A stretch of DNA of 64,000 nucleotides from Asterias rubens (GCF_902459465.1 NC_047064.1:768762-832761); one strand, 5' to 3'; shown: positions 1 to 64,000, numbered from the stretch's first letter. The notes: a model not told the origin generated them from the letters alone. Translations and numbers: made by a program.

Positions 1-577
1 TCTCTAAGTGTTTTACAACGTGTCATATCAATTAAGCAAAGTGGACAACATTGATCCTTGTCAAAAACCAGTATCAACACTTCATGTGACAGATACAGAT
101 GAAGAAAATAACAAACATGTGAAGGTTTCGATTCAATTGGTCATCAGATGTTTGCTTGTATGGAAAGCGTTATTATGGTGATGAGGTAATGATTGAATGA
201 CCGTGATTGTCAAACATAAGGAGTGTCAATAATCTGTGAATCCTGGTCGTTATAGAACGATGGGTTGGGAGAATGAATGGCTTTCCGGGAAATTTTCCCC
301 ATTGTTTAAATAAAAGGTTTTTGTGTAAGCACCTGTTAGGCGTATGGGTGTGTTTAAGATTTCTAATATGATGAAAGCAAATCTCTCCCATGCCACTTGT
401 GTCTGTCAGTGAATGTCACAAATTGCATATTACTCTCAACTAATGCTTTAACCAGATGTGGTAACGATCTACAAAGATTTGTCAACGTCGAGGTCTTTGT
501 CACTGATATGAAGTTAAACTTATTTCGGTTTGGCAAGAGAACTTTGTTTCTTTTCTTGTTCTTGTTTAAAACAGCCC

Positions 578-935
578 TTTAAAGGGAAGGTACACGTTTG
601 GTAATTACTCAAAACAAATATTAACTTAAAAACTGACTTCATAACAAGCATTGGAGAGCTGTTGATAGTATAAAACATTGTGGGAAATGACTCCCTCTGA
701 AGTAAAGTAGTTTTTGAAAAAGAGGTCATTTCTCACTAAAAAAGATAAAAGACTTCTAGCTAAAAGTATTTTGTTCCTATCTGAAATCACACAAATTCGT
801 CCAACAAGGGTGTTTTTTCTTTCATCATTTGCTCGCAACTTTGATGACCAATTGAGCCCAAATTTTCACAGGTTCGTTATTTTATGCATAAATGTTGAGA
901 TACACCAAGTGAGAAGACTGGTCTTTTACAATTAC
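578..935 (+). mobile_element. Dispersed SINE-like interspersed repeat, family A (~350 bp; 5' 'ggtaattactc', 3' 'acaccaagtgagaagactggtc').
   Basis: Homologous copies occur at 7440-7740 (minus), 13495-13860 (plus) and a 5' partial copy at 23125-23310 (plus, inside intron 4 of the gene). The shared blocks 'tttggtaattactc', 'gtataaaacattgtg.gaaa' and 'gatacaccaagtgag' are visible by eye. Confidence 0.6.
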
Positions 936-3318
936 TAAACGTGTACAGTGCCTTTAAGAAGTGTTAATTGGATTCTGTTTTATCCAAAGATCAGTAAATA
1001 GGATCACTATTTTAAAAGAAATACTCTACGGCAGTTGTGGACACCTATCTTGTTGTGCCACAATTCTTAATAATCAGTACTTTAAAAACCTATCAAGATA
1101 GTGTTTTCTAGTTATTTTTTTTGTGGGTTACAGCATACAAGGTGTTCTAGAGTATGACAATGTATTGCTAGCAGGCCTGTTTCTTCACAGAGGCAAGGAA
1201 GGCGATTGCCTCCATGCCCCCTTTGTGCCCTTGAAATGTTCCAGTAGAAATTTACAATTTCCTCATATGTTGCCCTTTACCAATGAGAAAATGCCCTGGT
1301 GCCCCTGCCCTTTCACAAATGAAAAATACAGGTCTTAGCTAGTTTGACTTGTGTGCATTGGAACCTTTGAGGAAAGAACCTGGAAGAGGTTTAATAACTG
1401 GGTGGTGGGATGTCACAGTAATAAATATTATACTGTTTGGGTTTTGTCTTCTTTTAGTTTTTGTCTATCATTGCTCAATTAAAACAGAATTGGTCTTTGA
1501 TTCTCATTTCTGCAGGAGAGTAAACGAAGAGAAGCTGAATTGTTGATGAGTGTTTGACGTTAAATATTGACAACAAATTAATCGAGATGTGAAGAGTCTT
1601 CCCTCGGATATTCATCTCATTGGACAAGTCTCATACAAAGATAGAGTTGTTTGGACTTGTTTCCAGAATGCAGGACATGTAGCTCAATGGAACGCAGGTA
1701 ACAAAGTCACGGGTACCAGCCTGTTTTGTTTGGAGAGTAAGGAGGATACTAGAACTGTTTTCAATTTAGCCGCTGGGGGCTGGGGCAAGGGTTCAGAGTG
1801 AAGTGGCCTCGTTTTGTAACCTCGTTGATACCTCGTAAGCCATACTTCAACCCGCGGTATCAAGTACTGTTATGTGCCGTGCGGTATAGTTTCTATGCAT
1901 TTCGTGAAGTCAGAGCGGGCCGGTGCTTGCGTAAAGAGCCTTGGACAAGGCTAATTGCGTTACTGTGTGTTAAACACTTAGAGCTTGCTACATTAACTGG
2001 TGTGCTTTGTCTTCTCCTGCCGATGACTAAAACATCTTAGATGAAACAATAAGATTAAATCAACCACTCTATTCAGAGCCACCAGCTCTCAGTAGGTACT
2101 TCCTCAGCGTAGAGTAACAGTTTCTTATTTCTCATCAATCTCGAATCAAGGAATGAAGAAACTGGCCAGTGTTACAAGAGTCTTGCAGGAATGTGGGGTC
2201 ACATGATCTTTCTTGATTTTCGTTTGTATTTTTCTTGAAAACTCATTGAGCCTTCACATTGTCTTGAGGGAGGTAAATCAGAAACTAAAAGGAGAACAAA
2301 GTAGTCCACAATGTATCCTAACCTGTGTTTATGTCTGGTTTTCCGACGAGTCTGTAAATCTCCTGGTAGTTCTAAGGGGTTCCAGGTCTAGAACTTGTAA
2401 ACTGCGTTCAGGAACAGTCCCATTTTGTCAAACATATCATTCTTGGTTTATACTGAGCCTTAGTTGGTGGTGGGGGGGGGTGATGCTACCACTTTCACTT
2501 GATCAAAACCGAAAGAATCATTTGGGATAAACGTTATAGAAGTGATGGTTTCAGGGTTTTATTACTTCAGGTAAATCATTATTTGTCAATTTTCTAAGAA
2601 ATCTGCAAAACATCAAATGTCATCAGCAAATGTCATCCACATTTTGTTGATGTAAAAAATGCCACAATAAGCTATTATGTTGTTCGTTTGTTTGTTTGTT
2701 GGGAATAATTAATGAATGAACTTATTTGTCAATTTGAAATAAATCGGATTTGTATCATATGGACAGTTTAGTTTCCTTGCAATAATTTGAATACCTTAAA
2801 GTATCCATGAAGGGTAACTACAAATTGTATAGTTTGATAAACACTTATAAAATCTCTTCAAAAAAATAAGACCCGCTTAGATTCCTCACCAGAAAATAAC
2901 AAATAAACAGGACTATAATTTTTTCAGAATATTATATGTTTTTCAAAGATTTGAGTCTGTGTTTGACTTCAAGCCCTTATCTCCAGTTGATGTTTGAAAG
3001 TTTTTCATTTTTTACCCTTTGTTAGCCATTTTTGCGAACACGCGAAAAAATGGGCAGAACTTTTTATTTATTTTATGTATCATTGTAGAGCATTCTTTTG
3101 TTTTTTTCTTTGTCTCTGCACTTAACAGTTTCTCAGATACTTCCTTGTAGAGCACCCTTGTCTTTAAAAATTCCATTTTTAGACCTTTTCTTTTCCCTTG
3201 TTTAGTCCTTGGTCTCCAGGTATTTAAAATGAGCCCACAGTTGTCTCAACCTTGGTGTGTCTAGATAATCTTTACTGTGGTCATCCCATTATAACAGTAT
3301 CACATTAAACAACACTAC

Positions 3319-3832
3319 CCAGTACCTAGCCCTGGTAGGACGTCCAACCTGGGCTACCAAGTACCTAGCCCTGGTAGGACGTCCAACCTGGGCTACCCAG
3401 TACCTAGCCCTGGTAGGACGTCCATCCTGGGTTACCCAGTACCTAGCCCTGGTAGGACGTCCAACCTGGGCTACCCAGTACCTAGCCCTGGTAGGACGTC
3501 CAACCTGGGCTACCCAGTACCTAGCCCTGGTAGGACGTCCAACCTGGGCTACCCAGTACCTAGCCCTGGTAGGACGTCCAACCTGGGCTACCCAGTACCT
3601 AGCCCTGGTAGGATGCCAACCTGGGCTACCCAGTACCTAGCCCTGGTAGGACGTCCAACCTGGGCTACCCAGTACCTAGCCCTGATAGGACGTCCAACCT
3701 GGGCTACCCAGTACCTAGCCCTGGTAGGACGTCCAACCTGGGATACCCAGTACCTAGCCCTGGTAGGACGTCCAACCTGGGCTACCCAGTACCTAGCCCT
3801 GGTAGGACGTCCAACCTGGGCTACCCAGTACC
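3319..3832. repeat. 39-bp minisatellite, about 13 tandem copies of cagtacctagccctggtaggacgtccaacctgggctacc.
   Basis: Near-perfect 39-bp periodicity is visible directly. Because 39 = 13 x 3 the array happens to stay open in one frame, giving the periodic 92-aa track ORF 3613..3891 (PTWATQYLALVGR)n. It is not coding. Confidence 0.9.
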
Positions 3833-3935
3833 TTGAGAATATAATTAAGTTGTTGATTCTATTATTACTCCAGTGCTTTGATTGTTATTAATATCAGCCA
3901 CAAGTCCCCAGCCCCTTCCCACCCATTCGAATCTA

Positions 3936-4640
3936 CCCCATGGATCTGACCCTTTTGGGGATTGTATTGTATTGTAAACGGACCCCATGGAAGCACTTGA
4001 TTTCTATTCTATTATTTCGAATCTTACAATACTCAGTCTCGAAATAGAGGAAGAAGGAAGGAAAATGCTCTCAAGTACCTCACCCCAATCTTCCCCATGG
4101 TCTGACCCTAAATTGACCACACTGGAAGCACTTGCATTCTATTCTATTATTGCGAATCTTATATTACTCACTCTCAAAAAAGGAAGATTGAGGGAAAAAG
4201 GACCTTGATGTTCTCAAGTACCTCACCCCCAATCTACCCCATGGTCCGACCCTAAACTGACCACACTGGAAGCACTTGAATTCTATTATATTATTGCGAG
4301 TCTTATAATACTCACTCTCAAAAAAAAGGAAGATTGAGGGAAGAAGGACCTTGATGCTCTCAAGTACCTCACCCCCAATCTACCCCGTGGTCTGACCCTA
4401 AATTGACCACACTGGGAGCACTTGAATTCTACTCTATTATTTCGCTTGTTACTATACTCACTCTCAAAATTTGGGGGAAGGGAAACAGATTGTCCTTCTT
4501 TGTGCTCTCAAGTACCCCACACCATGGAGGTAGAAATACCTCCATGCCCATACCCAATCCACCCCACAAGTACCCAACCCCCATTCCACCCATCAAACCC
4601 TTCAAATCTACCCCATAGTCTGACCGAATAGGCCTACCCA
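3936..4640. repeat. ~125-130-bp tandem repeat, about 5 copies, progressively diverged toward the 3' side.
   Basis: A recurring block 'ccccatggtctgaccctaaattgaccacactggaagcacttg.attctattctattattgcgaatcttata.tactcactctcaaaaaaggaagattgagggaa..ggaccttgatgctctcaagtacctcaccc' is repeated. It produces the similar ORFs at 3987, 4403 and 4422. Confidence 0.8.
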
Positions 4641-6199
4641 AACTTTTCGTTGGGGGAAATTATCACTGTCGAGTTGAAATCTGGAATCAAATTATTTGAA
4701 GTAAACTCAAAACCCAAACACAAACTCTGAAAGGACCCCTGTAGTTTCAAGATTGTCCTTGCAAACTTTGTCTTTTCGAAAAGTGGTCTGCAATGGTCAA
4801 AATCAAACGGTTTCGAAATCGAAGACGGAACCTAAGGCAAAGGTCTGCACCTTTGGTTTTGAAAAAAACACTAAGGGGTCAATCCCTAATTTGTAAAAGT
4901 CATGGTGGCCCCTAAATTAAATAATCTTTAAAATAGACAATCTTTCTGGAAGTAAGAGTAATTTATGTATTGCATTTCTATTATAGTTATTTGTTTACAT
5001 TTGTGTTGCCTATGTTACACATTGTGTTATCATTATTAAGTTTAGAAAATTTAAAAGCAGCCGGAATCAAAAAGCCAACTTATAAGCAATATTGGATTAA
5101 ATGTGCTGGCAACACCCTTGAGTGGGTAATGGATGAAGATAATTAAGTTTATAGCTTTTTATTGTCTGTGATGTTCAACATTATTCTAAACAGCTGTTGT
5201 ATTAGCTAAAACATGACAATAAAGAAACATCCCATCCATATGTTTAAATTTGTTCAAGATTATAGTCCAACCATTAACGATACGCATAAATGCATACAAA
5301 CTAAAACACAACGTGTTGAGAATGCGAATGCCACAGCGCAATAACTGAGTATTAACATTAAGTTTTCTATATGTGGGAGGAAAACTTTTAAACTGGGGAA
5401 AAACCAGCACTATTGGGCAAGGGTTTATATTAAAAGATCGACATAACCGTTATCATGTACAAACTCCTGCTTTTGTTTACTCATCCAATGACATAAGTGT
5501 ACCGTGTTCTCAAAACCTTTGTTGGATTTATACTCCAGAAATTTAAACGGGCGATTAAATATTTAAAATCCCAGTTAGCCCTCCACCTTTCTGGATCCAG
5601 TGTAAACGCGTCTTGGAGTTCTAGGGTGATATAGCTAGAGAGAAGCATAGAGTAAAGACAGAAGGGTGTGTGAAGTGTCTTGGCCCCTTGACCTGTGGGC
5701 TTATATGTGTACCCGCAATAATTCAGTCAAGTACCGCACTCCAGACATCCCTTGGGTTGGCTGCCAATCAAAAGGGTCAAATATTATTGCAGTCATGCGG
5801 TGGACGGCTTTTCCAAAAAACGTCAAAGGGTGTGTAAACCTCGCCTGAAATATTGGAGGATCTGTCCTTAGTTTATGAGAAACTGATAGAAACAATGCTT
5901 TAAATGCTAAGGAAAGCACCACACTATGGCACAATATTGATAAAAACACTGGTTGAAACGTCGTGGTTAAACCATGGATTTCGTTTCAAAGAGTTAAAAA
6001 AACCACCACAACTATATCCGATATCTTTAGTATTGATGTTGCCGCAAACTTTAAGAGACAGAACCACCACAACATGGCCCAAGTTCATGGCGCTGTTTAA
6101 CGATAAGCAAATTTTCGTGCTTACTCTAGCAGAACAATTTGCTGAGGGGCAAGCATATTTCACAGGTTAGCAGAAAACTTGGGCGGCCATATTGCGCGT

Positions 6200-6360
6200 T
6201 TTCCATGGATTTGCATTGTGACATCATTCCGTCTCGTGCAGTAAGCACCGGAAGGTAAGCACGCCTCTTCGTGTGCTTACGGTTAGCAGCGCTATGAAAT
6301 GGAAATCGCACAGTAAGCACAAATCTGCCGCTAAGCAGCGCTATGAAATTGGGCCCTATG
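6200..6360. mobile_element. Dispersed short repeat, family B, built from TAAGC(A/G)C motifs ('acggtaagcac', 'ttagcagcgctatgaaat' x2).
   Basis: Similar motif architecture recurs at 14540-14660, 21905-21990, 29440-29500, 29620-29790, 30570-30650, 43815-43860, and once per satellite higher-order unit (for example 45880-45940). Confidence 0.35.
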
Positions 6361-6929
6361 ATGAGAGAGATACTTGGTAGTTGGTGTTGCCAAAGAGTCT
6401 TGTTTTTTTTCCTGTCGAGCAAAGTTTCAAAACCCTCTAACTGAGTGTTCTTTGTTTTACAAATTTCAAGGCATTGAAATAAATGTGTGATGTATTTTTA
6501 TTGTAATGATAGACTGCTATAATAAAATAAACAAAAACGACCACATCTTATTACAGTCATATAGACAAACGTCTTTATGAGATGTTTACATCTTAAAGAT
6601 TTGTCTTTTCTTCAGATACAAACTTGGATGACAATTTCTGAATTGCCTTTCAAAATGTCTCTATTGATGTAGGTAACCTCGCTCAATTCAACTCAAAATT
6701 CAAATCACAAACAGACTCCGAAAGAATATAAACTGATTGTCAGTGTTTGTTATAATCGTACCGTTGATTTATTCGACTTTTAGAAATGATTTAAAATACA
6801 CACAAAGCAACACTCAAAGTCATCACCCTCCAACCCAGGGTCATCTCCGTGGACTTCCTAAGTCATAACCCTTGAAAGGGTATTTTCACTACCGTACACA
6901 CAGTCCGGTGTCGCATGCAGTTTATGTCC

Positions 6930-7100
6930 TCTATGCAATACTATCCGGAGAACATTATTGCATATGCAATAATGTCTGCCGGACGGTTTTGCATATGCAA
7001 TCGGGTCCACCCGGACGCTGCTGCATAATGCAATTGTGTCCGCCCGGTCACATTTTGCTGCACAATGCAATTGTGTCCGCTCGGACACATTTGCATCCGT
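6930..7100. repeat. Degenerate ~33-36-bp tandem repeat, about 5 copies, with a core of 'gcatatgcaat..tgtccgcccgga'.
   Basis: ATGCAAT-containing units recur. This periodicity causes the opposite-strand ORFs at 6858-7124. It ends with an exact octamer ATTTGCAT at 7087-7094. Confidence 0.6.
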
Positions 7101-7439
7101 AGTGGATAGAGATGTAGAGCTCAAGGTTGAAATATGAATGTGTAAATACTATTAACCTGGCTCGCTTTGTATAAGTCAACTTTGTAGTTAGATTGTCCTT
7201 TCACTTTACTCATCCATGCCCAACTTCAATGGCCAACTCCAAAACCAGGTTCCAAAAACAGCCCCCAAACCCAGCCTAGCCTCCATGAGCAGACAATATT
7301 TGTGTCCCTATTGTACAAAGATTAGAATATCTCTTGTACAGTGATACCAGGGATGGGTTTCACAAAGAGTTAAAACTAAACTTATATCCAGTTCGGACAA
7401 GTTACTCGTCCTAACTTAGGACTAGCCTTAAAGGCACTG

Positions 7440-7740
7440 GGAACCTTTGGTTAATGTCAGAGACCAGTCTTCTCACTTGGTGTATTTCAACATGCATAAA
7501 ATACCATACATGTGAAAACTTGAACTCGGTTGGTCATCGAAGTTGCGAGAGAATCATGGATGAAAAAAAACACCCTTGTTGCACAAGCTATGTGCTTTCA
7601 GATGCGTGAATTCGAGACCTCAGCTGAGGTCTGGAATTATATTCAAATATTTTAGTGAAAAATTACTTCTTTCTCACAAAGTTTTATAACAGCTCTACAT
7701 TGATCATTACCGAGTAAGTTTGTAAGCAAATTTTTTGTTT
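7440..7740 (-). mobile_element. Family A SINE-like repeat copy, minus orientation.
   Basis: 7450-7510 is the reverse complement of the family A 3' end 'atgcat..ttgaaatacaccaagtgagaagactggtc'. 7640-7700 is the reverse complement of the internal 'gagctgtt.ataaaac.ttgtgagaaa' block. Confidence 0.55.
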
Positions 7741-9918
7741 ATAGTAATAACCGATAGTGTTGTCCAGTGCTTTTATAGGACTGCGTCAAATAGGACTGTT
7801 CCTAAATCGGACTATCTTGGTGAAATCGACTTCAGGCCTGTCAGTCTAGGCATGGTCTAGGTGTTGAGGTCAAGCTTAAATTTCTTTGGGGAGAATGCCA
7901 TTTTGTCCTGCTCAAAAAACATTGACTGACCATCCAATGACATATTTACAGCAAGGTTTCTCTTGAGCTGGAGGAACGTGATCATAATTACATTAATGTG
8001 GTTTGGGGTTCAATTTAATTCTGGCCATCAGGGAACTAGCTAATTGACTGGGAAAGTGAGGGCATTAATCAAGGGGCAGGGGACAAACAACTTGCCCCCT
8101 AACCCCCCCCCCCCCCCCAAGCACCGCTGCTTTTTCTTGTTGCTTTCAATTTTGCCGTCTCTTTTAAATATTAAGCAAGGTCTGGGAGTGCGCATTTTTT
8201 TTACGACAGTTAAAAAAATACTTTGTCCTTTCCCTGGACGGCCTCCGCTAGATATAGTTATTGTATTGTCCAAGATCGTAACTCGATCCATTACGCATCG
8301 GTAAGCTTTTGTTATTTTGGTCAATAAGGGTTGTTTTGGTTAATTGATTTTTGAGTGTTAATATGGCAAACCAGCTGCACTCAAGTTCCACTACACCAAC
8401 CACATCAAAAGACAGGAGGCGACCATGATTATCACTTCACCACACTATTTGTTTTAAAAGAGGCTTATCCCTATCAAACTATGAGACTATGAATATAAAG
8501 GACAATATTAACACAAAAAAATCATTCGTAAAAGAAAATTGTGTTGAGTCCATTATGTTGAGTAGGACTACAGCGTTTTTAGTTTTGAAAAAAGTGTAAA
8601 TTGAAAGGGTATTTTCAGCCGAGTAATATGTTTTCTCTACACGCTAATCTAAGAGTTATCTCGTCAACCTTGTGTTTGAAAAAAAGGTCCAGAGTATTAT
8701 CAAAAGTTGTTTGAGAAATTTCGCAAACTTCAGACAAAATCCCCTGCCCCACCCCAACGTGGTGTTTCTGAAGCCTGCTTTAAAACACATGGAGTCGGTC
8801 ATGGGGCGCTTAGTGCCCCCTTCAGGGTGTGTTGACCACTACAAGAGACCCCGCCGCCCGGTCGTGACTTTACCTTGGCCTTACAGATTAAGAACACCTT
8901 CCGTTGTTGAATTCATAATCCTCATTCTACTCTGATATAAAATCAACATCAAAAGTAGTAATTGGTAGGAACATTTCTACCCTCATGATAGGAACATGAA
9001 CATATACTAACTTCGATCTTTTCCATATTTATTATAAATCTTTGGGGCACAATAGTTTGCGGAAAGTTTTCTGTGCCAATAGGTACAAATATGGGTACAA
9101 TGTGTAGCAGACCATGGATGTAGATGACCAGATACACCCACGGACTCATTCGGTTGGAAAGTTTTTTTTTTCACACCAGCAATAAAACAAAATTGAACTC
9201 TCACTTGATTCATCGAAGTTTATTCATACTCCATGATTGAAGAAAGGAATTTGAAGAGTGGCCAGTGGGTCATGGATCAGCATTGTGATAGCGTCATCGT
9301 GTTCAGAGAACAATTCCTCACCACCGTCTAGTATCAACACACAACTGTGATAACTATAAAAACATTACCACATAAACAAACTGCATGTAATCCGTCTATC
9401 ACAACATCAAACATACCAGAAGGCAAGTTCCACCTGTGGTTAAACCCAAAGCCCATAAAGGGAACCAGCTTTACAGCGTGAAGGCCAACAGAGCAACACC
9501 GTCAGCATACCCTGTTCGTCCCGTTCATTCAAGTATACAGCCAGAGCGGTAGTGCTGGTGGCCAACATACCACGGCAATCACTTGACTATAAACCAGTTA
9601 ACAAATCACGTCTAATCTGTGAATACGTATAGTCGTTTGTTATCAAGAGGGTACTCCGTTGTGTACTGACAATAGTGTTTTGAAGCACCACTACGAATCG
9701 AGGACTATTGCATGTGTTTAGGTCCAACCTTCATGTAGGGAGTAAAGTTGGGTAAGTGGGGTCCCGTTAAGCACTGACCAGTAGGCCTACACTACTCTAC
9801 CACGTACCAGCCAACCAACGATCTTCCATACTGAGTTCTCCTGGAAAACAATAGCTCAAATCACCGACACCACTCACCGAGTCGAGTTTTTCATCACGTT
9901 TAAAGTCAAGCAAACCCA

Positions 9919-10282
9919 ATGGCTACGACAGTTGACAAGGGTGCCTCAGCAACACCAGAAGTGCCTACCGTGGAATGCAGCAGTGAGCCAGACAACAGTG
10001 GTTCCCCAGTCACCCCAGTTTCTCCCAAGCAATGTCGGTTTGAGCTTGAGCCTGGAAGCCAAGGTGCTGTTCATTTCTCACCGCCTGTTTCACCGAAGGA
10101 GTGTCGCTTTGAGCTGGATGACCGACCAATGATTACTATCACTAACTTATCAGGAGTTACTGTCGCTGGAGATGGAGATAAGAAAGATGAGGAGGATGAG
10201 CGACATCAAATCCTACGCTACGTGGAGGAGAACATCGTGGGTAAAGATACCTGTTTCCCAGGACCATTCGGAGAGAAGCAAG
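9919..10282 (+). CDS. Exon 1 (ATG start) of a PLP-dependent aminotransferase class V / SufS-CsdA-like cysteine desulfurase family gene. It encodes an N-terminal extension containing a duplicated PVSPK(Q/E)CRFEL motif.
   Basis: ATG at 9919 opens a 121-codon frame. It ends at the donor CAAG|GTAATT (exon end 10282, phase 1). The downstream exon joins in frame to give ...GEKQ-VVYCDYTASGR, the class V 'YxDxAA(T/S)' N-terminal motif. The extension is not low-complexity and has an internal duplication (PVSPKQCRFELEPG / PVSPKECRFELDD). Confidence 0.6.
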
Positions 10283-10524
10283 GTAATTTATTTTATTAAT
10301 TAAAATATGACTTTCATAATTTCATTGTTTAATATCATTTTACAAAATATATGTGTTTTTTTGTTTGTTTTTAAATATCAGTCGTCGTTTAACAACAGGT
10401 TCTGTTGATAGATTTTCATTATTGATAACTAAAAATATGTATCGGGGACAAGATATACGCCGATGTGTATCAGCACTGTATACTCAGTACATTCCTGACC
10501 TCTGTGGAAAACAATCACAGTCAT

Positions 10525-10605
10525 TACTCTGGTGGGACTCGAACCCACGACTTGTGCAATTCCAGAGCTAGCATGAGGTGGTTCGAATCCCCCTTTTTTT
10601 TTTAG
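10525..10605. other. tRNA-derived fragment pair with an oligo-T run (SINE tail or tRNA pseudogene).
   Basis: The plus strand 'tggtgggactcgaacccac' is the reverse complement of a perfect tRNA T-arm (GTGGG TTCGAGT CCCAC). The adjacent plus-strand 'gaggtggttcgaatccccc' is followed by T10, a Pol III terminator-like run. No complete cloverleaf can be folded. Confidence 0.4.
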
Positions 10606-13494
10606 TTATTGTTGATTTTTTATAAAAAGGGTTCTATTGATTGATTTTTTTTTCACTCGTCTCAAATGGAACATTTTTTTCCAGCATTATCTTGTAGAAT
10701 GATGTAACTTAATTGTATAACTTGTATTGCTTATGTTCAATTCGCGCCAAACCTTGTAAAATACAATTACGGCTGTTGCAAAACTTTTCGTTCCCGGGTG
10801 CCTGCCCTTTTTGCGTTTGAGTTGGTCGTCAACACTGAACCGCTAGCCCTTTACATCATATTCCAAACTCTGATTGTTATGTCCACTAAGATGACTGACA
10901 CTCGGCCTGGAATAACTTCCCAACCAGATTTGTCATCCTTTATTGCATAGTCAGGATCAGGGAACATTTTCGTATTAAATCTTATACAATCACTACAACG
11001 TGACACGTTTTTGATGCGTGACTTTATACAGCCCACGCTAGGATAAAACACTTTTAAAAACCAGTATCTCTTTTTCTGCTGGTTTTGGAGCACACTACAA
11101 AATGAAAATGTGTTCTTAATGCTTGACTCTAAACAGCCTATACAGCCCAAGCTGGATACATACACTTTCATAAGACACATTTGGAGCACAATGTAGTCTG
11201 GATGTTCTTGGATTCAAACTGGAGTTGTATTTGCATCGACTGATGCACTGTTACCCACCTTGAAAAACTGTCTCCGCAGGAATTGATCTTATTGTATTTT
11301 TTGGCGCCAGTCTGGAAAAGCGTGAAATATTAATTTGGCTGAGTTTTTGTTATAATAGTCAAAAAGAAATTGTAAATAAAACTTGAAATGCATGACTTTT
11401 TTTATTTTTTATTTTTTATTAAATTTAAAGGAAAACTTAGTTTGAGTAAAAAATTTAGTCAAATTTGGCTTCCAAGCTTGCAGGGTGCGACAAAAATGTA
11501 TTTAGGCCTAACATACATTTTAAAAAAGTTTTAAAAGTTGTAAGTTTTTCACTGATTTGTTTGTTTTGTTCTTTCCGCCTCCTTTATTTCAAACCATAAA
11601 AAAAAAACACACAAAAGGTCAAACATCGCATGTTTCTTTCATTAGGGGAATTTGACAGTGTTTTTTTAATTAATGGCCAATGATTTCACCAAACTTCTTG
11701 TTCCATGGATCCATATTTCTTCCAAACCTAGTTTCTGCATTCAGACTAAATACTTTTGTTGAGCTTTAAAATTAAGCGAGCTTTTACTTCTTAGTGGTGA
11801 TTTTTTTCCCCGAGAGTTTTTGATTTTATATAGAGAGTCTTAAAACCAATTATACAACTCCTAAAATTAATACTCGTCGCCTCCATCATCCTCGCTTGAT
11901 CTTCACGAACATCTTGTATAAAAGCAGAATCTTCTTGACGAAGAAGATTATACCGATATTAAATAAATGTGAAACGACATTGACCACTCAGCCCAGTGGT
12001 ATAGACCTTTTAGTTTTTTACAACAACGGAAGTCAATGGTACCCGAATCAACTTAAACATTTAGGTGCCGCACAGACGACAAACGTGTTGATTACATCAA
12101 GGTTCACAGACCCTCAGTTCTAGGGTGTACTAGAAGAAAAAACTATTTTGAAATTGTGTCGAAACATTAATTTCGTTAATATCCAGTTGTTGGACCTCTC
12201 ATAATGGTGATTGTTTTATATTCCGACACCCCTATATTATTATGTTCCGACACCCCTCCGAAAAAAAAAATCGTAGTTTACTTGGTAGTAGGGTTTATGA
12301 TGGTAAGATTATGGTTAGGGATAGGAAAATACACTAGGTGCGTCGTATAGTAAGTCGGAACATAGGGGTGTCCAAGCACAGGTGTGTATTAAACCTACAA
12401 AGCCGCTGGTAAACGAGGCTTTTGATCTAAGCATTGAGGAAATTAAAGAAACAAACTAAGTAAAAGACTCGGCATTGGTAATCAATTCAAGATAACATTC
12501 TTTGTCCATGCCCTTGACCAGTCACAATTATGGTTGTGGACTTGGCGTGTACCAAGGGGACATGGTCGGTCAAGTTAATTGGAATTGAATGTATGCCTAC
12601 ACTCACCATAGAGCTAGGCACTCACCGTGCAATTCCATACCGATATCCTTGTACCGATCTGACCTTATAATGTACTTAAGCTTTGCAGAGCCGGTTCTAT
12701 ACCTCGGTCTACCGGAATGAACGTAATCTTGCTTTGCCTTGACATTACCGGGTGTTGGTTCAGTGGTTGAAGCCCAGGGCTTAATCTAGCCAATCGGCCA
12801 GTCACTGAAACGATGTACATTTATGAAGGCCTACATTACTTTTACATTGTTGAAAACGCGCGTAGCCAGAAAGTACGCAACAAAAATAACTTCCTTCAGT
12901 TAGCAAAAACATGGCAATATGAGCCATGAGGGGAACCCCATGTCCCATGTCAGTGTTTCTTGTACGACATACTGACATTATAAGTGAGGTAAAGCTAGCC
13001 CACATAACCCGTTCTTATGATCATATATTCTCCATAAACACTGCATAGCCCGCTGACCCAATAATGTCAGTTGGAACACCAAAGAACCAGTCAAAAAACA
13101 TCCAACTAGTCCAGCTAAGTTCAGTGTTGAACATATCCCTATTTCTTGAAATATGATCCCATGGAAAAATCTGATGGACCAGTGAAATAAGAAGCTAACT
13201 GCCTGCTGGCTAATCACTGAAGTTAAGGGCAAACACTAACTTGAATCACCGCCATCCAAACTCAACAGCCCTCCCCCACCCCTGCATCACCACGCCCCAA
13301 TCCTCCGTGCGCTGCTCTAATGAACTTTCATTCTTTTCAAACTCATTTCGACCATGGGGCATAGCTCCATGTTTTGACAGTTTACTTGAGCCACACAGAG
13401 AATGGAAAGAGAGACTAGTCGACGGGAAATTATTCACAAATGTTGATCAACAGTGACTCATTAGCATATTGTACTAAACCATGGAGGTAGGAAA

Positions 13495-13860
13495 TAATGT
13501 TTAAAGGCAGTGTGTACTTTGGTAATTACTCTGAAGATTAATGATCATAAAAAAGTTACTTGCAAAAGAGCACTGATTATTGATTATTATAAAACCGTGT
13601 TAGGAACGACTTTGAAGTAATGTTGTTTTAGAGAACGAGGTTATTTTTCATCTCAAAATTTGAATTTAAAAAGGTTTCAGGCATGAAGCTTTTCTTTGGC
13701 ATCTGAAAGCACACAGTTCTACCAACAAGGTTTTTCTTCCGTTCATTATTTTGTTGCAGTGTTGAGATCAGTTGAACCAAAATTGTCACGATTTTTTTTA
13801 TTTTATGCATATTTTGGGATACACCAAGTGAGGGTACTGGTCGTTGACAATTATCATAAG
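13495..13860 (+). mobile_element. Family A SINE-like repeat copy, plus orientation.
   Basis: It starts 'aaaggcagtgtgtactttggtaattactctgaag' and ends 'ttgggatacaccaagtgagggtactggtcg'. This explains the overlapping plus and minus ORFs at 13628-13965. Confidence 0.6.
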
Positions 13861-16800
13861 TATACCTTAAAGGTATCTGAAAGGTTAAATTCAAACATCA
13901 ATAAAAGTACCGCCCAATTACAAACCCAGAAACAAGTTGTTTATCAAATTGTGAAAACAAATTGACATTGTTTCGAGCTTATTTATAATATAAATAAGCC
14001 AAACATTCCGATAATAGCGATTGAATTATATTTTCAATCGCTATAATCGGAATTTCTTGTGTCTTTATATTCTCTCTGCTATTCCTTCTGACAGAAATAT
14101 TTCTCTGGAGGACTGGTGACGGTGAACTTTAGAAACGGTCATGGTGGAAACCTACCCGTTGTGGTATTTCTGCAGGCTATTGAGAAACGAGTAAACAACA
14201 ATAAGTCTTGATCTCGCTAGACTTAAAAACCGGTTTTTGAAAACAATGAGTCATTGAGGTATTTTTCACTTCTTCTGGTGACTCATTAACTGTGTTTAAA
14301 CTTTCACAGGTTGTTATTTGTTGGTGACTCATTAACTGGTCTTCAACTTCCACAGGTTTGTTATTTGTTGTATAGAATGTATATGTTGGGTTATATAGGT
14401 CCTAAAAATTCTGGTCTTTAGCTAAAACTGCAAATGTACTACCATTGTCGAACTTCAAGGAAGCACAATCACACAGGATATGGTATGTAGGCTAAAACAA
14501 ACCTGAGAAGTGATTGGCCTACTAACGAGGGATTTAAGCTCAAGGGCTAAATTTCATGGTTCCGTGCCTACCGTGAAATTCTGCGCTTACGGTGCCATGT
14601 AAAGCACACTAGGCCGTAGTATAAGCGCAGAATTCCGCACTAAGCAGAGCCGTGAACTTGAATTTGGTCGATATAGCTTTTGGGCACAGCTGTTGACGTT
14701 CCAATACCAATGTCTTATTCCAATGGTTCGTACATGACGAATAAGTAAAGATTTGCCCACAGCCTTGGAACTAATGACCCTTGACCTTACACGATGACGT
14801 ACCGGATTGGCATGTTGTAAGTTTTAACCTCTAATTCGCTGTCACTGTCAGTTCTATTCTACACTTTCCAACGCCAAGACAGGGGCCTCACGTACAATAG
14901 TTTGTACCAGGAATATAGGAAACTGGTTAACCAGGAAAAGTTGTGGTCGAAAGTGTCAAGTTTAGCTACATGGGCCTATGAACGTTCGTGTATTGAACTT
15001 GATTTACACTATAGGTTTATCGAGGAAAGCAAAGTGTCGTCCAAAAAAGTGGTGATGACTATCTTTTACAAAGTTTCATGTTGTTGGGATACTTTGTACC
15101 ATCTTGTTATCCTTGCCTGCTCAAATAAAGTGTCAATAAACTATTATCCGAGTGAAAAGAGGCTGTTATTGTAACATAACATAACAATTAAAATTTATTA
15201 AGCGCTATTCCATCAAGATCATAGCGCACTAGAAAGAAATTAACCTGGATAAAGGTGAGTCTTAAGGACTTTACGAAAAGTAGATAGAGTATTAGATTCC
15301 CTAATGGCAGTTGGGAGATTGTTTCAAATCATGGATGGATTATAAAAGGGCACAAACACCCCTTTGGTTTTTGGGCCGTTCGATTGTTTAATCCTATAAA
15401 AATGTTAGATATTACAAAAACAACTAACCTGAGAAAATTTCATCTCAAAAGTTGGTAACGTTTTTGAGAAATTGTCGAAAATCCGGAGCAGGAAGAATAA
15501 TCTGCAATGGGAATACACACAAATTTGGGGGCCTTAAAAAACTTATTAATGTTTCCATAAGCACATGTAATACTTCGAAGTGAAATTACTCTCAAGCTTT
15601 ATACTATCGAAAACTGCTCTATGCCTACTTCTAAATAAGCTTTTATTGCCAATGATTTTTAAGAGTGATTACCAAATATAGAGTCTTATCGCTTTAAAAT
15701 AAACTTCTCATTGATCCCAAGGAGAAAAAAATTGACAAAGTCTTCCTTGAACAAGATACGGCAGACCTAGACCCTACCCTTTGCCGTTAACAATTCATAC
15801 AAATAAGTTGACATCACGATTGCAATCATGACGGTGCAGATCTTTGGTCGCACCTCTACATTCAGAAAACGCGAGGGGAAAGGGGTTTAGTTGTTGATCA
15901 AACAAAATTTGTATTGTGAAAAGAAGTTCACACCCATATAAAGATGTTTTAAATGTAAGATGTGCATTACCACACATAATTGCGTGATACTGACAAGAAA
16001 AATCTATTTATTTAAAAAAGAAAAAAATTCTAACCTAGATACGGCAAGGTGGTGAAATTCAAAAGGGGGACATGCTAAGGCAAATGTTGTGTTGCATCGT
16101 GGGGGTTAATTTGTGCGCCTTTTTGCAGTGAACTTAGCGTCTGGGATTTTGCGGGGGACGGTTTTGAAGCCAACTTTTGCAATGGCCCATTGAGCGTAGA
16201 CTCGGCTGGCCTTATGCCGCCTGTATTTACTTTAATTTACGCAGGTGTGAACAGAAGTCTATATTTTCCATAGTGTCAAGAGACATTGTTGAGTGGGTCA
16301 TATTTGAATATCCGATGAGAGATGAGTTTTATGGCAGTCTGTTGAAGCAATATTAAGTGGTATCATTATTTTAGGCAGATTTGGCTTTACTTGGGGTTTG
16401 AGTTTTATTTCAACACCTCCATGAATAATGTGCCGATACAACTTTTCTTGGGGTGGGGGGAGGGTTGGCAAAGACATAATGGGGAGGGGCTATGGAATCG
16501 TTCATTTGTGTATTTTTCTCAATCACACTTTGGGGGAAAGAGGGGGAAAGGGTTTTTGCTACCTGACCATGGTTACACTATAGTTGGAATAAAAACATAT
16601 TGTTTACAAGTAAAAAATAAAGTGACAAATTAACCAACTTTTCAACTATCACATTTGTCAATAGATAGCATTTTCATTAAGTTCATTCAATTATGAGCGT
16701 TCATTTGTCTTTCCAATATAATTTCCTCATATGATGTAATTTGAATGAATGTCGTATTGGTGTGACCGCAGTCTCCTTGTTTAAGAAAGCTCGCTAAAAA

Positions 16801-17263
16801 TATAGGAACAACTTCGGTCTGTTATCAGACCTAAATAATAGAATAAATGCAATGAAGAGGAACACATGGGTGAACACGTCCTGTAATACACCGTGGCTTA
16901 TGGGGGTGGGGAGGACATGTGATGCGTGTGAGCCCATTGGCCGTTAAACCATGCATCTACCTCCATGGTTAAACCGACCGATGTAATTTTTCAAGTTATT
17001 AAAAAACAAACATTATTTGAAAGCGGTGGGTGTTGGTAAGACTTGCTGAGAGTTTCAAATACAAAGTGGGTGAAAGTGCACCGTCATCTTACCTTAACCA
17101 CGGGCATCAGACACCCTAGCTACGCCTGCCCAATGCCTTTTAGTCATATATCCTATATGAATATGACGTTGGTAAACTCCCGGTAATATTTAGACGATTT
17201 CTACAACTTTAGTTTCTACTGATGTAACAACCAAATAAATGTCTTTTTCTCTCTCTATTTCAG

Positions 17264-17294
17264 TGGTTTACTGTGATTACACCGCCTCAGGAAG
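17264..17294 (+). CDS. Exon 2 (31 nt) of the class V aminotransferase/cysteine desulfurase-like gene.
   Basis: Acceptor ...tctctctatttcAG|TGG with a strong polypyrimidine tract. Donor GGAAG|GTAAGT is a perfect consensus. With the 1 nt carried from exon 1 it reads V-VYCDYTASG-(R). Confidence 0.6.
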
Positions 17295-19079
17295 GTAAGT
17301 TCCTCTACGGACCCCTTAAATTAAATAATAACTGCAACTTTTTAAAAAGGAGAGATCGTCCAGCAACATCTTGGATGACCGACATAAAGAATTGGACTGG
17401 ACAGCGTATGGCAGCAGATCAAGATGGTTGGCGTAAACTTGTTTTGACCACCGCGGCGCATTTTGCGCCACCGGACTGAAGAGGGAGAAACTTCTCTTCA
17501 TATTTCTGGAACTGTGTTGTTGTTACAGTCCTTCTAAAGTATAAACTGAATGATTGTAAATCACTGTGTCCGTAAGATCATTGATGGATTCATGGATAAA
17601 CTAAAGGCGTCTTTCTGCCGTTTTAAACTTGTTGAAAGAAGAAGTAGTATATATTTTGTATTTAAATTATTGCTATACTTTAGTGTAGGATGAAGCAATA
17701 CTTTTCAATGTGCCATAACAACTTTGGGGACAAAACTCAAGTGTCTACAAATGGAAGCATCAATTTAAATAGTTTGGTGCAATTCATCACTGTGTAGCTT
17801 GACGCTTGACTGAAATATGGTACCAAACATCCGGACATGTTTTTAGAACTTCAACAATTTAGGGTTCATGTTTCAGATGCGTCACCATTGCAGTCAACCA
17901 GTAGTGTGCCAATTATTAAAACTCTTGTGATGAACAGTTACAGTAGAGCATCAATGCTACCCCTCCTAGATTATTAACCACGCCCCTCTGCTGAAGTAAC
18001 TACAGCTACGTCACTGTCAGTAAACCATGTGACGTCAGCAATAACTTACTTGTGAACTATAGCTGAAAATGGTATCGCAATCATGTGGTTTAGATGACGT
18101 CATGGGATTGTTGCATTGGCGTTGGTCAACTAGTTTGATTCCCAGGGCAAACATCTTCAAGACGGTGGAAATTGACATTGTGGGAACATGAGGGGGTGGG
18201 GGAGGGGGGGTTAGGGTTACGTAATACTATCACCTGCAATGGACATTATCTGCTGTATTCTGATCAGTTGAAACTTTGGAGTTATCCTTCATTCAGCCTC
18301 GAGTTTAGGTTGTAATGGAATGTGCAGCCATTGAGGAGCACCAGTTTAACTTCAAATTGACCAACAAAGAACATTAATTGTTGCTGGATCTACTTGACTT
18401 AAACATGGGGGAAGGGAATAAAGGATGAGGATGGATAACGGAACCCTCTTGGTTCCACTTCACTGTCATCTCCTACATTGAGGTGGTCTGTAGGTAGCGA
18501 CTCGTAATTTAAGGATTGTACCCGCGTCAAGCGCCTCTAATGGCAGGCATTTCGCACTGATCTTTGTTGTATTAAATAGAAGTCAGTTCAAGACGGTTCA
18601 ACCATCTTCTAGAACTATGACAAGTGGGTTGAGATTGTCTAGATGGCTACTAAGTGGTGGAGATTATGCAATACCTGCAGCAAACTTCAAAAACAGTCAC
18701 CACCTGTGATAGGTCTGCTGTGAAAAGTATTAAAAACTTTACGGAGTACCCTGACTGAGTACCCTGACTGAGTGCATAAAGTAGTTCCTGGGTGGGGGTT
18801 GAAGGGGGGGGGGGGGTGTAAGATCTATTCGGATCTACCTCTTATAAACGCTGAGGAAGTTGAAGATGGCATTGTGGTATAATATATGTTAAATTTGTGG
18901 TATTGTAGTATAGTTAAGGTCTTATCGACCACCAGGGAGCATTCGAGACATGATTCAAGTCAACGGATGTGTCTTGATTGACGATGACCTCTTGAGAGGC
19001 TTTTGCGATGCCAGTCTTTTTGAAACAGTCTTCTTTTGGAGAGAAAAAAACCCAGCATGAATGCCTAACCGAGCTTTTA

Positions 19080-19210
19080 TTTACTCGTCCTAACTTAGGA
19101 ACAATCTTAAGGTCTGCATGTTGCAGTGCAGGGTTTGGACTCGTCCTAAGTCCAAAGATTAATCTTAAGTTTAGAAGAGTTTGGTGAAATCGACGGCTGT
19201 TTGCCGATTT
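19080..19210. mobile_element. Dispersed short repeat, family C ('actcgtcctaacttagga ... ttggtgaaatcgac').
   Basis: Related copies occur at 7395-7440 and 7780-7850. The shared motifs are 'tactcgtcctaacttagga' and 'tggtgaaatcgac..c.g.ctg'. Confidence 0.4.
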
Positions 19211-19392
19211 ATTGTTGGATTTATAGATGTGCTGAAATATTTCACATTCCTTGAGAGCTCAAGCGATGGATAAAGTGGGTCAGAAGGAGTTTGGATTTCA
19301 GATTGAAACGCAACTTGTTTCTCCCTCGGGCTTTCACAAAAAGATTGCCCTTCAATTAAGAGAAACAAAGGAAACGTCGTAGGTATTGTAAG

Positions 19393-19430
19393 CTTTTGTT
19401 TTGTTTGTTTGTTTGTTTGTTTGTTTGTTG
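19393..19430. repeat. (GTTT)n microsatellite, about 8 units.
   Basis: gtttgtttgtttgtttgtttgtttgtttg is directly visible. Nearby 19545-19562 is a G-homopolymer run. Confidence 0.9.
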
Positions 19431-20649
19431 GGGTTCTGGGCATAAAGAATACTTGCTCTATGGTTTGGGTGTTGGATGTATGGTTTGATTTGTTTGAGTT
19501 TGTTTGTTGGGGTTTTGTTGTTGTTTTGTTTCGGGTAGGTTTTTTTTGGGGGGGGGGGTAGGGGGTTACGGGAGGTTGTTACTCTGCTTGTGATTTGTAG
19601 GTGTTCGGATTCTTCTTTGAGTTAATACTTGTTCTATTTTTCTATTTCATGTTTGTAATTTGTGTTCTGTGCTTTTACGTTAATTATTGTATTGTATATA
19701 GCACAATTCAGGTAATCGAGAACCTACTGTATGAAGGAAACCTATTCGAATTGATTTTTATTAATAGCACTTCACAATTATACAGCGAATCTTTAAAACT
19801 AAGCACGTTGAGTGTGGAGTGATTTTACAACAACGTGTGGACAAAACCAGCTCATGATAATCGTTTAAACAAACCCAAAACGTCAGCACCGTAGACTGTA
19901 ATCTGCTAATGCTGAGCTAAAGTCAATATAACGACCATGAGCCAAACTCTAAAAAGCAAACTCTAAGCACAAAATCGCTGTTATCATAGCAGAAGTTTTC
20001 ATATGGGCTAAATGAAAGTTTGAAAGATCGAAATGTCACGCCATTAAACAACGGTTGCATTTCTACCATTTGTCATTTTGGTTCCTAAGCAGGTTGCAAC
20101 AGCAAACTCTATTTGTAATGACTTATTCAGTTCACAAACTTATATTGTGAGGCAGTGTTTAGTAGTATGGTGTTGCTATAACAAAGTCACACAATGTTAA
20201 ACTTGATGTATGTATTTGCAGTGACTCTACAAATCATATATTATGTTTAGCCTGACGTTTGATTATCTCCATTATAGTAATATTTATAGTAAATTTCTTT
20301 AACTGCGCCTCATCAGGTTTGCTAGGCTGACAATTTGAACGACTATTAAACGACTAATAAAGTATTCTAGACCATACAATTATGGTGTCACTCTTCAGTT
20401 TTTTATGTCTGTTTAACATCACTAAAAATCAAAACATAATAAGGTCACCAAGGCATTTTCTCCTTGGTAAAGGGCACCCATTGAAGAAATTGTAATTTGT
20501 ATGGGTTCTTGCAAGAGCACCAAGGCAATGAATAGGGGGCGTTGAGGCAATCGCCTTCGCTGCTTTCGTGAAGGCCTGCGATAGTTTCGAAATCCATTTT
20601 TCCCTTGGCTGACCCGGTTCAATATTTGATTTTGTTCTCTCTTTTTTAG

Positions 20650-20766
20650 GCCAGTGAAGTTTATTGAAGATTACATCACAAACCACGTTCACCCTTTGTA
20701 TGCAAACACCCATACGACCACTGGGCTTATGTCACGACAGACAACGCAGTTCCGCAAAGAAGCAAG
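20650..20766 (+). CDS. Exon 3 of the class V aminotransferase/cysteine desulfurase-like gene.
   Basis: Acceptor ctctcttttttAG|G, donor CAAG|GTACAC. It continues the frame as (R)PVKFIEDYITNHVHPLYANTHTTTGLMSRQTTQFRKEA(R). Phase 2 in and phase 2 out are consistent with the flanking exons. Confidence 0.7.
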
Positions 20767-21582
20767 GTACACTTTTTGAATTATTTAATTAGTTATATAT
20801 ATATATATAGAGTCTTCGTTGACGTTGGCATTGCCGATATCGCAACACGAATTAAGCTACTGGAAAACAGATAGCTGTATCAAACAAGCACCTTTCTTAA
20901 AATTAAAGAGAGGTTTTTTTCGAAACCTCGGCTGAGCTAGGCTCCGGGCTTAGTTTGATGTTGAAAAACACCATACAAAATGTACGCTGCTTTAAAACAG
21001 ATGGCAGAGCTCAAGCTGGAGCTGGAACATAATCCGAGGTTTCTAAAAGGCCCCTAGTTTTAAACGAGAATAGTAAACTTGCACAGTCCCTCCGATCCAG
21101 TCGAAGTTGCGCCATCTACCGGCATCAAATACAACATCTAGCGTCGTCACCCAAGACTTAAATGTCTATCACGTGATACTCATCTTTAATTCGCAAAAAC
21201 CAACGCCACATTCTGGTGTCACTTCATTTTATAAATTTATTAAACATTTCATGCAGCAAATAACCTTGCTCCGGTGACATTCTTTGCAAAGAGTTATTTT
21301 TATAATGCACCAGAGTTGTTTGTATTATAGTTTAGTGCGATAATATTACCCTGATTTGCGTATTCAAAAATGTTTTCGCACACCTTGATGTTTACTATTA
21401 TTTTAAAAGTAAATAATGCAATCATTTCTGCACCGGTGGGCCAAAGGGAATATTATGGGTGAATCATTATCGTATGTTGGCAACGATAACACAGGACCGA
21501 TTGCTCTGTGGAAAGACAAGAAAGGGCGGGAAAAACATCAAACACACTTTAGTGCTCTCGACTTACGGTGGAGAGGAGTCAC

Positions 21583-21650
21583 CGCATGGTTCAGTGGTTA
21601 GACTTGCAATCACAAGGTTGTGGGTTCGAATTCTACCAAGCTGAGCACTG
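21583..21650 (+). other. tRNA-like sequence (tRNA pseudogene or tRNA-derived SINE head) with Pol III box A and box B.
   Basis: 'gcatggttcagtggttagacttgcaatcacaaggttgtgggttcgaattctacc' has box A-like TGGTTCAGTGG and box B GGTTCGAATTC with tRNA-like spacing. The anticodon and acceptor stems do not fold cleanly. Confidence 0.4.
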
Positions 21651-22043
21651 ATTTCACAATGACTATAGAATATGGTTGCCTATAGTGGCTGAATCACAAT
21701 TTCTTGATTTGTGCAATTCGTAATCATAGAGGTTAAACCAATGTCTGTGTGAGAAAGATTGGTTGTGGCCAGCTTACCGTTCATATCCTCTTGTGTGAGT
21801 TTGCTAACTTTCTTTGACTGGAAAATCATTCCAACAAACAAGCAAGCAAACACCACAACAAACAAATAAACAGATAGGCGCTTACTTTGTACCTTTAAAA
21901 GGCTTAGTTTTATCGTTCTATGGACCGTAGCTACGGTAAGCACATAGTAGGCACAACGTTTTACGGTAAGTAGAGCCATGATAAATCACCCGCTCTTTGT
22001 AAAAACCACCATTTTGTATTCTGAATGGTTGATGTTGTTTCAG

Positions 22044-22173
22044 GGAGCTGATTAAACGCTGTGTTAATGCTACCGATGATGACGTAGTTATATTCACTGG
22101 AAGTGGAACAACAGGAGCTATACATAAACTCATTACAGCTCTCGAACTGAAGGGAGATCGAGCTAAGAAAACG
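22044..22173 (+). CDS. Exon 4 of the class V aminotransferase/cysteine desulfurase-like gene.
   Basis: Acceptor gttgtttcAG|G, donor ACG|GTAATT. It encodes (R)ELIKRCVNATDDDVVIFTGSGTTGAIHKLITALELKGDRAKKT. '...VIFTGSGTTGA' matches the conserved 'iiFTsGaTe' block of fold-type I class V enzymes. Confidence 0.75.
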
Positions 22174-23460
22174 GTAATTCAGTCCAGACTTTTGTTTGTC
22201 GTGTTCCTAGTAGAACACTCTCGCTTTCTTACATACCGGTTTGTTATATGAGCGGCACCAGTCTCAATTTATTCAAACCTTTTGTCCGGCCACGTGGCTT
22301 TTATTGGCGAAAAACAAAATGGTGACATGAGCTTGTAAGAGAGAAGGCTGTCATATGAATCGCTTTGGCTCTGGCTTAGGCTCTGGCTCAGGCTTGGGCA
22401 CCGGCTTGGGCTCTGTCCTTCTGTTTGAAGTCCCAAAAGGATATCGCACACGTTTTATAAATAACTGACTGAGCCCAAGCCGTGTTTTCGAAAGGCGGCC
22501 ATTGCCAAATGTATTTTTAAATACAACCCCAATTACCAACATGAATATTTGTTTGTGTAAATTGCTCGACTGAAACTGTCTGCATTTACACAGATATAAA
22601 AGCCTAAACTTCAATGCAGCCTACATTTATGTGCCATGTTTCTTGTGTGCAATTGCATATAGTGGATACTTAATATTCAAATCACGCGGGTTGTACATTA
22701 AATAAAACACAAGATAGTTTTACCACCTGAAACTCTAGCAAAAAATGTCCGTCCCTTGAAACCTCGACACATTGCAAAGTACAGTTTACCCTTTGTATTC
22801 ACCGATAGATTGATTTGGCGAAACTGCGTTGACCTTTGAACCATGAGTTCTTAAGTTGCCAGCCCTCTTTGGTAATGGCAATAACTGTGGACAGTCTGGT
22901 TTGTTTTTATAAGGAGTTGTTTACAACAATTACTCCCTGAGGATCTAATGTGGGTCAGGAATGAAACACGTGCATGATTAATTTAAAGTTTGTAATGCAA
23001 TTTGAAGGCTACAAGAATGCTATAAAGATGACAAACTAGTTTCATACAGTGTTTCTGACAGTGATCATGTTTTGTGTGATCAACCATACTCATGAAACAA
23101 CAATCCTGTGAACATTTGGCTTAAAGCCAGTGGACACTATTGGTAATTACTCAAAAAAATTATCATCATAAAACCTTTCTTGATTATGAGTAATGGGGAG
23201 AGGTTGATGGTATAAAACATTGTGAGAAACGGCTCCCTATGAAGTGACGTAGTTTTCGAGAAAGAAGTAATTTTCCACGAATTTGATTTCGAGACTTCTG
23301 GTTTCAGTTATTACAATTAAAATAAAGGTTTTTGTTATCATTGTCAATCTTGTGTTATACCTTTAACATCTGTTTTGGGATCATTAACTTGTGACAACAG
23401 TCGTAAAGATATGGTTAAAGGAGCTATAACTGACACAGAAAATATTTGATTTTCCTGCAG

Positions 23461-23526
23461 GTTGTTTTTGTTGGTCCGTATGAGCATCATTCTAACATTT
23501 TGCCATGGAAGGAGAGTGGTGCAAAG
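23461..23526 (+). CDS. Exon 5 of the class V aminotransferase/cysteine desulfurase-like gene.
   Basis: Acceptor tttcctgcAG|G, donor AAG|GTAAAA. It encodes VVFVGPYEHHSNILPWKESGAK. 'EHHSNI(L/V)PW' matches the SufS/CsdA signature 'EHHANIVPW'. Confidence 0.75.
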
Positions 23527-23901
23527 GTAAAACCAAGTTATGCTTTGATGTTTCGGATGGAATATTCCACCTCAAATTCTTAAACAAAACTACGTTTCAT
23601 GCCTTCACCTTTACAAGTCAATCATTTTTGACAGAAACAATCGTCTTATTTGGAAGGACAAATGTACGCCTCAAAAACGGATTTTTGTTGTTGTTTTAAA
23701 AACACGATGTGTGACTACTTGCTAGATAATAACTATGTTCCTTTGAGAACTTGTGTCGTTTAAAATTCTACTGCTGCAGAATAGATTTTCGGTAGACTTC
23801 TCAGCTTCAGGAACAGGGTTTTAAAATGGCTGTTGTTGACAGTCCTTGATAAACCAAATGCGTTGTATAGTACAATGTGTTCTTTTTCTTTGTATTCTCA
23901 G

Positions 23902-23967
23902 GTTATCCGAATAAGGGATGCAGACCGAGGCCAAATCGATCTGAATCTTTTACAACAAAAGTTGAAG
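23902..23967 (+). CDS. Exon 6 of the class V aminotransferase/cysteine desulfurase-like gene.
   Basis: Acceptor tgtattctcAG|G, donor AAG|GTAAGA. It encodes VIRIRDADRGQIDLNLLQQKLK. Phase 0 on both sides matches the neighbouring exons. Confidence 0.65.
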
Positions 23968-24589
23968 GTAAGAGCAATAATTTGGGAGTCGAGGACTAAT
24001 CTCAGCTTACTTGCAACCGGTATTATTTTAGAGATCGATTTGCACTGATACTCTTAGGGGTGTCTGTGTCTCCAGTCCATGGTGGGGGGTGGTGAAGGAT
24101 TATTCGGTTTAGCGAGTATTTTAACGTGGTCAAAATGTACCAATCGAAAGTAATCGCTGTGTCATATAGAAACTGCCCAAGATTTATGTCATGAGGGGTT
24201 GTCGTTCTTGTTCTTATTTTTCCCTTTTTGTTTTACTGTTTTCTTGATCGTCTTTCTTTCTTATCCTTTATATGTATTCATTTAAAAAGTTACTGTAAAA
24301 TTGAAGATTTTTTTATGATACAATCGTCTAGTGAACCTATTTATTTTTATTTTGAACGTTCAATTTTATTTGTCTGTAGCTAATAGTACGGTCAGATGAA
24401 AATTCCTTATACGGTTTAAGACATACATAAGAATGTCGAGAAGCCCCATTGGTTGTTTCTGAACTGTTGCTAATGTAACTGACCAATGAAAAGTGTACTG
24501 TCGTCAGTCAAGGTTCGTTATTGGTTTGGTCCTCGGCCTCTAATTAAACACACACGACCAATAAGCATGCTTCTTTCTCTTCCCTACAG

Positions 24590-24731
24590 CAATACCGACG
24601 TAAGTCCAAGTTTCTGATTGGCTGTTTTTCAGCTGCGTCTAACGTGACTGGGATAGTAACTGATACAGCAGCAGTTTCTGGACTGTTGCATCAATATGGA
24701 GCTCTGGCATTCTGGGATTATGCCACTGCAG
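24590..24731 (+). CDS. Exon 7 of the class V aminotransferase/cysteine desulfurase-like gene.
   Basis: Acceptor ctcttccctacAG|C, donor CAG|GTAAAA. It encodes QYRRKSKFLIGCFSAASNVTGIVTDTAAVSGLLHQYGALAFWDYATA(G). 'SAASNVTG' matches the conserved 'saaSNvtG' block of cysteine desulfurases. Confidence 0.75.
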
Positions 24732-25053
24732 GTAAAACAATTTTTATCACCAAAAAAAAAATCAGTTTTTAACAATTTATTACCTTCTTTTAGCCGCTAC
24801 CTTTAGATATGTTGTTTAGTTTACCAACAGTAATTTATTTTTATTTGTTTAAAGACATTGATTTTTTAGAAAGACTCTAGCATCAAAACGTAATGCCAAA
24901 TTCCATTATACCATAGTAAGCAATTTGCAACTGCTAATTTTGTATGTCTCAGTAATGATCGTAAAAATGTAAGGTTTAATTAAATAAGTTTAAGTTTCTC
25001 ACCCATTTTGTTGAGGTTATTTTTTATGTTCATTTATTTTTATTTGCTTGCAG

Positions 25054-25108
25054 GACCGTACCTCAATATTGACATGAACCCACCAGTCGAGGAAGATGGG
25101 GAAGGCGG
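25054..25108 (+). CDS. Exon 8 of the class V aminotransferase/cysteine desulfurase-like gene.
   Basis: Acceptor tatttgcttgcAG|G, donor CGG|GTAAGT. It encodes (G)PYLNIDMNPPVEEDGEG(G). Phase 1 in and phase 2 out are consistent. Confidence 0.6.
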
Positions 25109-25902
25109 GTAAGTTTCAGGCCAATAGAGGGCGCAGTTACGATGACGTTGGAAGTTTAGAAATGTTGAGGCTACGGCTACGACTACGTCCTTTTTCCTTC
25201 ATTGATAACGTTGAATAAAATATCTTTCAGTAATCCGGCCGTAGCCACAGAGCCGAAACCATGAATCCAGCCATTGCCCTTCGTATGAATATTCCTTTTG
25301 TTTTACTACCTATGGCTATTAAACTGTCTAATTGATTGATGATACTCCCACTTGACCCACCGGACGCCATCATCTCAATAGACCCTTTGCATTGATGACC
25401 GCCATCTTTGATGAAACGTGCACGCGTGCGCAGCGCGTACACTCGTGCATCTTCCATAATGTTACATTATAGATGGTGGTCAATGACGTCATGTGCTACC
25501 CGTCTATAGTCTTGGTTGCGCAATTTGGGAGTCAATATCACTATATATGAAGATTAAACGCTTACCAGTTGGTATCCTAAAATAGCGGTCCCGGCAAAGT
25601 CGCCGTGTACGAATGGTCTAGAAGATAATGCTCATTTTTATGCATAAGTTGTTTGAATAAATACTTCAAAATTACAGTCCATATTTAATTTATTGTAAAA
25701 AGTATAACTTGTATTCCATATTTCACAAAACTATTTCCGAAAAATGCAGCTCCCAAATTATTAAACTTCCACAATTAAACATCATAATGATTGCAAATGT
25801 CACACTATCAATTATTAACAATCCAGTATATTGTGGTCTTAAAATAACTTGATGTACTGAATATCACATTTCAAATAAATATTGTATATTTCCTTCATCT
25901 AG

Positions 25903-25979
25903 AATGGAAGCCTTGGATCTCAGCAAAGACGCCGTATATTTGTCTCCACATAAGTTCGTCGGTGGTGTCGGAACTCCTG
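25903..25979 (+). CDS. Exon 9 of the class V aminotransferase/cysteine desulfurase-like gene; it carries the PLP-binding lysine.
   Basis: Acceptor ttccttcatctAG|A, donor CTG|GTAATT. It encodes (G)MEALDLSKDAVYLSPHKFVGGVGTP(G). 'SPHKF.G..G.G' is the canonical class V Schiff-base lysine block (S-x-H-K). Confidence 0.75.
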
Positions 25980-27283
25980 GTAATTATTTCCTTTCAATTC
26001 TTTCTGTATTTTGAAATTAAACTCCATTTCAGTCTAGTCAGCAGACGAAGTTTCTAAACTTAGAATTTTTTCTGTCAAATGACAAAGCTTCACCTTGTAT
26101 AAAGTAAGTTTTTAAGACGAACGACTTAAAATAAGAACTTTGAAAGGTTGGTGTTGCGTTTCGTCTAGCCATTACCACTCGAGCCTGTCCAGGCACAGGA
26201 CTACCCGTTAATGAGTGTCGAGTTGTCAATTTGCTGGGGGCTAGCATGGGGGTCGAGTCAAGACGACTTGACATCTTGACTGATGATGACCAATCTGCAA
26301 CCACATGTGAGACATGTTTTCCTAGGGTGACTGCAACTGCCCCCCCCCCTATCTTTTGAAATTTTAAGTATATTCATTTTGGTTTTTACCAATATAAACC
26401 GATGTGTGTAAGCAATGTGTACTCTCCCGGGTTCTGTGAAATGTTGTTGACAATATAATAATTTTAAAAATTCTGACATAACAAACGCACATAAAATGGG
26501 CTTGTTCAACAAACATTCAAACAAAAACTACGTTTTAATTGGCAAGAAGTGACACGCCCTCTCCTGAAAAAAGGGTCCCCCCCCATTGTGACCCCCTATT
26601 ATTATAACCTAGTTTCGTTACTGGTAGACTTTAAATCTTGTGTTTTTTGTGGTTTTTCTAAATATTTTTATTTACTTAATCTTTCGGCACCATGCTGTGC
26701 TTTTGAATAAGTCTAGACTACCCATAAAGACATTAACGCTTGAATGTGTTCCCATTATGACCTCATGAAAAAACAAGCAGTGCGTGAAATCAAACATCTG
26801 ATATCTGTAATTTGATAACTGTGGTGTAACACGATATTGACGTATTATTTTACAGCGAGTTTATAGTTTAAAACAACCTGAAATAGTTATTTTCTCACTG
26901 TTTAAAACAGTGCACTAAACATCAACTTTTCCGAAATAACTTCATAAAACATCCGATTAATTGTAAAATAAAACACATCGTTATCATTCCAAACATAGCC
27001 CTGGCGGCCTTTATACACTTTCGTAACAGTACATATATACTGGAAAAGTCCTATATAGGGTAATTCCAAAAAGAGTTAGTTTTAAAATTAGACGGACAAG
27101 TTCTGCTTGATCAAGTGAGATTCGGAACAAATTCGGTTCACAAAAGATAACACTGCCCTGTTTGCGTTCATTCAGTTTTTTGAATTAAACATAAACCAAT
27201 TGTTGTGCAAACTGATCTGTGTGCAGATTTTTATTTTCAATCAATTACCGGGTATTTGTTTTATAACATTTTGTTTTCGTCAG

Positions 27284-27357
27284 GTCTTTTGATTGCAAAG
27301 AAGAAACTTTTCATGAATGCAGTGCCTGGTTCATGTGGCGGCGGAACTGTACTTTTT
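27284..27357 (+). CDS. Exon 10 of the class V aminotransferase/cysteine desulfurase-like gene.
   Basis: Acceptor ttgttttcgtcAG|G, donor TTT|GTAAGT. It encodes (G)LLIAKKKLFMNAVPGSCGGGTVLF. It matches the post-lysine 'G.G.L....l...mpP...GGG' region of SufS-type enzymes. Confidence 0.7.
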
Positions 27358-28005
27358 GTAAGTAATTTGGAGAGGAAAAAACACGCAACAACAGTAATAC
27401 AGCTTCCCATTTGGAAGTGTCATGAAGTCATATCAATTAAATTTCCTTGAAATTGTCCATCTGTTTATCATGTAGCAGCAGGGTTAGGCCCACGACTTTT
27501 TCCATTAAGGTTTTCCACAAAATAAACACCTCTTTTATTTAAAGGATTTAGTTAGGCCTACAGAAAAAAAAACCGATCGACTATTAAAAATCTGTTTTAT
27601 GATCAATCTATAATCATCATCCACATCATTCAAGACTGCCCAGACTTCAGACCACCACAAGGCGAGCAGTAACTCAGAGATCTCGATGAGAATACCATCA
27701 AGTGGCTTGAAGTCACTAAACTATCAAACTAGTTATATTCAAACGAGGGAAGAAGAAGACGCAGAATCGTTAAATTTGTAAAACATCCCTTACTTTTTTA
27801 TACCTTGTAATTTGGGGAGTATAAAACACAACAACATCAATACACAATGCTCACTTTAGTACAGTGATCAACCGAAAGAAGAAGAAGAAAAATGCGTTCT
27901 GTAACTGTTCATTTAAATCATAAATAAACCATGTACAATCCAAAGATTTTCAGAAGCCGGGTTTATTATTTGAGAATTCTTGGTGTTTCTTTTTCTTCAC
28001 TGTAG

Positions 28006-28116
28006 GTGACTCGTGACACTCACCGGTACGTCTCTAATATCGAGGAGCGTGAAGAGGGAGGTACTCCGGCCATAGTGGAATCAATCCGCGCTGGGCTCGT
28101 CTTCAAACTTAAAGCG
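28006..28116 (+). CDS. Exon 11 of the class V aminotransferase/cysteine desulfurase-like gene. It is the last exon visible in the window; the donor leads directly into the satellite block.
   Basis: Acceptor ttcttcactgtAG|G, donor GCG|GTAAAT. It encodes VTRDTHRYVSNIEEREEGGTPAIVESIRAGLVFKLKA. 'E.GTP....i.l.aA' matches the 'rfEaGTpn..g.igl.aA' block of SufS. About 410 aa are accounted for, so the C-terminal third of the fold is still missing. Confidence 0.7.
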
Positions 28117-28148
28117 GTAAATTCAATTCAATCCAATTCAATCAATTA

Positions 28149-28930
28149 AACTAGACATTAAGTGTTTGTGAACAAACACGAAGCTGTTCCTTGTTGTTTT
28201 GCTTGGATTGTGTGCTTCATTGCCCAAGGAATATATAACTGAAAAAAAGGTTTCCAAAAAGTTGTGTAGCTCTTGTTATAAGGTCTTACATGTACTTCCT
28301 GGTTGACCCGTAAGTAAAGGTCTACATGGGCCCACAGCTACCAAAGATTAATCTGCAATGCCAAGGAGTCTATGAAATCGGTTGTGTAGTCCCACCCTTG
28401 TTATATAGTCCCACTTCCGGTTGACACAGAAGTAGAGGTCAACTTGAGGTCACAGTTTTCCAAAGCTAATATTTATTGCCTTAGAGTCTATAACCGAAGT
28501 TTGAACATTAGCTTTGTACTTTTTTAGATATGGGCTCACTTCCGGTTGACCCAGAAGTAAAGGTCAACATGGGGTCAAAGTTGTTTCAAACTAATCTTGA
28601 ATGCCCAAGGAGTCTATAACTGAACAAAAATTGATAATCTGTTGTATAGTTATTGAGACATGGTCCAACTTCCGGTTGACCAGGATAGTAGGGGTCAACT
28701 TGAGGTCACGGTTTTTTAAAGTTAATATTTTATGCCTAAGGAGTTTATAACTGAAAATATTTTGAAAATCTGCTGTATAGTTCTTGAGATATGGTGACAC
28801 TTCCGGTTGACGCGGAAGTAGAGGTCAACTTGAGGTCACAGTTTTTTCAAATTAATCTCCAACCCCCAAGGAGTCTTTAAAAACAAACAGTTGAAAAGTC
28901 GGCCGTGAAGTTCTTGAGATATGATGCTGC
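28149..28930. repeat. Outermost, most diverged array of the ~130-bp satellite monomer (about 5 copies) at the edge of the satellite block.
   Basis: It begins with 'ctagacattaagtgtttgtgaacaaacac', the same junction that opens every 1.57-kb sub-unit. The monomers contain 'cacttccggttgacc.gaagtagaggtcaacttgaggtcac'. Copies are 10-20% diverged from the interior copies. Confidence 0.8.
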
Positions 28931-29814
28931 AAAGATTTCCTAATTAATATGCATATGAGGGTCACTGGTGGTTAATTAATAAATAATTTTAATATATTTT
29001 ATGATATGAATTAAGCTAAACATCCTAAAGCTTCCATTTGATATTATTTTACGTGTTTAAAAACACATAATTAATTTGTAGGATACTCCTTTATTTTCCT
29101 ACTCCTGCCGATAGGGGGCGCTCTTATGAGCCATTTCAGTTGCACGATTTCTGCACCGTAATGTCTGTATCTGACTCTGTATTTGTATGTGTACGTCGCA
29201 GAGACCAAAACTGTCACAAAATGTCAAGCTATAATTTCCCCTATAGAACACGGCCCAGTTTTATGGCTCTGTCTGCTTCAACCAAACTCTGCCCATTTAT
29301 TATACAACCACCATTCTCCGCTTACTGTGCAGGCGCTGAAATATCTGTACAAATTAGTTCAAAGCAAAGATTACATATGATAAGTTTCCCCGCGCACAAG
29401 CACAAATATCCCTGCTAAGCTGTGAAATATGCTTTAAGTAAGCGATAATATCCGCGCTTCTGATGTGTCAATTCTTTGCTTACGCAGTGAAGCAGAGTCA
29501 AACTGGACCAGTTTCACAAGATTTCCCCTCATGTACTAACAATCTTTTTTGACTTTACATGTTTGAAGTGTAGGCCTTACCAAACCTACTTACAGGGCAA
29601 AATTACATGGTTCTCATGACCACCAAAGTCTGCGCTTACGATCACCATTTTCCGCTTTACTGTGATGTGCAAGGTTGGAAAATAATGTGCGAACTTGGAA
29701 GCACACAAACAAAAGAAATCCCTGCTGTAAGCAGTCTATTTCGCTTGACGTAAGCGCAGAATTCAATGCTTCTGCAGAGCACTGAATCTTTTTCATTAAG
29801 CAAGTTCCCATCAT

Positions 29815-30330
29815 GACTCGACTAGTCGAACCTCAAACCTAACTACGACACTTGTCGAGATAAAATACAGATTCTCAAGATTTGTGCCGCTATGTGCCGC
29901 AAAGGCAATATTAATTATGTTGCGAATGGGTGACTAGTGAATTTTACTACTCGACTAGTCGCACCTCAAACCTAACCACGACACTTGTCGAGATAAAGTA
30001 CGGATTCTCAAGATTTGTGCCGCTATGCCGCAAGGGCAATATAAATTATGTTGCGAATAGTAGTAAGCAACACAACTGGTTCACCAAACAGGTAGTCGGG
30101 ACAAATTTTTAATTATGTTGCGAATGGGTGTGACTAGTGAAATTTACTACTCGACTAGTCGCACTTCAAACCTAACTATGACACTTGTCGAGATAAAGTA
30201 CAGATTCTCAAGATTTGTGCCGCTATGCCGCAAGGGCAATATTAATTATGTTGCGAATAGTAGTAAGCAACACAACTGGTTCACCAAACAGGTAGTCGGG
30301 ACAAATTTTGTAGTCGATGTGTGAACACGA
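29815..30330. repeat. 133-bp tandem repeat, about 3.5 copies (unit 'ttatgttgcgaatgggtg.actagtgaa.tttactactcgactagtcgcac.tcaaacct..cta.gacacttgtcgagataaa.tac.gattctcaagatttgt.ccgc.atg.ccgcaagggcaatattaa').
   Basis: The same array heads each 5.97-kb higher-order unit (45081-45625, 51056-51605, 57014-57560, 62986-63535). It contains the palindrome cgactagtcg. It causes the recurrent track ORFs 'MTSEFYYSTSRTSNL...' and 'MLRMGVTSEIYYSTSR...'. Confidence 0.85.
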
Positions 30331-31803
30331 TTATTACGGAGTAGAGAAAAACAGTAGTCGCGACTCAAATAATAATTTGTAGTTGCGACTTTAACACTGA
30401 AGCACACTAGTCGCCCCTGCCTACTTTTGTCACAAGTAAAGCACGGTTTTTCCTGCGAATGCAAATCAAATTTTTAAGTCACTGTTTTCGCAGTGAAAGT
30501 GTCGCAGGAGTTGAGCACAATTAGTCAACTGTAGCAAATTTTTTGATGCGAATTGTGACGTGAAGAACACATTCCCGGCTAAGCTGTAAAATACGCTTAG
30601 CGTAAGCACAGTTCCCTGATTACGTAAGCGCTGCGATTCTTTCCTTTAAAAGCCATTGGCCCAGGACCAAACTACATAATAGCTTTTTAAACACAAAAAG
30701 CAGCTTAACCATGCCTCATGTTCAAGTTGTGAATCCAGGTGTTCTGCTCAATTTCTGCAATTTTGTAAAGCAAAATGTTTTGCCTGTTTATTATAAGCAG
30801 CTCTATAAAACTGAGCCACTCAACCACCAGAGAAACGTCAGCATAATAAAATCTCTGCTTCTGTATTCCTGTCAAAGAGTTTTTGTTTGTCATGGTCTAA
30901 TTTCCGAACGTAACGCGAAATACTGGAATTAGTTTAGGCAAATGGTCCCCGGCTTGAACAAGGTGACTTTACCCGTAAATAATTCCAAATCCCGGGCGGT
31001 CTATTTTCGTCGTCCACGCTCGTCGCCTGAAATGAACCCGGTCCACGACGCACCATGCTCAGGCTTGTCAAATTTTGGAAACAAGTTTAGACTTGTGCTA
31101 GTCGGTGACCGTAAGAAATCTATGTATATTGAACAAAAAAACGCAATAACACCGGTCGAAAGTGGGATAAGGACTTAGTCAAGTTAACAGTTTTTACAAT
31201 TTTGACTATTCAAATCAAGTTTTACGCCGTACCCATGATCTTTGAAAAAAATTCCCCGGAAATACAGGTTTTTTAAATAATTACACTGTTTCTATAAGTT
31301 CTGATGCTTTTAAAATGACCATCAATAAAATATATCTTATCTAAAGCAGTTTTGGGAAGTGTACAACATGTAATTTAATTTTAATCGAATAAATTATGTT
31401 TCGGAAAGCTGGGTTTGTTTACACTTCAAGAGCCATTGTGTTTGTGCACAGACACAAAACGTGCATTACATGACGTCATGGTGACGTCGTCCAGAATTTT
31501 ATGTCGGAAATCACATTAACAGGACCTGACTAGTGTATAGCTGAAAAAAGTTTCAGGATCGGCGGTCTACTTTTTGAGATATGGTGTTAACTTGGTTTGC
31601 TAATTAAACATTCACAAGCTTAATTAAGGCTTATTAATTAACAATTTTTACATTTTTTACGATAAGAATTAAGCTTATGTTCTAAGCTTCAATTTGGTAT
31701 AATAAACTCACTCTTTCGTATTATGGTTTAGGAGATTAGGCTGCCGCAAAAACGTGTACAAACACTATGGGATTTAGGGAGAAACAACGAATAATAATAA
31801 TAA

Positions 31804-34800
31804 CTAGACATTAAGTGTTTGTGAACAAACACGAAGCTGTTCCGTGATGTTTTGCTTGGATTATGTGCTTCATTGCCCAAGGAATATATAACTGGAAAAA
31901 AAAGTTTCAAAAAAGTTGTGTAGCTCTTGGTATTAGGTCACACTTCCCGGTTGACCCACAAGTAAAGGTCAAAATGGGCCCACAGCTACCAAAGACTAAT
32001 CTGCAATGCCAAGGAGTCTATAACTGAAAAAGTTTGAGCAATCGGTTGTGAAGATCTTGATATATAGTCCCACTTCCGGTTGCCCAGAAGTAGAGGTCAA
32101 CATAGGGTCACAGTTTTTCAAAGTTAATATTTATTGCCTTAGAGTCTATAACTGAAGTTTGAACATTGGCTTTGTACTTCTTGAGATATTGGCCCACTTC
32201 CGGTCGACCCGGAAGTAAAGGTCAACATGGGTCAAATGTGTTTTAAACTAATCTTGAATGTCCAAGGAGTCTATAACTGAAAAAAGTTTGAAAATCGGTT
32301 GTATATTTCTTGAGATATGGTCCCACTTCCGGTTGACCCGGAAGTAGAGGTCAACTTGAGGTCACGGTTTGTCAAAAGTTATATTTTTATGCCTAAGGAG
32401 TTTATAACTGAAAAAAGTTTTATAATCTGGTGTATAGTTCTTGAGATATGGTCCCACTTCCGGCCGACCCAGAAGTAGGGGTCAACTTGAGGTCACGATT
32501 TTTCAAAATTAATCTCCAATCCCCAAAGAGTCTTTAGCAACAAACAGTCTTAAAATCGGCTGTATACTTCTTGAGATATGGTGCTGCAAAGATTTTCTGA
32601 TTGAATATGCAAATGAGGGTCATGTGGTTAATTAGTTACTAGTTGCCATTTTTCAAAAACAAATTAAAGATGCAAACATCACGACATCGTCTCGACTAGT
32701 CGAACCCTAAGAGTCCTCAACCCATACAGGTCCGCAGTGTGTTGTAAGAGCCATAGAGATGTTTAAACATTGCAATGAAAGTGACTGCACCCAATTTATG
32801 AAGTACTACGTTGTACCCATGATGCCAATATTCTAATTGATTAATTAATTAATAGACGAACATTGATTGCTTTTATGGACTGAAACAAATCTTATTAGAA
32901 TCAGTGTATTTTTCTACACATAATATGATATTTAGGAAACTAACAAATAAATTATTTAGAAGTTATTGTGTTTTTGACCAGTTTAAAGTATAGATTTGAA
33001 GAGCCATTGTGTTTGTGCACAAACACAAAACGTGCATTACATGACGTCATGGTGACGTCGTCCAGAATTTTATGTCGGAAATCACATTAACAGGACCTGA
33101 CTAGTGTATAGCTGAAAAAAGTTTCAGGATCGGCGGTCTAATTTTTGAGATATGGTGTTAACTAGGTTTGCTAATTTAATATTCACAAGCTTAATTAAGG
33201 CTTATTAATTAAAATTTGTTACATTTTTTACGATAAGAATTAAGCTTATGTTCTAAGCTTCAGTTTGGTATAATAAACTCACTCTTTCGTATTATGGTTT
33301 AGGAGATTAGGCTGCCGCAAAAACGTGTACAAACACTATGGGATTTAGGGAGAAACAAAGAATAATAATAATAATAATAATAAAAACTAGACATTAAGTG
33401 TTTGTGAACAAACACGAAGCTGTTCCGTGATGTTTTGCTTGGATTATGTGCTTCATTGCCCAAGGAATATATAACTGGAAAAAAAAGTTTCAAAAAAGTT
33501 GTGTAGCTCTTGGTATTAGGTCACACTTCCCGGTTGACCCACAAGTAAAGGTCAAAATGGGCCCACAGCTACCAAAGACTAATCTGCAATGCCAAGGAGT
33601 CTATAACTGAAAAAGTTTAAGCAATCTGTTGTGAAGATCTTGATATATAGTCCCACTTCCGGTTGCCCAGAAGTAGAGGTCAACATAGGGTCACAGTTTT
33701 TCAAAGTTAATATTTATTGCCTTAGAGTCTATAACTGAAGTTTGAACATTGGCTTTGTACTTCTTGAGATATTGGCCCACTTCCGGTCGACCCGGAAGTA
33801 AAGGTCAACATGGGGTCAAATGTGTTTCAAACTAATCTTGAATGTCCAAGGAGTCTATAACTGAAAAAAGTTTGAAAATCGGTTGTATATTTCTTGAGAT
33901 ATGGTCCCACTTCCGGTTGACCCGGAAGTAGAGGTCAACTTGAGGTCACGGTTTGTCAAAAGTTATATTTTTATGCCTAAGGAGTTTATAACTGAAAAAA
34001 GTTTTATAATCTGTTGTATAGTTCTTGAGATATGGTCCCACTTCCGGCCGACCCGGAAGTAGGGGTCAACTTGAGGTCACGATTTTTCAAAATTAATCTC
34101 CAATCCCCAAAGAGTCTTTAGCAACAAACAGTCTTAAAATCGGCTGTATACTTCTTGAGATATGGTGCTGCAAAGATTTTCTGATTGAATATGCAAATCA
34201 GGGTCATGTGGTTAATTAGTTACTAGTTGCCATTTTTCAAAAACAAATTAAAGATGCAAACATCACGACATCGTCTTCTCAGACTCTCCCCGAGAGTCCT
34301 CAACCCATACAGGTCGCAGTGTGTTGCAAGAGCCATAGAGATGTTTAAACATTACAATGAAAGTGACTGCACCCAATTCATGAAGTACTACGTTGTACCC
34401 ATGATGCCAAGATTCTAATTGATTAATTAATTAATAGACGAACATTGATTGCTTTTATGGACTGAAACAAATCTTATTAGAATCAGTGTATTTTTCTACA
34501 CATAATATGGTATTTAGGAAACTAACAAATAAATTATTTAGAAGTTATTGTGTTTTTGACCAGTTTAAAGTATAGATTTGAAGAGCCATTGTGTTTGTGC
34601 ACAGACACAAAACGTGCATTACATGACGTCATGGTGACGCGTCCAGAATTTTATGTCGGAAATCACATTAACAGGACCTGACTAGTGTATAGCTGAAAAA
34701 AGTTTCAGGATCGGCGGTCTACTTTTTGAGATATGGTGTTAACAAGGTTTGCTAATTAAATATTCATAAGCTTAATTGGGGATTATTAATTAACAATTTT

Positions 34801-36500
34801 AACATTTTTTACGATAAGAATTAAGCTTATGTTCTAAGCTTCAATTTGGTATAATAAACTCACTCTTTCGTATTATGGTTTAGGAGATTAGGCTGCCGCA
34901 AAAACGTGTACAAACACTATGGGATTTAGGGAGAAACAAAGAATAACTAGACATTAAGTGTTTGTGAACAAACACGAAGCTGTTCCTTGTTGTTTTGCTT
35001 GGATTATGTGCTTCATTGCCCAAGGAATATATAACTGAAAAAAAGGTTTCAAAAAAGTTGTGTAGCTCTTGGTATTAGGTCACACTTCCCGGTTGACCCG
35101 CAAGTAAAGGTGAAAATGGGCCCACAGCTACCAAAGACTAATCTGCAATGCCAAGGAGTCTATAACTGAAAAAGTTAAAGCAATCGGTTGTGAAGATCTT
35201 GATATATAGTCCGACTTCCGGTTGACCCAGAAGTAGAGGTCAACATAGGGTCACAGTTTTCCAAAGTTAATATTTATTGCCTTAGAGTCTATAACTGAAG
35301 TTTCAACATTGGTTTGTACTTCTTGAGATATGGGCCCACTTCCGGTCGACCCGGAAGTAAAGGTCAACATGGGGGTCAAATGTGTTTCAAACTAATCTTG
35401 AATGTCCAAGGAGTCTATAACTGAAAAAAGTTTGAAAATCGGTTGTATATTTCTTGAGATATGGTCCCACTTCCGGTTGACCCAGAAGTAGAGGTCAACT
35501 TGAGGTCACGGTTTGTCAAAAGTTATATTTTATGCCTAAGGAGTTTATAACTGAAAAAAGTTTTATAATCTGTTGTACAGTTCTTGAGATATGGTCCCAC
35601 TTCCGGTCGACCCGGAAGTAGGGGTCAACTTGAGGTCACGATTTTTCAAAATTAATTTCCAATCCCCAAAAAGGCTTTAGCAACAAACAGTCTTAAAATC
35701 GGCTGTATACTTCTTGAGATATGGTGCAGCAAAGATTTTCTAATTTAATATGCAAATGAGGGTCATGTGGTTAATTAGTTACTAGTTGCCATTTTTCAAA
35801 AACAAATTAAAGATGCAAACATCACGACATCGTCTTCTCAGACTCTCCCCGAGAGTCCTCAACCCATACAGGTCCGCAGTGTGTTGCAAGAGCCATAGAG
35901 ATGTTTAAACATTGCAATGAAAGTGACTGCACCCAATTTATGAAGTACTACGTTGTACACATGATGCCAAGATTCTAATTGATTAATTAATTAATAGACG
36001 AACATTGATTGCTTTTATGGACTGAAACAAATCTTATTAGAATCAGTGTATTTTTCTACACATAATATGATATTTAGGAAACTAACAGATACATTATTTC
36101 GAAGTTATTGTGTTTTTGACCAGTTTAAAGTATAGATTTGAAGAGCCATTGTGTTTGTGCACAGACACAAAACGTGCATTAAATGACGTCATGGTGACGT
36201 CGTCCGAAATTTTATGTCAGAAATCACCTTAACAGGACCTGACTAGTGTATAGCTGAAAAAAGTTTCAGGATCGGCGGTCTACTTTTTGAGATATGGTGT
36301 TAACTAGGTTTGCTAATTAGATATTCATAAGCTTAATTAAGGCTTATTAATTAACAATTTTAATTTTTTTACGATAAGAATTAAGCTTATGTTCTAAGCT
36401 TCAATTTGGTATAATAAACTCACTCTTTCGTATTATGGTTTAGGAGATTAGGCTGCCACAAAAACGTGTACAAACACTATGGGATTTAGGGAGAAACAAA
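31804..36500. repeat. 1.57-kb macro-satellite, about 3 tandem copies (31804-33386, 33387-34946, 34947-~36500). Each copy has 5 monomers of the 130-bp satellite plus ~870 bp of degenerate monomer-derived sequence.
   Basis: The junction 'ctagacattaagtgtttgtgaac' recurs at 31804, 33387 and 34947. The track ORF MKLFFPVIYSLGNEAH... recurs at 31728 and 33299, a period of 1571 bp. Copies are about 97-99% identical. Confidence 0.9.
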
Positions 36501-36830
36501 GAATAATAATAATAAAAATAATAAAAATCTCGACGAAAACAATAGCTGTTCCGACTGGATCGGAACAGCTAATAATAATAAAAACAATAAAAATCTAGAC
36601 GAAAACAATACCTGTTCCGACGGACGGTCGGAACAGCTAATAAAAACAATAAAAATCTAGACGAAAACAATACCTGTTCCGACGGACGGTCGGAACAGCT
36701 AATAATGAAAATCTCGACGAAAACAATAGCTGTTCCGACTGGATCGGAACAGCTAATAATAAAAATAATAAAAATCTCGACGAAAACAATAGCTGTTCCG
36801 ACTGGATCGGAACAGCTAACTAGACATTAG
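36500..36830. repeat. ~56-62-bp hairpin minisatellite, about 6 copies ('atctcgacgaaaacaatagctgttccgac.gga.cggaacagctaataat').
   Basis: Each unit contains the inverted repeat agctgttccgac ... gtcggaacagct (12-bp arms). Two-copy versions close every higher-order unit (44940-45080, 50930-51055, 56900-57013, 62870-62985). Confidence 0.85.
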
Positions 36831-36889
36831 GTGTTTGTGAACAAACACAAAGCTGTTCCGTGTTCTTTTGCTTTGATTATGTGTTAAAA

Positions 36890-37395
36890 TTACCAAGGAG
36901 TCTATAACTGAAAAAAAGTTTGAAAAATACTGTACAGTGTCTTGAGTTGCGGTGCCACTTCATGGGGTCACGGTAACCTAAGGCTAATCTCTAACGCCCA
37001 AGGAGTCTGTAACTGAAAAAAAAATAGAAAATCGGTTGTGTAGTTCTTGAGATATGGTGCCACTTCTGGTTGACCCGGAAGTAGAGGCCAATTTGGGTCA
37101 TGGATTTTCAAAGTTTATTTGTAATGCCTTAGGAGGATAAAACTGAACAAAAAGGATTGAAAATCGGTTGTATAGTACTTGGCGTATGGTCCCACTTCCG
37201 GTTCACCCGGACGTAGAGGCCAACATGGGGTCACGGGTTTTCACAGTCAATATTAATGTCAAGGAGTCTGTAAGTGAAAACAAATTGAAAATCGGTTGAG
37301 TAGTTCTTGAGATATGGTCCCACTTCCGGTTGACCCGGAAGTAGAGGTCAAGTTGAGGTCACGGTTTTTCCGAATTTTTCTCCTATCCCCAAGGA
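36890..37395. repeat. Variant 130-bp monomer array, about 4 copies; subfamily 2 of the ETS-palindrome satellite.
   Basis: Same monomer core ('cacttc.ggttgacccggaagtagaggccaa.ttgggtca'). Identical arrays occur at 47160-47685, 53120-53645 and 59090-59610. Confidence 0.85.
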
Positions 37396-37810
37396 GTCTT
37401 ATAACTACAAACAGTCGACATTGTTAAAGAAGAATGTCGTCTTCCTGTGATAATTTATCTCGGAATGTCGACATCCTAAAAGTAGGATGTCGTCTTCCTG
37501 TGATAATTTATACCGGGATGTCGACATCCTAAAAGTAGGATGTCGTCTTGCTGTGATAATTTATCTCGGTATGTCGACATCCTAAACGTCAGTTGTCATC
37601 TTCCTGTGATAATTTATCTCGAGAAGTCGACATTCTAAAAGAAGAATGTCGTCTTCCTGTGATAATTTATCTCGGAATGTCGATATCCCAAAAGTAGGAT
37701 GTCGTCTTGCTGTGATAATTTATCTCGGGAAGTTGACATCCTAAAATTAGGATGTCGTCTTCCTGTGATAATTTATCTCAGGAAGTCGACATCCCGAAAG
37801 TAGGATTTTT
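37395..37810. repeat. 53-bp palindrome-bearing minisatellite, about 8 copies.
   Basis: Unit 'gtcgacatcctaaaagtaggatgtcgtcttcctgtgataatttatctcgggat'. Each unit carries the inverted repeat cgacatcct-aaaagt-aggatgtcg, with the SalI-type GTCGAC at the unit junction. Identical arrays occur at 47685-48075, 53645-54050 and 59610-60010. Confidence 0.9.
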
Positions 37811-38689
37811 GTTGTTGAAATGATTTTACTTGTATACGTTTTGTTATATAGTATTACATTTCCAACAATATTTACAATATTCATGGTCATAAACTACGTT
37901 AAACTAAAATAATGGACGAAACAAAATGTCCCACGTAAAACTCCATAAGGTTTGGAACATAATGGTCCCGCAAGTTCAAATACGCGCAAGCCTTGCTTAG
38001 TCTACACAGAAGGTAATAAATAATTTATTACAAGCAAATGCAATCGTACAATAATAGAAAACAAAAATTAAAAATCAATGCAAAACACATGTAGGGGATG
38101 GAGGGACCCATAAAAGCAAACCTTAACGAGTACGGACCCCCTCCCCCTTTTTTTCTAACGAAGAAAGCAATGTGAGCAATTCTATTTAGTGGGTGTAATC
38201 TTATGTAACGGCAAAACAACTCAAATTTGCAGGAAGAACAAACACAAAAACAGTTAGCGTAAAATAAAACTTAACCATATATTTAAATGAAACAGATAAA
38301 TAAAATACCCAACGTCATAATAAAACATAAAAGGGAACACTAGTTGTGTGATAAAAATAAATACTAGAGAAAATGGGCCCCACAACTCTTGCTGGGAAAA
38401 AAACCATGTCGAAATATACCATTGTTATCCATTAGAGACGTTTTGTAGTCACTTTGGTTGGGGAGTGAGGAATCTAGCAAAAATACACGAAAATCCCAAT
38501 GCTGGGACATCAGTTTATACACCAGACAAATCTATTATATGGATATTCTTTTGAATATTTTATTTTGTGCATAATATGGTCCGTGATTCATGGTCCGTTG
38601 AATATAAGTGGGCGGTTGTGTATCGACAACAGACTTTTATCATTATGATCACCATCAGCCCCATGTATAACTAGACATAAGAATTTGTT

Positions 38690-41600
38690 TGATAACAAAT
38701 TCGAGGTGTTCGGATTTCTGGCCTGAATTAACGAGCCATCACTTTTTAAGTTTAGTTGACTGGGGAGATAGTGAGCTATGCTGTGTGTTATTGTGAAAAC
38801 AAAGTGAATAGCTATTAAATAACCTTTTTTCTAAGCGTTTTTTAGAACTTCCAGTTTAGACAGGTGAAAAGGTCAATACAAGGTCATCAACGTACCACGT
38901 TTCATTAATAAAATACACAATTTTGAATGGACATTTTTTCATATTTTCATTCACTTAGGCTCTAGAGCCCAAAATAACATGAGTTGTTACTTTAACTTCC
39001 GATTTCGACCGGAAGTAAAGGTCAAATGGGGTCACGTTGTGCACCGCATTTGTAGATCTTTATAAGAGGTTTCATGTACAAAAAGAATCTTGAACGTAGC
39101 TCTTTTGGTTTTGAAGATATGATTTTTCAAATTATTTAAGGTTTATTTAACGTTTATTTAACGTAATGACGTCACCATTCCAAAAAAGTTGCGGTGCCGT
39201 CTACTCACCGAGGTTGATGTTCATGAGAAGTTTCAAGTTCATACAAGTTTCAGTTTTTCTCAAAATTGGCGGAGAACGTTCAGGCAGAAGAAGACGGAGA
39301 AATGAAGGTTTGTCATATTAAACTTCAGCTTCCGGTTTGACAGGATTTAAAGGTCAAATGGGGTCACACTTTGTGCAAAACATATAGAATTGCCAGAGAG
39401 CTCAAAATTGATGTAATGATTATTAATGTACCACGTTTCATTAATAAGATACACAATTTTGTATGTACAAACTTATACTTCCGGGTTCGACCGGAAATGA
39501 AGGTCAAATGAGGTCACACATTGTAAACATTTGTAGAATCGTCGAAGGGCCTTAAAATTAAGTTATTATATTAATACACAAAATAATATTATTCAGATAC
39601 GATTTTTTATAAAACAAACTACTACTTCCGGTTTCGACCGGAAGTAAAGGTCAAATGGGGTCACACCCTGTGTAAGATTTGTTTAATACTTCATGACCTT
39701 TCATATGGTGTAAAGATCACGTATGTAGCATATCTGATTCTGGAGATATGAGTATTTTAATAAAAAACTTCAATTTAATATAATGACGTCATCGATGACG
39801 TCATCATTCAAAATTTTGTTCTTTGTCATATACACGCTTTGGTCTAAGTACGTGGTAAGTTTCAAGTCCGTACATGCTGTATTTTTTGAGATAGCAAAAT
39901 AATTTTTTTTTCGACCTCGTGTACCATTTTCGTTGTGACGTAGCTATGACGTCACACATTATATTTTTAGAATGCTCTTGAGTTTAAAAAAATTTTATGC
40001 ATTGGACATTTTTTCATATTTTTATTCACTTAGGCTCTAGAGCCCAAAATAACATGAGTTGTTACTTTAACTTCCGGTTTCGACCGGAAGTAAAGGTCAA
40101 ATGGGGTCACGTTGTGCACCGCATTTGTAGATCTTTATAAGAGGTTTTATGTAAAAAAAGAATCTTGAACGTAGCTCTTTTGGTTTTGAAGATATGATTT
40201 TTCTAATTATTTAAGGTTTATTTCACGTTTATTTAACGTAATGACGTCATCAATGACGTCACCATTCCAAAAAAGTTGCGGTGCCGTCTACTCACCGAGG
40301 TTGATGTTCATGAGAAGTTTCAAGTTCATACAAGTTTCAGTTTTTCTCAAAATTGGCGGAGAACGTTCAGGCAGAAGAAGAAGACGGAGAAAAAACTAGA
40401 CATAAGAATTTGTTTGATAACAAATTCGAGGTGTTCGGATTTCTGGCCTGAATTAACGAGCCATCACTTTTTAAGTTTAGTTGACTGGGGAGATAGTGAG
40501 CTATGCTGTGTGTTATTGTGAAAACAAAGTGAATAGCTATTAAATAACCTTTTTTCTAAGCGTTTTTTTAGAACTTCCAGTTTAGACAGGTGAAAAGGTC
40601 AATACAAGGTCATCAACATATTCTTTTTTGTGAAGTATGTGGAGCCCTTTCATATGGTGTATATTGTCGAGATGGCTTGTGTAGTTAAGGAAATATGAAT
40701 TTATGAATATTGACGACTGTAGAAGAGACTAGATTTAACCGAAGGGAAGGATTAAGTGACAAAACGCTTTGAGCAGAAACTATACAGGAAGTTGCAGCAC
40801 ACTTGGGGTTTGTATAGGTGTAACACGTTGTATGTTGTACATACGGTTTTAGTGCTGTACCAATGGGGATAATACGCAGGTGCGCTTAAACGACTGGAAA
40901 TAAAGGTCAAACAGGGGTCATGTCAATGCAAAAGTTTGAGCACGGTCAACAATTATCACTATTTTCTATAGCACTATCTCCCTGACTTTTACGAAGCAAT
41001 ATGGTTAAGTACCTTTGCTCAAGGACACAAGTGTCATGACCAAGAATCGAATCTACACCCCAATGACTAGACATCAGAACTTGAGTTCGATGTGATAAAC
41101 CAGTTGGCCCTGTCTTGCCACGAGTGCAGGAATCTAAGTTCATCACAATTTATAAACATCACCATCATCATCAAGTGGACCAATCCAGATGCCATTGTAA
41201 TACATTTCACTAGAACTCCCGGTTTGGACACAAAGAAGGGTTAATAAACGAGGTCACAATAAATCACTTTTAGAGCAATTTGAAAAGCTCAGTTGAGGGG
41301 AGGTCATTACTGCGTGCAGGTTTTTTGTCTTTTTGTGCTATGCTGACGGGCGAAATATTTATTTGTACTTTTTTATCTTTATGCATGAGGGTTTGTCATA
41401 TTAAACTTCAACTTCCAGTTTGACAGGATGTAAAGGTCAAATGGGGTCACACTTTGTGCATAACATCTAGAATTGCCAGAGAGCTCAAAATTGATGTAAT
41501 AATTATTAACGTACCACGTTTCATTAATAAAATACACAATTTTGAATGGACATTTTTTCATATTTTCATTCACTTAGGCTCTAGAGCCCAAAATAACATG

Positions 41601-42963
41601 AGTTGTTACTTTAACTTCCGATTTTGACCGGAAGTAAAGGTCAAATGGGGTCACGTTGTGCACCGCATTTGTAGATCTTTATAAGAGGTTTCATGTATAA
41701 AAAGAATCTTGAACGTAGCTCTTTTGGTTTTGAAGATATGATTTTTCAAATTATTTAAGGTTTATTTAACGTAATGACGTCACCATTCCAAAAAAGTTGC
41801 GGTGCCATCTACTCACCGAGGTTGATGTTCATGAGAAGTTTCAAGTTCATACAAGTTTCAGTTTTTCTCAAAATTGGCGGAGAACGTTCAGGCAGAAGAA
41901 GACGGAGAAATGAAGGTTTGTCATATTAAACTTCAGCTTCCGGTTTGACAGGATTTAAAGGTCAAATGGGGTCACACTTTGTGCAAAACATATAGAATTG
42001 CCAGAGAGCTCAAAATTGATGTAATGATTATTAATGTACCACGTTTCATTAATAAGATACACAATTTTGTATGTACAAACTTATACTTCCGGGTTCGACC
42101 GGAAATGAAGGTCAAATGAGGTCACACATTGTAAACATTTGTAGAATCGTCGAAGGGCCTTAAAATTAAGTTATTATATTAATACACAAAATAATATTAT
42201 TCAGATACGATTTTTTATAAAACAAACTACTACTTCCGGTTTCGACCGGAAGTAAAGGTCAAATGGGGTCACACCCTGTGTAAGATTTGTTTAATACTTC
42301 ATGACCTTTCATATGGTGTAAAGATCACGTATGTAGCATATCGGATTCTGGAGATATGAGTATTTTAATAAAAAACTTCAATTTAATATAATGACGTTAT
42401 CGATGACGTCATCATTCCAAATTTTGTTCTTTGTCATATACACGCTTTGGTCTAAGTACGTGGTAAGTTTCAAGTCCGTACATGCTGTATTTTTTGAGAT
42501 AGCAAAATAATTTTTTTTTCGACCTCGTGTACCATTTTCGTTGTGACGTAGCTATGACGTCACACATTATATTTTTAGAATGCTCTTGAGTTTAAAAAAA
42601 TTTTATGCATTGGACATTTTTTCATATTTTTATTCACTTAGGCTCTAGAGCCCAAAATAACATGATTTGTTACTTTAACTTCCGGTTTCGACCGGAAGTA
42701 AAGGTCAAATGGGGTCACGTTGTGCACCGCATTTGTAGATCTTTATAAGAGGTTTTATGTAAAAAAAAGAATCTTGAACGTAGCTCTTTTGGTTTTGAAG
42801 ATATGATTTTTCTAATTATTTAAGGTTTATTTCACGTTTATTTAACGTAATGACGTCATCAAAAACTTAACAATAACAATAGGTTTTCGGCTAAAAGCCG
42901 AACACCTAAAAAAAAAAAAAAAAAAAACTTAACAATAACAATAGGTTTTCGGCTAAAAGCCGA
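38690..42963. mobile_element. 4.28-kb insertion, probably a non-autonomous transposable element, present in only one copy of the higher-order unit. Internally it is a tandem duplication of a ~1.7-kb sub-unit carrying a third subfamily of the 130-bp ETS-palindrome monomer.
   Basis: Compared with the uninterrupted copies (48940, 54900, 60880: 'ccccatgtataataaacctcaacgactg'), this copy reads 'ccccatgtataa|ctagacataag ... gccgaacacc|taataaaccacaacgactg'. That is a clean insertion with an apparent 3-bp duplication (TAA). The 3' end has an A22 tract flanked by a 43-bp direct duplication (cttaacaataacaataggttttcggctaaaagccgaacaccta). The sub-unit start 'ctagacataagaatttg...' occurs at 38690 and 40395. 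Confidence 0.6.
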
Positions 42964-43052
42964 ACACCTAATAAACCACAACGACTGACGATTGCACTTT
43001 TGGTATTGTCATTGTTAAACTCCGGTTCCATTGTGTGCTGTCTGTTATCCTC

Positions 43053-43385
43053 CACACATAGATTTTCTTGTGAATAGTAGCTGTGTATGATTCATGGTTC
43101 GCTGAATATTGTGGCGATAACAAACTTTTATCATTTTGAACTGAATGCTTGATTTATTACCCTCCACACATAGATTTTCTTGTGAATAGTAGCTGTGTAT
43201 GATTCATGGTTCGCTGAATAATGTGGCGAAAACAAACTTTAATCATTTTGAACTGAATGCTTGATTTATTACCTTCCACACATAGATTTTCTTGTGAATA
43301 GTAGCTGTGTATGATTCATGGTTTGCTGAATATTGTGGCAATAACAAACTTTTATCATTTTGAACTGAATGCTTGATTTATTATC
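43053..43385. repeat. 112-bp tandem repeat, 3 copies ('ccacacatagattttcttgtgaatagtagctgtgtatgattcatggttcgctgaatattgtggcgataacaaacttttatcattttgaactgaatgcttgatttattaccct').
   Basis: Identical arrays occur at 49026-49360, 54987-55320 and 60958-61295. It is derived from the immediately upstream unique sequence ('gtccgtgattcatggtccgttgaatat ... cttttatcatt'). Confidence 0.85.
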
Positions 43386-44022
43386 TAGAGGTAAATGCTT
43401 GAGGCCAGTAAGAGTATTGTGCACGTACACCATGTAGTTTTTGTTGGAAACCGTTTGCTAACAGCCATTTATGTTACCCTTTGAAATAAAATCAGAAAAT
43501 TTATAAGTTTGCTTGTTGCATAAAATTAAATTGAAGATGATGCCTGAATTGATTTTTACAATCAGAGTTGGACTCTAGACTGACGTGTTGGACTCCTTGA
43601 ACACTCCAAGTGGTTCAATAGGTAGTGCAATTCCAATACTTATGCTGATGTTCTCATGATGTCAGCATCAACAGGAAGTTCCAACCACTTTTTCCCCTTG
43701 TACAATTAAATATGCAAATATGGGTCACGTGGTTACTTAATTACGATTTTTAATTTTTTTGGGGGTCGGTGGTTTGATGTTTGATCTAGTACGATTTGAT
43801 TTCACAGAACTCTTAACCACCAAACTCTGCGCTTATGATCACCATTTTCCGATTACTGTGTTTTTCAAACATCATCGTGTCATGCATGCACACAGGTTAT
43901 GTTTGGCTAACAATTGAGAAAAAGAAAAGGCAACACTATTGATATAAAGATAAGAATCTAACTTAAAATATTTCAAAAAGAAATATTTTTTTAGTTTTGG
44001 GGGCTAAAAAAATTTTTTTCCT

Positions 44023-44091
44023 GTGCGCAGATTCGAACTCGCACGTATCAGTGAAGAAAGCGCGACTGATGTCCACTTGGCTACGAGGGCC
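44023..44091 (-). other. tRNA-derived Pol III module (box A plus box B) on the minus strand, embedded in every higher-order unit; a SINE-head-like element.
   Basis: The minus-strand reading is GGCCCTCGTAGCCAAGTGGACATCAGTCGCGCTTTCTTCACTGATACGTGCGAGTTCGAATCTGCGCAC. Box A TAGCCAAGTGG fits TRGCnnAGTGG. Box B GAGTTCGAATC lies about 40 nt downstream. The cloverleaf is degenerate (12-nt anticodon-position loop, weak T-stem). Copies occur at 49998-50066, 55958-56026 and 61928-61996. Confidence 0.5.
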
Positions 44092-44255
44092 AACACAATA
44101 ATCAAGGGTTTACATGTATTTATTTCAACAGAGGGGATTATAAATGATCCGGCGAAATAATTCTCGTGTCATGATTTTGCGAACATTGTCACTAAATATG
44201 AACTGCTAACGCCTTTAACTTAAGTAGGGGTTGAAATGTAGTATTTGATGCCTTT

Positions 44256-44490
44256 AGGGGTTTTTGACGAGGACGTCGTCGTCGTCAAAAACCCCTATTC
44301 AACTACGCACGTTCGTCCACGAAGAAAACACATCGGAGTCTAAATTTGACATTTTTTCACTCATTTCTCAAAAACTACAACACCACAGCAAGTAATATTT
44401 TATAACTGTTAAGTAGGGTTGAAATGCAGTATTAGATTGCCTTAAGGGGGTTTTTGACGACGACGTCGATGTCGTCAAAAACCCCTATCT
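44256..44490. repeat. Pair of perfect hairpins (15-bp stems) within a ~195-bp local duplication.
   Basis: 'aggggtttttgacga-ggacgtcgtcg-tcgtcaaaaacccct' at 44256-44296 and 'ggggtttttgacgacgacgtcgatgtcgtcaaaaacccc' at 44447-44490. The loops contain GACGTC. The same pair recurs in every higher-order unit (about 50225-50470, 56190-56435, 62160-62405). Confidence 0.85.
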
Positions 44491-45080
44491 AATTACGCAC
44501 GTTCGTTTTAACGAAAACCCATGCACAGAGTAATTGGTCCAGAACGCGGTTAGAAAAACAAGGACAAATTTAACGCACGTTCTAACGAAAATCCCAAACC
44601 TCCGTACTTTGTGCGTGTACAGAGTAACGTGTCCAGAACGCGGGTAGAAAACAAAATAGTATAGACTCCTCTCAAGAAGTCAACAACTCATTGAGGTACA
44701 TACTGTGTTGTATAACCAAAGCGAATGTTTCACAATAACATGAAAGTGACTGCATCAAAATTACAAATTAAAAAGTTCAAATGAAGACCACGTGGTTAAT
44801 TAATGAAGAATTTTTACACTTTTTTGTTAGAGTAAAACTTATGTTCTAAGCTTCAATTTGATATATGATTTAACTATTTATCCTCATACTTTAGGAGTAG
44901 GGGCCTGAACAAAAACGCTGTACAAACGCTATGGGGTTTTAGGCGGAAACAAAGAATAATAATCATAAAAATAATAAAAATCTCGACGAAAACAACACCT
45001 GTTCCGACGGTAGGTCGGAACAGCTAATAAAAATATCGACGAAAACAACACCTGTTCCGACGGTAGGTCGGAACAGCTAA

Positions 45081-48000
45081 TTATGTTGCGAATGGGTGAC
45101 TAGTGAATTTTACTACTCGACTAGTCGCACCTCAAACCTGCCTACGACACTTGTCGAGATAAAATACGGATTCTCAAGATTTGTACCGCCATGTGCCGCA
45201 AGGGCAATATTAATTATGTTGCGAATGGGTGTGACTAGTGAAATTTACTACTCGACTAGTCGCACTTCAAACCTAACTATGACACTTGTCGAGATAAAGT
45301 ACGGATTCTCAAGATTTGTGCCGCTATGCCGCAAGGGCAATATAAATTATGTTGCGAATATAAGCAACACAACTGGTTCACCAAACAGGTAGTCGGGACA
45401 AATTTTTAATTATGTTGCGAATGGGTGTGACTAGTGAAATTTACTACTCGACTAGTCGCAATTCAAACCTAACTATGACATTTGTCGAGATAAAGTACAG
45501 ATTCTCAAGATTTGTGCCGCTTTGCCGCAAGGGCAACATTAATTATGTTGCGAATAGTAGTAAGCAACACAACTGGTTCACCAAACAGGTAGTCTGGACA
45601 AATTTTGTAGTCGATGTGTGGACACGGTTATAACTGAATAGAGATAAAAACAGTAGTCGCGACTCAAATTATAATTTGTAGTCGCGGCTTTAACACTAAA
45701 GCACACTAGTCGCCCCTGCCTACTTTTGTCACAAGTAAAGCACAGTTTTTCCTGAAAATGCAAATCAAATTTTTTAGTCACTGTTTTCGCAGTGAAAGTT
45801 TCGCAGGAGTTGAGCACAATTAGTCAACTGTAGCAAATTGTTTGATGCCAATTGTGAAGTGAAGAACACATTCCCTGCTAAGCTGTAAAATACGCTTAGC
45901 GTAAGCACAGTTCCCTGATTACGTAAGCGCTGCGATTCTTTCCTTTAAAAGCCATTGGCCCAGGACCAAACTACATAATAGCTTTTTAAACACAAAAAGC
46001 AGCTTAACCATGCCTCATGTTCAAGTTGTGAATCCAGGTGTTCTGCTCAATTTCTGCAATTTTGTAATGTTTGCCTGTTTAGTACAAGCAGCTCTATAAA
46101 ACTGAGCCACTCAACCACCAGAGAAACGTCAGCATAATAAAATCTCTGCTTTTGTATTCCTGTCAAAGAGTTTTTGTTTGTCATGGTCTAGTTTCCGAAC
46201 GTAACGCGAAATACTGGAATTAGTTTAGGCAAATGGTCCCCGGCGCGAACAAGGTGACTTTACCCGTAAATAATTCCAAATCCCGGGCGGTCTATTTTCG
46301 TCGTCCACGCTCGTCGGCTGAAATGAACCCGGTCCACGACGCACCATGCTCAGGCTTGTCAAATTTTGGGAACAAGTTTAGACTTGTGCTAGTCGGTTAC
46401 CGTAAGAAATCTATGTATATTGAACAAAAAAACGCAATAACACCGGTCGAAAATGGTATACGGACTCGGTCAAGTTAACAGTTTTACAATTTTGACTATT
46501 CAAATCAAGTTTTACGCCGTACCCATGATCTTTGAAAAAACTTCCCTGGAAATACAGGTTTTTTTAAAATAATTACACTGTTTCTATAAGTTCTGATGCT
46601 TTTAAAATGACCATTAGTAAAATATATCTTAATCTAAAGTAATTTTGGGAAGTGTAAAACATGTAATTTATTTTTAATCGAATAAATTATGTTTTGGAAA
46701 GCTGGGTTTGTTTACACTTAAAGAGCCATTGTGTTTGTGCACAGACACAAAACGTGCATTACATGACGTCATGAAGACGTCGTCCAGAATTTTATGTCGG
46801 AAATCACATTAACAGGACCTGACTAGTGTATAGCTGAAAAAAGTTTCAGGATCGGCGGTCTACTTTTTGAGATATGGTGTTAACAAGGTTTGCTAATTAA
46901 ATATTCATGAGCTTAATTAAGGATTATTAATTAACAATTTTAACATTTTTTGCGATAAGAATTAAGCTTATGTTCTAAGCTTCAATTTGGTATAATAAAC
47001 TCACTCTTTCGTATTATGGTTTAGGAGATTAGGCTGCCACAAAAACGTGTACAAACACTATGGGATTTAGGGAGAAACAAAGAATAATAATAACTAGACA
47101 TTAGGTGTTTGTGAACAAACACAAAGCTGTTCCGTGTTCTTTTGCTTTGATTATGTGTTAAAATTACCAAGGAGTCTATAACTGAAAAAAAGTTTGAAAA
47201 ATACTGTACAGTGTCTTGAGTTGCGGTGCCACTTCATGGGGTCACGGTAACCTAAGGCTAATCTCTAACGCCCAAGGAGTCTGTAACTGAAAAAAAAATA
47301 GAAAATCGGTTGTGTAGTTCTTGAGATATGGTGCCACTTCTGGTTGACCCGGAAGTAGAGGCCAATTTGGGGTCATGGATTTTCAAAGTTTATTTGTAAT
47401 GCCTTAGGAGGATAAAACTGAACAAAAAGGATTGAAAATCGGTTGTATAGTACTTGGCGTATGGTCCCACTTCCGGTTCACCCGGACGTAGAGGCCAACA
47501 TGGGGTCACGGGTTTTCACAGTCAATATTAATGTCAAGGAGTCTGTAAGTGAAAACAAATTGAAAATCGGTTGAGTAGTTCTTGAGATATGGTCCCACTT
47601 CCGGTTGACCCGGAAGTAGAGGTCAAATTGAGGTCACGGTTTTTCCGAATTTTTCTCCTATCCCCAAGGAGTCTTATAACTACAAACAGTCGACATTGTT
47701 AAAGAAGAATGTCGTCTTCCTGTGATAATTTATCTCGGAATGTCGACATCCTAAAAGTAGGATGTCGTCTTCCTGTGATAATTTATCTCGGGATGTCGAC
47801 ATCCTAAAAGTAGGATGTCGTCTTGCTGTGATAATTTATCTCGGTATGTCGACATCCTAAACGTCAGTTGTCATCTTCCTGTGATAATTTATCTCGAGAA
47901 GTCGACATTCTAAAAGAAGAATGTCGTCTTCCTGTGATAATTTATCTCAGAATGTCGATATCCCAAAAGTAGGATGTCGTCTTGCTGTGATAATTTATCT

Positions 48001-51000
48001 CGGGAAGTTGACATCCTAAAATTAGGATGTCGTCTTCCTGTGATAATTTATCTCAGGAAGTCGACATCCCGAAAGTAGGATTTTTGTTGTTGAAATGATT
48101 TTACTTGTATACGTTTTGTTATATAGTATTACATTTCCAACAATATTTACAATATTCATGGTCATAAACTACGTTAAACTAAAATAATGGACGAAACAAA
48201 ATGTCCCACGTAAAACTCCATAAGGTTTGGAACATAATGGTCCCGCAAGTTCAAATACGCGCAAGCCTTGCTTAGTCTACACAGAAGGTAATAAATAATT
48301 TATTACAAGCAAATGCAATCGTACAATAATAGAAAACAAAAATTAAAAATCAATGCAAAACACATGTAGGGGATGGAGGGACCCATAAAAGCAAACCTTA
48401 ACGAGTACGGACCCCCTCCCCCTTTTTTTCTAACGAAGAAAGCAATGTGAGCAATTCTATTTAGTGGGTGTAATCTTATGTAACGGCAAAACAACTCAAA
48501 TTTGCAGGAAGAACAAACACAAAAACAGTTAGCGTAAAATAAAACTTAACCATATATTTAAATGAAACAGATAAATAAAATACCCAACGTCATAATAAAA
48601 CATAAAAGGGAACACTAGTTGTGTGATAAAAAATAATACTAGAGAAAATGGGCCCCACAACTCTTGCTGGGAAAAAAACCATGTCGAAATATACCATTGT
48701 TATCCATTAGAGACGTTTTGTAGTCACTTTGGTTGGGGAGTGAGGAATCTAGCAAAAATACACGAAAATCCCAATGCTGGGACATCAGTTTATACACCAG
48801 ACAAATCTATTATATGGATATTCTTTTGAATATTTTATTTTGTGCATAATATGGTCCGTGATTCATGGTCCGTTGAATATAAGTGGGCGGTTGTGTATCG
48901 ACAACAGACTTTTATCATTTTGATCACCATCAGCCCCATGTATAATAAACCTCAACGACTGACGATTGCACTTTTGGTATTGTCATTGTTAAACTCCGGT
49001 TCCATTGTGTGCTGTCTGTTATCCTCCACACATAGATTTTCTTGTGAATAGTAGCTGTGTATGATTCATGGTTCGCTGAATATTGTGGCGATAACAAACT
49101 TTTATCATTTTGAACTGAATGCTTGATTTATTACCCTCCACACATAGATTTTCTTGTGAATAGTAGCTGTGTATGATTCATGGTTCGCTGAATAATGTGG
49201 CGAAAACTAACTTTAATCATTTTGAACTGAATGCTTGATTTATTACCTTCCACACATAGATTTTCTTGTGAATAGTAGCTGTGTATGATTCATGGTTTGC
49301 TGAATATTGTGGCAATAACAAACTTTTATCATTTTGAACTGAATGCTTGATTTATTATCTAGAGGTAAATGCTTGAGGCCAGTAAGAGTATTGTGCACGT
49401 ACACCATGTAGTTTTTGTTGGAAACCGTTTGCTAACAGCCATTTATGTTACCCTTTGAAATAAAATCAGAAAATTTATAAGTTTGCTTGTTGCATAAAAT
49501 TAAATTGAAGATGATGCCTGAATTGATTTTTACAATCAGAGTTGGACTCTAGACTGACGTGTTGGACTCCTTGAACACTCCAAGTGGTTCAATAGGTAGT
49601 GCAATTCCAATACTTATGCTGATGTTCTCATGATGTCAGCATCAACAGGAAGTTCCAACCACTTTGTCCCCTTGTACAATTAAATATGCAAATATGGGTC
49701 ACGTGGTTAATTAATTACGATTTTTAATTTTTTTGGGGGGTCGGTGGTTTGATGTTTGATCTAGTACGATTTGATTTCACAGAACTCTTAACCACCAAAC
49801 TCTGCGCTTATGATCACCATTTTCCGATTACTGTGTTTTTCAAACATCATCGTGTCATGCATGCACACAGGTTATGTTTGGCTAACAATTGAGAAAAAGA
49901 AAAGGCAACACTATTGATATAAAGATAAGAATCTAACTTAAAATATTTCAAAAAGAAATATTTTTTTAGTTTTGGGGGCTAAAAACAAATTTTTCCCGTG
50001 CGCAGATTCGAACTCGCACGTATCAGTGAAGAAAGCGCGACTGATGTCCACTAGGCTACGAGGGCCAACACAATAATCAAGGGTTTACATGTATTTATTT
50101 CAACAGAGGGGATTATAAATGATCCGGCGAAATACTTCTCGTGTCATGATTTTGCGAACATTGTCACTAAATATGAACTGCTAACGCCTTTAACTTAAGT
50201 AGGGGTTGAAATGTAGTATTTGATGCCTTTAGGGGTTTTTGACGAGGACGTCGTCGTCGTCAAAAACCCCTATTCAACTACGCACGTTCGTCCACAAAGA
50301 AAACACATCGGAGTCTAAATTTGACATTTTTTCACTCATTTCTCAAAAACTACAACACACAGCAAGTAATATGTTATAACTGTTAAGTAGGGTTGAAATG
50401 CCGTATTAGATTGCCTTAAGGGGGTTTTTGACGACGACGTCGATGTCGTCAAAAACCCCTATCTAATTACGCACGTTCGTTTTAACGAAAACCCATGCAC
50501 AGAGTAATTGGTCCAGAACGCGGTTAGAAAAACAAGGACAAATTTAACGACGTTCTAACGAAAATCCCAAACCTCCGTACTTTGTGCGTGTACAGAGTAA
50601 CGTGTCCAGAACGCGGGTAGAAAACAAAATAGTATAGACTCCTCTCAAGAAGTCAACAACTCATTGAGGTACATACGTGTTGTATAACCAAAGCGAATGT
50701 TTCACAATAACATGAAAGTGACTGCCATCAAAATTACAAATTAAAAAGTTCAAATGAAGGACCACGTGGTTAATTAATGAAGAATTTTACACTTTTTTTG
50801 TTAGAGTAAAACTTATGTTCTAAGCTTTCAATTTGATATATGATTAACTATTTTATCCTCATACTTTAGGAGTAGGGGCCTGAACAAAAACGCTGTACAA
50901 ACGCTATGGGGTTTTAGGCGGAAACAAAGAATAATAATCATAAAAATAATTAAAATCTCGACGAAACAACACCTGTTCCGGACGGTAGGTCGGAACAGCT

Positions 51001-51055
51001 AATTAAAATCTCGACGAAAACAACACCTGTTCCGACGGTAGGTCGGAACCGCTAA
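45081..51055. repeat. Higher-order satellite unit U2 (5,975 bp).
   Basis: ORF-track anchors repeat with a period of 5966-5975 bp (45096, 57029 and 63001; 48303 and 60235; 45412, 51384, 57345 and 63317). U2 and U4 are about 99% identical. Confidence 0.9.
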
Positions 51056-54000
51056 TTATGTTGCGAATGGGTGACTAGTGAATTTTACTACTCGACTAGT
51101 CGCACCTCAAACCTGCCTACGACACTTGTCGAGATAAAATACGGATTCTCAAGATTTGTACCGCCATGTGCCGCAAGGGCATATTAATTATGTTGCGAAT
51201 GGGTGTGACTAGTGAATTTACTACTCGACTAGTCGCACTTCAAACCTAACTATGACACTTGTCGAGATAAAGTACGGATTCTCAAGATTTGTGCCGCTAT
51301 GCCGCAAGGGCAATATAATTATGTTGCGAATATAAGCAACACAACTGGTTCACCAAACAGGTAGTCGGGACAAATTTTTAATTATGTTGCGATATGGGTT
51401 GTGGACTAGTGGAATTTACTACTCGACTAGTCGCAATTCAAACCTAACTATGACATTTTGTCGAGATAAGTACAGATTCTCAAGATTTGTGCCGCTTTGC
51501 CGCAAGGGCAATATTAATTATGTTGCGAATAGTAGTAAGCAACACAACTGGTTCACCAAAACAGGTAGTCTGGACAAATTTTGTAGTCGATGTGTGGACA
51601 CGGTTATAACTGAATAGAGATAAAAACAGTAGTCGCGACTCAAATTATAATTTGTAGTCGCGGCTTTAACACCTAAAGCACACTAGTCGCACCTGCCTAC
51701 TTTTGTCACAAGTAAAGCACAGTTTTTCCTGAAAATGCAAATCAAATTTTTTAGTCACTGTTTTCGCAGTGAAAGTTTCGCAGGAGTTGAGCACAATAGT
51801 CAACTGTAGCAAATTGTTGATGCCAATTGTGAAGTGAAGAACACATTCCCTGCTAAGCTGTAAAATACGCTTAGCGTAAGCACAGTTCCCTGATTACGTA
51901 AGCGCTGCGATTCTTTCCTTTAAAAGCCATTGGCCCAGCACCAAACTACATAATAGCTTTTTAAACACAAAAAGCAGCTTAACCATGCCTCATGTTCAAG
52001 TTGTGAATCCAGGTGTTCTGCTCAATTTCTGCAATTTTGTAATGTTTGCCTGTTTAGTACAAGCAGCTCTATAAAACTGAGCCACTCAACCACCAGAGAA
52101 ACGTCAGCATAATAAAATCTCTGCTTTTGTATTCCTGTCAAAGATGTTTTTGTTTGTCATGGTCTAGTTTCCGAACGAACGCGAAATACTGGAATTAGTT
52201 TAGGCAATGGTCCCCGGCGCGAACAAGGTGACTTTACCCGTAAATAATTCCAAATCCCGGGCGGTCTATTTCGTCGTCCACGCTCGTCGGCTGAATGAAC
52301 CGGTCCACGACGCACCATGCTCAGGCTTGTTCAAATTTTGGGAACAAGTTTAGACTTGTGCTAGTCGGTTACCGTAAGAAATCTATGTATATTGAACAAA
52401 AAACGCAATAACACCGGTCGAAAATGGTATACGGACTCGGTCACGTTAACAGTTTTACAATTTTGACTATTCAAATCAAGTTTTCGCCGTACCCATGATC
52501 TTTGAAAAAACTTCCCTGGAAATACAGGTTTTTTAAAATAATTACACTGTTTCTATAAGTTCTGATGCTTTAAAATGACCATTAGTAAATATATCTTTAA
52601 TCTAAAGTAATTTTGGGAAGTGTAAAACATGTAATTTATTTTTAATCGAATAAATTATGTTTGGAAAGCTGGGTTTGTTTACACTTAAAGAGCCATTGGT
52701 GTTTGTGCACAGACACAAAACGTGCAGTACATGACGTCATGAAGACGTCGTCCAGAATTTTATGTCGGAAATCACATTACAGGACCTGACTAGTGTATAG
52801 CTGAAAAAAGTTGCAGGATCGGCGGTCTACTTTTTTGAGATATGGTGTTAACAAGGTTTTGCTAATAAATATTCATGAGCTTAATTAAGGATTATTAATT
52901 AACAATTTTAACATTTTTTGCGATAAGAATTAAGCTTATGTTCTAAGCTTCAATTTGGTATAATAAAACTCACTCTTTCGTATTAGGGTTTAGGAGATTA
53001 GGCTGCCACAAAACGTGTACAAACACTATGGGATTTAGGGAGAAACAAAGAATAATAATAACTAGACATTAGGTGTTTGTGAACAAACACAAAGCTGTTC
53101 CGTGTTCTTTTGCTTTGATTATGTGTTAAAATTACCAAGGAGTCTATAACTGAAAAAAGTTTGAACAATACTGTACAGTGTCTTGAGTTGCGGTGCCACT
53201 TCATGGGGTCACGGTAACCTAAGGCTAATCTCTAACGCCCAAGGAGTCTGTAACTGAAAAAAAAATAGAAAATCGGTTTGTGTAGTTCTTGAGATATGGT
53301 GCCACTTCTGGTTGACCCGGAAGTAGAGGCCAATTTGGGGTCATGGATTTTCAAAGTTTATTTGTAATGCCGTAGGAGGATAAAACTGAACAAAAAGGAT
53401 TGAAAATCGGTTGTATAGTACTTGGCGTATGGTCCCACTTCCGGTTCACCCGGACGTAGAGGCCAACATGGGGTCACGGGTTTTCACAGTCAATATTAAT
53501 GTCAAGGAGTCTGTAAGTGAAAACAAATTGAAAATCGGTTGAGTAGTTCTTGAGATATGGTCCCACTTCCGGTTGACCCGGAAGTAGAGGTCAAATTGAG
53601 GTCACGGTTTTCCGAATTTTTCTCCTATCCCCAAGGAGTCTTATAACTACAAACAGTCGACATTGTTAAAGAAGAATGTCGTCTTCCTGTGATAATTTAT
53701 CTCGGAATGTCGACATCCTAAAAGTAGGATGTCGTCTTCCTGTGATAATTTATCTCGGGATGTCGACATCCTAAAAGTAGGATGTCGTCTTGCTGTGATA
53801 ATTTATCTCGGTATGTCGACATCCTAAACGTCAGTTGTCATCTTCCTGTGATAATTTATCTCGAGAAGTCGACATTCTAAAAGAAGAATGTCGTCTTCCT
53901 GTGATAATTTATCTCAGAATGTCGATATCCCAAAAGTAGGATGTCGTCTTGCTGTGATAATTTATCTCGGGAAGTTGACATCCTAAAATTAGGATGTCGT

Positions 54001-57000
54001 CTTCCTGTGATAATTTATCTCAGGAAGTCGACATCCCGAAAGTAGGATTTTTGTTGTTGAAATGATTTTACTTGTATACGTTTTGTTATATAGTATTACA
54101 TTTCCAACAATATTTACAATATTCATGGTCATAAACTACGTTAAACTAAAATAATGGACGAAACAAAATGTCCCACGTAAAACTCCATAAGGTTTGGAAC
54201 ATAATGGTCCCGCAAGTTCAATACGCGCAAGCCTTGCTTAGTCTACACAGAAGTAATAAATAATTTATTACAAGCAAATGCAATCGTACAATAATAGAAA
54301 ACAAAAATTAAAAATCAATGCAAAACACATGTAGGGGATGGAGGGACCCATAAAAGCAAACCTTAACGAGTACGGACCCCCTCCCCCTTTTTTCTAACGA
54401 AGAAAGCAATGTGAGCAATTCTATTAGTGGGTGTAATCTTATGTAACGGCAAAACAACTCAAATTTGCAGGAAGAACAAACACAAAAACAGTTAGCGTAA
54501 AATAAAACTTAACCATATATTTAAATGAAACAGATAAATAAAATACCCAACGTCATAATAAAACATAAAAGGGAACACTAGTTGTGTGATAAAAATAAAT
54601 ACTAGAGAAAATGGGCCCCACAACTCTTGCTGGGAAAAAAACCATGTCGAAATATACCATTGTTATCCATTAGAGACGTTTTGTAGTCACTTTGGTTGGG
54701 GGAGTGAGGAATCTAGCAAAAATACACGAAAATCCCAATGCTGGGACATCAGTTTATACACCAGACAAATCTATTATATGGATATTCTTTTGAATATTTT
54801 ATTTGTGCATAATATGGTCCGTGATTCATGGTCCGTTGAATATAAGTGGGCGGTTGTGTATCGACAACAGACTTTTATCATTTGATCACCATCAGCCCCA
54901 TGTATAATAACCTCAACGACTGACGATTGCACTTTTGGTATTGTCATTGTTAAACTCCGGTTCCATTGTGTGCTGTCTGTTATCCTCCACACATAGATTT
55001 TCTTGTGAATAGTAGCTGTGTATGATTCATGGTTCGCTGAATATTGTGGCGATAACAAACTTTTATCATTTTGAACTGAATGCTTGATTTATTACCCTCC
55101 ACACATAGATTTTCTTGTGAATAGTAGCTGTGTATGATTCATGGTTCGCTGAATAATGTGGCGAAAACTAACTTTAATCATTTTGAACTGAATGCTTGAT
55201 TTATTACCTTCCACACATAGATTTTCTTGTGAATAGTAGCTGTGTATGATTCATGGTTTGCTGAATATTGTGGCAATAACAAACTTTTATCATTTTGAAC
55301 TGAATGCTTGATTTATTATCTAGAGGTAAATGCTTGAGGCCAGTAAGAGTATTGTGCACGTACACCATGTAGTTTTTGTTGGAAACCGTTTGCTAACAGC
55401 CATTTATGTTACCCTTGAAATAAAATCAGAAAATTTATAAGTTTGCTTGTTGCATAAAATTAAATTGAAGATGATGCCTGAATTGATTTTTACAATCAGA
55501 GTTGGACTCTAGACTGACGTGTTGGACTCCTTGAACACTCCAAGTGGTTCAATAGGTAGTGCAATTCCAATACTTATGCTGATGTTCTCATGATGTCAGC
55601 ATCAACAGGAAGTTCCAACCACTTTGTCCCCTTGTACAATTAAATATGCAAATATGGGTCACGTGGTTAATTAATTACGATTTTTAATTTTTTTTGGGGG
55701 TCGGTGGTTTGATGTTTGATCTAGTACGATTTGATTTCACAGAACTCTTAACCACCAAACTCTGCGCTTATGATCACCATTTTCCGATTACTGTGTTTTT
55801 CAAACATCATCGTGTCATGCATGCACACAGGTTATGTTTGGCTAACAATTGAGAAAAAGAAAAGGCAACACTATTGATATAAAGATAAGAATCTAACTTA
55901 AAATATTTCAAAAAGAAATATTTTTTTAGTTTTGGGGGCTAAAAACAAATTTTTCCCGTGCGCAGATTCGAACTCGCACGTATCAGTGAAGAAAGCGCGA
56001 CTGATGTCCACTAGGCTACGAGGGCCAACACAATAATCAAGGGTTTACATGTATTATTTCAACAGAGGGGATTATAAATGATCCGGCGAAATAATTCTCG
56101 TGTCATGATTTTGCGAACATTGTCACTAAATATGAACTGCTAACGCCTTTAACTTAAGTAGGGGTTGAAATGTAGTATTTGATGCCTTTAGGGGTTTTTG
56201 ACGAGGACGTCGTCGTCGTCAAAAACCCCTATTCAACTACGCACGTTCGTCCACAAAGAAAACACATCGGAGTCTAAATTTGACATTTTTTCACTCATTT
56301 CTCAAAAACTACAACACCACAGCAAGTAATATTTTATAACTGTTAAGTAGGGTTGAAATGCAGTATTAGATTGCCTTAAGGGGGTTTTTGACGACGACGT
56401 CGATGTCGTCAAAAACCCCTATCTAATTACGCACGTTCGTTTTAACGAAAACCCATGCACAGAGTAATTGGTCCAGAACGCGGTTAGAAAAACAAGGACA
56501 AATTTAACGCACGTTCTAACGAAAATCCCAAACCTCCGTACTTTGTGCGTGTACAGAGTAACGTGTCCAGAACGCGGGTAGAAAACAAAATAGTATAGAC
56601 TCCTCTCAAGAAGTCAACAACTCATTGAGGTACATACTGTGTTGTATAACCAAAGCGAATGTTTCACAATAACATGAAAGTGACTGCATCAAAATTACAA
56701 ATTAAAAAGTTCAAATGAAGACCACGTGGTTAATTAATGAAGAATTTTTACACTTTTTTGTTAGAGTAAAACTTATGTTCTAAGCTTCAATTTGATATAT
56801 GATTTAACTATTTTATCCTCATACTTTAGGAGTAGGGGCCTGAACAAAAACGCTGTACAAACGCTATGGGGTTTTAGGCGGAAACAAAGAATAATAATCA
56901 TAAAAATAATTAAATCTCGACGAAAACAACACCTGTTCCGACGGTAGGTCGGAACAGCTAATAAAATCTCGACGAAAACAACACCTGTTCCGACGGTAGG

Positions 57001-57013
57001 TCGGAACAGCTAA
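51056..57013. repeat. Higher-order satellite unit U3 (5,958 bp). Its first ~2.5 kb carries markedly more single-base indels than U2 or U4.
   Basis: Same order of segments. Relative to U2 and U4 there are many 1-nt insertions or deletions, for example 'gggcatattaatt' against 'gggcaatattaatt', 'gcgatatgggttgtggactagtggaattt' against 'gcgaatgggtgtgactagtgaaattt', and 'aagatgtttttg' against 'aagagtttttg'. These change the track ORFs (51384 MLRYGLWTSGIYY... against MLRMGVTSEIYY...). Confidence 0.85.
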
Positions 57014-60000
57014 TTATGTTGCGAATGGGTGACTAGTGAATTTTACTACTCGACTAGTCGCACCTCAAACCTGCCTACGACACTTGTCGAGATAAAATAC
57101 GGATTCTCAAGATTTGTACCGCCATGTGCCGCAAGGGCAATATTAATTATGTTGCGAATGGGTGTGACTAGTGAAATTTACTACTCGACTAGTCGCACTT
57201 CAAACCTAACTATGACACTTGTCGAGATAAAGTACGGATTCTCAAGATTTGTGCCGCTATGCCGCAAGGGCAATATAAATTATGTTGCGAATATAAGCAA
57301 CACAACTGGTTCACCAAACAGGTAGTCGGGACAAATTTTTAATTATGTTGCGAATGGGTGTGACTAGTGAAATTTACTACTCGACTAGTCGCAATTCAAA
57401 CCTAACTATGACATTTGTCGAGATAAAGTACAGATTCTCAAGATTTGTGCCGCTTTGCCGCAAGGGCAATATTAATTATGTTGCGAATAGTAGTAAGCAA
57501 CACAACTGGTTCACCAAACAGGTAGTCTGGACAAATTTTGTAGTCGATGTGTGGACACGGTTATAACTGAATAGAGATAAAAACAGTAGTCGCGACTCAA
57601 ATTATAATTTGTAGTCGCGGCTTTAACACTAAAGCACACTAGTCGCACCTGCCTACTTTTGTCACAAGTAAAGCACAGTTTTTCCTGAAAATGCAAATCA
57701 AATTTTTTAGTCACTGTTTTCGCAGTGAAAGTTTCGCAGGAGTTGAGCACAATTAGTCAACTGTAGCAAATTGTTTGATGCCAATTGTGAAGTGAAGAAC
57801 ACATTCCCTGCTAAGCTGTAAAATACGCTTAGCGTAAGCACAGTTCCCTGATTACGTAAGCGCTGCGATTCTTTCCTTTAAAAGCCATTGGCCCAGCACC
57901 AAACTACATAATAGCTTTTTAAACACAAAAAGCAGCTTAACCATGCCTCATGTTCAAGTTGTGAATCCAGGTGTTCTGCTCAATTTCTGCAATTTTGTAA
58001 TGTTTGCCTGTTTAGTACAAGCAGCTCTATAAAACTGAGCCACTCAACCACCAGAGAAACGTCAGCATAATAAAATCTCTGCTTTTGTATTCCTGTCAAA
58101 GAGTTTTTGTTTGTCATGGTCTAGTTTCCGAACGTAACGCGAAATACTGGAATTAGTTTAGGCAAATGGTCCCCGGCGCGAACAAGGTGACTTTACCCGT
58201 AAATAATTCCAAATCCCGGGCGGTCTATTTTCGTCGTCCACGCTCGTCGGCTGAAATGAACCCGGTCCACGACGCACCATGCTCAGGCTTGTCAAATTTT
58301 GGGAACAAGTTTAGACTTGTGCTAGTCGGTTACCGTAAGAAATCTATGTATATTGAACAAAAAAAACGCAATAACACCGGTCGAAAATGGTATACGGACT
58401 CGGTCAAGTTAACAGTTTTACAATTTTGACTATTCAAATCAAGTTTTACGCCGTACCCATGATCTTTGAAAAAACTTCCCTGGAAATACAGGTTTTTTAA
58501 AATAATTACACTGTTTCTATAAGTTCTGATGCTTTTAAAATGACCATTAGTAAAATATATCTTAATCTAAAGTAATTTTGGGAAGTGTAAAACATGTAAT
58601 TTATTTTTAATCGAATAAATTATGTTTTGGAAAGCTGGGTTTGTTTACACTTAAAGAGCCATTGTGTTTGTGCACAGACACAAAACGTGCATTACATGAC
58701 GTCATGAAGACGTCGTCCAGAATTTTATGTCGGAAATCACATTAACAGGACCTGACTAGTGTATAGCTGAAAAAAGTTGCAGGATCGGCGGTCTACTTTT
58801 TGAGATATGGTGTTAACAAGGTTTGCTAATTAAATATTCATGAGCTTAATTAAGGATTATTAATTAACAATTTTAACATTTTTTGCGATAAGAATTAAGC
58901 TTATGTTCTAAGCTTCAATTTGGTATAATAAACTCACTCTTTCGTATTATGGTTTAGGAGATTAGGCTGCCACAAAAACGTGTACAAACACTATGGGATT
59001 TAGGGAGAAACAAAGAATAATAATAACTAGACATTAGGTGTTTGTGAACAAACACAAAGCTGTTCCGTGTTCTTTTGCTTTGATTATGTGTTAAAATTAC
59101 CAAGGAGTCTATAACTGAAAAAAGTTTGAACAATACTGTACAGTGTCTTGAGTTGCGGTGCCACTTCATGGGGTCACGGTAACCTAAGGCTAATCTCTAA
59201 CGCCCAAGGAGTCTGTAACTGAAAAAAAAATAGAAAGTCGGTTGTGTAGTTCTTGAGATATGGTGCCACTTCTGGTTGACCCGGAAGTAGAGGCCAATTT
59301 GGGGTCATGGATTTTCAAAGTTTATTTGTAATGCCTTAGGAGGATAAAACTGAACAAAAAGGATTGAAAATCGGTTGTATAGTACTTGGCGTATGGTCCC
59401 ACTTCCGGTTCACCCGGACGTAGAGGCCAACATGGGGTCACGGGTTTTCACAGTCAATATTAATGTCAAGGAGTCTGTAAGTGAAAACAAATTGAAAATC
59501 GGTTGAGTAGTTCTTGAGATATGGTCCCACTTCCGGTTGACCCGGAAGTAGAGGTCAAATTGAGGTCACGGTTTTTCCGAATTTTTCTCCTATCCCCAAG
59601 GAGTCTTATAACTACAAACAGTCGACATTGTTAAAGAAGAATGTCGTCTTCCTGTGATAATTTATCTCGGAATGTCGACATCCTAAAAGTAGGATGTCGT
59701 CTTCCTGTGATAATTTATCTCGGGATGTCGACATCCTAAAAGTAGGATGTCGTCTTGCTGTGATAATTTATCTCGGTATGTCGACATCCTAAACGTCAGT
59801 TGTCATCTTCCTGTGATAATTTATCTCGAGAAGTCGACATTCTAAAAGAAGAATGTCGTCTTCCTGTGATAATTTATCTCAGAATGTCGATATCCCAAAA
59901 GTAGGATGTCGTCTTGCTGTTATAATTTATCTCGGGAAGTTGACATCCTAAAATTAGGATGTCGTCTTCCTGTGATAATTTATCTCAGGAAGTCGACATC

Positions 60001-62985
60001 CCGAAAGTAGGATTTTTGTTGTTGAAATGATTTTACTTGTATACGTTTTGTTATATAGTATTACATTTCCAACAATATTTACAATATTCATGGTCATAAA
60101 CTACGTTAAACTAAAATAATGGACGAAACAAAATGTCCCACGTAAAACTCCATAAGGTTTGGAACATAATGGTCCCGCAAGTTCAAATACGCGCAAGCCT
60201 TGCTTAGTCTACACAGAAGGTAATAAATAATTTATTACAAGCAAATGCAATCGTACAATAAAAGAAAACAAAAATTAAAAATCAATGCAAAACACATGTA
60301 GGGGATGGAGGGACCCATAAAAGCAAACCTTAACGAGTACGGACCCCCTCCCCCTTTTTTTCTAACGAAGAAAGCAATGTGAGCAATTCTATTTAGTGGG
60401 TGTAATCTTATGTAACGGCAAAACAACTCAAATTTGCAGGAAGAACAAACACAAAAACAGTTAGCGTAAAATAAAACTTAACCATATATTTAAATGAAAC
60501 AGATAAATAAAATACCCAACGTCATAATAAAACATAAAAGGGAACACTAGTTGTGTGATAAAAATAAATACTAGAGAAAATGGGCCCCACAACTCTTGCT
60601 GGGAAAAAAACCATGTCGAAATATACCATTGTTATCCATTAGAGACGTTTTGTAGTCACTTTGGTTGGGGAGTGAGGAATCTAGCAAAAATACACGAAAA
60701 TCCCAATGCTGGGACATCAGTTTATACACCAGACAAATCTATTATATGGATATTCTTTTGAATATTTTATTTTGTGCATAATATGGTCCGTGATTCATGG
60801 TCCGTTGAATATAAGTGGGCGGTTGTGTATCGACAACAGACTTTTATCATTTTGATCACCATCAGCCCCATGTATAATAAACCTCAACGACTGACGATTG
60901 CACTTTTGGTATTGTCATTGTTAAACTCCGGTTCCATTGTGTGCTGTCTGTTATCCTCCACACATAGATTTTCTTGTGAATAGTAGCTGTGTATGATTCA
61001 TGGTTCGCTGAATATTGTGGCGATAACAAACTTTTATCATTTTGAACTGAATGCTTGATTTATTACCCTCCACACATAGATTTTCTTGTGAATAGTAGCT
61101 GTGTATGATTCATGGTTCGCTGAATAATGTGGCGAAAACTAACTTTAATCATTTTGAACTGAATGCTTGATTTATTACCTTCCACACATAGATTTTCTTG
61201 TGAATAGTAGCTGTGTATGATTCATGGTTTGCTGAATATTGTGGCAATAACAAACTTTTATCATTTTGAACTGAATGCTTGATTTATTATCTAGAGGTAA
61301 ATGCTTGAGGCCAGTAAGAGTATTGTGCACGTACACCATGTAGTTTTGTTGGAAACCGTTTGCTAACAGCCATTTATGTTACCCTTTGAAATAAAATCAG
61401 AAAATTTATAAGTTTGCTTGTTGCATAAAATTAAATTGAAGATGATGCCTGAATTGATTTTTACAATCAGAGTTGGACTCTAGACTGACGTGTTGGACTC
61501 CTTGAACACTCCAAGTGGTTCAATAGGTAGTGCAATTCCAATACTTATGCTGATGTTCTCATGATGTCAGCATCAACAGGAAGTTCCAACCACTTTGTCC
61601 CCTTGTACAATTAAATATGCAAATATGGGTCACGTGGTTAATTAATTACGATTTTTAATTTTTTTGGGGGTCGGTGGTTTGATGTTTGATCTAGTACGAT
61701 TTGATTTCACAGAACTCTTAACCACCAAACTCTGCGCTTATGATCACCATTTTCCGATTACTGTGTTTTTCAAACATCATCGTGTCATGCATGCACACAG
61801 GTTATGTTTGGCTAACAATTGAGAAAAAGAAAAGGCAACACTATTGATACAAAGATAAGAATCTAACTTAAAATATTTCAAAAAGAAATATTTTTTTAGT
61901 TTTGGGGGCTAAAAACAAATTTTTCCCGTGCGCAGATTCGAACTCGCACGTATCAGTGAAGAAAGCGCGACTGATGTCCACTAGGCTACGAGGGCCAACA
62001 CAATAATCAAGGGTTTACATGTATTTATTTCAACAGAGGGGATTATAAATGATCCGGCGAAATAATTCTCGTGTCATGATTTTGCGAACATTGTCACTAA
62101 ATATGAACTGCTAACGCCTTTAACTTAAGTAGGGGTTGAAATGTAGTATTTGATGCCTTTAGGGGTTTTTGACGAGGACGTCGTCGTCGTCAAAAACCCC
62201 TATTCAACTACGCACGTTCGTCCACGAAGAAAACACATCGGAGTCTAAATTTGACATTTTTTCACTCATTTCTCAAAAACTACAACACCACAGCAAGTAA
62301 TATTTTATAACTGTTAAGTAGGGTTGAAATGCAGTATTAGATTGCCTTAAGGGGGTTTTTGACGACGACGTCGATGTCGTCAAAAACCCCTATCTAATTA
62401 CGCACGTTCGTTTTAACGAAAACCCATGCACAGAGTAATTGGTCCAGAACGCGGTTAGAAAAACAAGGACAAATTTAACGCACGTTCTAACGAAAATCCC
62501 AAACCTCCGTACTTTGTGCGTGTACAGAGTAACGTGTCCAGAACGCGGGTAGAAAACAAAATAGTATAGACTCCTCTCAAGAAGTCAACAACTCATTGAG
62601 GTACATACTGTGTTGTATAACCAAAGCGAATGTTTCACAATAACATGAAAGTGACTGCATCAAAATTACAAATTAAAAAGTTCAAATGAAGACCACGTGG
62701 TTAATTAATGAAGAATTTTTACACTTTTTTGTTAGAGTAAAACTTATGTTCTAAGCTTCAATTTGATATATGATTTAACTATTTTATCCTCATACTTTAG
62801 GAGTAGGGGCCTGAACAAAAACGCTGTACAAACGCTATGGGGTTTTAGGCGGAAACAAATAATAATAATCATAAAAATAATTAAAATCTCGACGAAAACA
62901 ACACCTGTTCCGACGGTAGGTCGGAACAGCTAATAAAATCTCGACGAAAACAACACCTGTTCCGACGGTAGGTCGGAACAGCTAA
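57014..62985. repeat. Higher-order satellite unit U4 (5,972 bp).
   Basis: Near-identical to U2. All sub-arrays are present (133-bp x3.5, 130-bp variant x4, 53-bp x8, 112-bp x3, tRNA-like module, hairpins, 60-bp x2). Confidence 0.9.
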
Positions 62986-64000
62986 TTATGTTGCGAATGG
63001 GTGACTAGTGAATTTTACTACTCGACTAGTCGCACCTCAAACCTGCCTACGACACTTGTCGAGATAAAATACGGATTCTCAAGATTTGTACCGCCATGTG
63101 CCGCAAGGGCAATATTAATTATGTTGCGAATGGGTGTGACTAGTGAAATTTACTACTCGACTAGTCGCACTTCAAACCTAACTATGACACTTGTCGAGAT
63201 AAAGTACGGATTCTCAAGATTTGTGCCGCTATGCCGCAAGGGCAATATAAATTATGTTGCGAATATAAGCAACACAACTGGTTCACCAAACAGGTAGTCG
63301 GGACAAATTTTTAATTATGTTGCGAATGGGTGTGACTAGTGAAATTTACTACTCGACTAGTCGCAATTCAAACCTAACTATGACATTTGTCGAGATAAAG
63401 TACAGATTCTCAAGATTTGTGCCGCTTTGCCGCAAGGGCAATATTAATTATGTTGCGAATAGTAGTAAGCAACACAACTGGTTCACCAAACAGGTAGTCT
63501 GGACAAATTTTGTAGTCGATGTGTGGACACGGTTATAACTGAATAGAGATAAAAACAGTAGTCGCGACTCAAATTATAATTTGTAGTCGCGGCTTTAACA
63601 CTAAAGCACACTAGTCGCCCCTGCCTACTTTTGTCACAAGTAAAGCACAGTTTTTCCTGAAAATGCAAATCAAATTTTTTAGTCACTGTTTTCGCAGTGA
63701 AAGTTTCGCAGGAGTTGAGCACAATTAGTCAACTGTAGCAAATTGTTTGATGCCAATTGTGAAGTGAAGAACACATTCCCTGCTAAGCTGTAAAATACGC
63801 TTAGCGTAAGCACAGTTCCCTGATTACGTAAGCGCTGCGATTCTTTCCTTTAAAAGCCATTGGCCCAGGACCAAACTACATAATAGCTTTTTAAACACAA
63901 AAAGCAGCTTAACCATGCCTCATGTTCAAGTTGTGAATCCAGGTGTTCTGCTCAATTTCTGCAATTTTGTAATGTTTGCCTGTTTAGTATAAGCAGCTCT
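62986..64000. repeat. Higher-order satellite unit U5, a partial copy truncated by the window end.
   Basis: Identical to the first ~1 kb of U4 (track ORFs at 63001, 63317 and 63483 equal those at 57029, 57345 and 57511). Confidence 0.9.

Follow-up and report, generated by a model that had tools for sequence, protein, structure and literature searches.

The window analysed here, a 64,000-nucleotide stretch of the Asterias rubens genome (NC_047064.1:768762-832761), carries from position 28150 onward repeated copies of a short core in which two palindromic arms are followed by a direct repeat. This locus raises the question of what kind of DNA multiplies such a core, and why its arms are kept. 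The original prediction read the locus as satellite DNA whose paired sites, repeated hundreds of times, could serve as a sink for transcription factors or as a recombination or hairpin hotspot.

Arrangement of the cores and units

The pattern ACTTCCGG-N4-7-CCGGAAGT has 15 matches, all on the + strand between 32196 and 59549, where dinucleotide shuffles give 0, and searching with a profile built from the ~45-bp core gives 46 copies on the same strand from 28297 to 59569 and none in 1-28000. Both cores quoted as examples in the original prediction are present: the reference M-type core (32325..32365, + strand) reads ACTTCCGG-TTGAC-CCGGAAGT-AG-AGGTCA-ACTTG-AGGTCA-C, and the reference I-type core (39624..39664, + strand) reads ACTTCCGG-TTTCGA-CCGGAAGT-AA-AGGTCA-AATG-GGGTCA-C. 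The three monomer subfamilies also exist (the main 130-bp type, the 36890-type and the insertion type), the 36890-type being a variant of the main type with 76% identity. The direct repeat is found 2 nt downstream of arm 2, as RGGTCA-N5-RGGTCA in the 130-bp type and with N4 in the insertion type, and is intact in 33 of the 46 window cores.

The claim of a satellite did not hold. The 46 cores lie in short arrays of 3-5 monomers (~130 bp) or are dispersed at least ~147 bp apart, and self-BLAST of the window resolves higher-order tandem units of 1.57 kb (three) and 5.97 kb (four) with one nested 4.3-kb insertion. Classical satellite DNA, in which a single monomer is repeated head to tail in long uniform arrays, was rejected: no array in the window exceeds 5 monomers, these are 74-78% alike, and the long periodicities are 1.57 and 5.97 kb.

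Copy A opens with an element end, L (28150..28214, + strand), made of ACTAGACAT, the hairpin GTGTTTGT-GA-ACAAACAC and the subterminal repeat GCTGTTCC; read on the minus strand, as a HINE is oriented, L supplies the 3' subTIR, the stem-loop and the 3' terminus. Among all CTAGACAT ends listed for the window, the L sequence recurs with starts at 31804, 33387, 34947, 36820, 47094, 53062 and 59027. Central-repeat array A (28215..28925, + strand) holds five monomers of ~130 bp and a half monomer, with profile matches to the core at 28297, 28410, 28536, 28666 and 28798. Three tandem 1.57-kb truncated element units follow (31804..36506, + strand; ~96% identical by self-BLAST), each made of L, a 5-monomer array, a ~0.9-kb internal part and (AAT)n. 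Their + strand arrays, located by the monomer profile, span 31868-32584, 33451-34168 and 35011-35727, with cores at 31945, 32070, 32193, 32322 and 32454 in the first unit, at 33528, 33653, 33776, 33906 and 34038 in the second, and at 35086, 35212, 35335, 35466 and 35597 in the third. The other element end, R, stands in five tandem copies at 36507..36819 (+ strand; AACAATAG-CTGTTCCGAC-loop-GTCGGAACAG-CTAA), is the 5' subTIR with its adjacent inverted repeat in HINE orientation, and in its last copy is directly joined to the next L (…GGAACAGCTAA running into CTAGACAT…); further R pairs lie at 44972-45081, 50947-51058, 56907-57014 and 62882-62986.

Four tandem 5.97-kb composite units, 99% identical, fill 36820..64000 (+ strand) with starts at 36820, 47094, 53062 and 59027. 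After the L that opens each unit comes a 3-monomer array on the + strand (36891-37371, 47165-47646, 53132-53613 and 59097-59578), with cores at 37060, 37192 and 37319; 47334, 47467 and 47594; 53302, 53435 and 53562; and 59266, 59399 and 59526. The first unit is split by the 4.3-kb insertion, which the original prediction had recognised and which is confirmed by three empty sites in sister units versus one filled. It consists of one or more nested I-type elements (38671..42971, + strand, CTAGACATAAG…GCCGAACACCTAA); another L lies inside the insertion at 40396, and two R copies close it on the right. Its 14 cores, all on the + strand and with the spacer TTTCGA or variants, are at 38847, 38995, 39328, 39477, 39623, 40070, 40573, 40894, 41410, 41614, 41936, 42085, 42231 and 42678. 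In this one filled/empty comparison the boundary is ambiguous by TAA and fits insertion between T and T (element strand), insertion between A and T, or a 3-bp TAA duplication; of the 23 genuine L ends, 22 are flanked by AA, which the element strand reads as TT.

The elements have another conserved motif, the palindrome TGACGTCA (33042..33049, no strand assigned), found 20 times in the window versus 0.95 expected: once per M-type unit (31471, 33042, 34624, 36184, 46764, 52732, 58697) and in 10 copies in the I-type insertion.

Identity of the elements

What fills 28150-64000 is not a satellite but a set of nested, non-autonomous rolling-circle transposons (Helentron/HINE type); the ~130-150-bp monomers, each organised around a ~45-bp core, are the central repeats of such elements. 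Judged by the HINE criteria of PMC4067079 and PMC7492417, the layout is a 5' subTIR with an inverted repeat hairpin, a microsatellite, oriented central repeats, a 3' subTIR, a stem-loop and an AA/TT boundary, and the end signature is TAGGTGTTCGG…ATGTCTAGT. HINEs are expected to have a pair of subterminal inverted repeats of ~11-13 bp, with 2-4 nt separating the 5' copy from the end, and the window elements show such a pair: on their own (minus) strand the I-type reads T-TAGGTGTTCGGC… and …CCGAACACC, and the M-type AGCTGTTCCGA/TCGGAACAGCT. These pairs co-vary between families (GCTGTTCCG/CGGAACAGC versus GGTGTTCGG/CCGAACACC), with two changes matched at both ends. The two hairpins expected of a HINE, an inverted repeat beside the 5' subTIR and a stem-loop 8-35 nt from the 3' end, are both present. 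The former vary by compensation (CGGCT/AGCCG, CGGGC/GCCCG, CGTGCA/TGCACG, CGGAC/GTCCG), and the latter, xxTTTGT…ACAAAxx, covaries as well (9 cells changed on both sides; 0.311 versus 0.07 shuffled, 0/500). The tandem repeats have a single orientation, all 46 window cores and all L ends being on the + strand and core and L strands agreeing in every locus that has both, and they are accompanied by a microsatellite, (AAT)n in M-type units and GAA-rich runs ahead of the next L in I/G-type units.

Two other classes were rejected. A PIF/Harbinger-type MITE (3-bp TAA duplication) would have terminal inverted repeats at its two extremities, but the 5' CTAGACAT… does not match GGTGTTCGG…, the 3' end in reverse complement; at only one element end is the repeat subterminal, and the element has no terminal inverted repeat. 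A canonical Helitron (5' TC, 3' CTRR, a hairpin ~11 nt from the 3' end, insertion between A and T) does not fit because the start is CTAGAC, not TC. Read on the + strand, the element ends in hairpin+CTAA and could lie between A and T; the asymmetric subTIRs make it Helentron-like rather than a canonical Helitron. No Rep/Hel ORF was found in the ORF list or by Pfam in the window or in 41 loci, and no autonomous partner was found there.

The lineage is the same as that of the Repbase "Helitron-N3_CGi"-group elements of oyster and the bivalve pearl/DTC84 elements, and oyster Box 5 and Box 4, taken in reverse complement, align with the ends L and R, respectively. The complex adjoins a gene with exons up to 28117 and probably lies in its intron; outside loci with these families carry sea-star genes.

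Conservation of the arms

As the original prediction had suggested, common descent alone does not account for the arms: between families the core is 75-91% identical, whereas the rest of the monomer, at 47-53%, is at the shuffled level, and when the ~147-bp insertion-type monomers are compared with the main-type monomer profile, only the core (profile positions 78-126) matches. That the arms stay identical while the spacer differs is true of the best copies but not of the window overall, where 30 of the 46 cores have an intact arm 1, 21 an intact arm 2 and 15 both. Among cores of the 130-bp type the mean pairwise identity is 0.97 for arm 1, 0.92 for the spacer and 0.82 for arm 2, and the spacer is no more variable than the arms. 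For a wider count, 40 outside loci were found with the exact-arm pattern, and to reduce the bias a single perfect copy was left out of the count at each locus. Among the 87 distinct cores the CpG is intact in 80 for arm 1 and in 51 for arm 2; arm 1 alone is kept in 42 and both arms in about one third. Arm 2 decays faster than arm 1, and a strict two-arm requirement is excluded because the sub-lineages L003 and L026 carry CCCCRAAGT throughout.

The comparison with Pacific oyster reaches further. The Helitron-associated CgiSat05 and CgiSat06 have the same arms with other spacers (TTTCGA, TGTGGA, TGACGA; TTGAC and TTTGAA also occur among the elements, so that both spacer length and sequence vary), and the best oyster-window BLAST match is the palindrome, at 22/22 and 25/26; the 22-nt palindrome of the I-type core at 39624 is identical to that of CgiSat05. 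In an 8-row oyster-plus-window alignment, whose rows are representatives picked as intact copies, there are 15 invariant columns, all in the arms CTTCCGG and CCGGAAGT, and both arms of the I-type, G-type and oyster elements read ACCGGAAGT. Apart from the arms, the oyster and window elements have almost nothing alignable in common except how their ends are built and a single internal block that aligns weakly; the AGGTCA/GGTCA repeats are absent from CgiSat05 and CgiSat06, and oyster bears TGACGTAACGTCA where the window elements have TGACGTCA. No other internal sequence of the lineage is conserved as deeply as the inverted half-sites (A)CTTCCGG and CCGGAAGT, which the oyster elements also have, and the AGGTCA-N4/5-RGGTCA repeats are a younger addition.

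Could this pattern arise without function, the core being common through recent module exchange or capture or through biased homogenisation, and the arms invariant through the picking of intact copies? HINE families do recombine flanks and repeats (PMC7492417), the exact-arm pattern was used to ascertain the outside loci, and in the M-type the core surpasses the remainder of the monomer in conservation by no more than a modest margin (0.87 versus 0.79). However, the spacers and flanks of oyster and window differ, unlike what recent transfer would leave, the un-ascertained window shows the same conservation pattern in window-only columns (p=4e-4), and the differences among family cores spare the arms and the GGTCA boxes. 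We consider an absence of function unlikely.

What might read the arms

A structural role was proposed for the palindrome, which would fold into a stem-loop when rolling-circle transposition or replication makes the DNA single-stranded, and would serve as a pause, template-switch or recombination hotspot that makes or resizes the arrays, as has been proposed for the DTC84 palindrome (PMC3879986). The rolling-circle class does go through ssDNA (PMC8268682), and an 8-10-bp fold is predicted there, with energies of -12.8 kcal/mol in the I-type (z -3.3) and -10.6 kcal/mol in the G-type (z -2.8). Arrays of all M-type sub-lineages stop at the 5' edge of the core (monomer profile position 76-79), and several deletion breakpoints lie inside it (~36945, also in L027 and L034); sub-lineages have this array end in common by inheritance, however, and it does not attest independent events. 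Against this reading, none of the 8 pairs changed on both sides in the 87 distinct cores (paired cells 88.7% versus 88.8% shuffled), while the terminal hairpins of the same elements do evolve by compensation. The loop is the least conserved part, the ssDNA energies are modest (-8.5 to -12.8 kcal/mol), the M-type fold is no better than shuffles (z -1.07), a perfect stem is missing in two thirds of the distinct cores, and no Rfam family or tRNA was matched. We regard a hairpin or cruciform role as rather improbable: the lack of arm compensation, the variable spacer and the arm-1-only monomers indicate that sequence, not structure, is kept.

Both arms match exactly the (A)CCGGAAGT consensus of ETS class I sites, and the repeats match extended AGGTCA half-sites (AAAGGTCA, TCAAGGTCA). 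The further reading of the repeats as DR4/DR5 nuclear-receptor elements is weakened: the half-sites are 88-100% conserved, but the spacing is not fixed (5 in M-type, 4 in I/G-types) and the repeats are missing in oyster. These matches would suit a host that keeps the arrays to sequester ETS and nuclear-receptor factors (a sink) or to give them a regulatory platform, as would the adjoining gene, in an intron of which the complex probably lies, and the ability of hosts to use Helitron-borne transcription-factor sites (PMC6927752). The duplicated arrays A and B speak otherwise, since their cores differ at 19/207 positions (9.2%) and their flanks at 61/492 (12.4%; p=0.24), and such like divergence after duplication points to selection on the transposon, not the host. 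Arm 2 has many CpG-to-CpA and other losses, the window has 46 sites, not hundreds, and in two phyla the motif is carried along by the transposon, so that its conservation needs no host role. A host function, including the proposed sink, is in our judgement very improbable.

Since oyster transposons keep identical arms, a protein-recognition site of the transposon lineage is the most likely explanation rather than a host satellite function, and we give about even chances to a sequence-specific protein-binding module kept by selection on that lineage and not on the host locus. The protein would read the arms as double-stranded half-sites, one monomer per arm; selection would act on master copies at the time of amplification, that is, on the transposon lineage, and tandem amplification of the core module would have made the arrays. 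We lean towards a conserved host ETS-class factor as the reader, whose optimal site ACCGGAAGT would be the invariant arm, and the arms with the TGACGTCA motifs may form a promoter- or enhancer-like module, derived from an autonomous master or keeping copies accessible. Alternatively, the reader may be a transposon-encoded Rep or accessory protein, and the ETS match could be a coincidence. The core arms are similar to those of the terminal hairpins in oyster (GTCTTCCGTT / AACGGAAGAC), which would fit a transposon-encoded reader.

Comparison with known systems

Caenorhabditis Helitrons carry host HSF-1 sites and spread clustered sites for this conserved host factor (PMC6927752), a possible functional analogue; there, HSF-1 binding and gene activation were measured, whereas the window elements are known from the motif match to ETS (and the CRE-like TGACGTCA). 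DINE-1/HINE elements (PMC4067079; Cg_HINE, PMC7492417) share a 5' subTIR that lies 2-3 nt inside the end and adjoins an inverted repeat, a microsatellite, tandem central repeats that all point one way, a 3' subTIR and a stem-loop lying 34-43 nt and ~10 nt from the end, respectively, and T-rich boundaries; the lack of a clear target duplication may be shared as well. The window elements differ in that the 5' hairpin units are multiplied 2-5x and whole truncated units stand in tandem.

DTC84/pearl elements (PMC3879986) likewise consist of L, 1-5 core repeats, a microsatellite and R, with an inverted repeat that is subterminal at one end and terminal at the other, AA ends and monomer variants in an ordered array. 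Their core repeats have a conserved palindrome, TTGTCCGGACAA, in the least variable segment beside the monomer junction, as in the window core, but its sequence is another and it lacks a spacer; the window also has ~0.9 kb of unique sequence between array and microsatellite. The DTC84 palindrome was proposed as a hotspot of array length, whereas the covariation tests in the window oppose a purely structural role.

The C. gigas Helitron-N3_CGi group (PMC8268682) is alike in end architecture and partly in end sequence: the reverse complement of oyster Box 5 reads ACTAGACAC…hairpin…GGGTCTTCCGT and Box 4 reads AACAATAACAATAGG-hairpin-CTA, comparable with the window ends, and (AAT)n stands right ahead of ACTAGA. 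The main text of PMC8268682 does not discuss the palindrome, a text search giving one general mention of palindromes. The two systems differ in phylum and their remaining sequence is unalignable, and oyster has one palindrome per 311-811 bp and no AGGTCA repeats, whereas the window has one per 130-150-bp monomer together with the repeats. In both, the "satellite monomers" are really tandem truncated element units (PMC8268682), and both have TGACGT motifs, a block similar to the left half of the M-type monomer, and the internal CTTCCGG-N6-CCGGAAGT palindrome, in which CgiSat05 equals the window I-type.

Core copies and organisation of the locus

The core is a box of ~45 bp in which arm 1, a spacer of 5-6 nt and the inverted arm 2 are followed by an RGGTCA-N4/5-RGGTCA pair. 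A pattern search of the window for ACTTCCGG-N4-7-CCGGAAGT returned 15 exact matches, all on the + strand (32196-59549), against 0 in shuffled sequence, and a profile of the ~45-bp core found 46 copies, again only on the + strand (28297-59569), with none in the first 28 kb of the window. Of the 46 copies, 30 have an intact arm 1 (ACTTCCGG), 21 an intact arm 2 (CCGGAAGT) and 15 both, while the RGGTCA-N4/5-RGGTCA pair is complete in 33. The core described in the original prediction is thus real and well above chance, but the "hundreds" of tandem sites that it envisaged come down to 46 cores, in short arrays or dispersed. Nor is the locus a satellite, as had been supposed: Tandem Repeats Finder, self-BLAST and the architecture of the ends show instead a complex in which HINE-type elements, that is, non-autonomous Helentrons (rolling-circle transposons of the DINE-1 type), are nested and have been amplified in tandem.

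According to Tandem Repeats Finder and self-BLAST, the ~130-bp (M-type) monomers form short arrays, inside any one of which they are 74-78% alike. Four arrays have five monomers (28.2, 31.9, 33.5 and 35.0 kb) and four have three monomers plus one core-deleted monomer (36.9, 47.2, 53.2 and 59.2 kb). Higher-order units surround the arrays, one of 1.57 kb present three times (96% identity) and one of 5.97 kb present four times (99% identity). A 4.3-kb insertion (38671-42971), proven by the three empty sites in the sister units, splits the first of the 5.97-kb units and holds 14 more cores at spacings of ~147 bp (the I-type monomer) to several hundred bp. In each three-monomer array the core is mostly deleted from the first monomer (~36945, and near 47219, 53186 and 59151; GCCACTTC|ATGGGGTCAC), and further deletions with a breakpoint within the core are seen in two outside contigs, L027 and L034. 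The 5.97-kb unit also carries a 53-bp tandem repeat of 7.4 copies with the palindrome GACATCCTA…TAGGATGTC (37414-37806, 47689-48081, 53656-54048 and 59621-60013), a 112-bp tandem repeat of three copies that are 94-95% identical (43045-43383, 49019-49357, 54980-55318 and 60951-61289), and two long palindromes GGGGTTTTTGACGA…GACGTCG…GTCGTCAAAAACCCC (~44255-44300 and ~44440-44490). A tRNA-like stretch (GGCCCTCGTAGCCAAGTGG…GAGTTCGAATCTGCGCACAGG) at ~44020-44095 on the minus strand, with no ARAGORN call, may be a tRNA-derived SINE fragment or pseudogene.

The complex comes after the last mapped exon of an intron-containing gene for a class V aminotransferase (cysteine desulfurase-like; exons 10189-28117, + strand), no exon of which mapped downstream of 28117 within the window; the complex adjoins this gene and probably sits in its intron. 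The nearest relatives of the protein are rotifer and bacterial (54-58% identity), a sea-star (Patiria) protein is 46% identical, and the taxonomic distribution is patchy. Elsewhere in the window, a 39-bp tandem repeat unrelated to the complex (3315-3833; 13.3 copies, 97% identical) is open in more than one reading frame.

Element ends and the HINE plan

The same ~60-bp end, L, stands ahead of every array and consists of ACTAGACAT, a hairpin GTGTTTGT-GA-ACAAACAC, and then GCTGTTCCG. The other end, R, present as multimers, consists of AACAATAG, a hairpin CTGTTCCGAC…GTCGGAACAG, and then CTAA. The nested insertion follows the same plan in other letters (L, CTAGACATAAG-AATTTGTT…AACAAATT-CGAGGTGTTCGG; R, AACAATAACAATAGGTTTTCGGCTAAAAGCCGAACACCTAA), and the ends characterising this Helentron-type lineage are TAGGTGTTCGG… and …ATGTCTAGT. 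The terminal motif at one element end returns, as its reverse complement, in a 9-bp motif close to the opposite end, and the two family-distinguishing substitutions are matched at both ends (GCTGTTCCG/CGGAACAGC vs GGTGTTCGG/CCGAACACC).

The core was used to fish out forty metagenome contigs, which supplied two further families (G and H) and numerous independent copies, and in every locus holding both, the cores lie on the strand of the L ends. Across the R hairpins the inner parts vary in a compensatory manner (CGGCT/AGCCG, CGGGC/GCCCG, CGTGCA/TGCACG and CGGAC/GTCCG). The L hairpin covaries as well, with 9 cells changed on both sides and a covariation score of 0.311 against 0.07 in shuffles (0/500) in an arms-only alignment in which the loops were swapped for a fixed linker.

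Read on the minus strand, a unit begins on its 5' side with a subterminal inverted repeat (subTIR) 2-3 nt from the end and an adjacent inverted repeat, followed by a microsatellite ((AAT)n in M-type units); then come the central tandem repeats, the 3' subTIR and a stem-loop set back ~10 nt from the 3' terminus, and the boundaries are T-rich. The units of the complex are exactly of the HINE/DINE-1 plan (PMC4067079, PMC7492417), on the minus strand. The site of the 4.3-kb insertion, judged from one filled site against the empty sites, is ambiguous by the trinucleotide TAA, and is therefore compatible with, though no proof of, a T|T insertion without duplication. No Rep/helicase partner was found among the ORFs of the loci examined. 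The R hairpin end is multiplied two to five times in tandem (36507-36819, 44972-45081, 50947-51058, 56907-57014 and 62882-62986), as it also is in five of the outside contigs (L014, L027, L021, L007 and L025), and units without R are repeated head to tail with the precise junction …CAGCTAA|CTAGACAT….

Conservation of the arms within families and across phyla

Among 46 non-redundant monomers of the 130-bp type, mean pairwise identity is 0.97 for arm 1, 0.92 for the spacer, 0.82 for arm 2, 0.93 for AGGTCA and 0.91 for GGGTCA, compared with 0.79 for the 74 upstream columns. Columns of the core are better conserved than the rest (p=7e-5; p=4e-4 for the window's own un-ascertained monomers alone), but within the family the spacer is kept as well as the arms and arm 2 is average; the constraint that had been proposed for the arms, as distinct from the spacer, is thus not visible at this level, though it holds on the deep time-scale. 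When all families are pooled as 87 distinct cores, one perfect "anchor" copy per fished locus being left out, 71 retain an intact arm 1, 41 an intact arm 2 and 29 both, and the CpG is kept in arm 1 of 80 and in arm 2 of 51. Family consensus monomers are 75-91% identical in the core, and the remainder, at 47-53% for M vs I/G, is at the shuffled level; the I-type monomer matches the M-type profile at positions 78-126 only.

The comparison reaches the Pacific oyster. For the Repbase Helitron-N3_CGi group, end boxes are given in the supplementary data of the oyster satellitome paper (PMC8268682); the reverse complement of Box 5, ACTAGACACGATCTCGTTGCGAGCAACGAGTGGGTCTTCCGT, aligns to the window's L end, and that of Box 4, …AACAATAACAATAGGGTCTTCCGTTGGAAAACGGAAGACCCTA, to R. 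CgiSat05, described as an 811-bp "monomer" and annotated DNA/Helitron (PMC8268682), is in its own right a truncated unit of an element, with (AAT)n-AACTAGAG… at its end; within it lies TTTCACTTCCGGTTTCGACCGGAAGTGACAG, the 22-nt palindrome of which is that of the window insertion type, spacer included. The cores of CgiSat06 are CTTCCGG-TGTGGA-CCGGAAGT and CTTCCGG-TGACGA-CCGGAAGT. In a sensitive BLAST of the two repeats against the window the top match is the palindrome (22/22 and 25/26) and the next is the (AAT)n-ACTAGA junction. When three oyster cores and five of the present lineage are aligned, 15 columns are invariant and correspond precisely to CTTCCGG and CCGGAAGT, against 0/36 of the other columns, a result that reflects the best copies of each lineage and not the average, because the representatives were picked as intact. 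The GGTCA repeats are lineage-specific, being spaced by 5 nt in M and by 4 nt in I/G and absent in oyster.

In M-type monomers the left half (AAAAGTTTGAAAATCGGTTG…TTGAGATATG; profile columns 33-71, e.g. 32275-32315) aligns to a block of CgiSat05 that lies ~250 bp away from the oyster palindrome, with a score of 29, shuffles scoring <=27 in 1000, which suggests that the monomer was assembled from element-intrinsic blocks. The left half also occurs solo in the internal part of each unit (31532-31586, 33103-33157, 34684-34737, 36245-36299 and 46825-46878).

Two metagenome contigs match the window at 98% identity, those with JACSE accessions at 76-88%. One contig (L020, JACSEG010000649.1) holds two long intron-less ORFs (59-1675 and 3190-5820); one encodes a RhoGEF and the other a PIK3AP1-like protein (DBB/TIR/ankyrin) with 74% identity to Asterias, and a G-type core comes after them at 6125-6165. 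The PIK3AP1-like ORF beside this core places the element families in a sea star, and the window itself is probably from a related echinoderm. The contig is probably transcript-derived or chimeric, and if it is transcript-derived, these elements occur in sea-star mRNAs. A scan of viral contigs for the core returned nothing.

Array A (28.2 kb) and array B (31.9 kb) are duplicates, 87% identical, with differences at 19/207 sites in the core and 61/492 in the rest of the array (p=0.24); nothing in this comparison, a test of little power, points to purifying selection at this locus since the duplication. It is thus in the family masters and between phyla that conservation is seen, and we interpret it there as a mark of selection acting on the transposon lineage. 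CpG observed/expected is 0.96 in the region, which is not CpG-depleted, vs 0.65 in the genic part.

Half-sites, candidate readers and known elements

In the 87 distinct cores none of the 8 arm pairs shows a change on both sides, and 88.7% of cells are paired vs a shuffled expectation of 88.8%. The terminal hairpins of these elements do compensate, a contrast that favours arms read as sequence, as two half-sites, over arms needed as a stem. Folded as ssDNA, the I-type core reaches -12.8 kcal/mol (z -3.3) and the G-type core -10.6 kcal/mol (z -2.8); the M-type core, at -8.5 kcal/mol (z -1.07), does no better than shuffles. The spacer varies in length (5 or 6 nt) and in sequence, and many monomers retain one arm only.

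Other origins were considered and rejected. A circovirus-type rolling-circle origin, with a nick site in the loop and adjacent iterons, was ruled out on the grounds that conservation is lowest in the loop and that the "iterons" are lineage-specific. For a structured RNA or tRNA origin, neither Rfam (at gathering score) nor ARAGORN gave a hit in the window. A second inverted repeat or pseudoknot between the loop GTTGACC and a downstream GGTCAAC is perfect in M-type, has a 1-nt bulge in I/G, is absent in oyster and shows one compensatory event. As to the core being a copy of the subTIR or terminal hairpin, the oyster terminal arms (GTCTTCCGTT) resemble it, yet core and termini do not co-evolve, because the termini drifted here (GTTCCG, GTTCGG, GTTTCG) and the core stayed CTTCCGG.

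We infer that a protein would recognise the arms as double-stranded half-sites and that the central repeats would have arisen by tandem amplification of the arm module. This reader could be a transposon-encoded protein such as Rep, a possibility that the likeness of the oyster terminal hairpin arms to the core arms would favour but that fits poorly with a genome in which the termini drifted and the core did not. A host factor is the other candidate, the invariant arm being identical to the optimal ETS class I site, ACCGGAAGT. The CRE-type palindrome TGACGTCA occurs 20 times in the window vs ~1 expected, and 17 of these lie in the transposon complex, one per M-type unit at a fixed place (31471, 33042, 34624, 36184, 46764, 52732 and 58697) and ten within 39167-42858 in the I-type insertion, often doubled; CgiSat05 has the counterparts TGACGTAACGTCA and GGAAGTGACGTTGTCA at the corresponding place. 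We lean towards the view that ETS-like arms and TGACGTCA motifs together would resemble a promoter- or enhancer-like module using conserved host factors, and Caenorhabditis Helitrons with HSF-1 sites are a precedent for host-factor sites borne by transposons (PMC6927752). The full proposal, that in (A)CTTCCGG-N5-6-CCGGAAGT one Helentron sub-lineage has an ancient signature cis-element, common to molluscs and echinoderms and recruiting a conserved host ETS-class factor (e.g. GABP/Elk), possibly with CRE-binding factors at TGACGTCA, for germ-line accessibility or transcription, is a speculative one that we consider rather unlikely to be correct as a whole. If recruitment of an ETS factor were true, it would give a defined function to the enigmatic central repeats of HINE/DINE-1-type elements, and marine invertebrate genomes would owe ETS sites to these elements on a large scale.

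Helentron/HINE elements with tandem repeats (DINE-1, pearl, DTC84, Cg_HINE) are among the commonest repeats in insects and marine invertebrates and seed satellite DNAs, and we know of no established reason for their central repeats or for the low-variability parts of these. The pearl and DTC84 elements of bivalves share the plan of the window units (PMC3879986), and the R multimers and head-to-tail units without R recall the rolling-circle models discussed for tandem truncated Helitrons in PMC8268682, the main text of which does not discuss the palindrome; the main texts of the literature searched contained nothing relevant on the core string. That the central repeats of such elements (DTC84, CvA, Cg_HINE) contain a conserved palindrome-bearing box is already known. 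What seems new, as far as the accessible literature shows, is that the box is narrowed to two half-sites of 7-8 bp, invariant between a mollusc and an echinoderm lineage, amid surroundings (spacer included) that change, and behaving as a sequence motif, not a hairpin. A "conserved box" that had been vague thereby becomes a concrete hypothesis of protein binding, open to testing, in which the candidate reader is an ETS factor or Rep.
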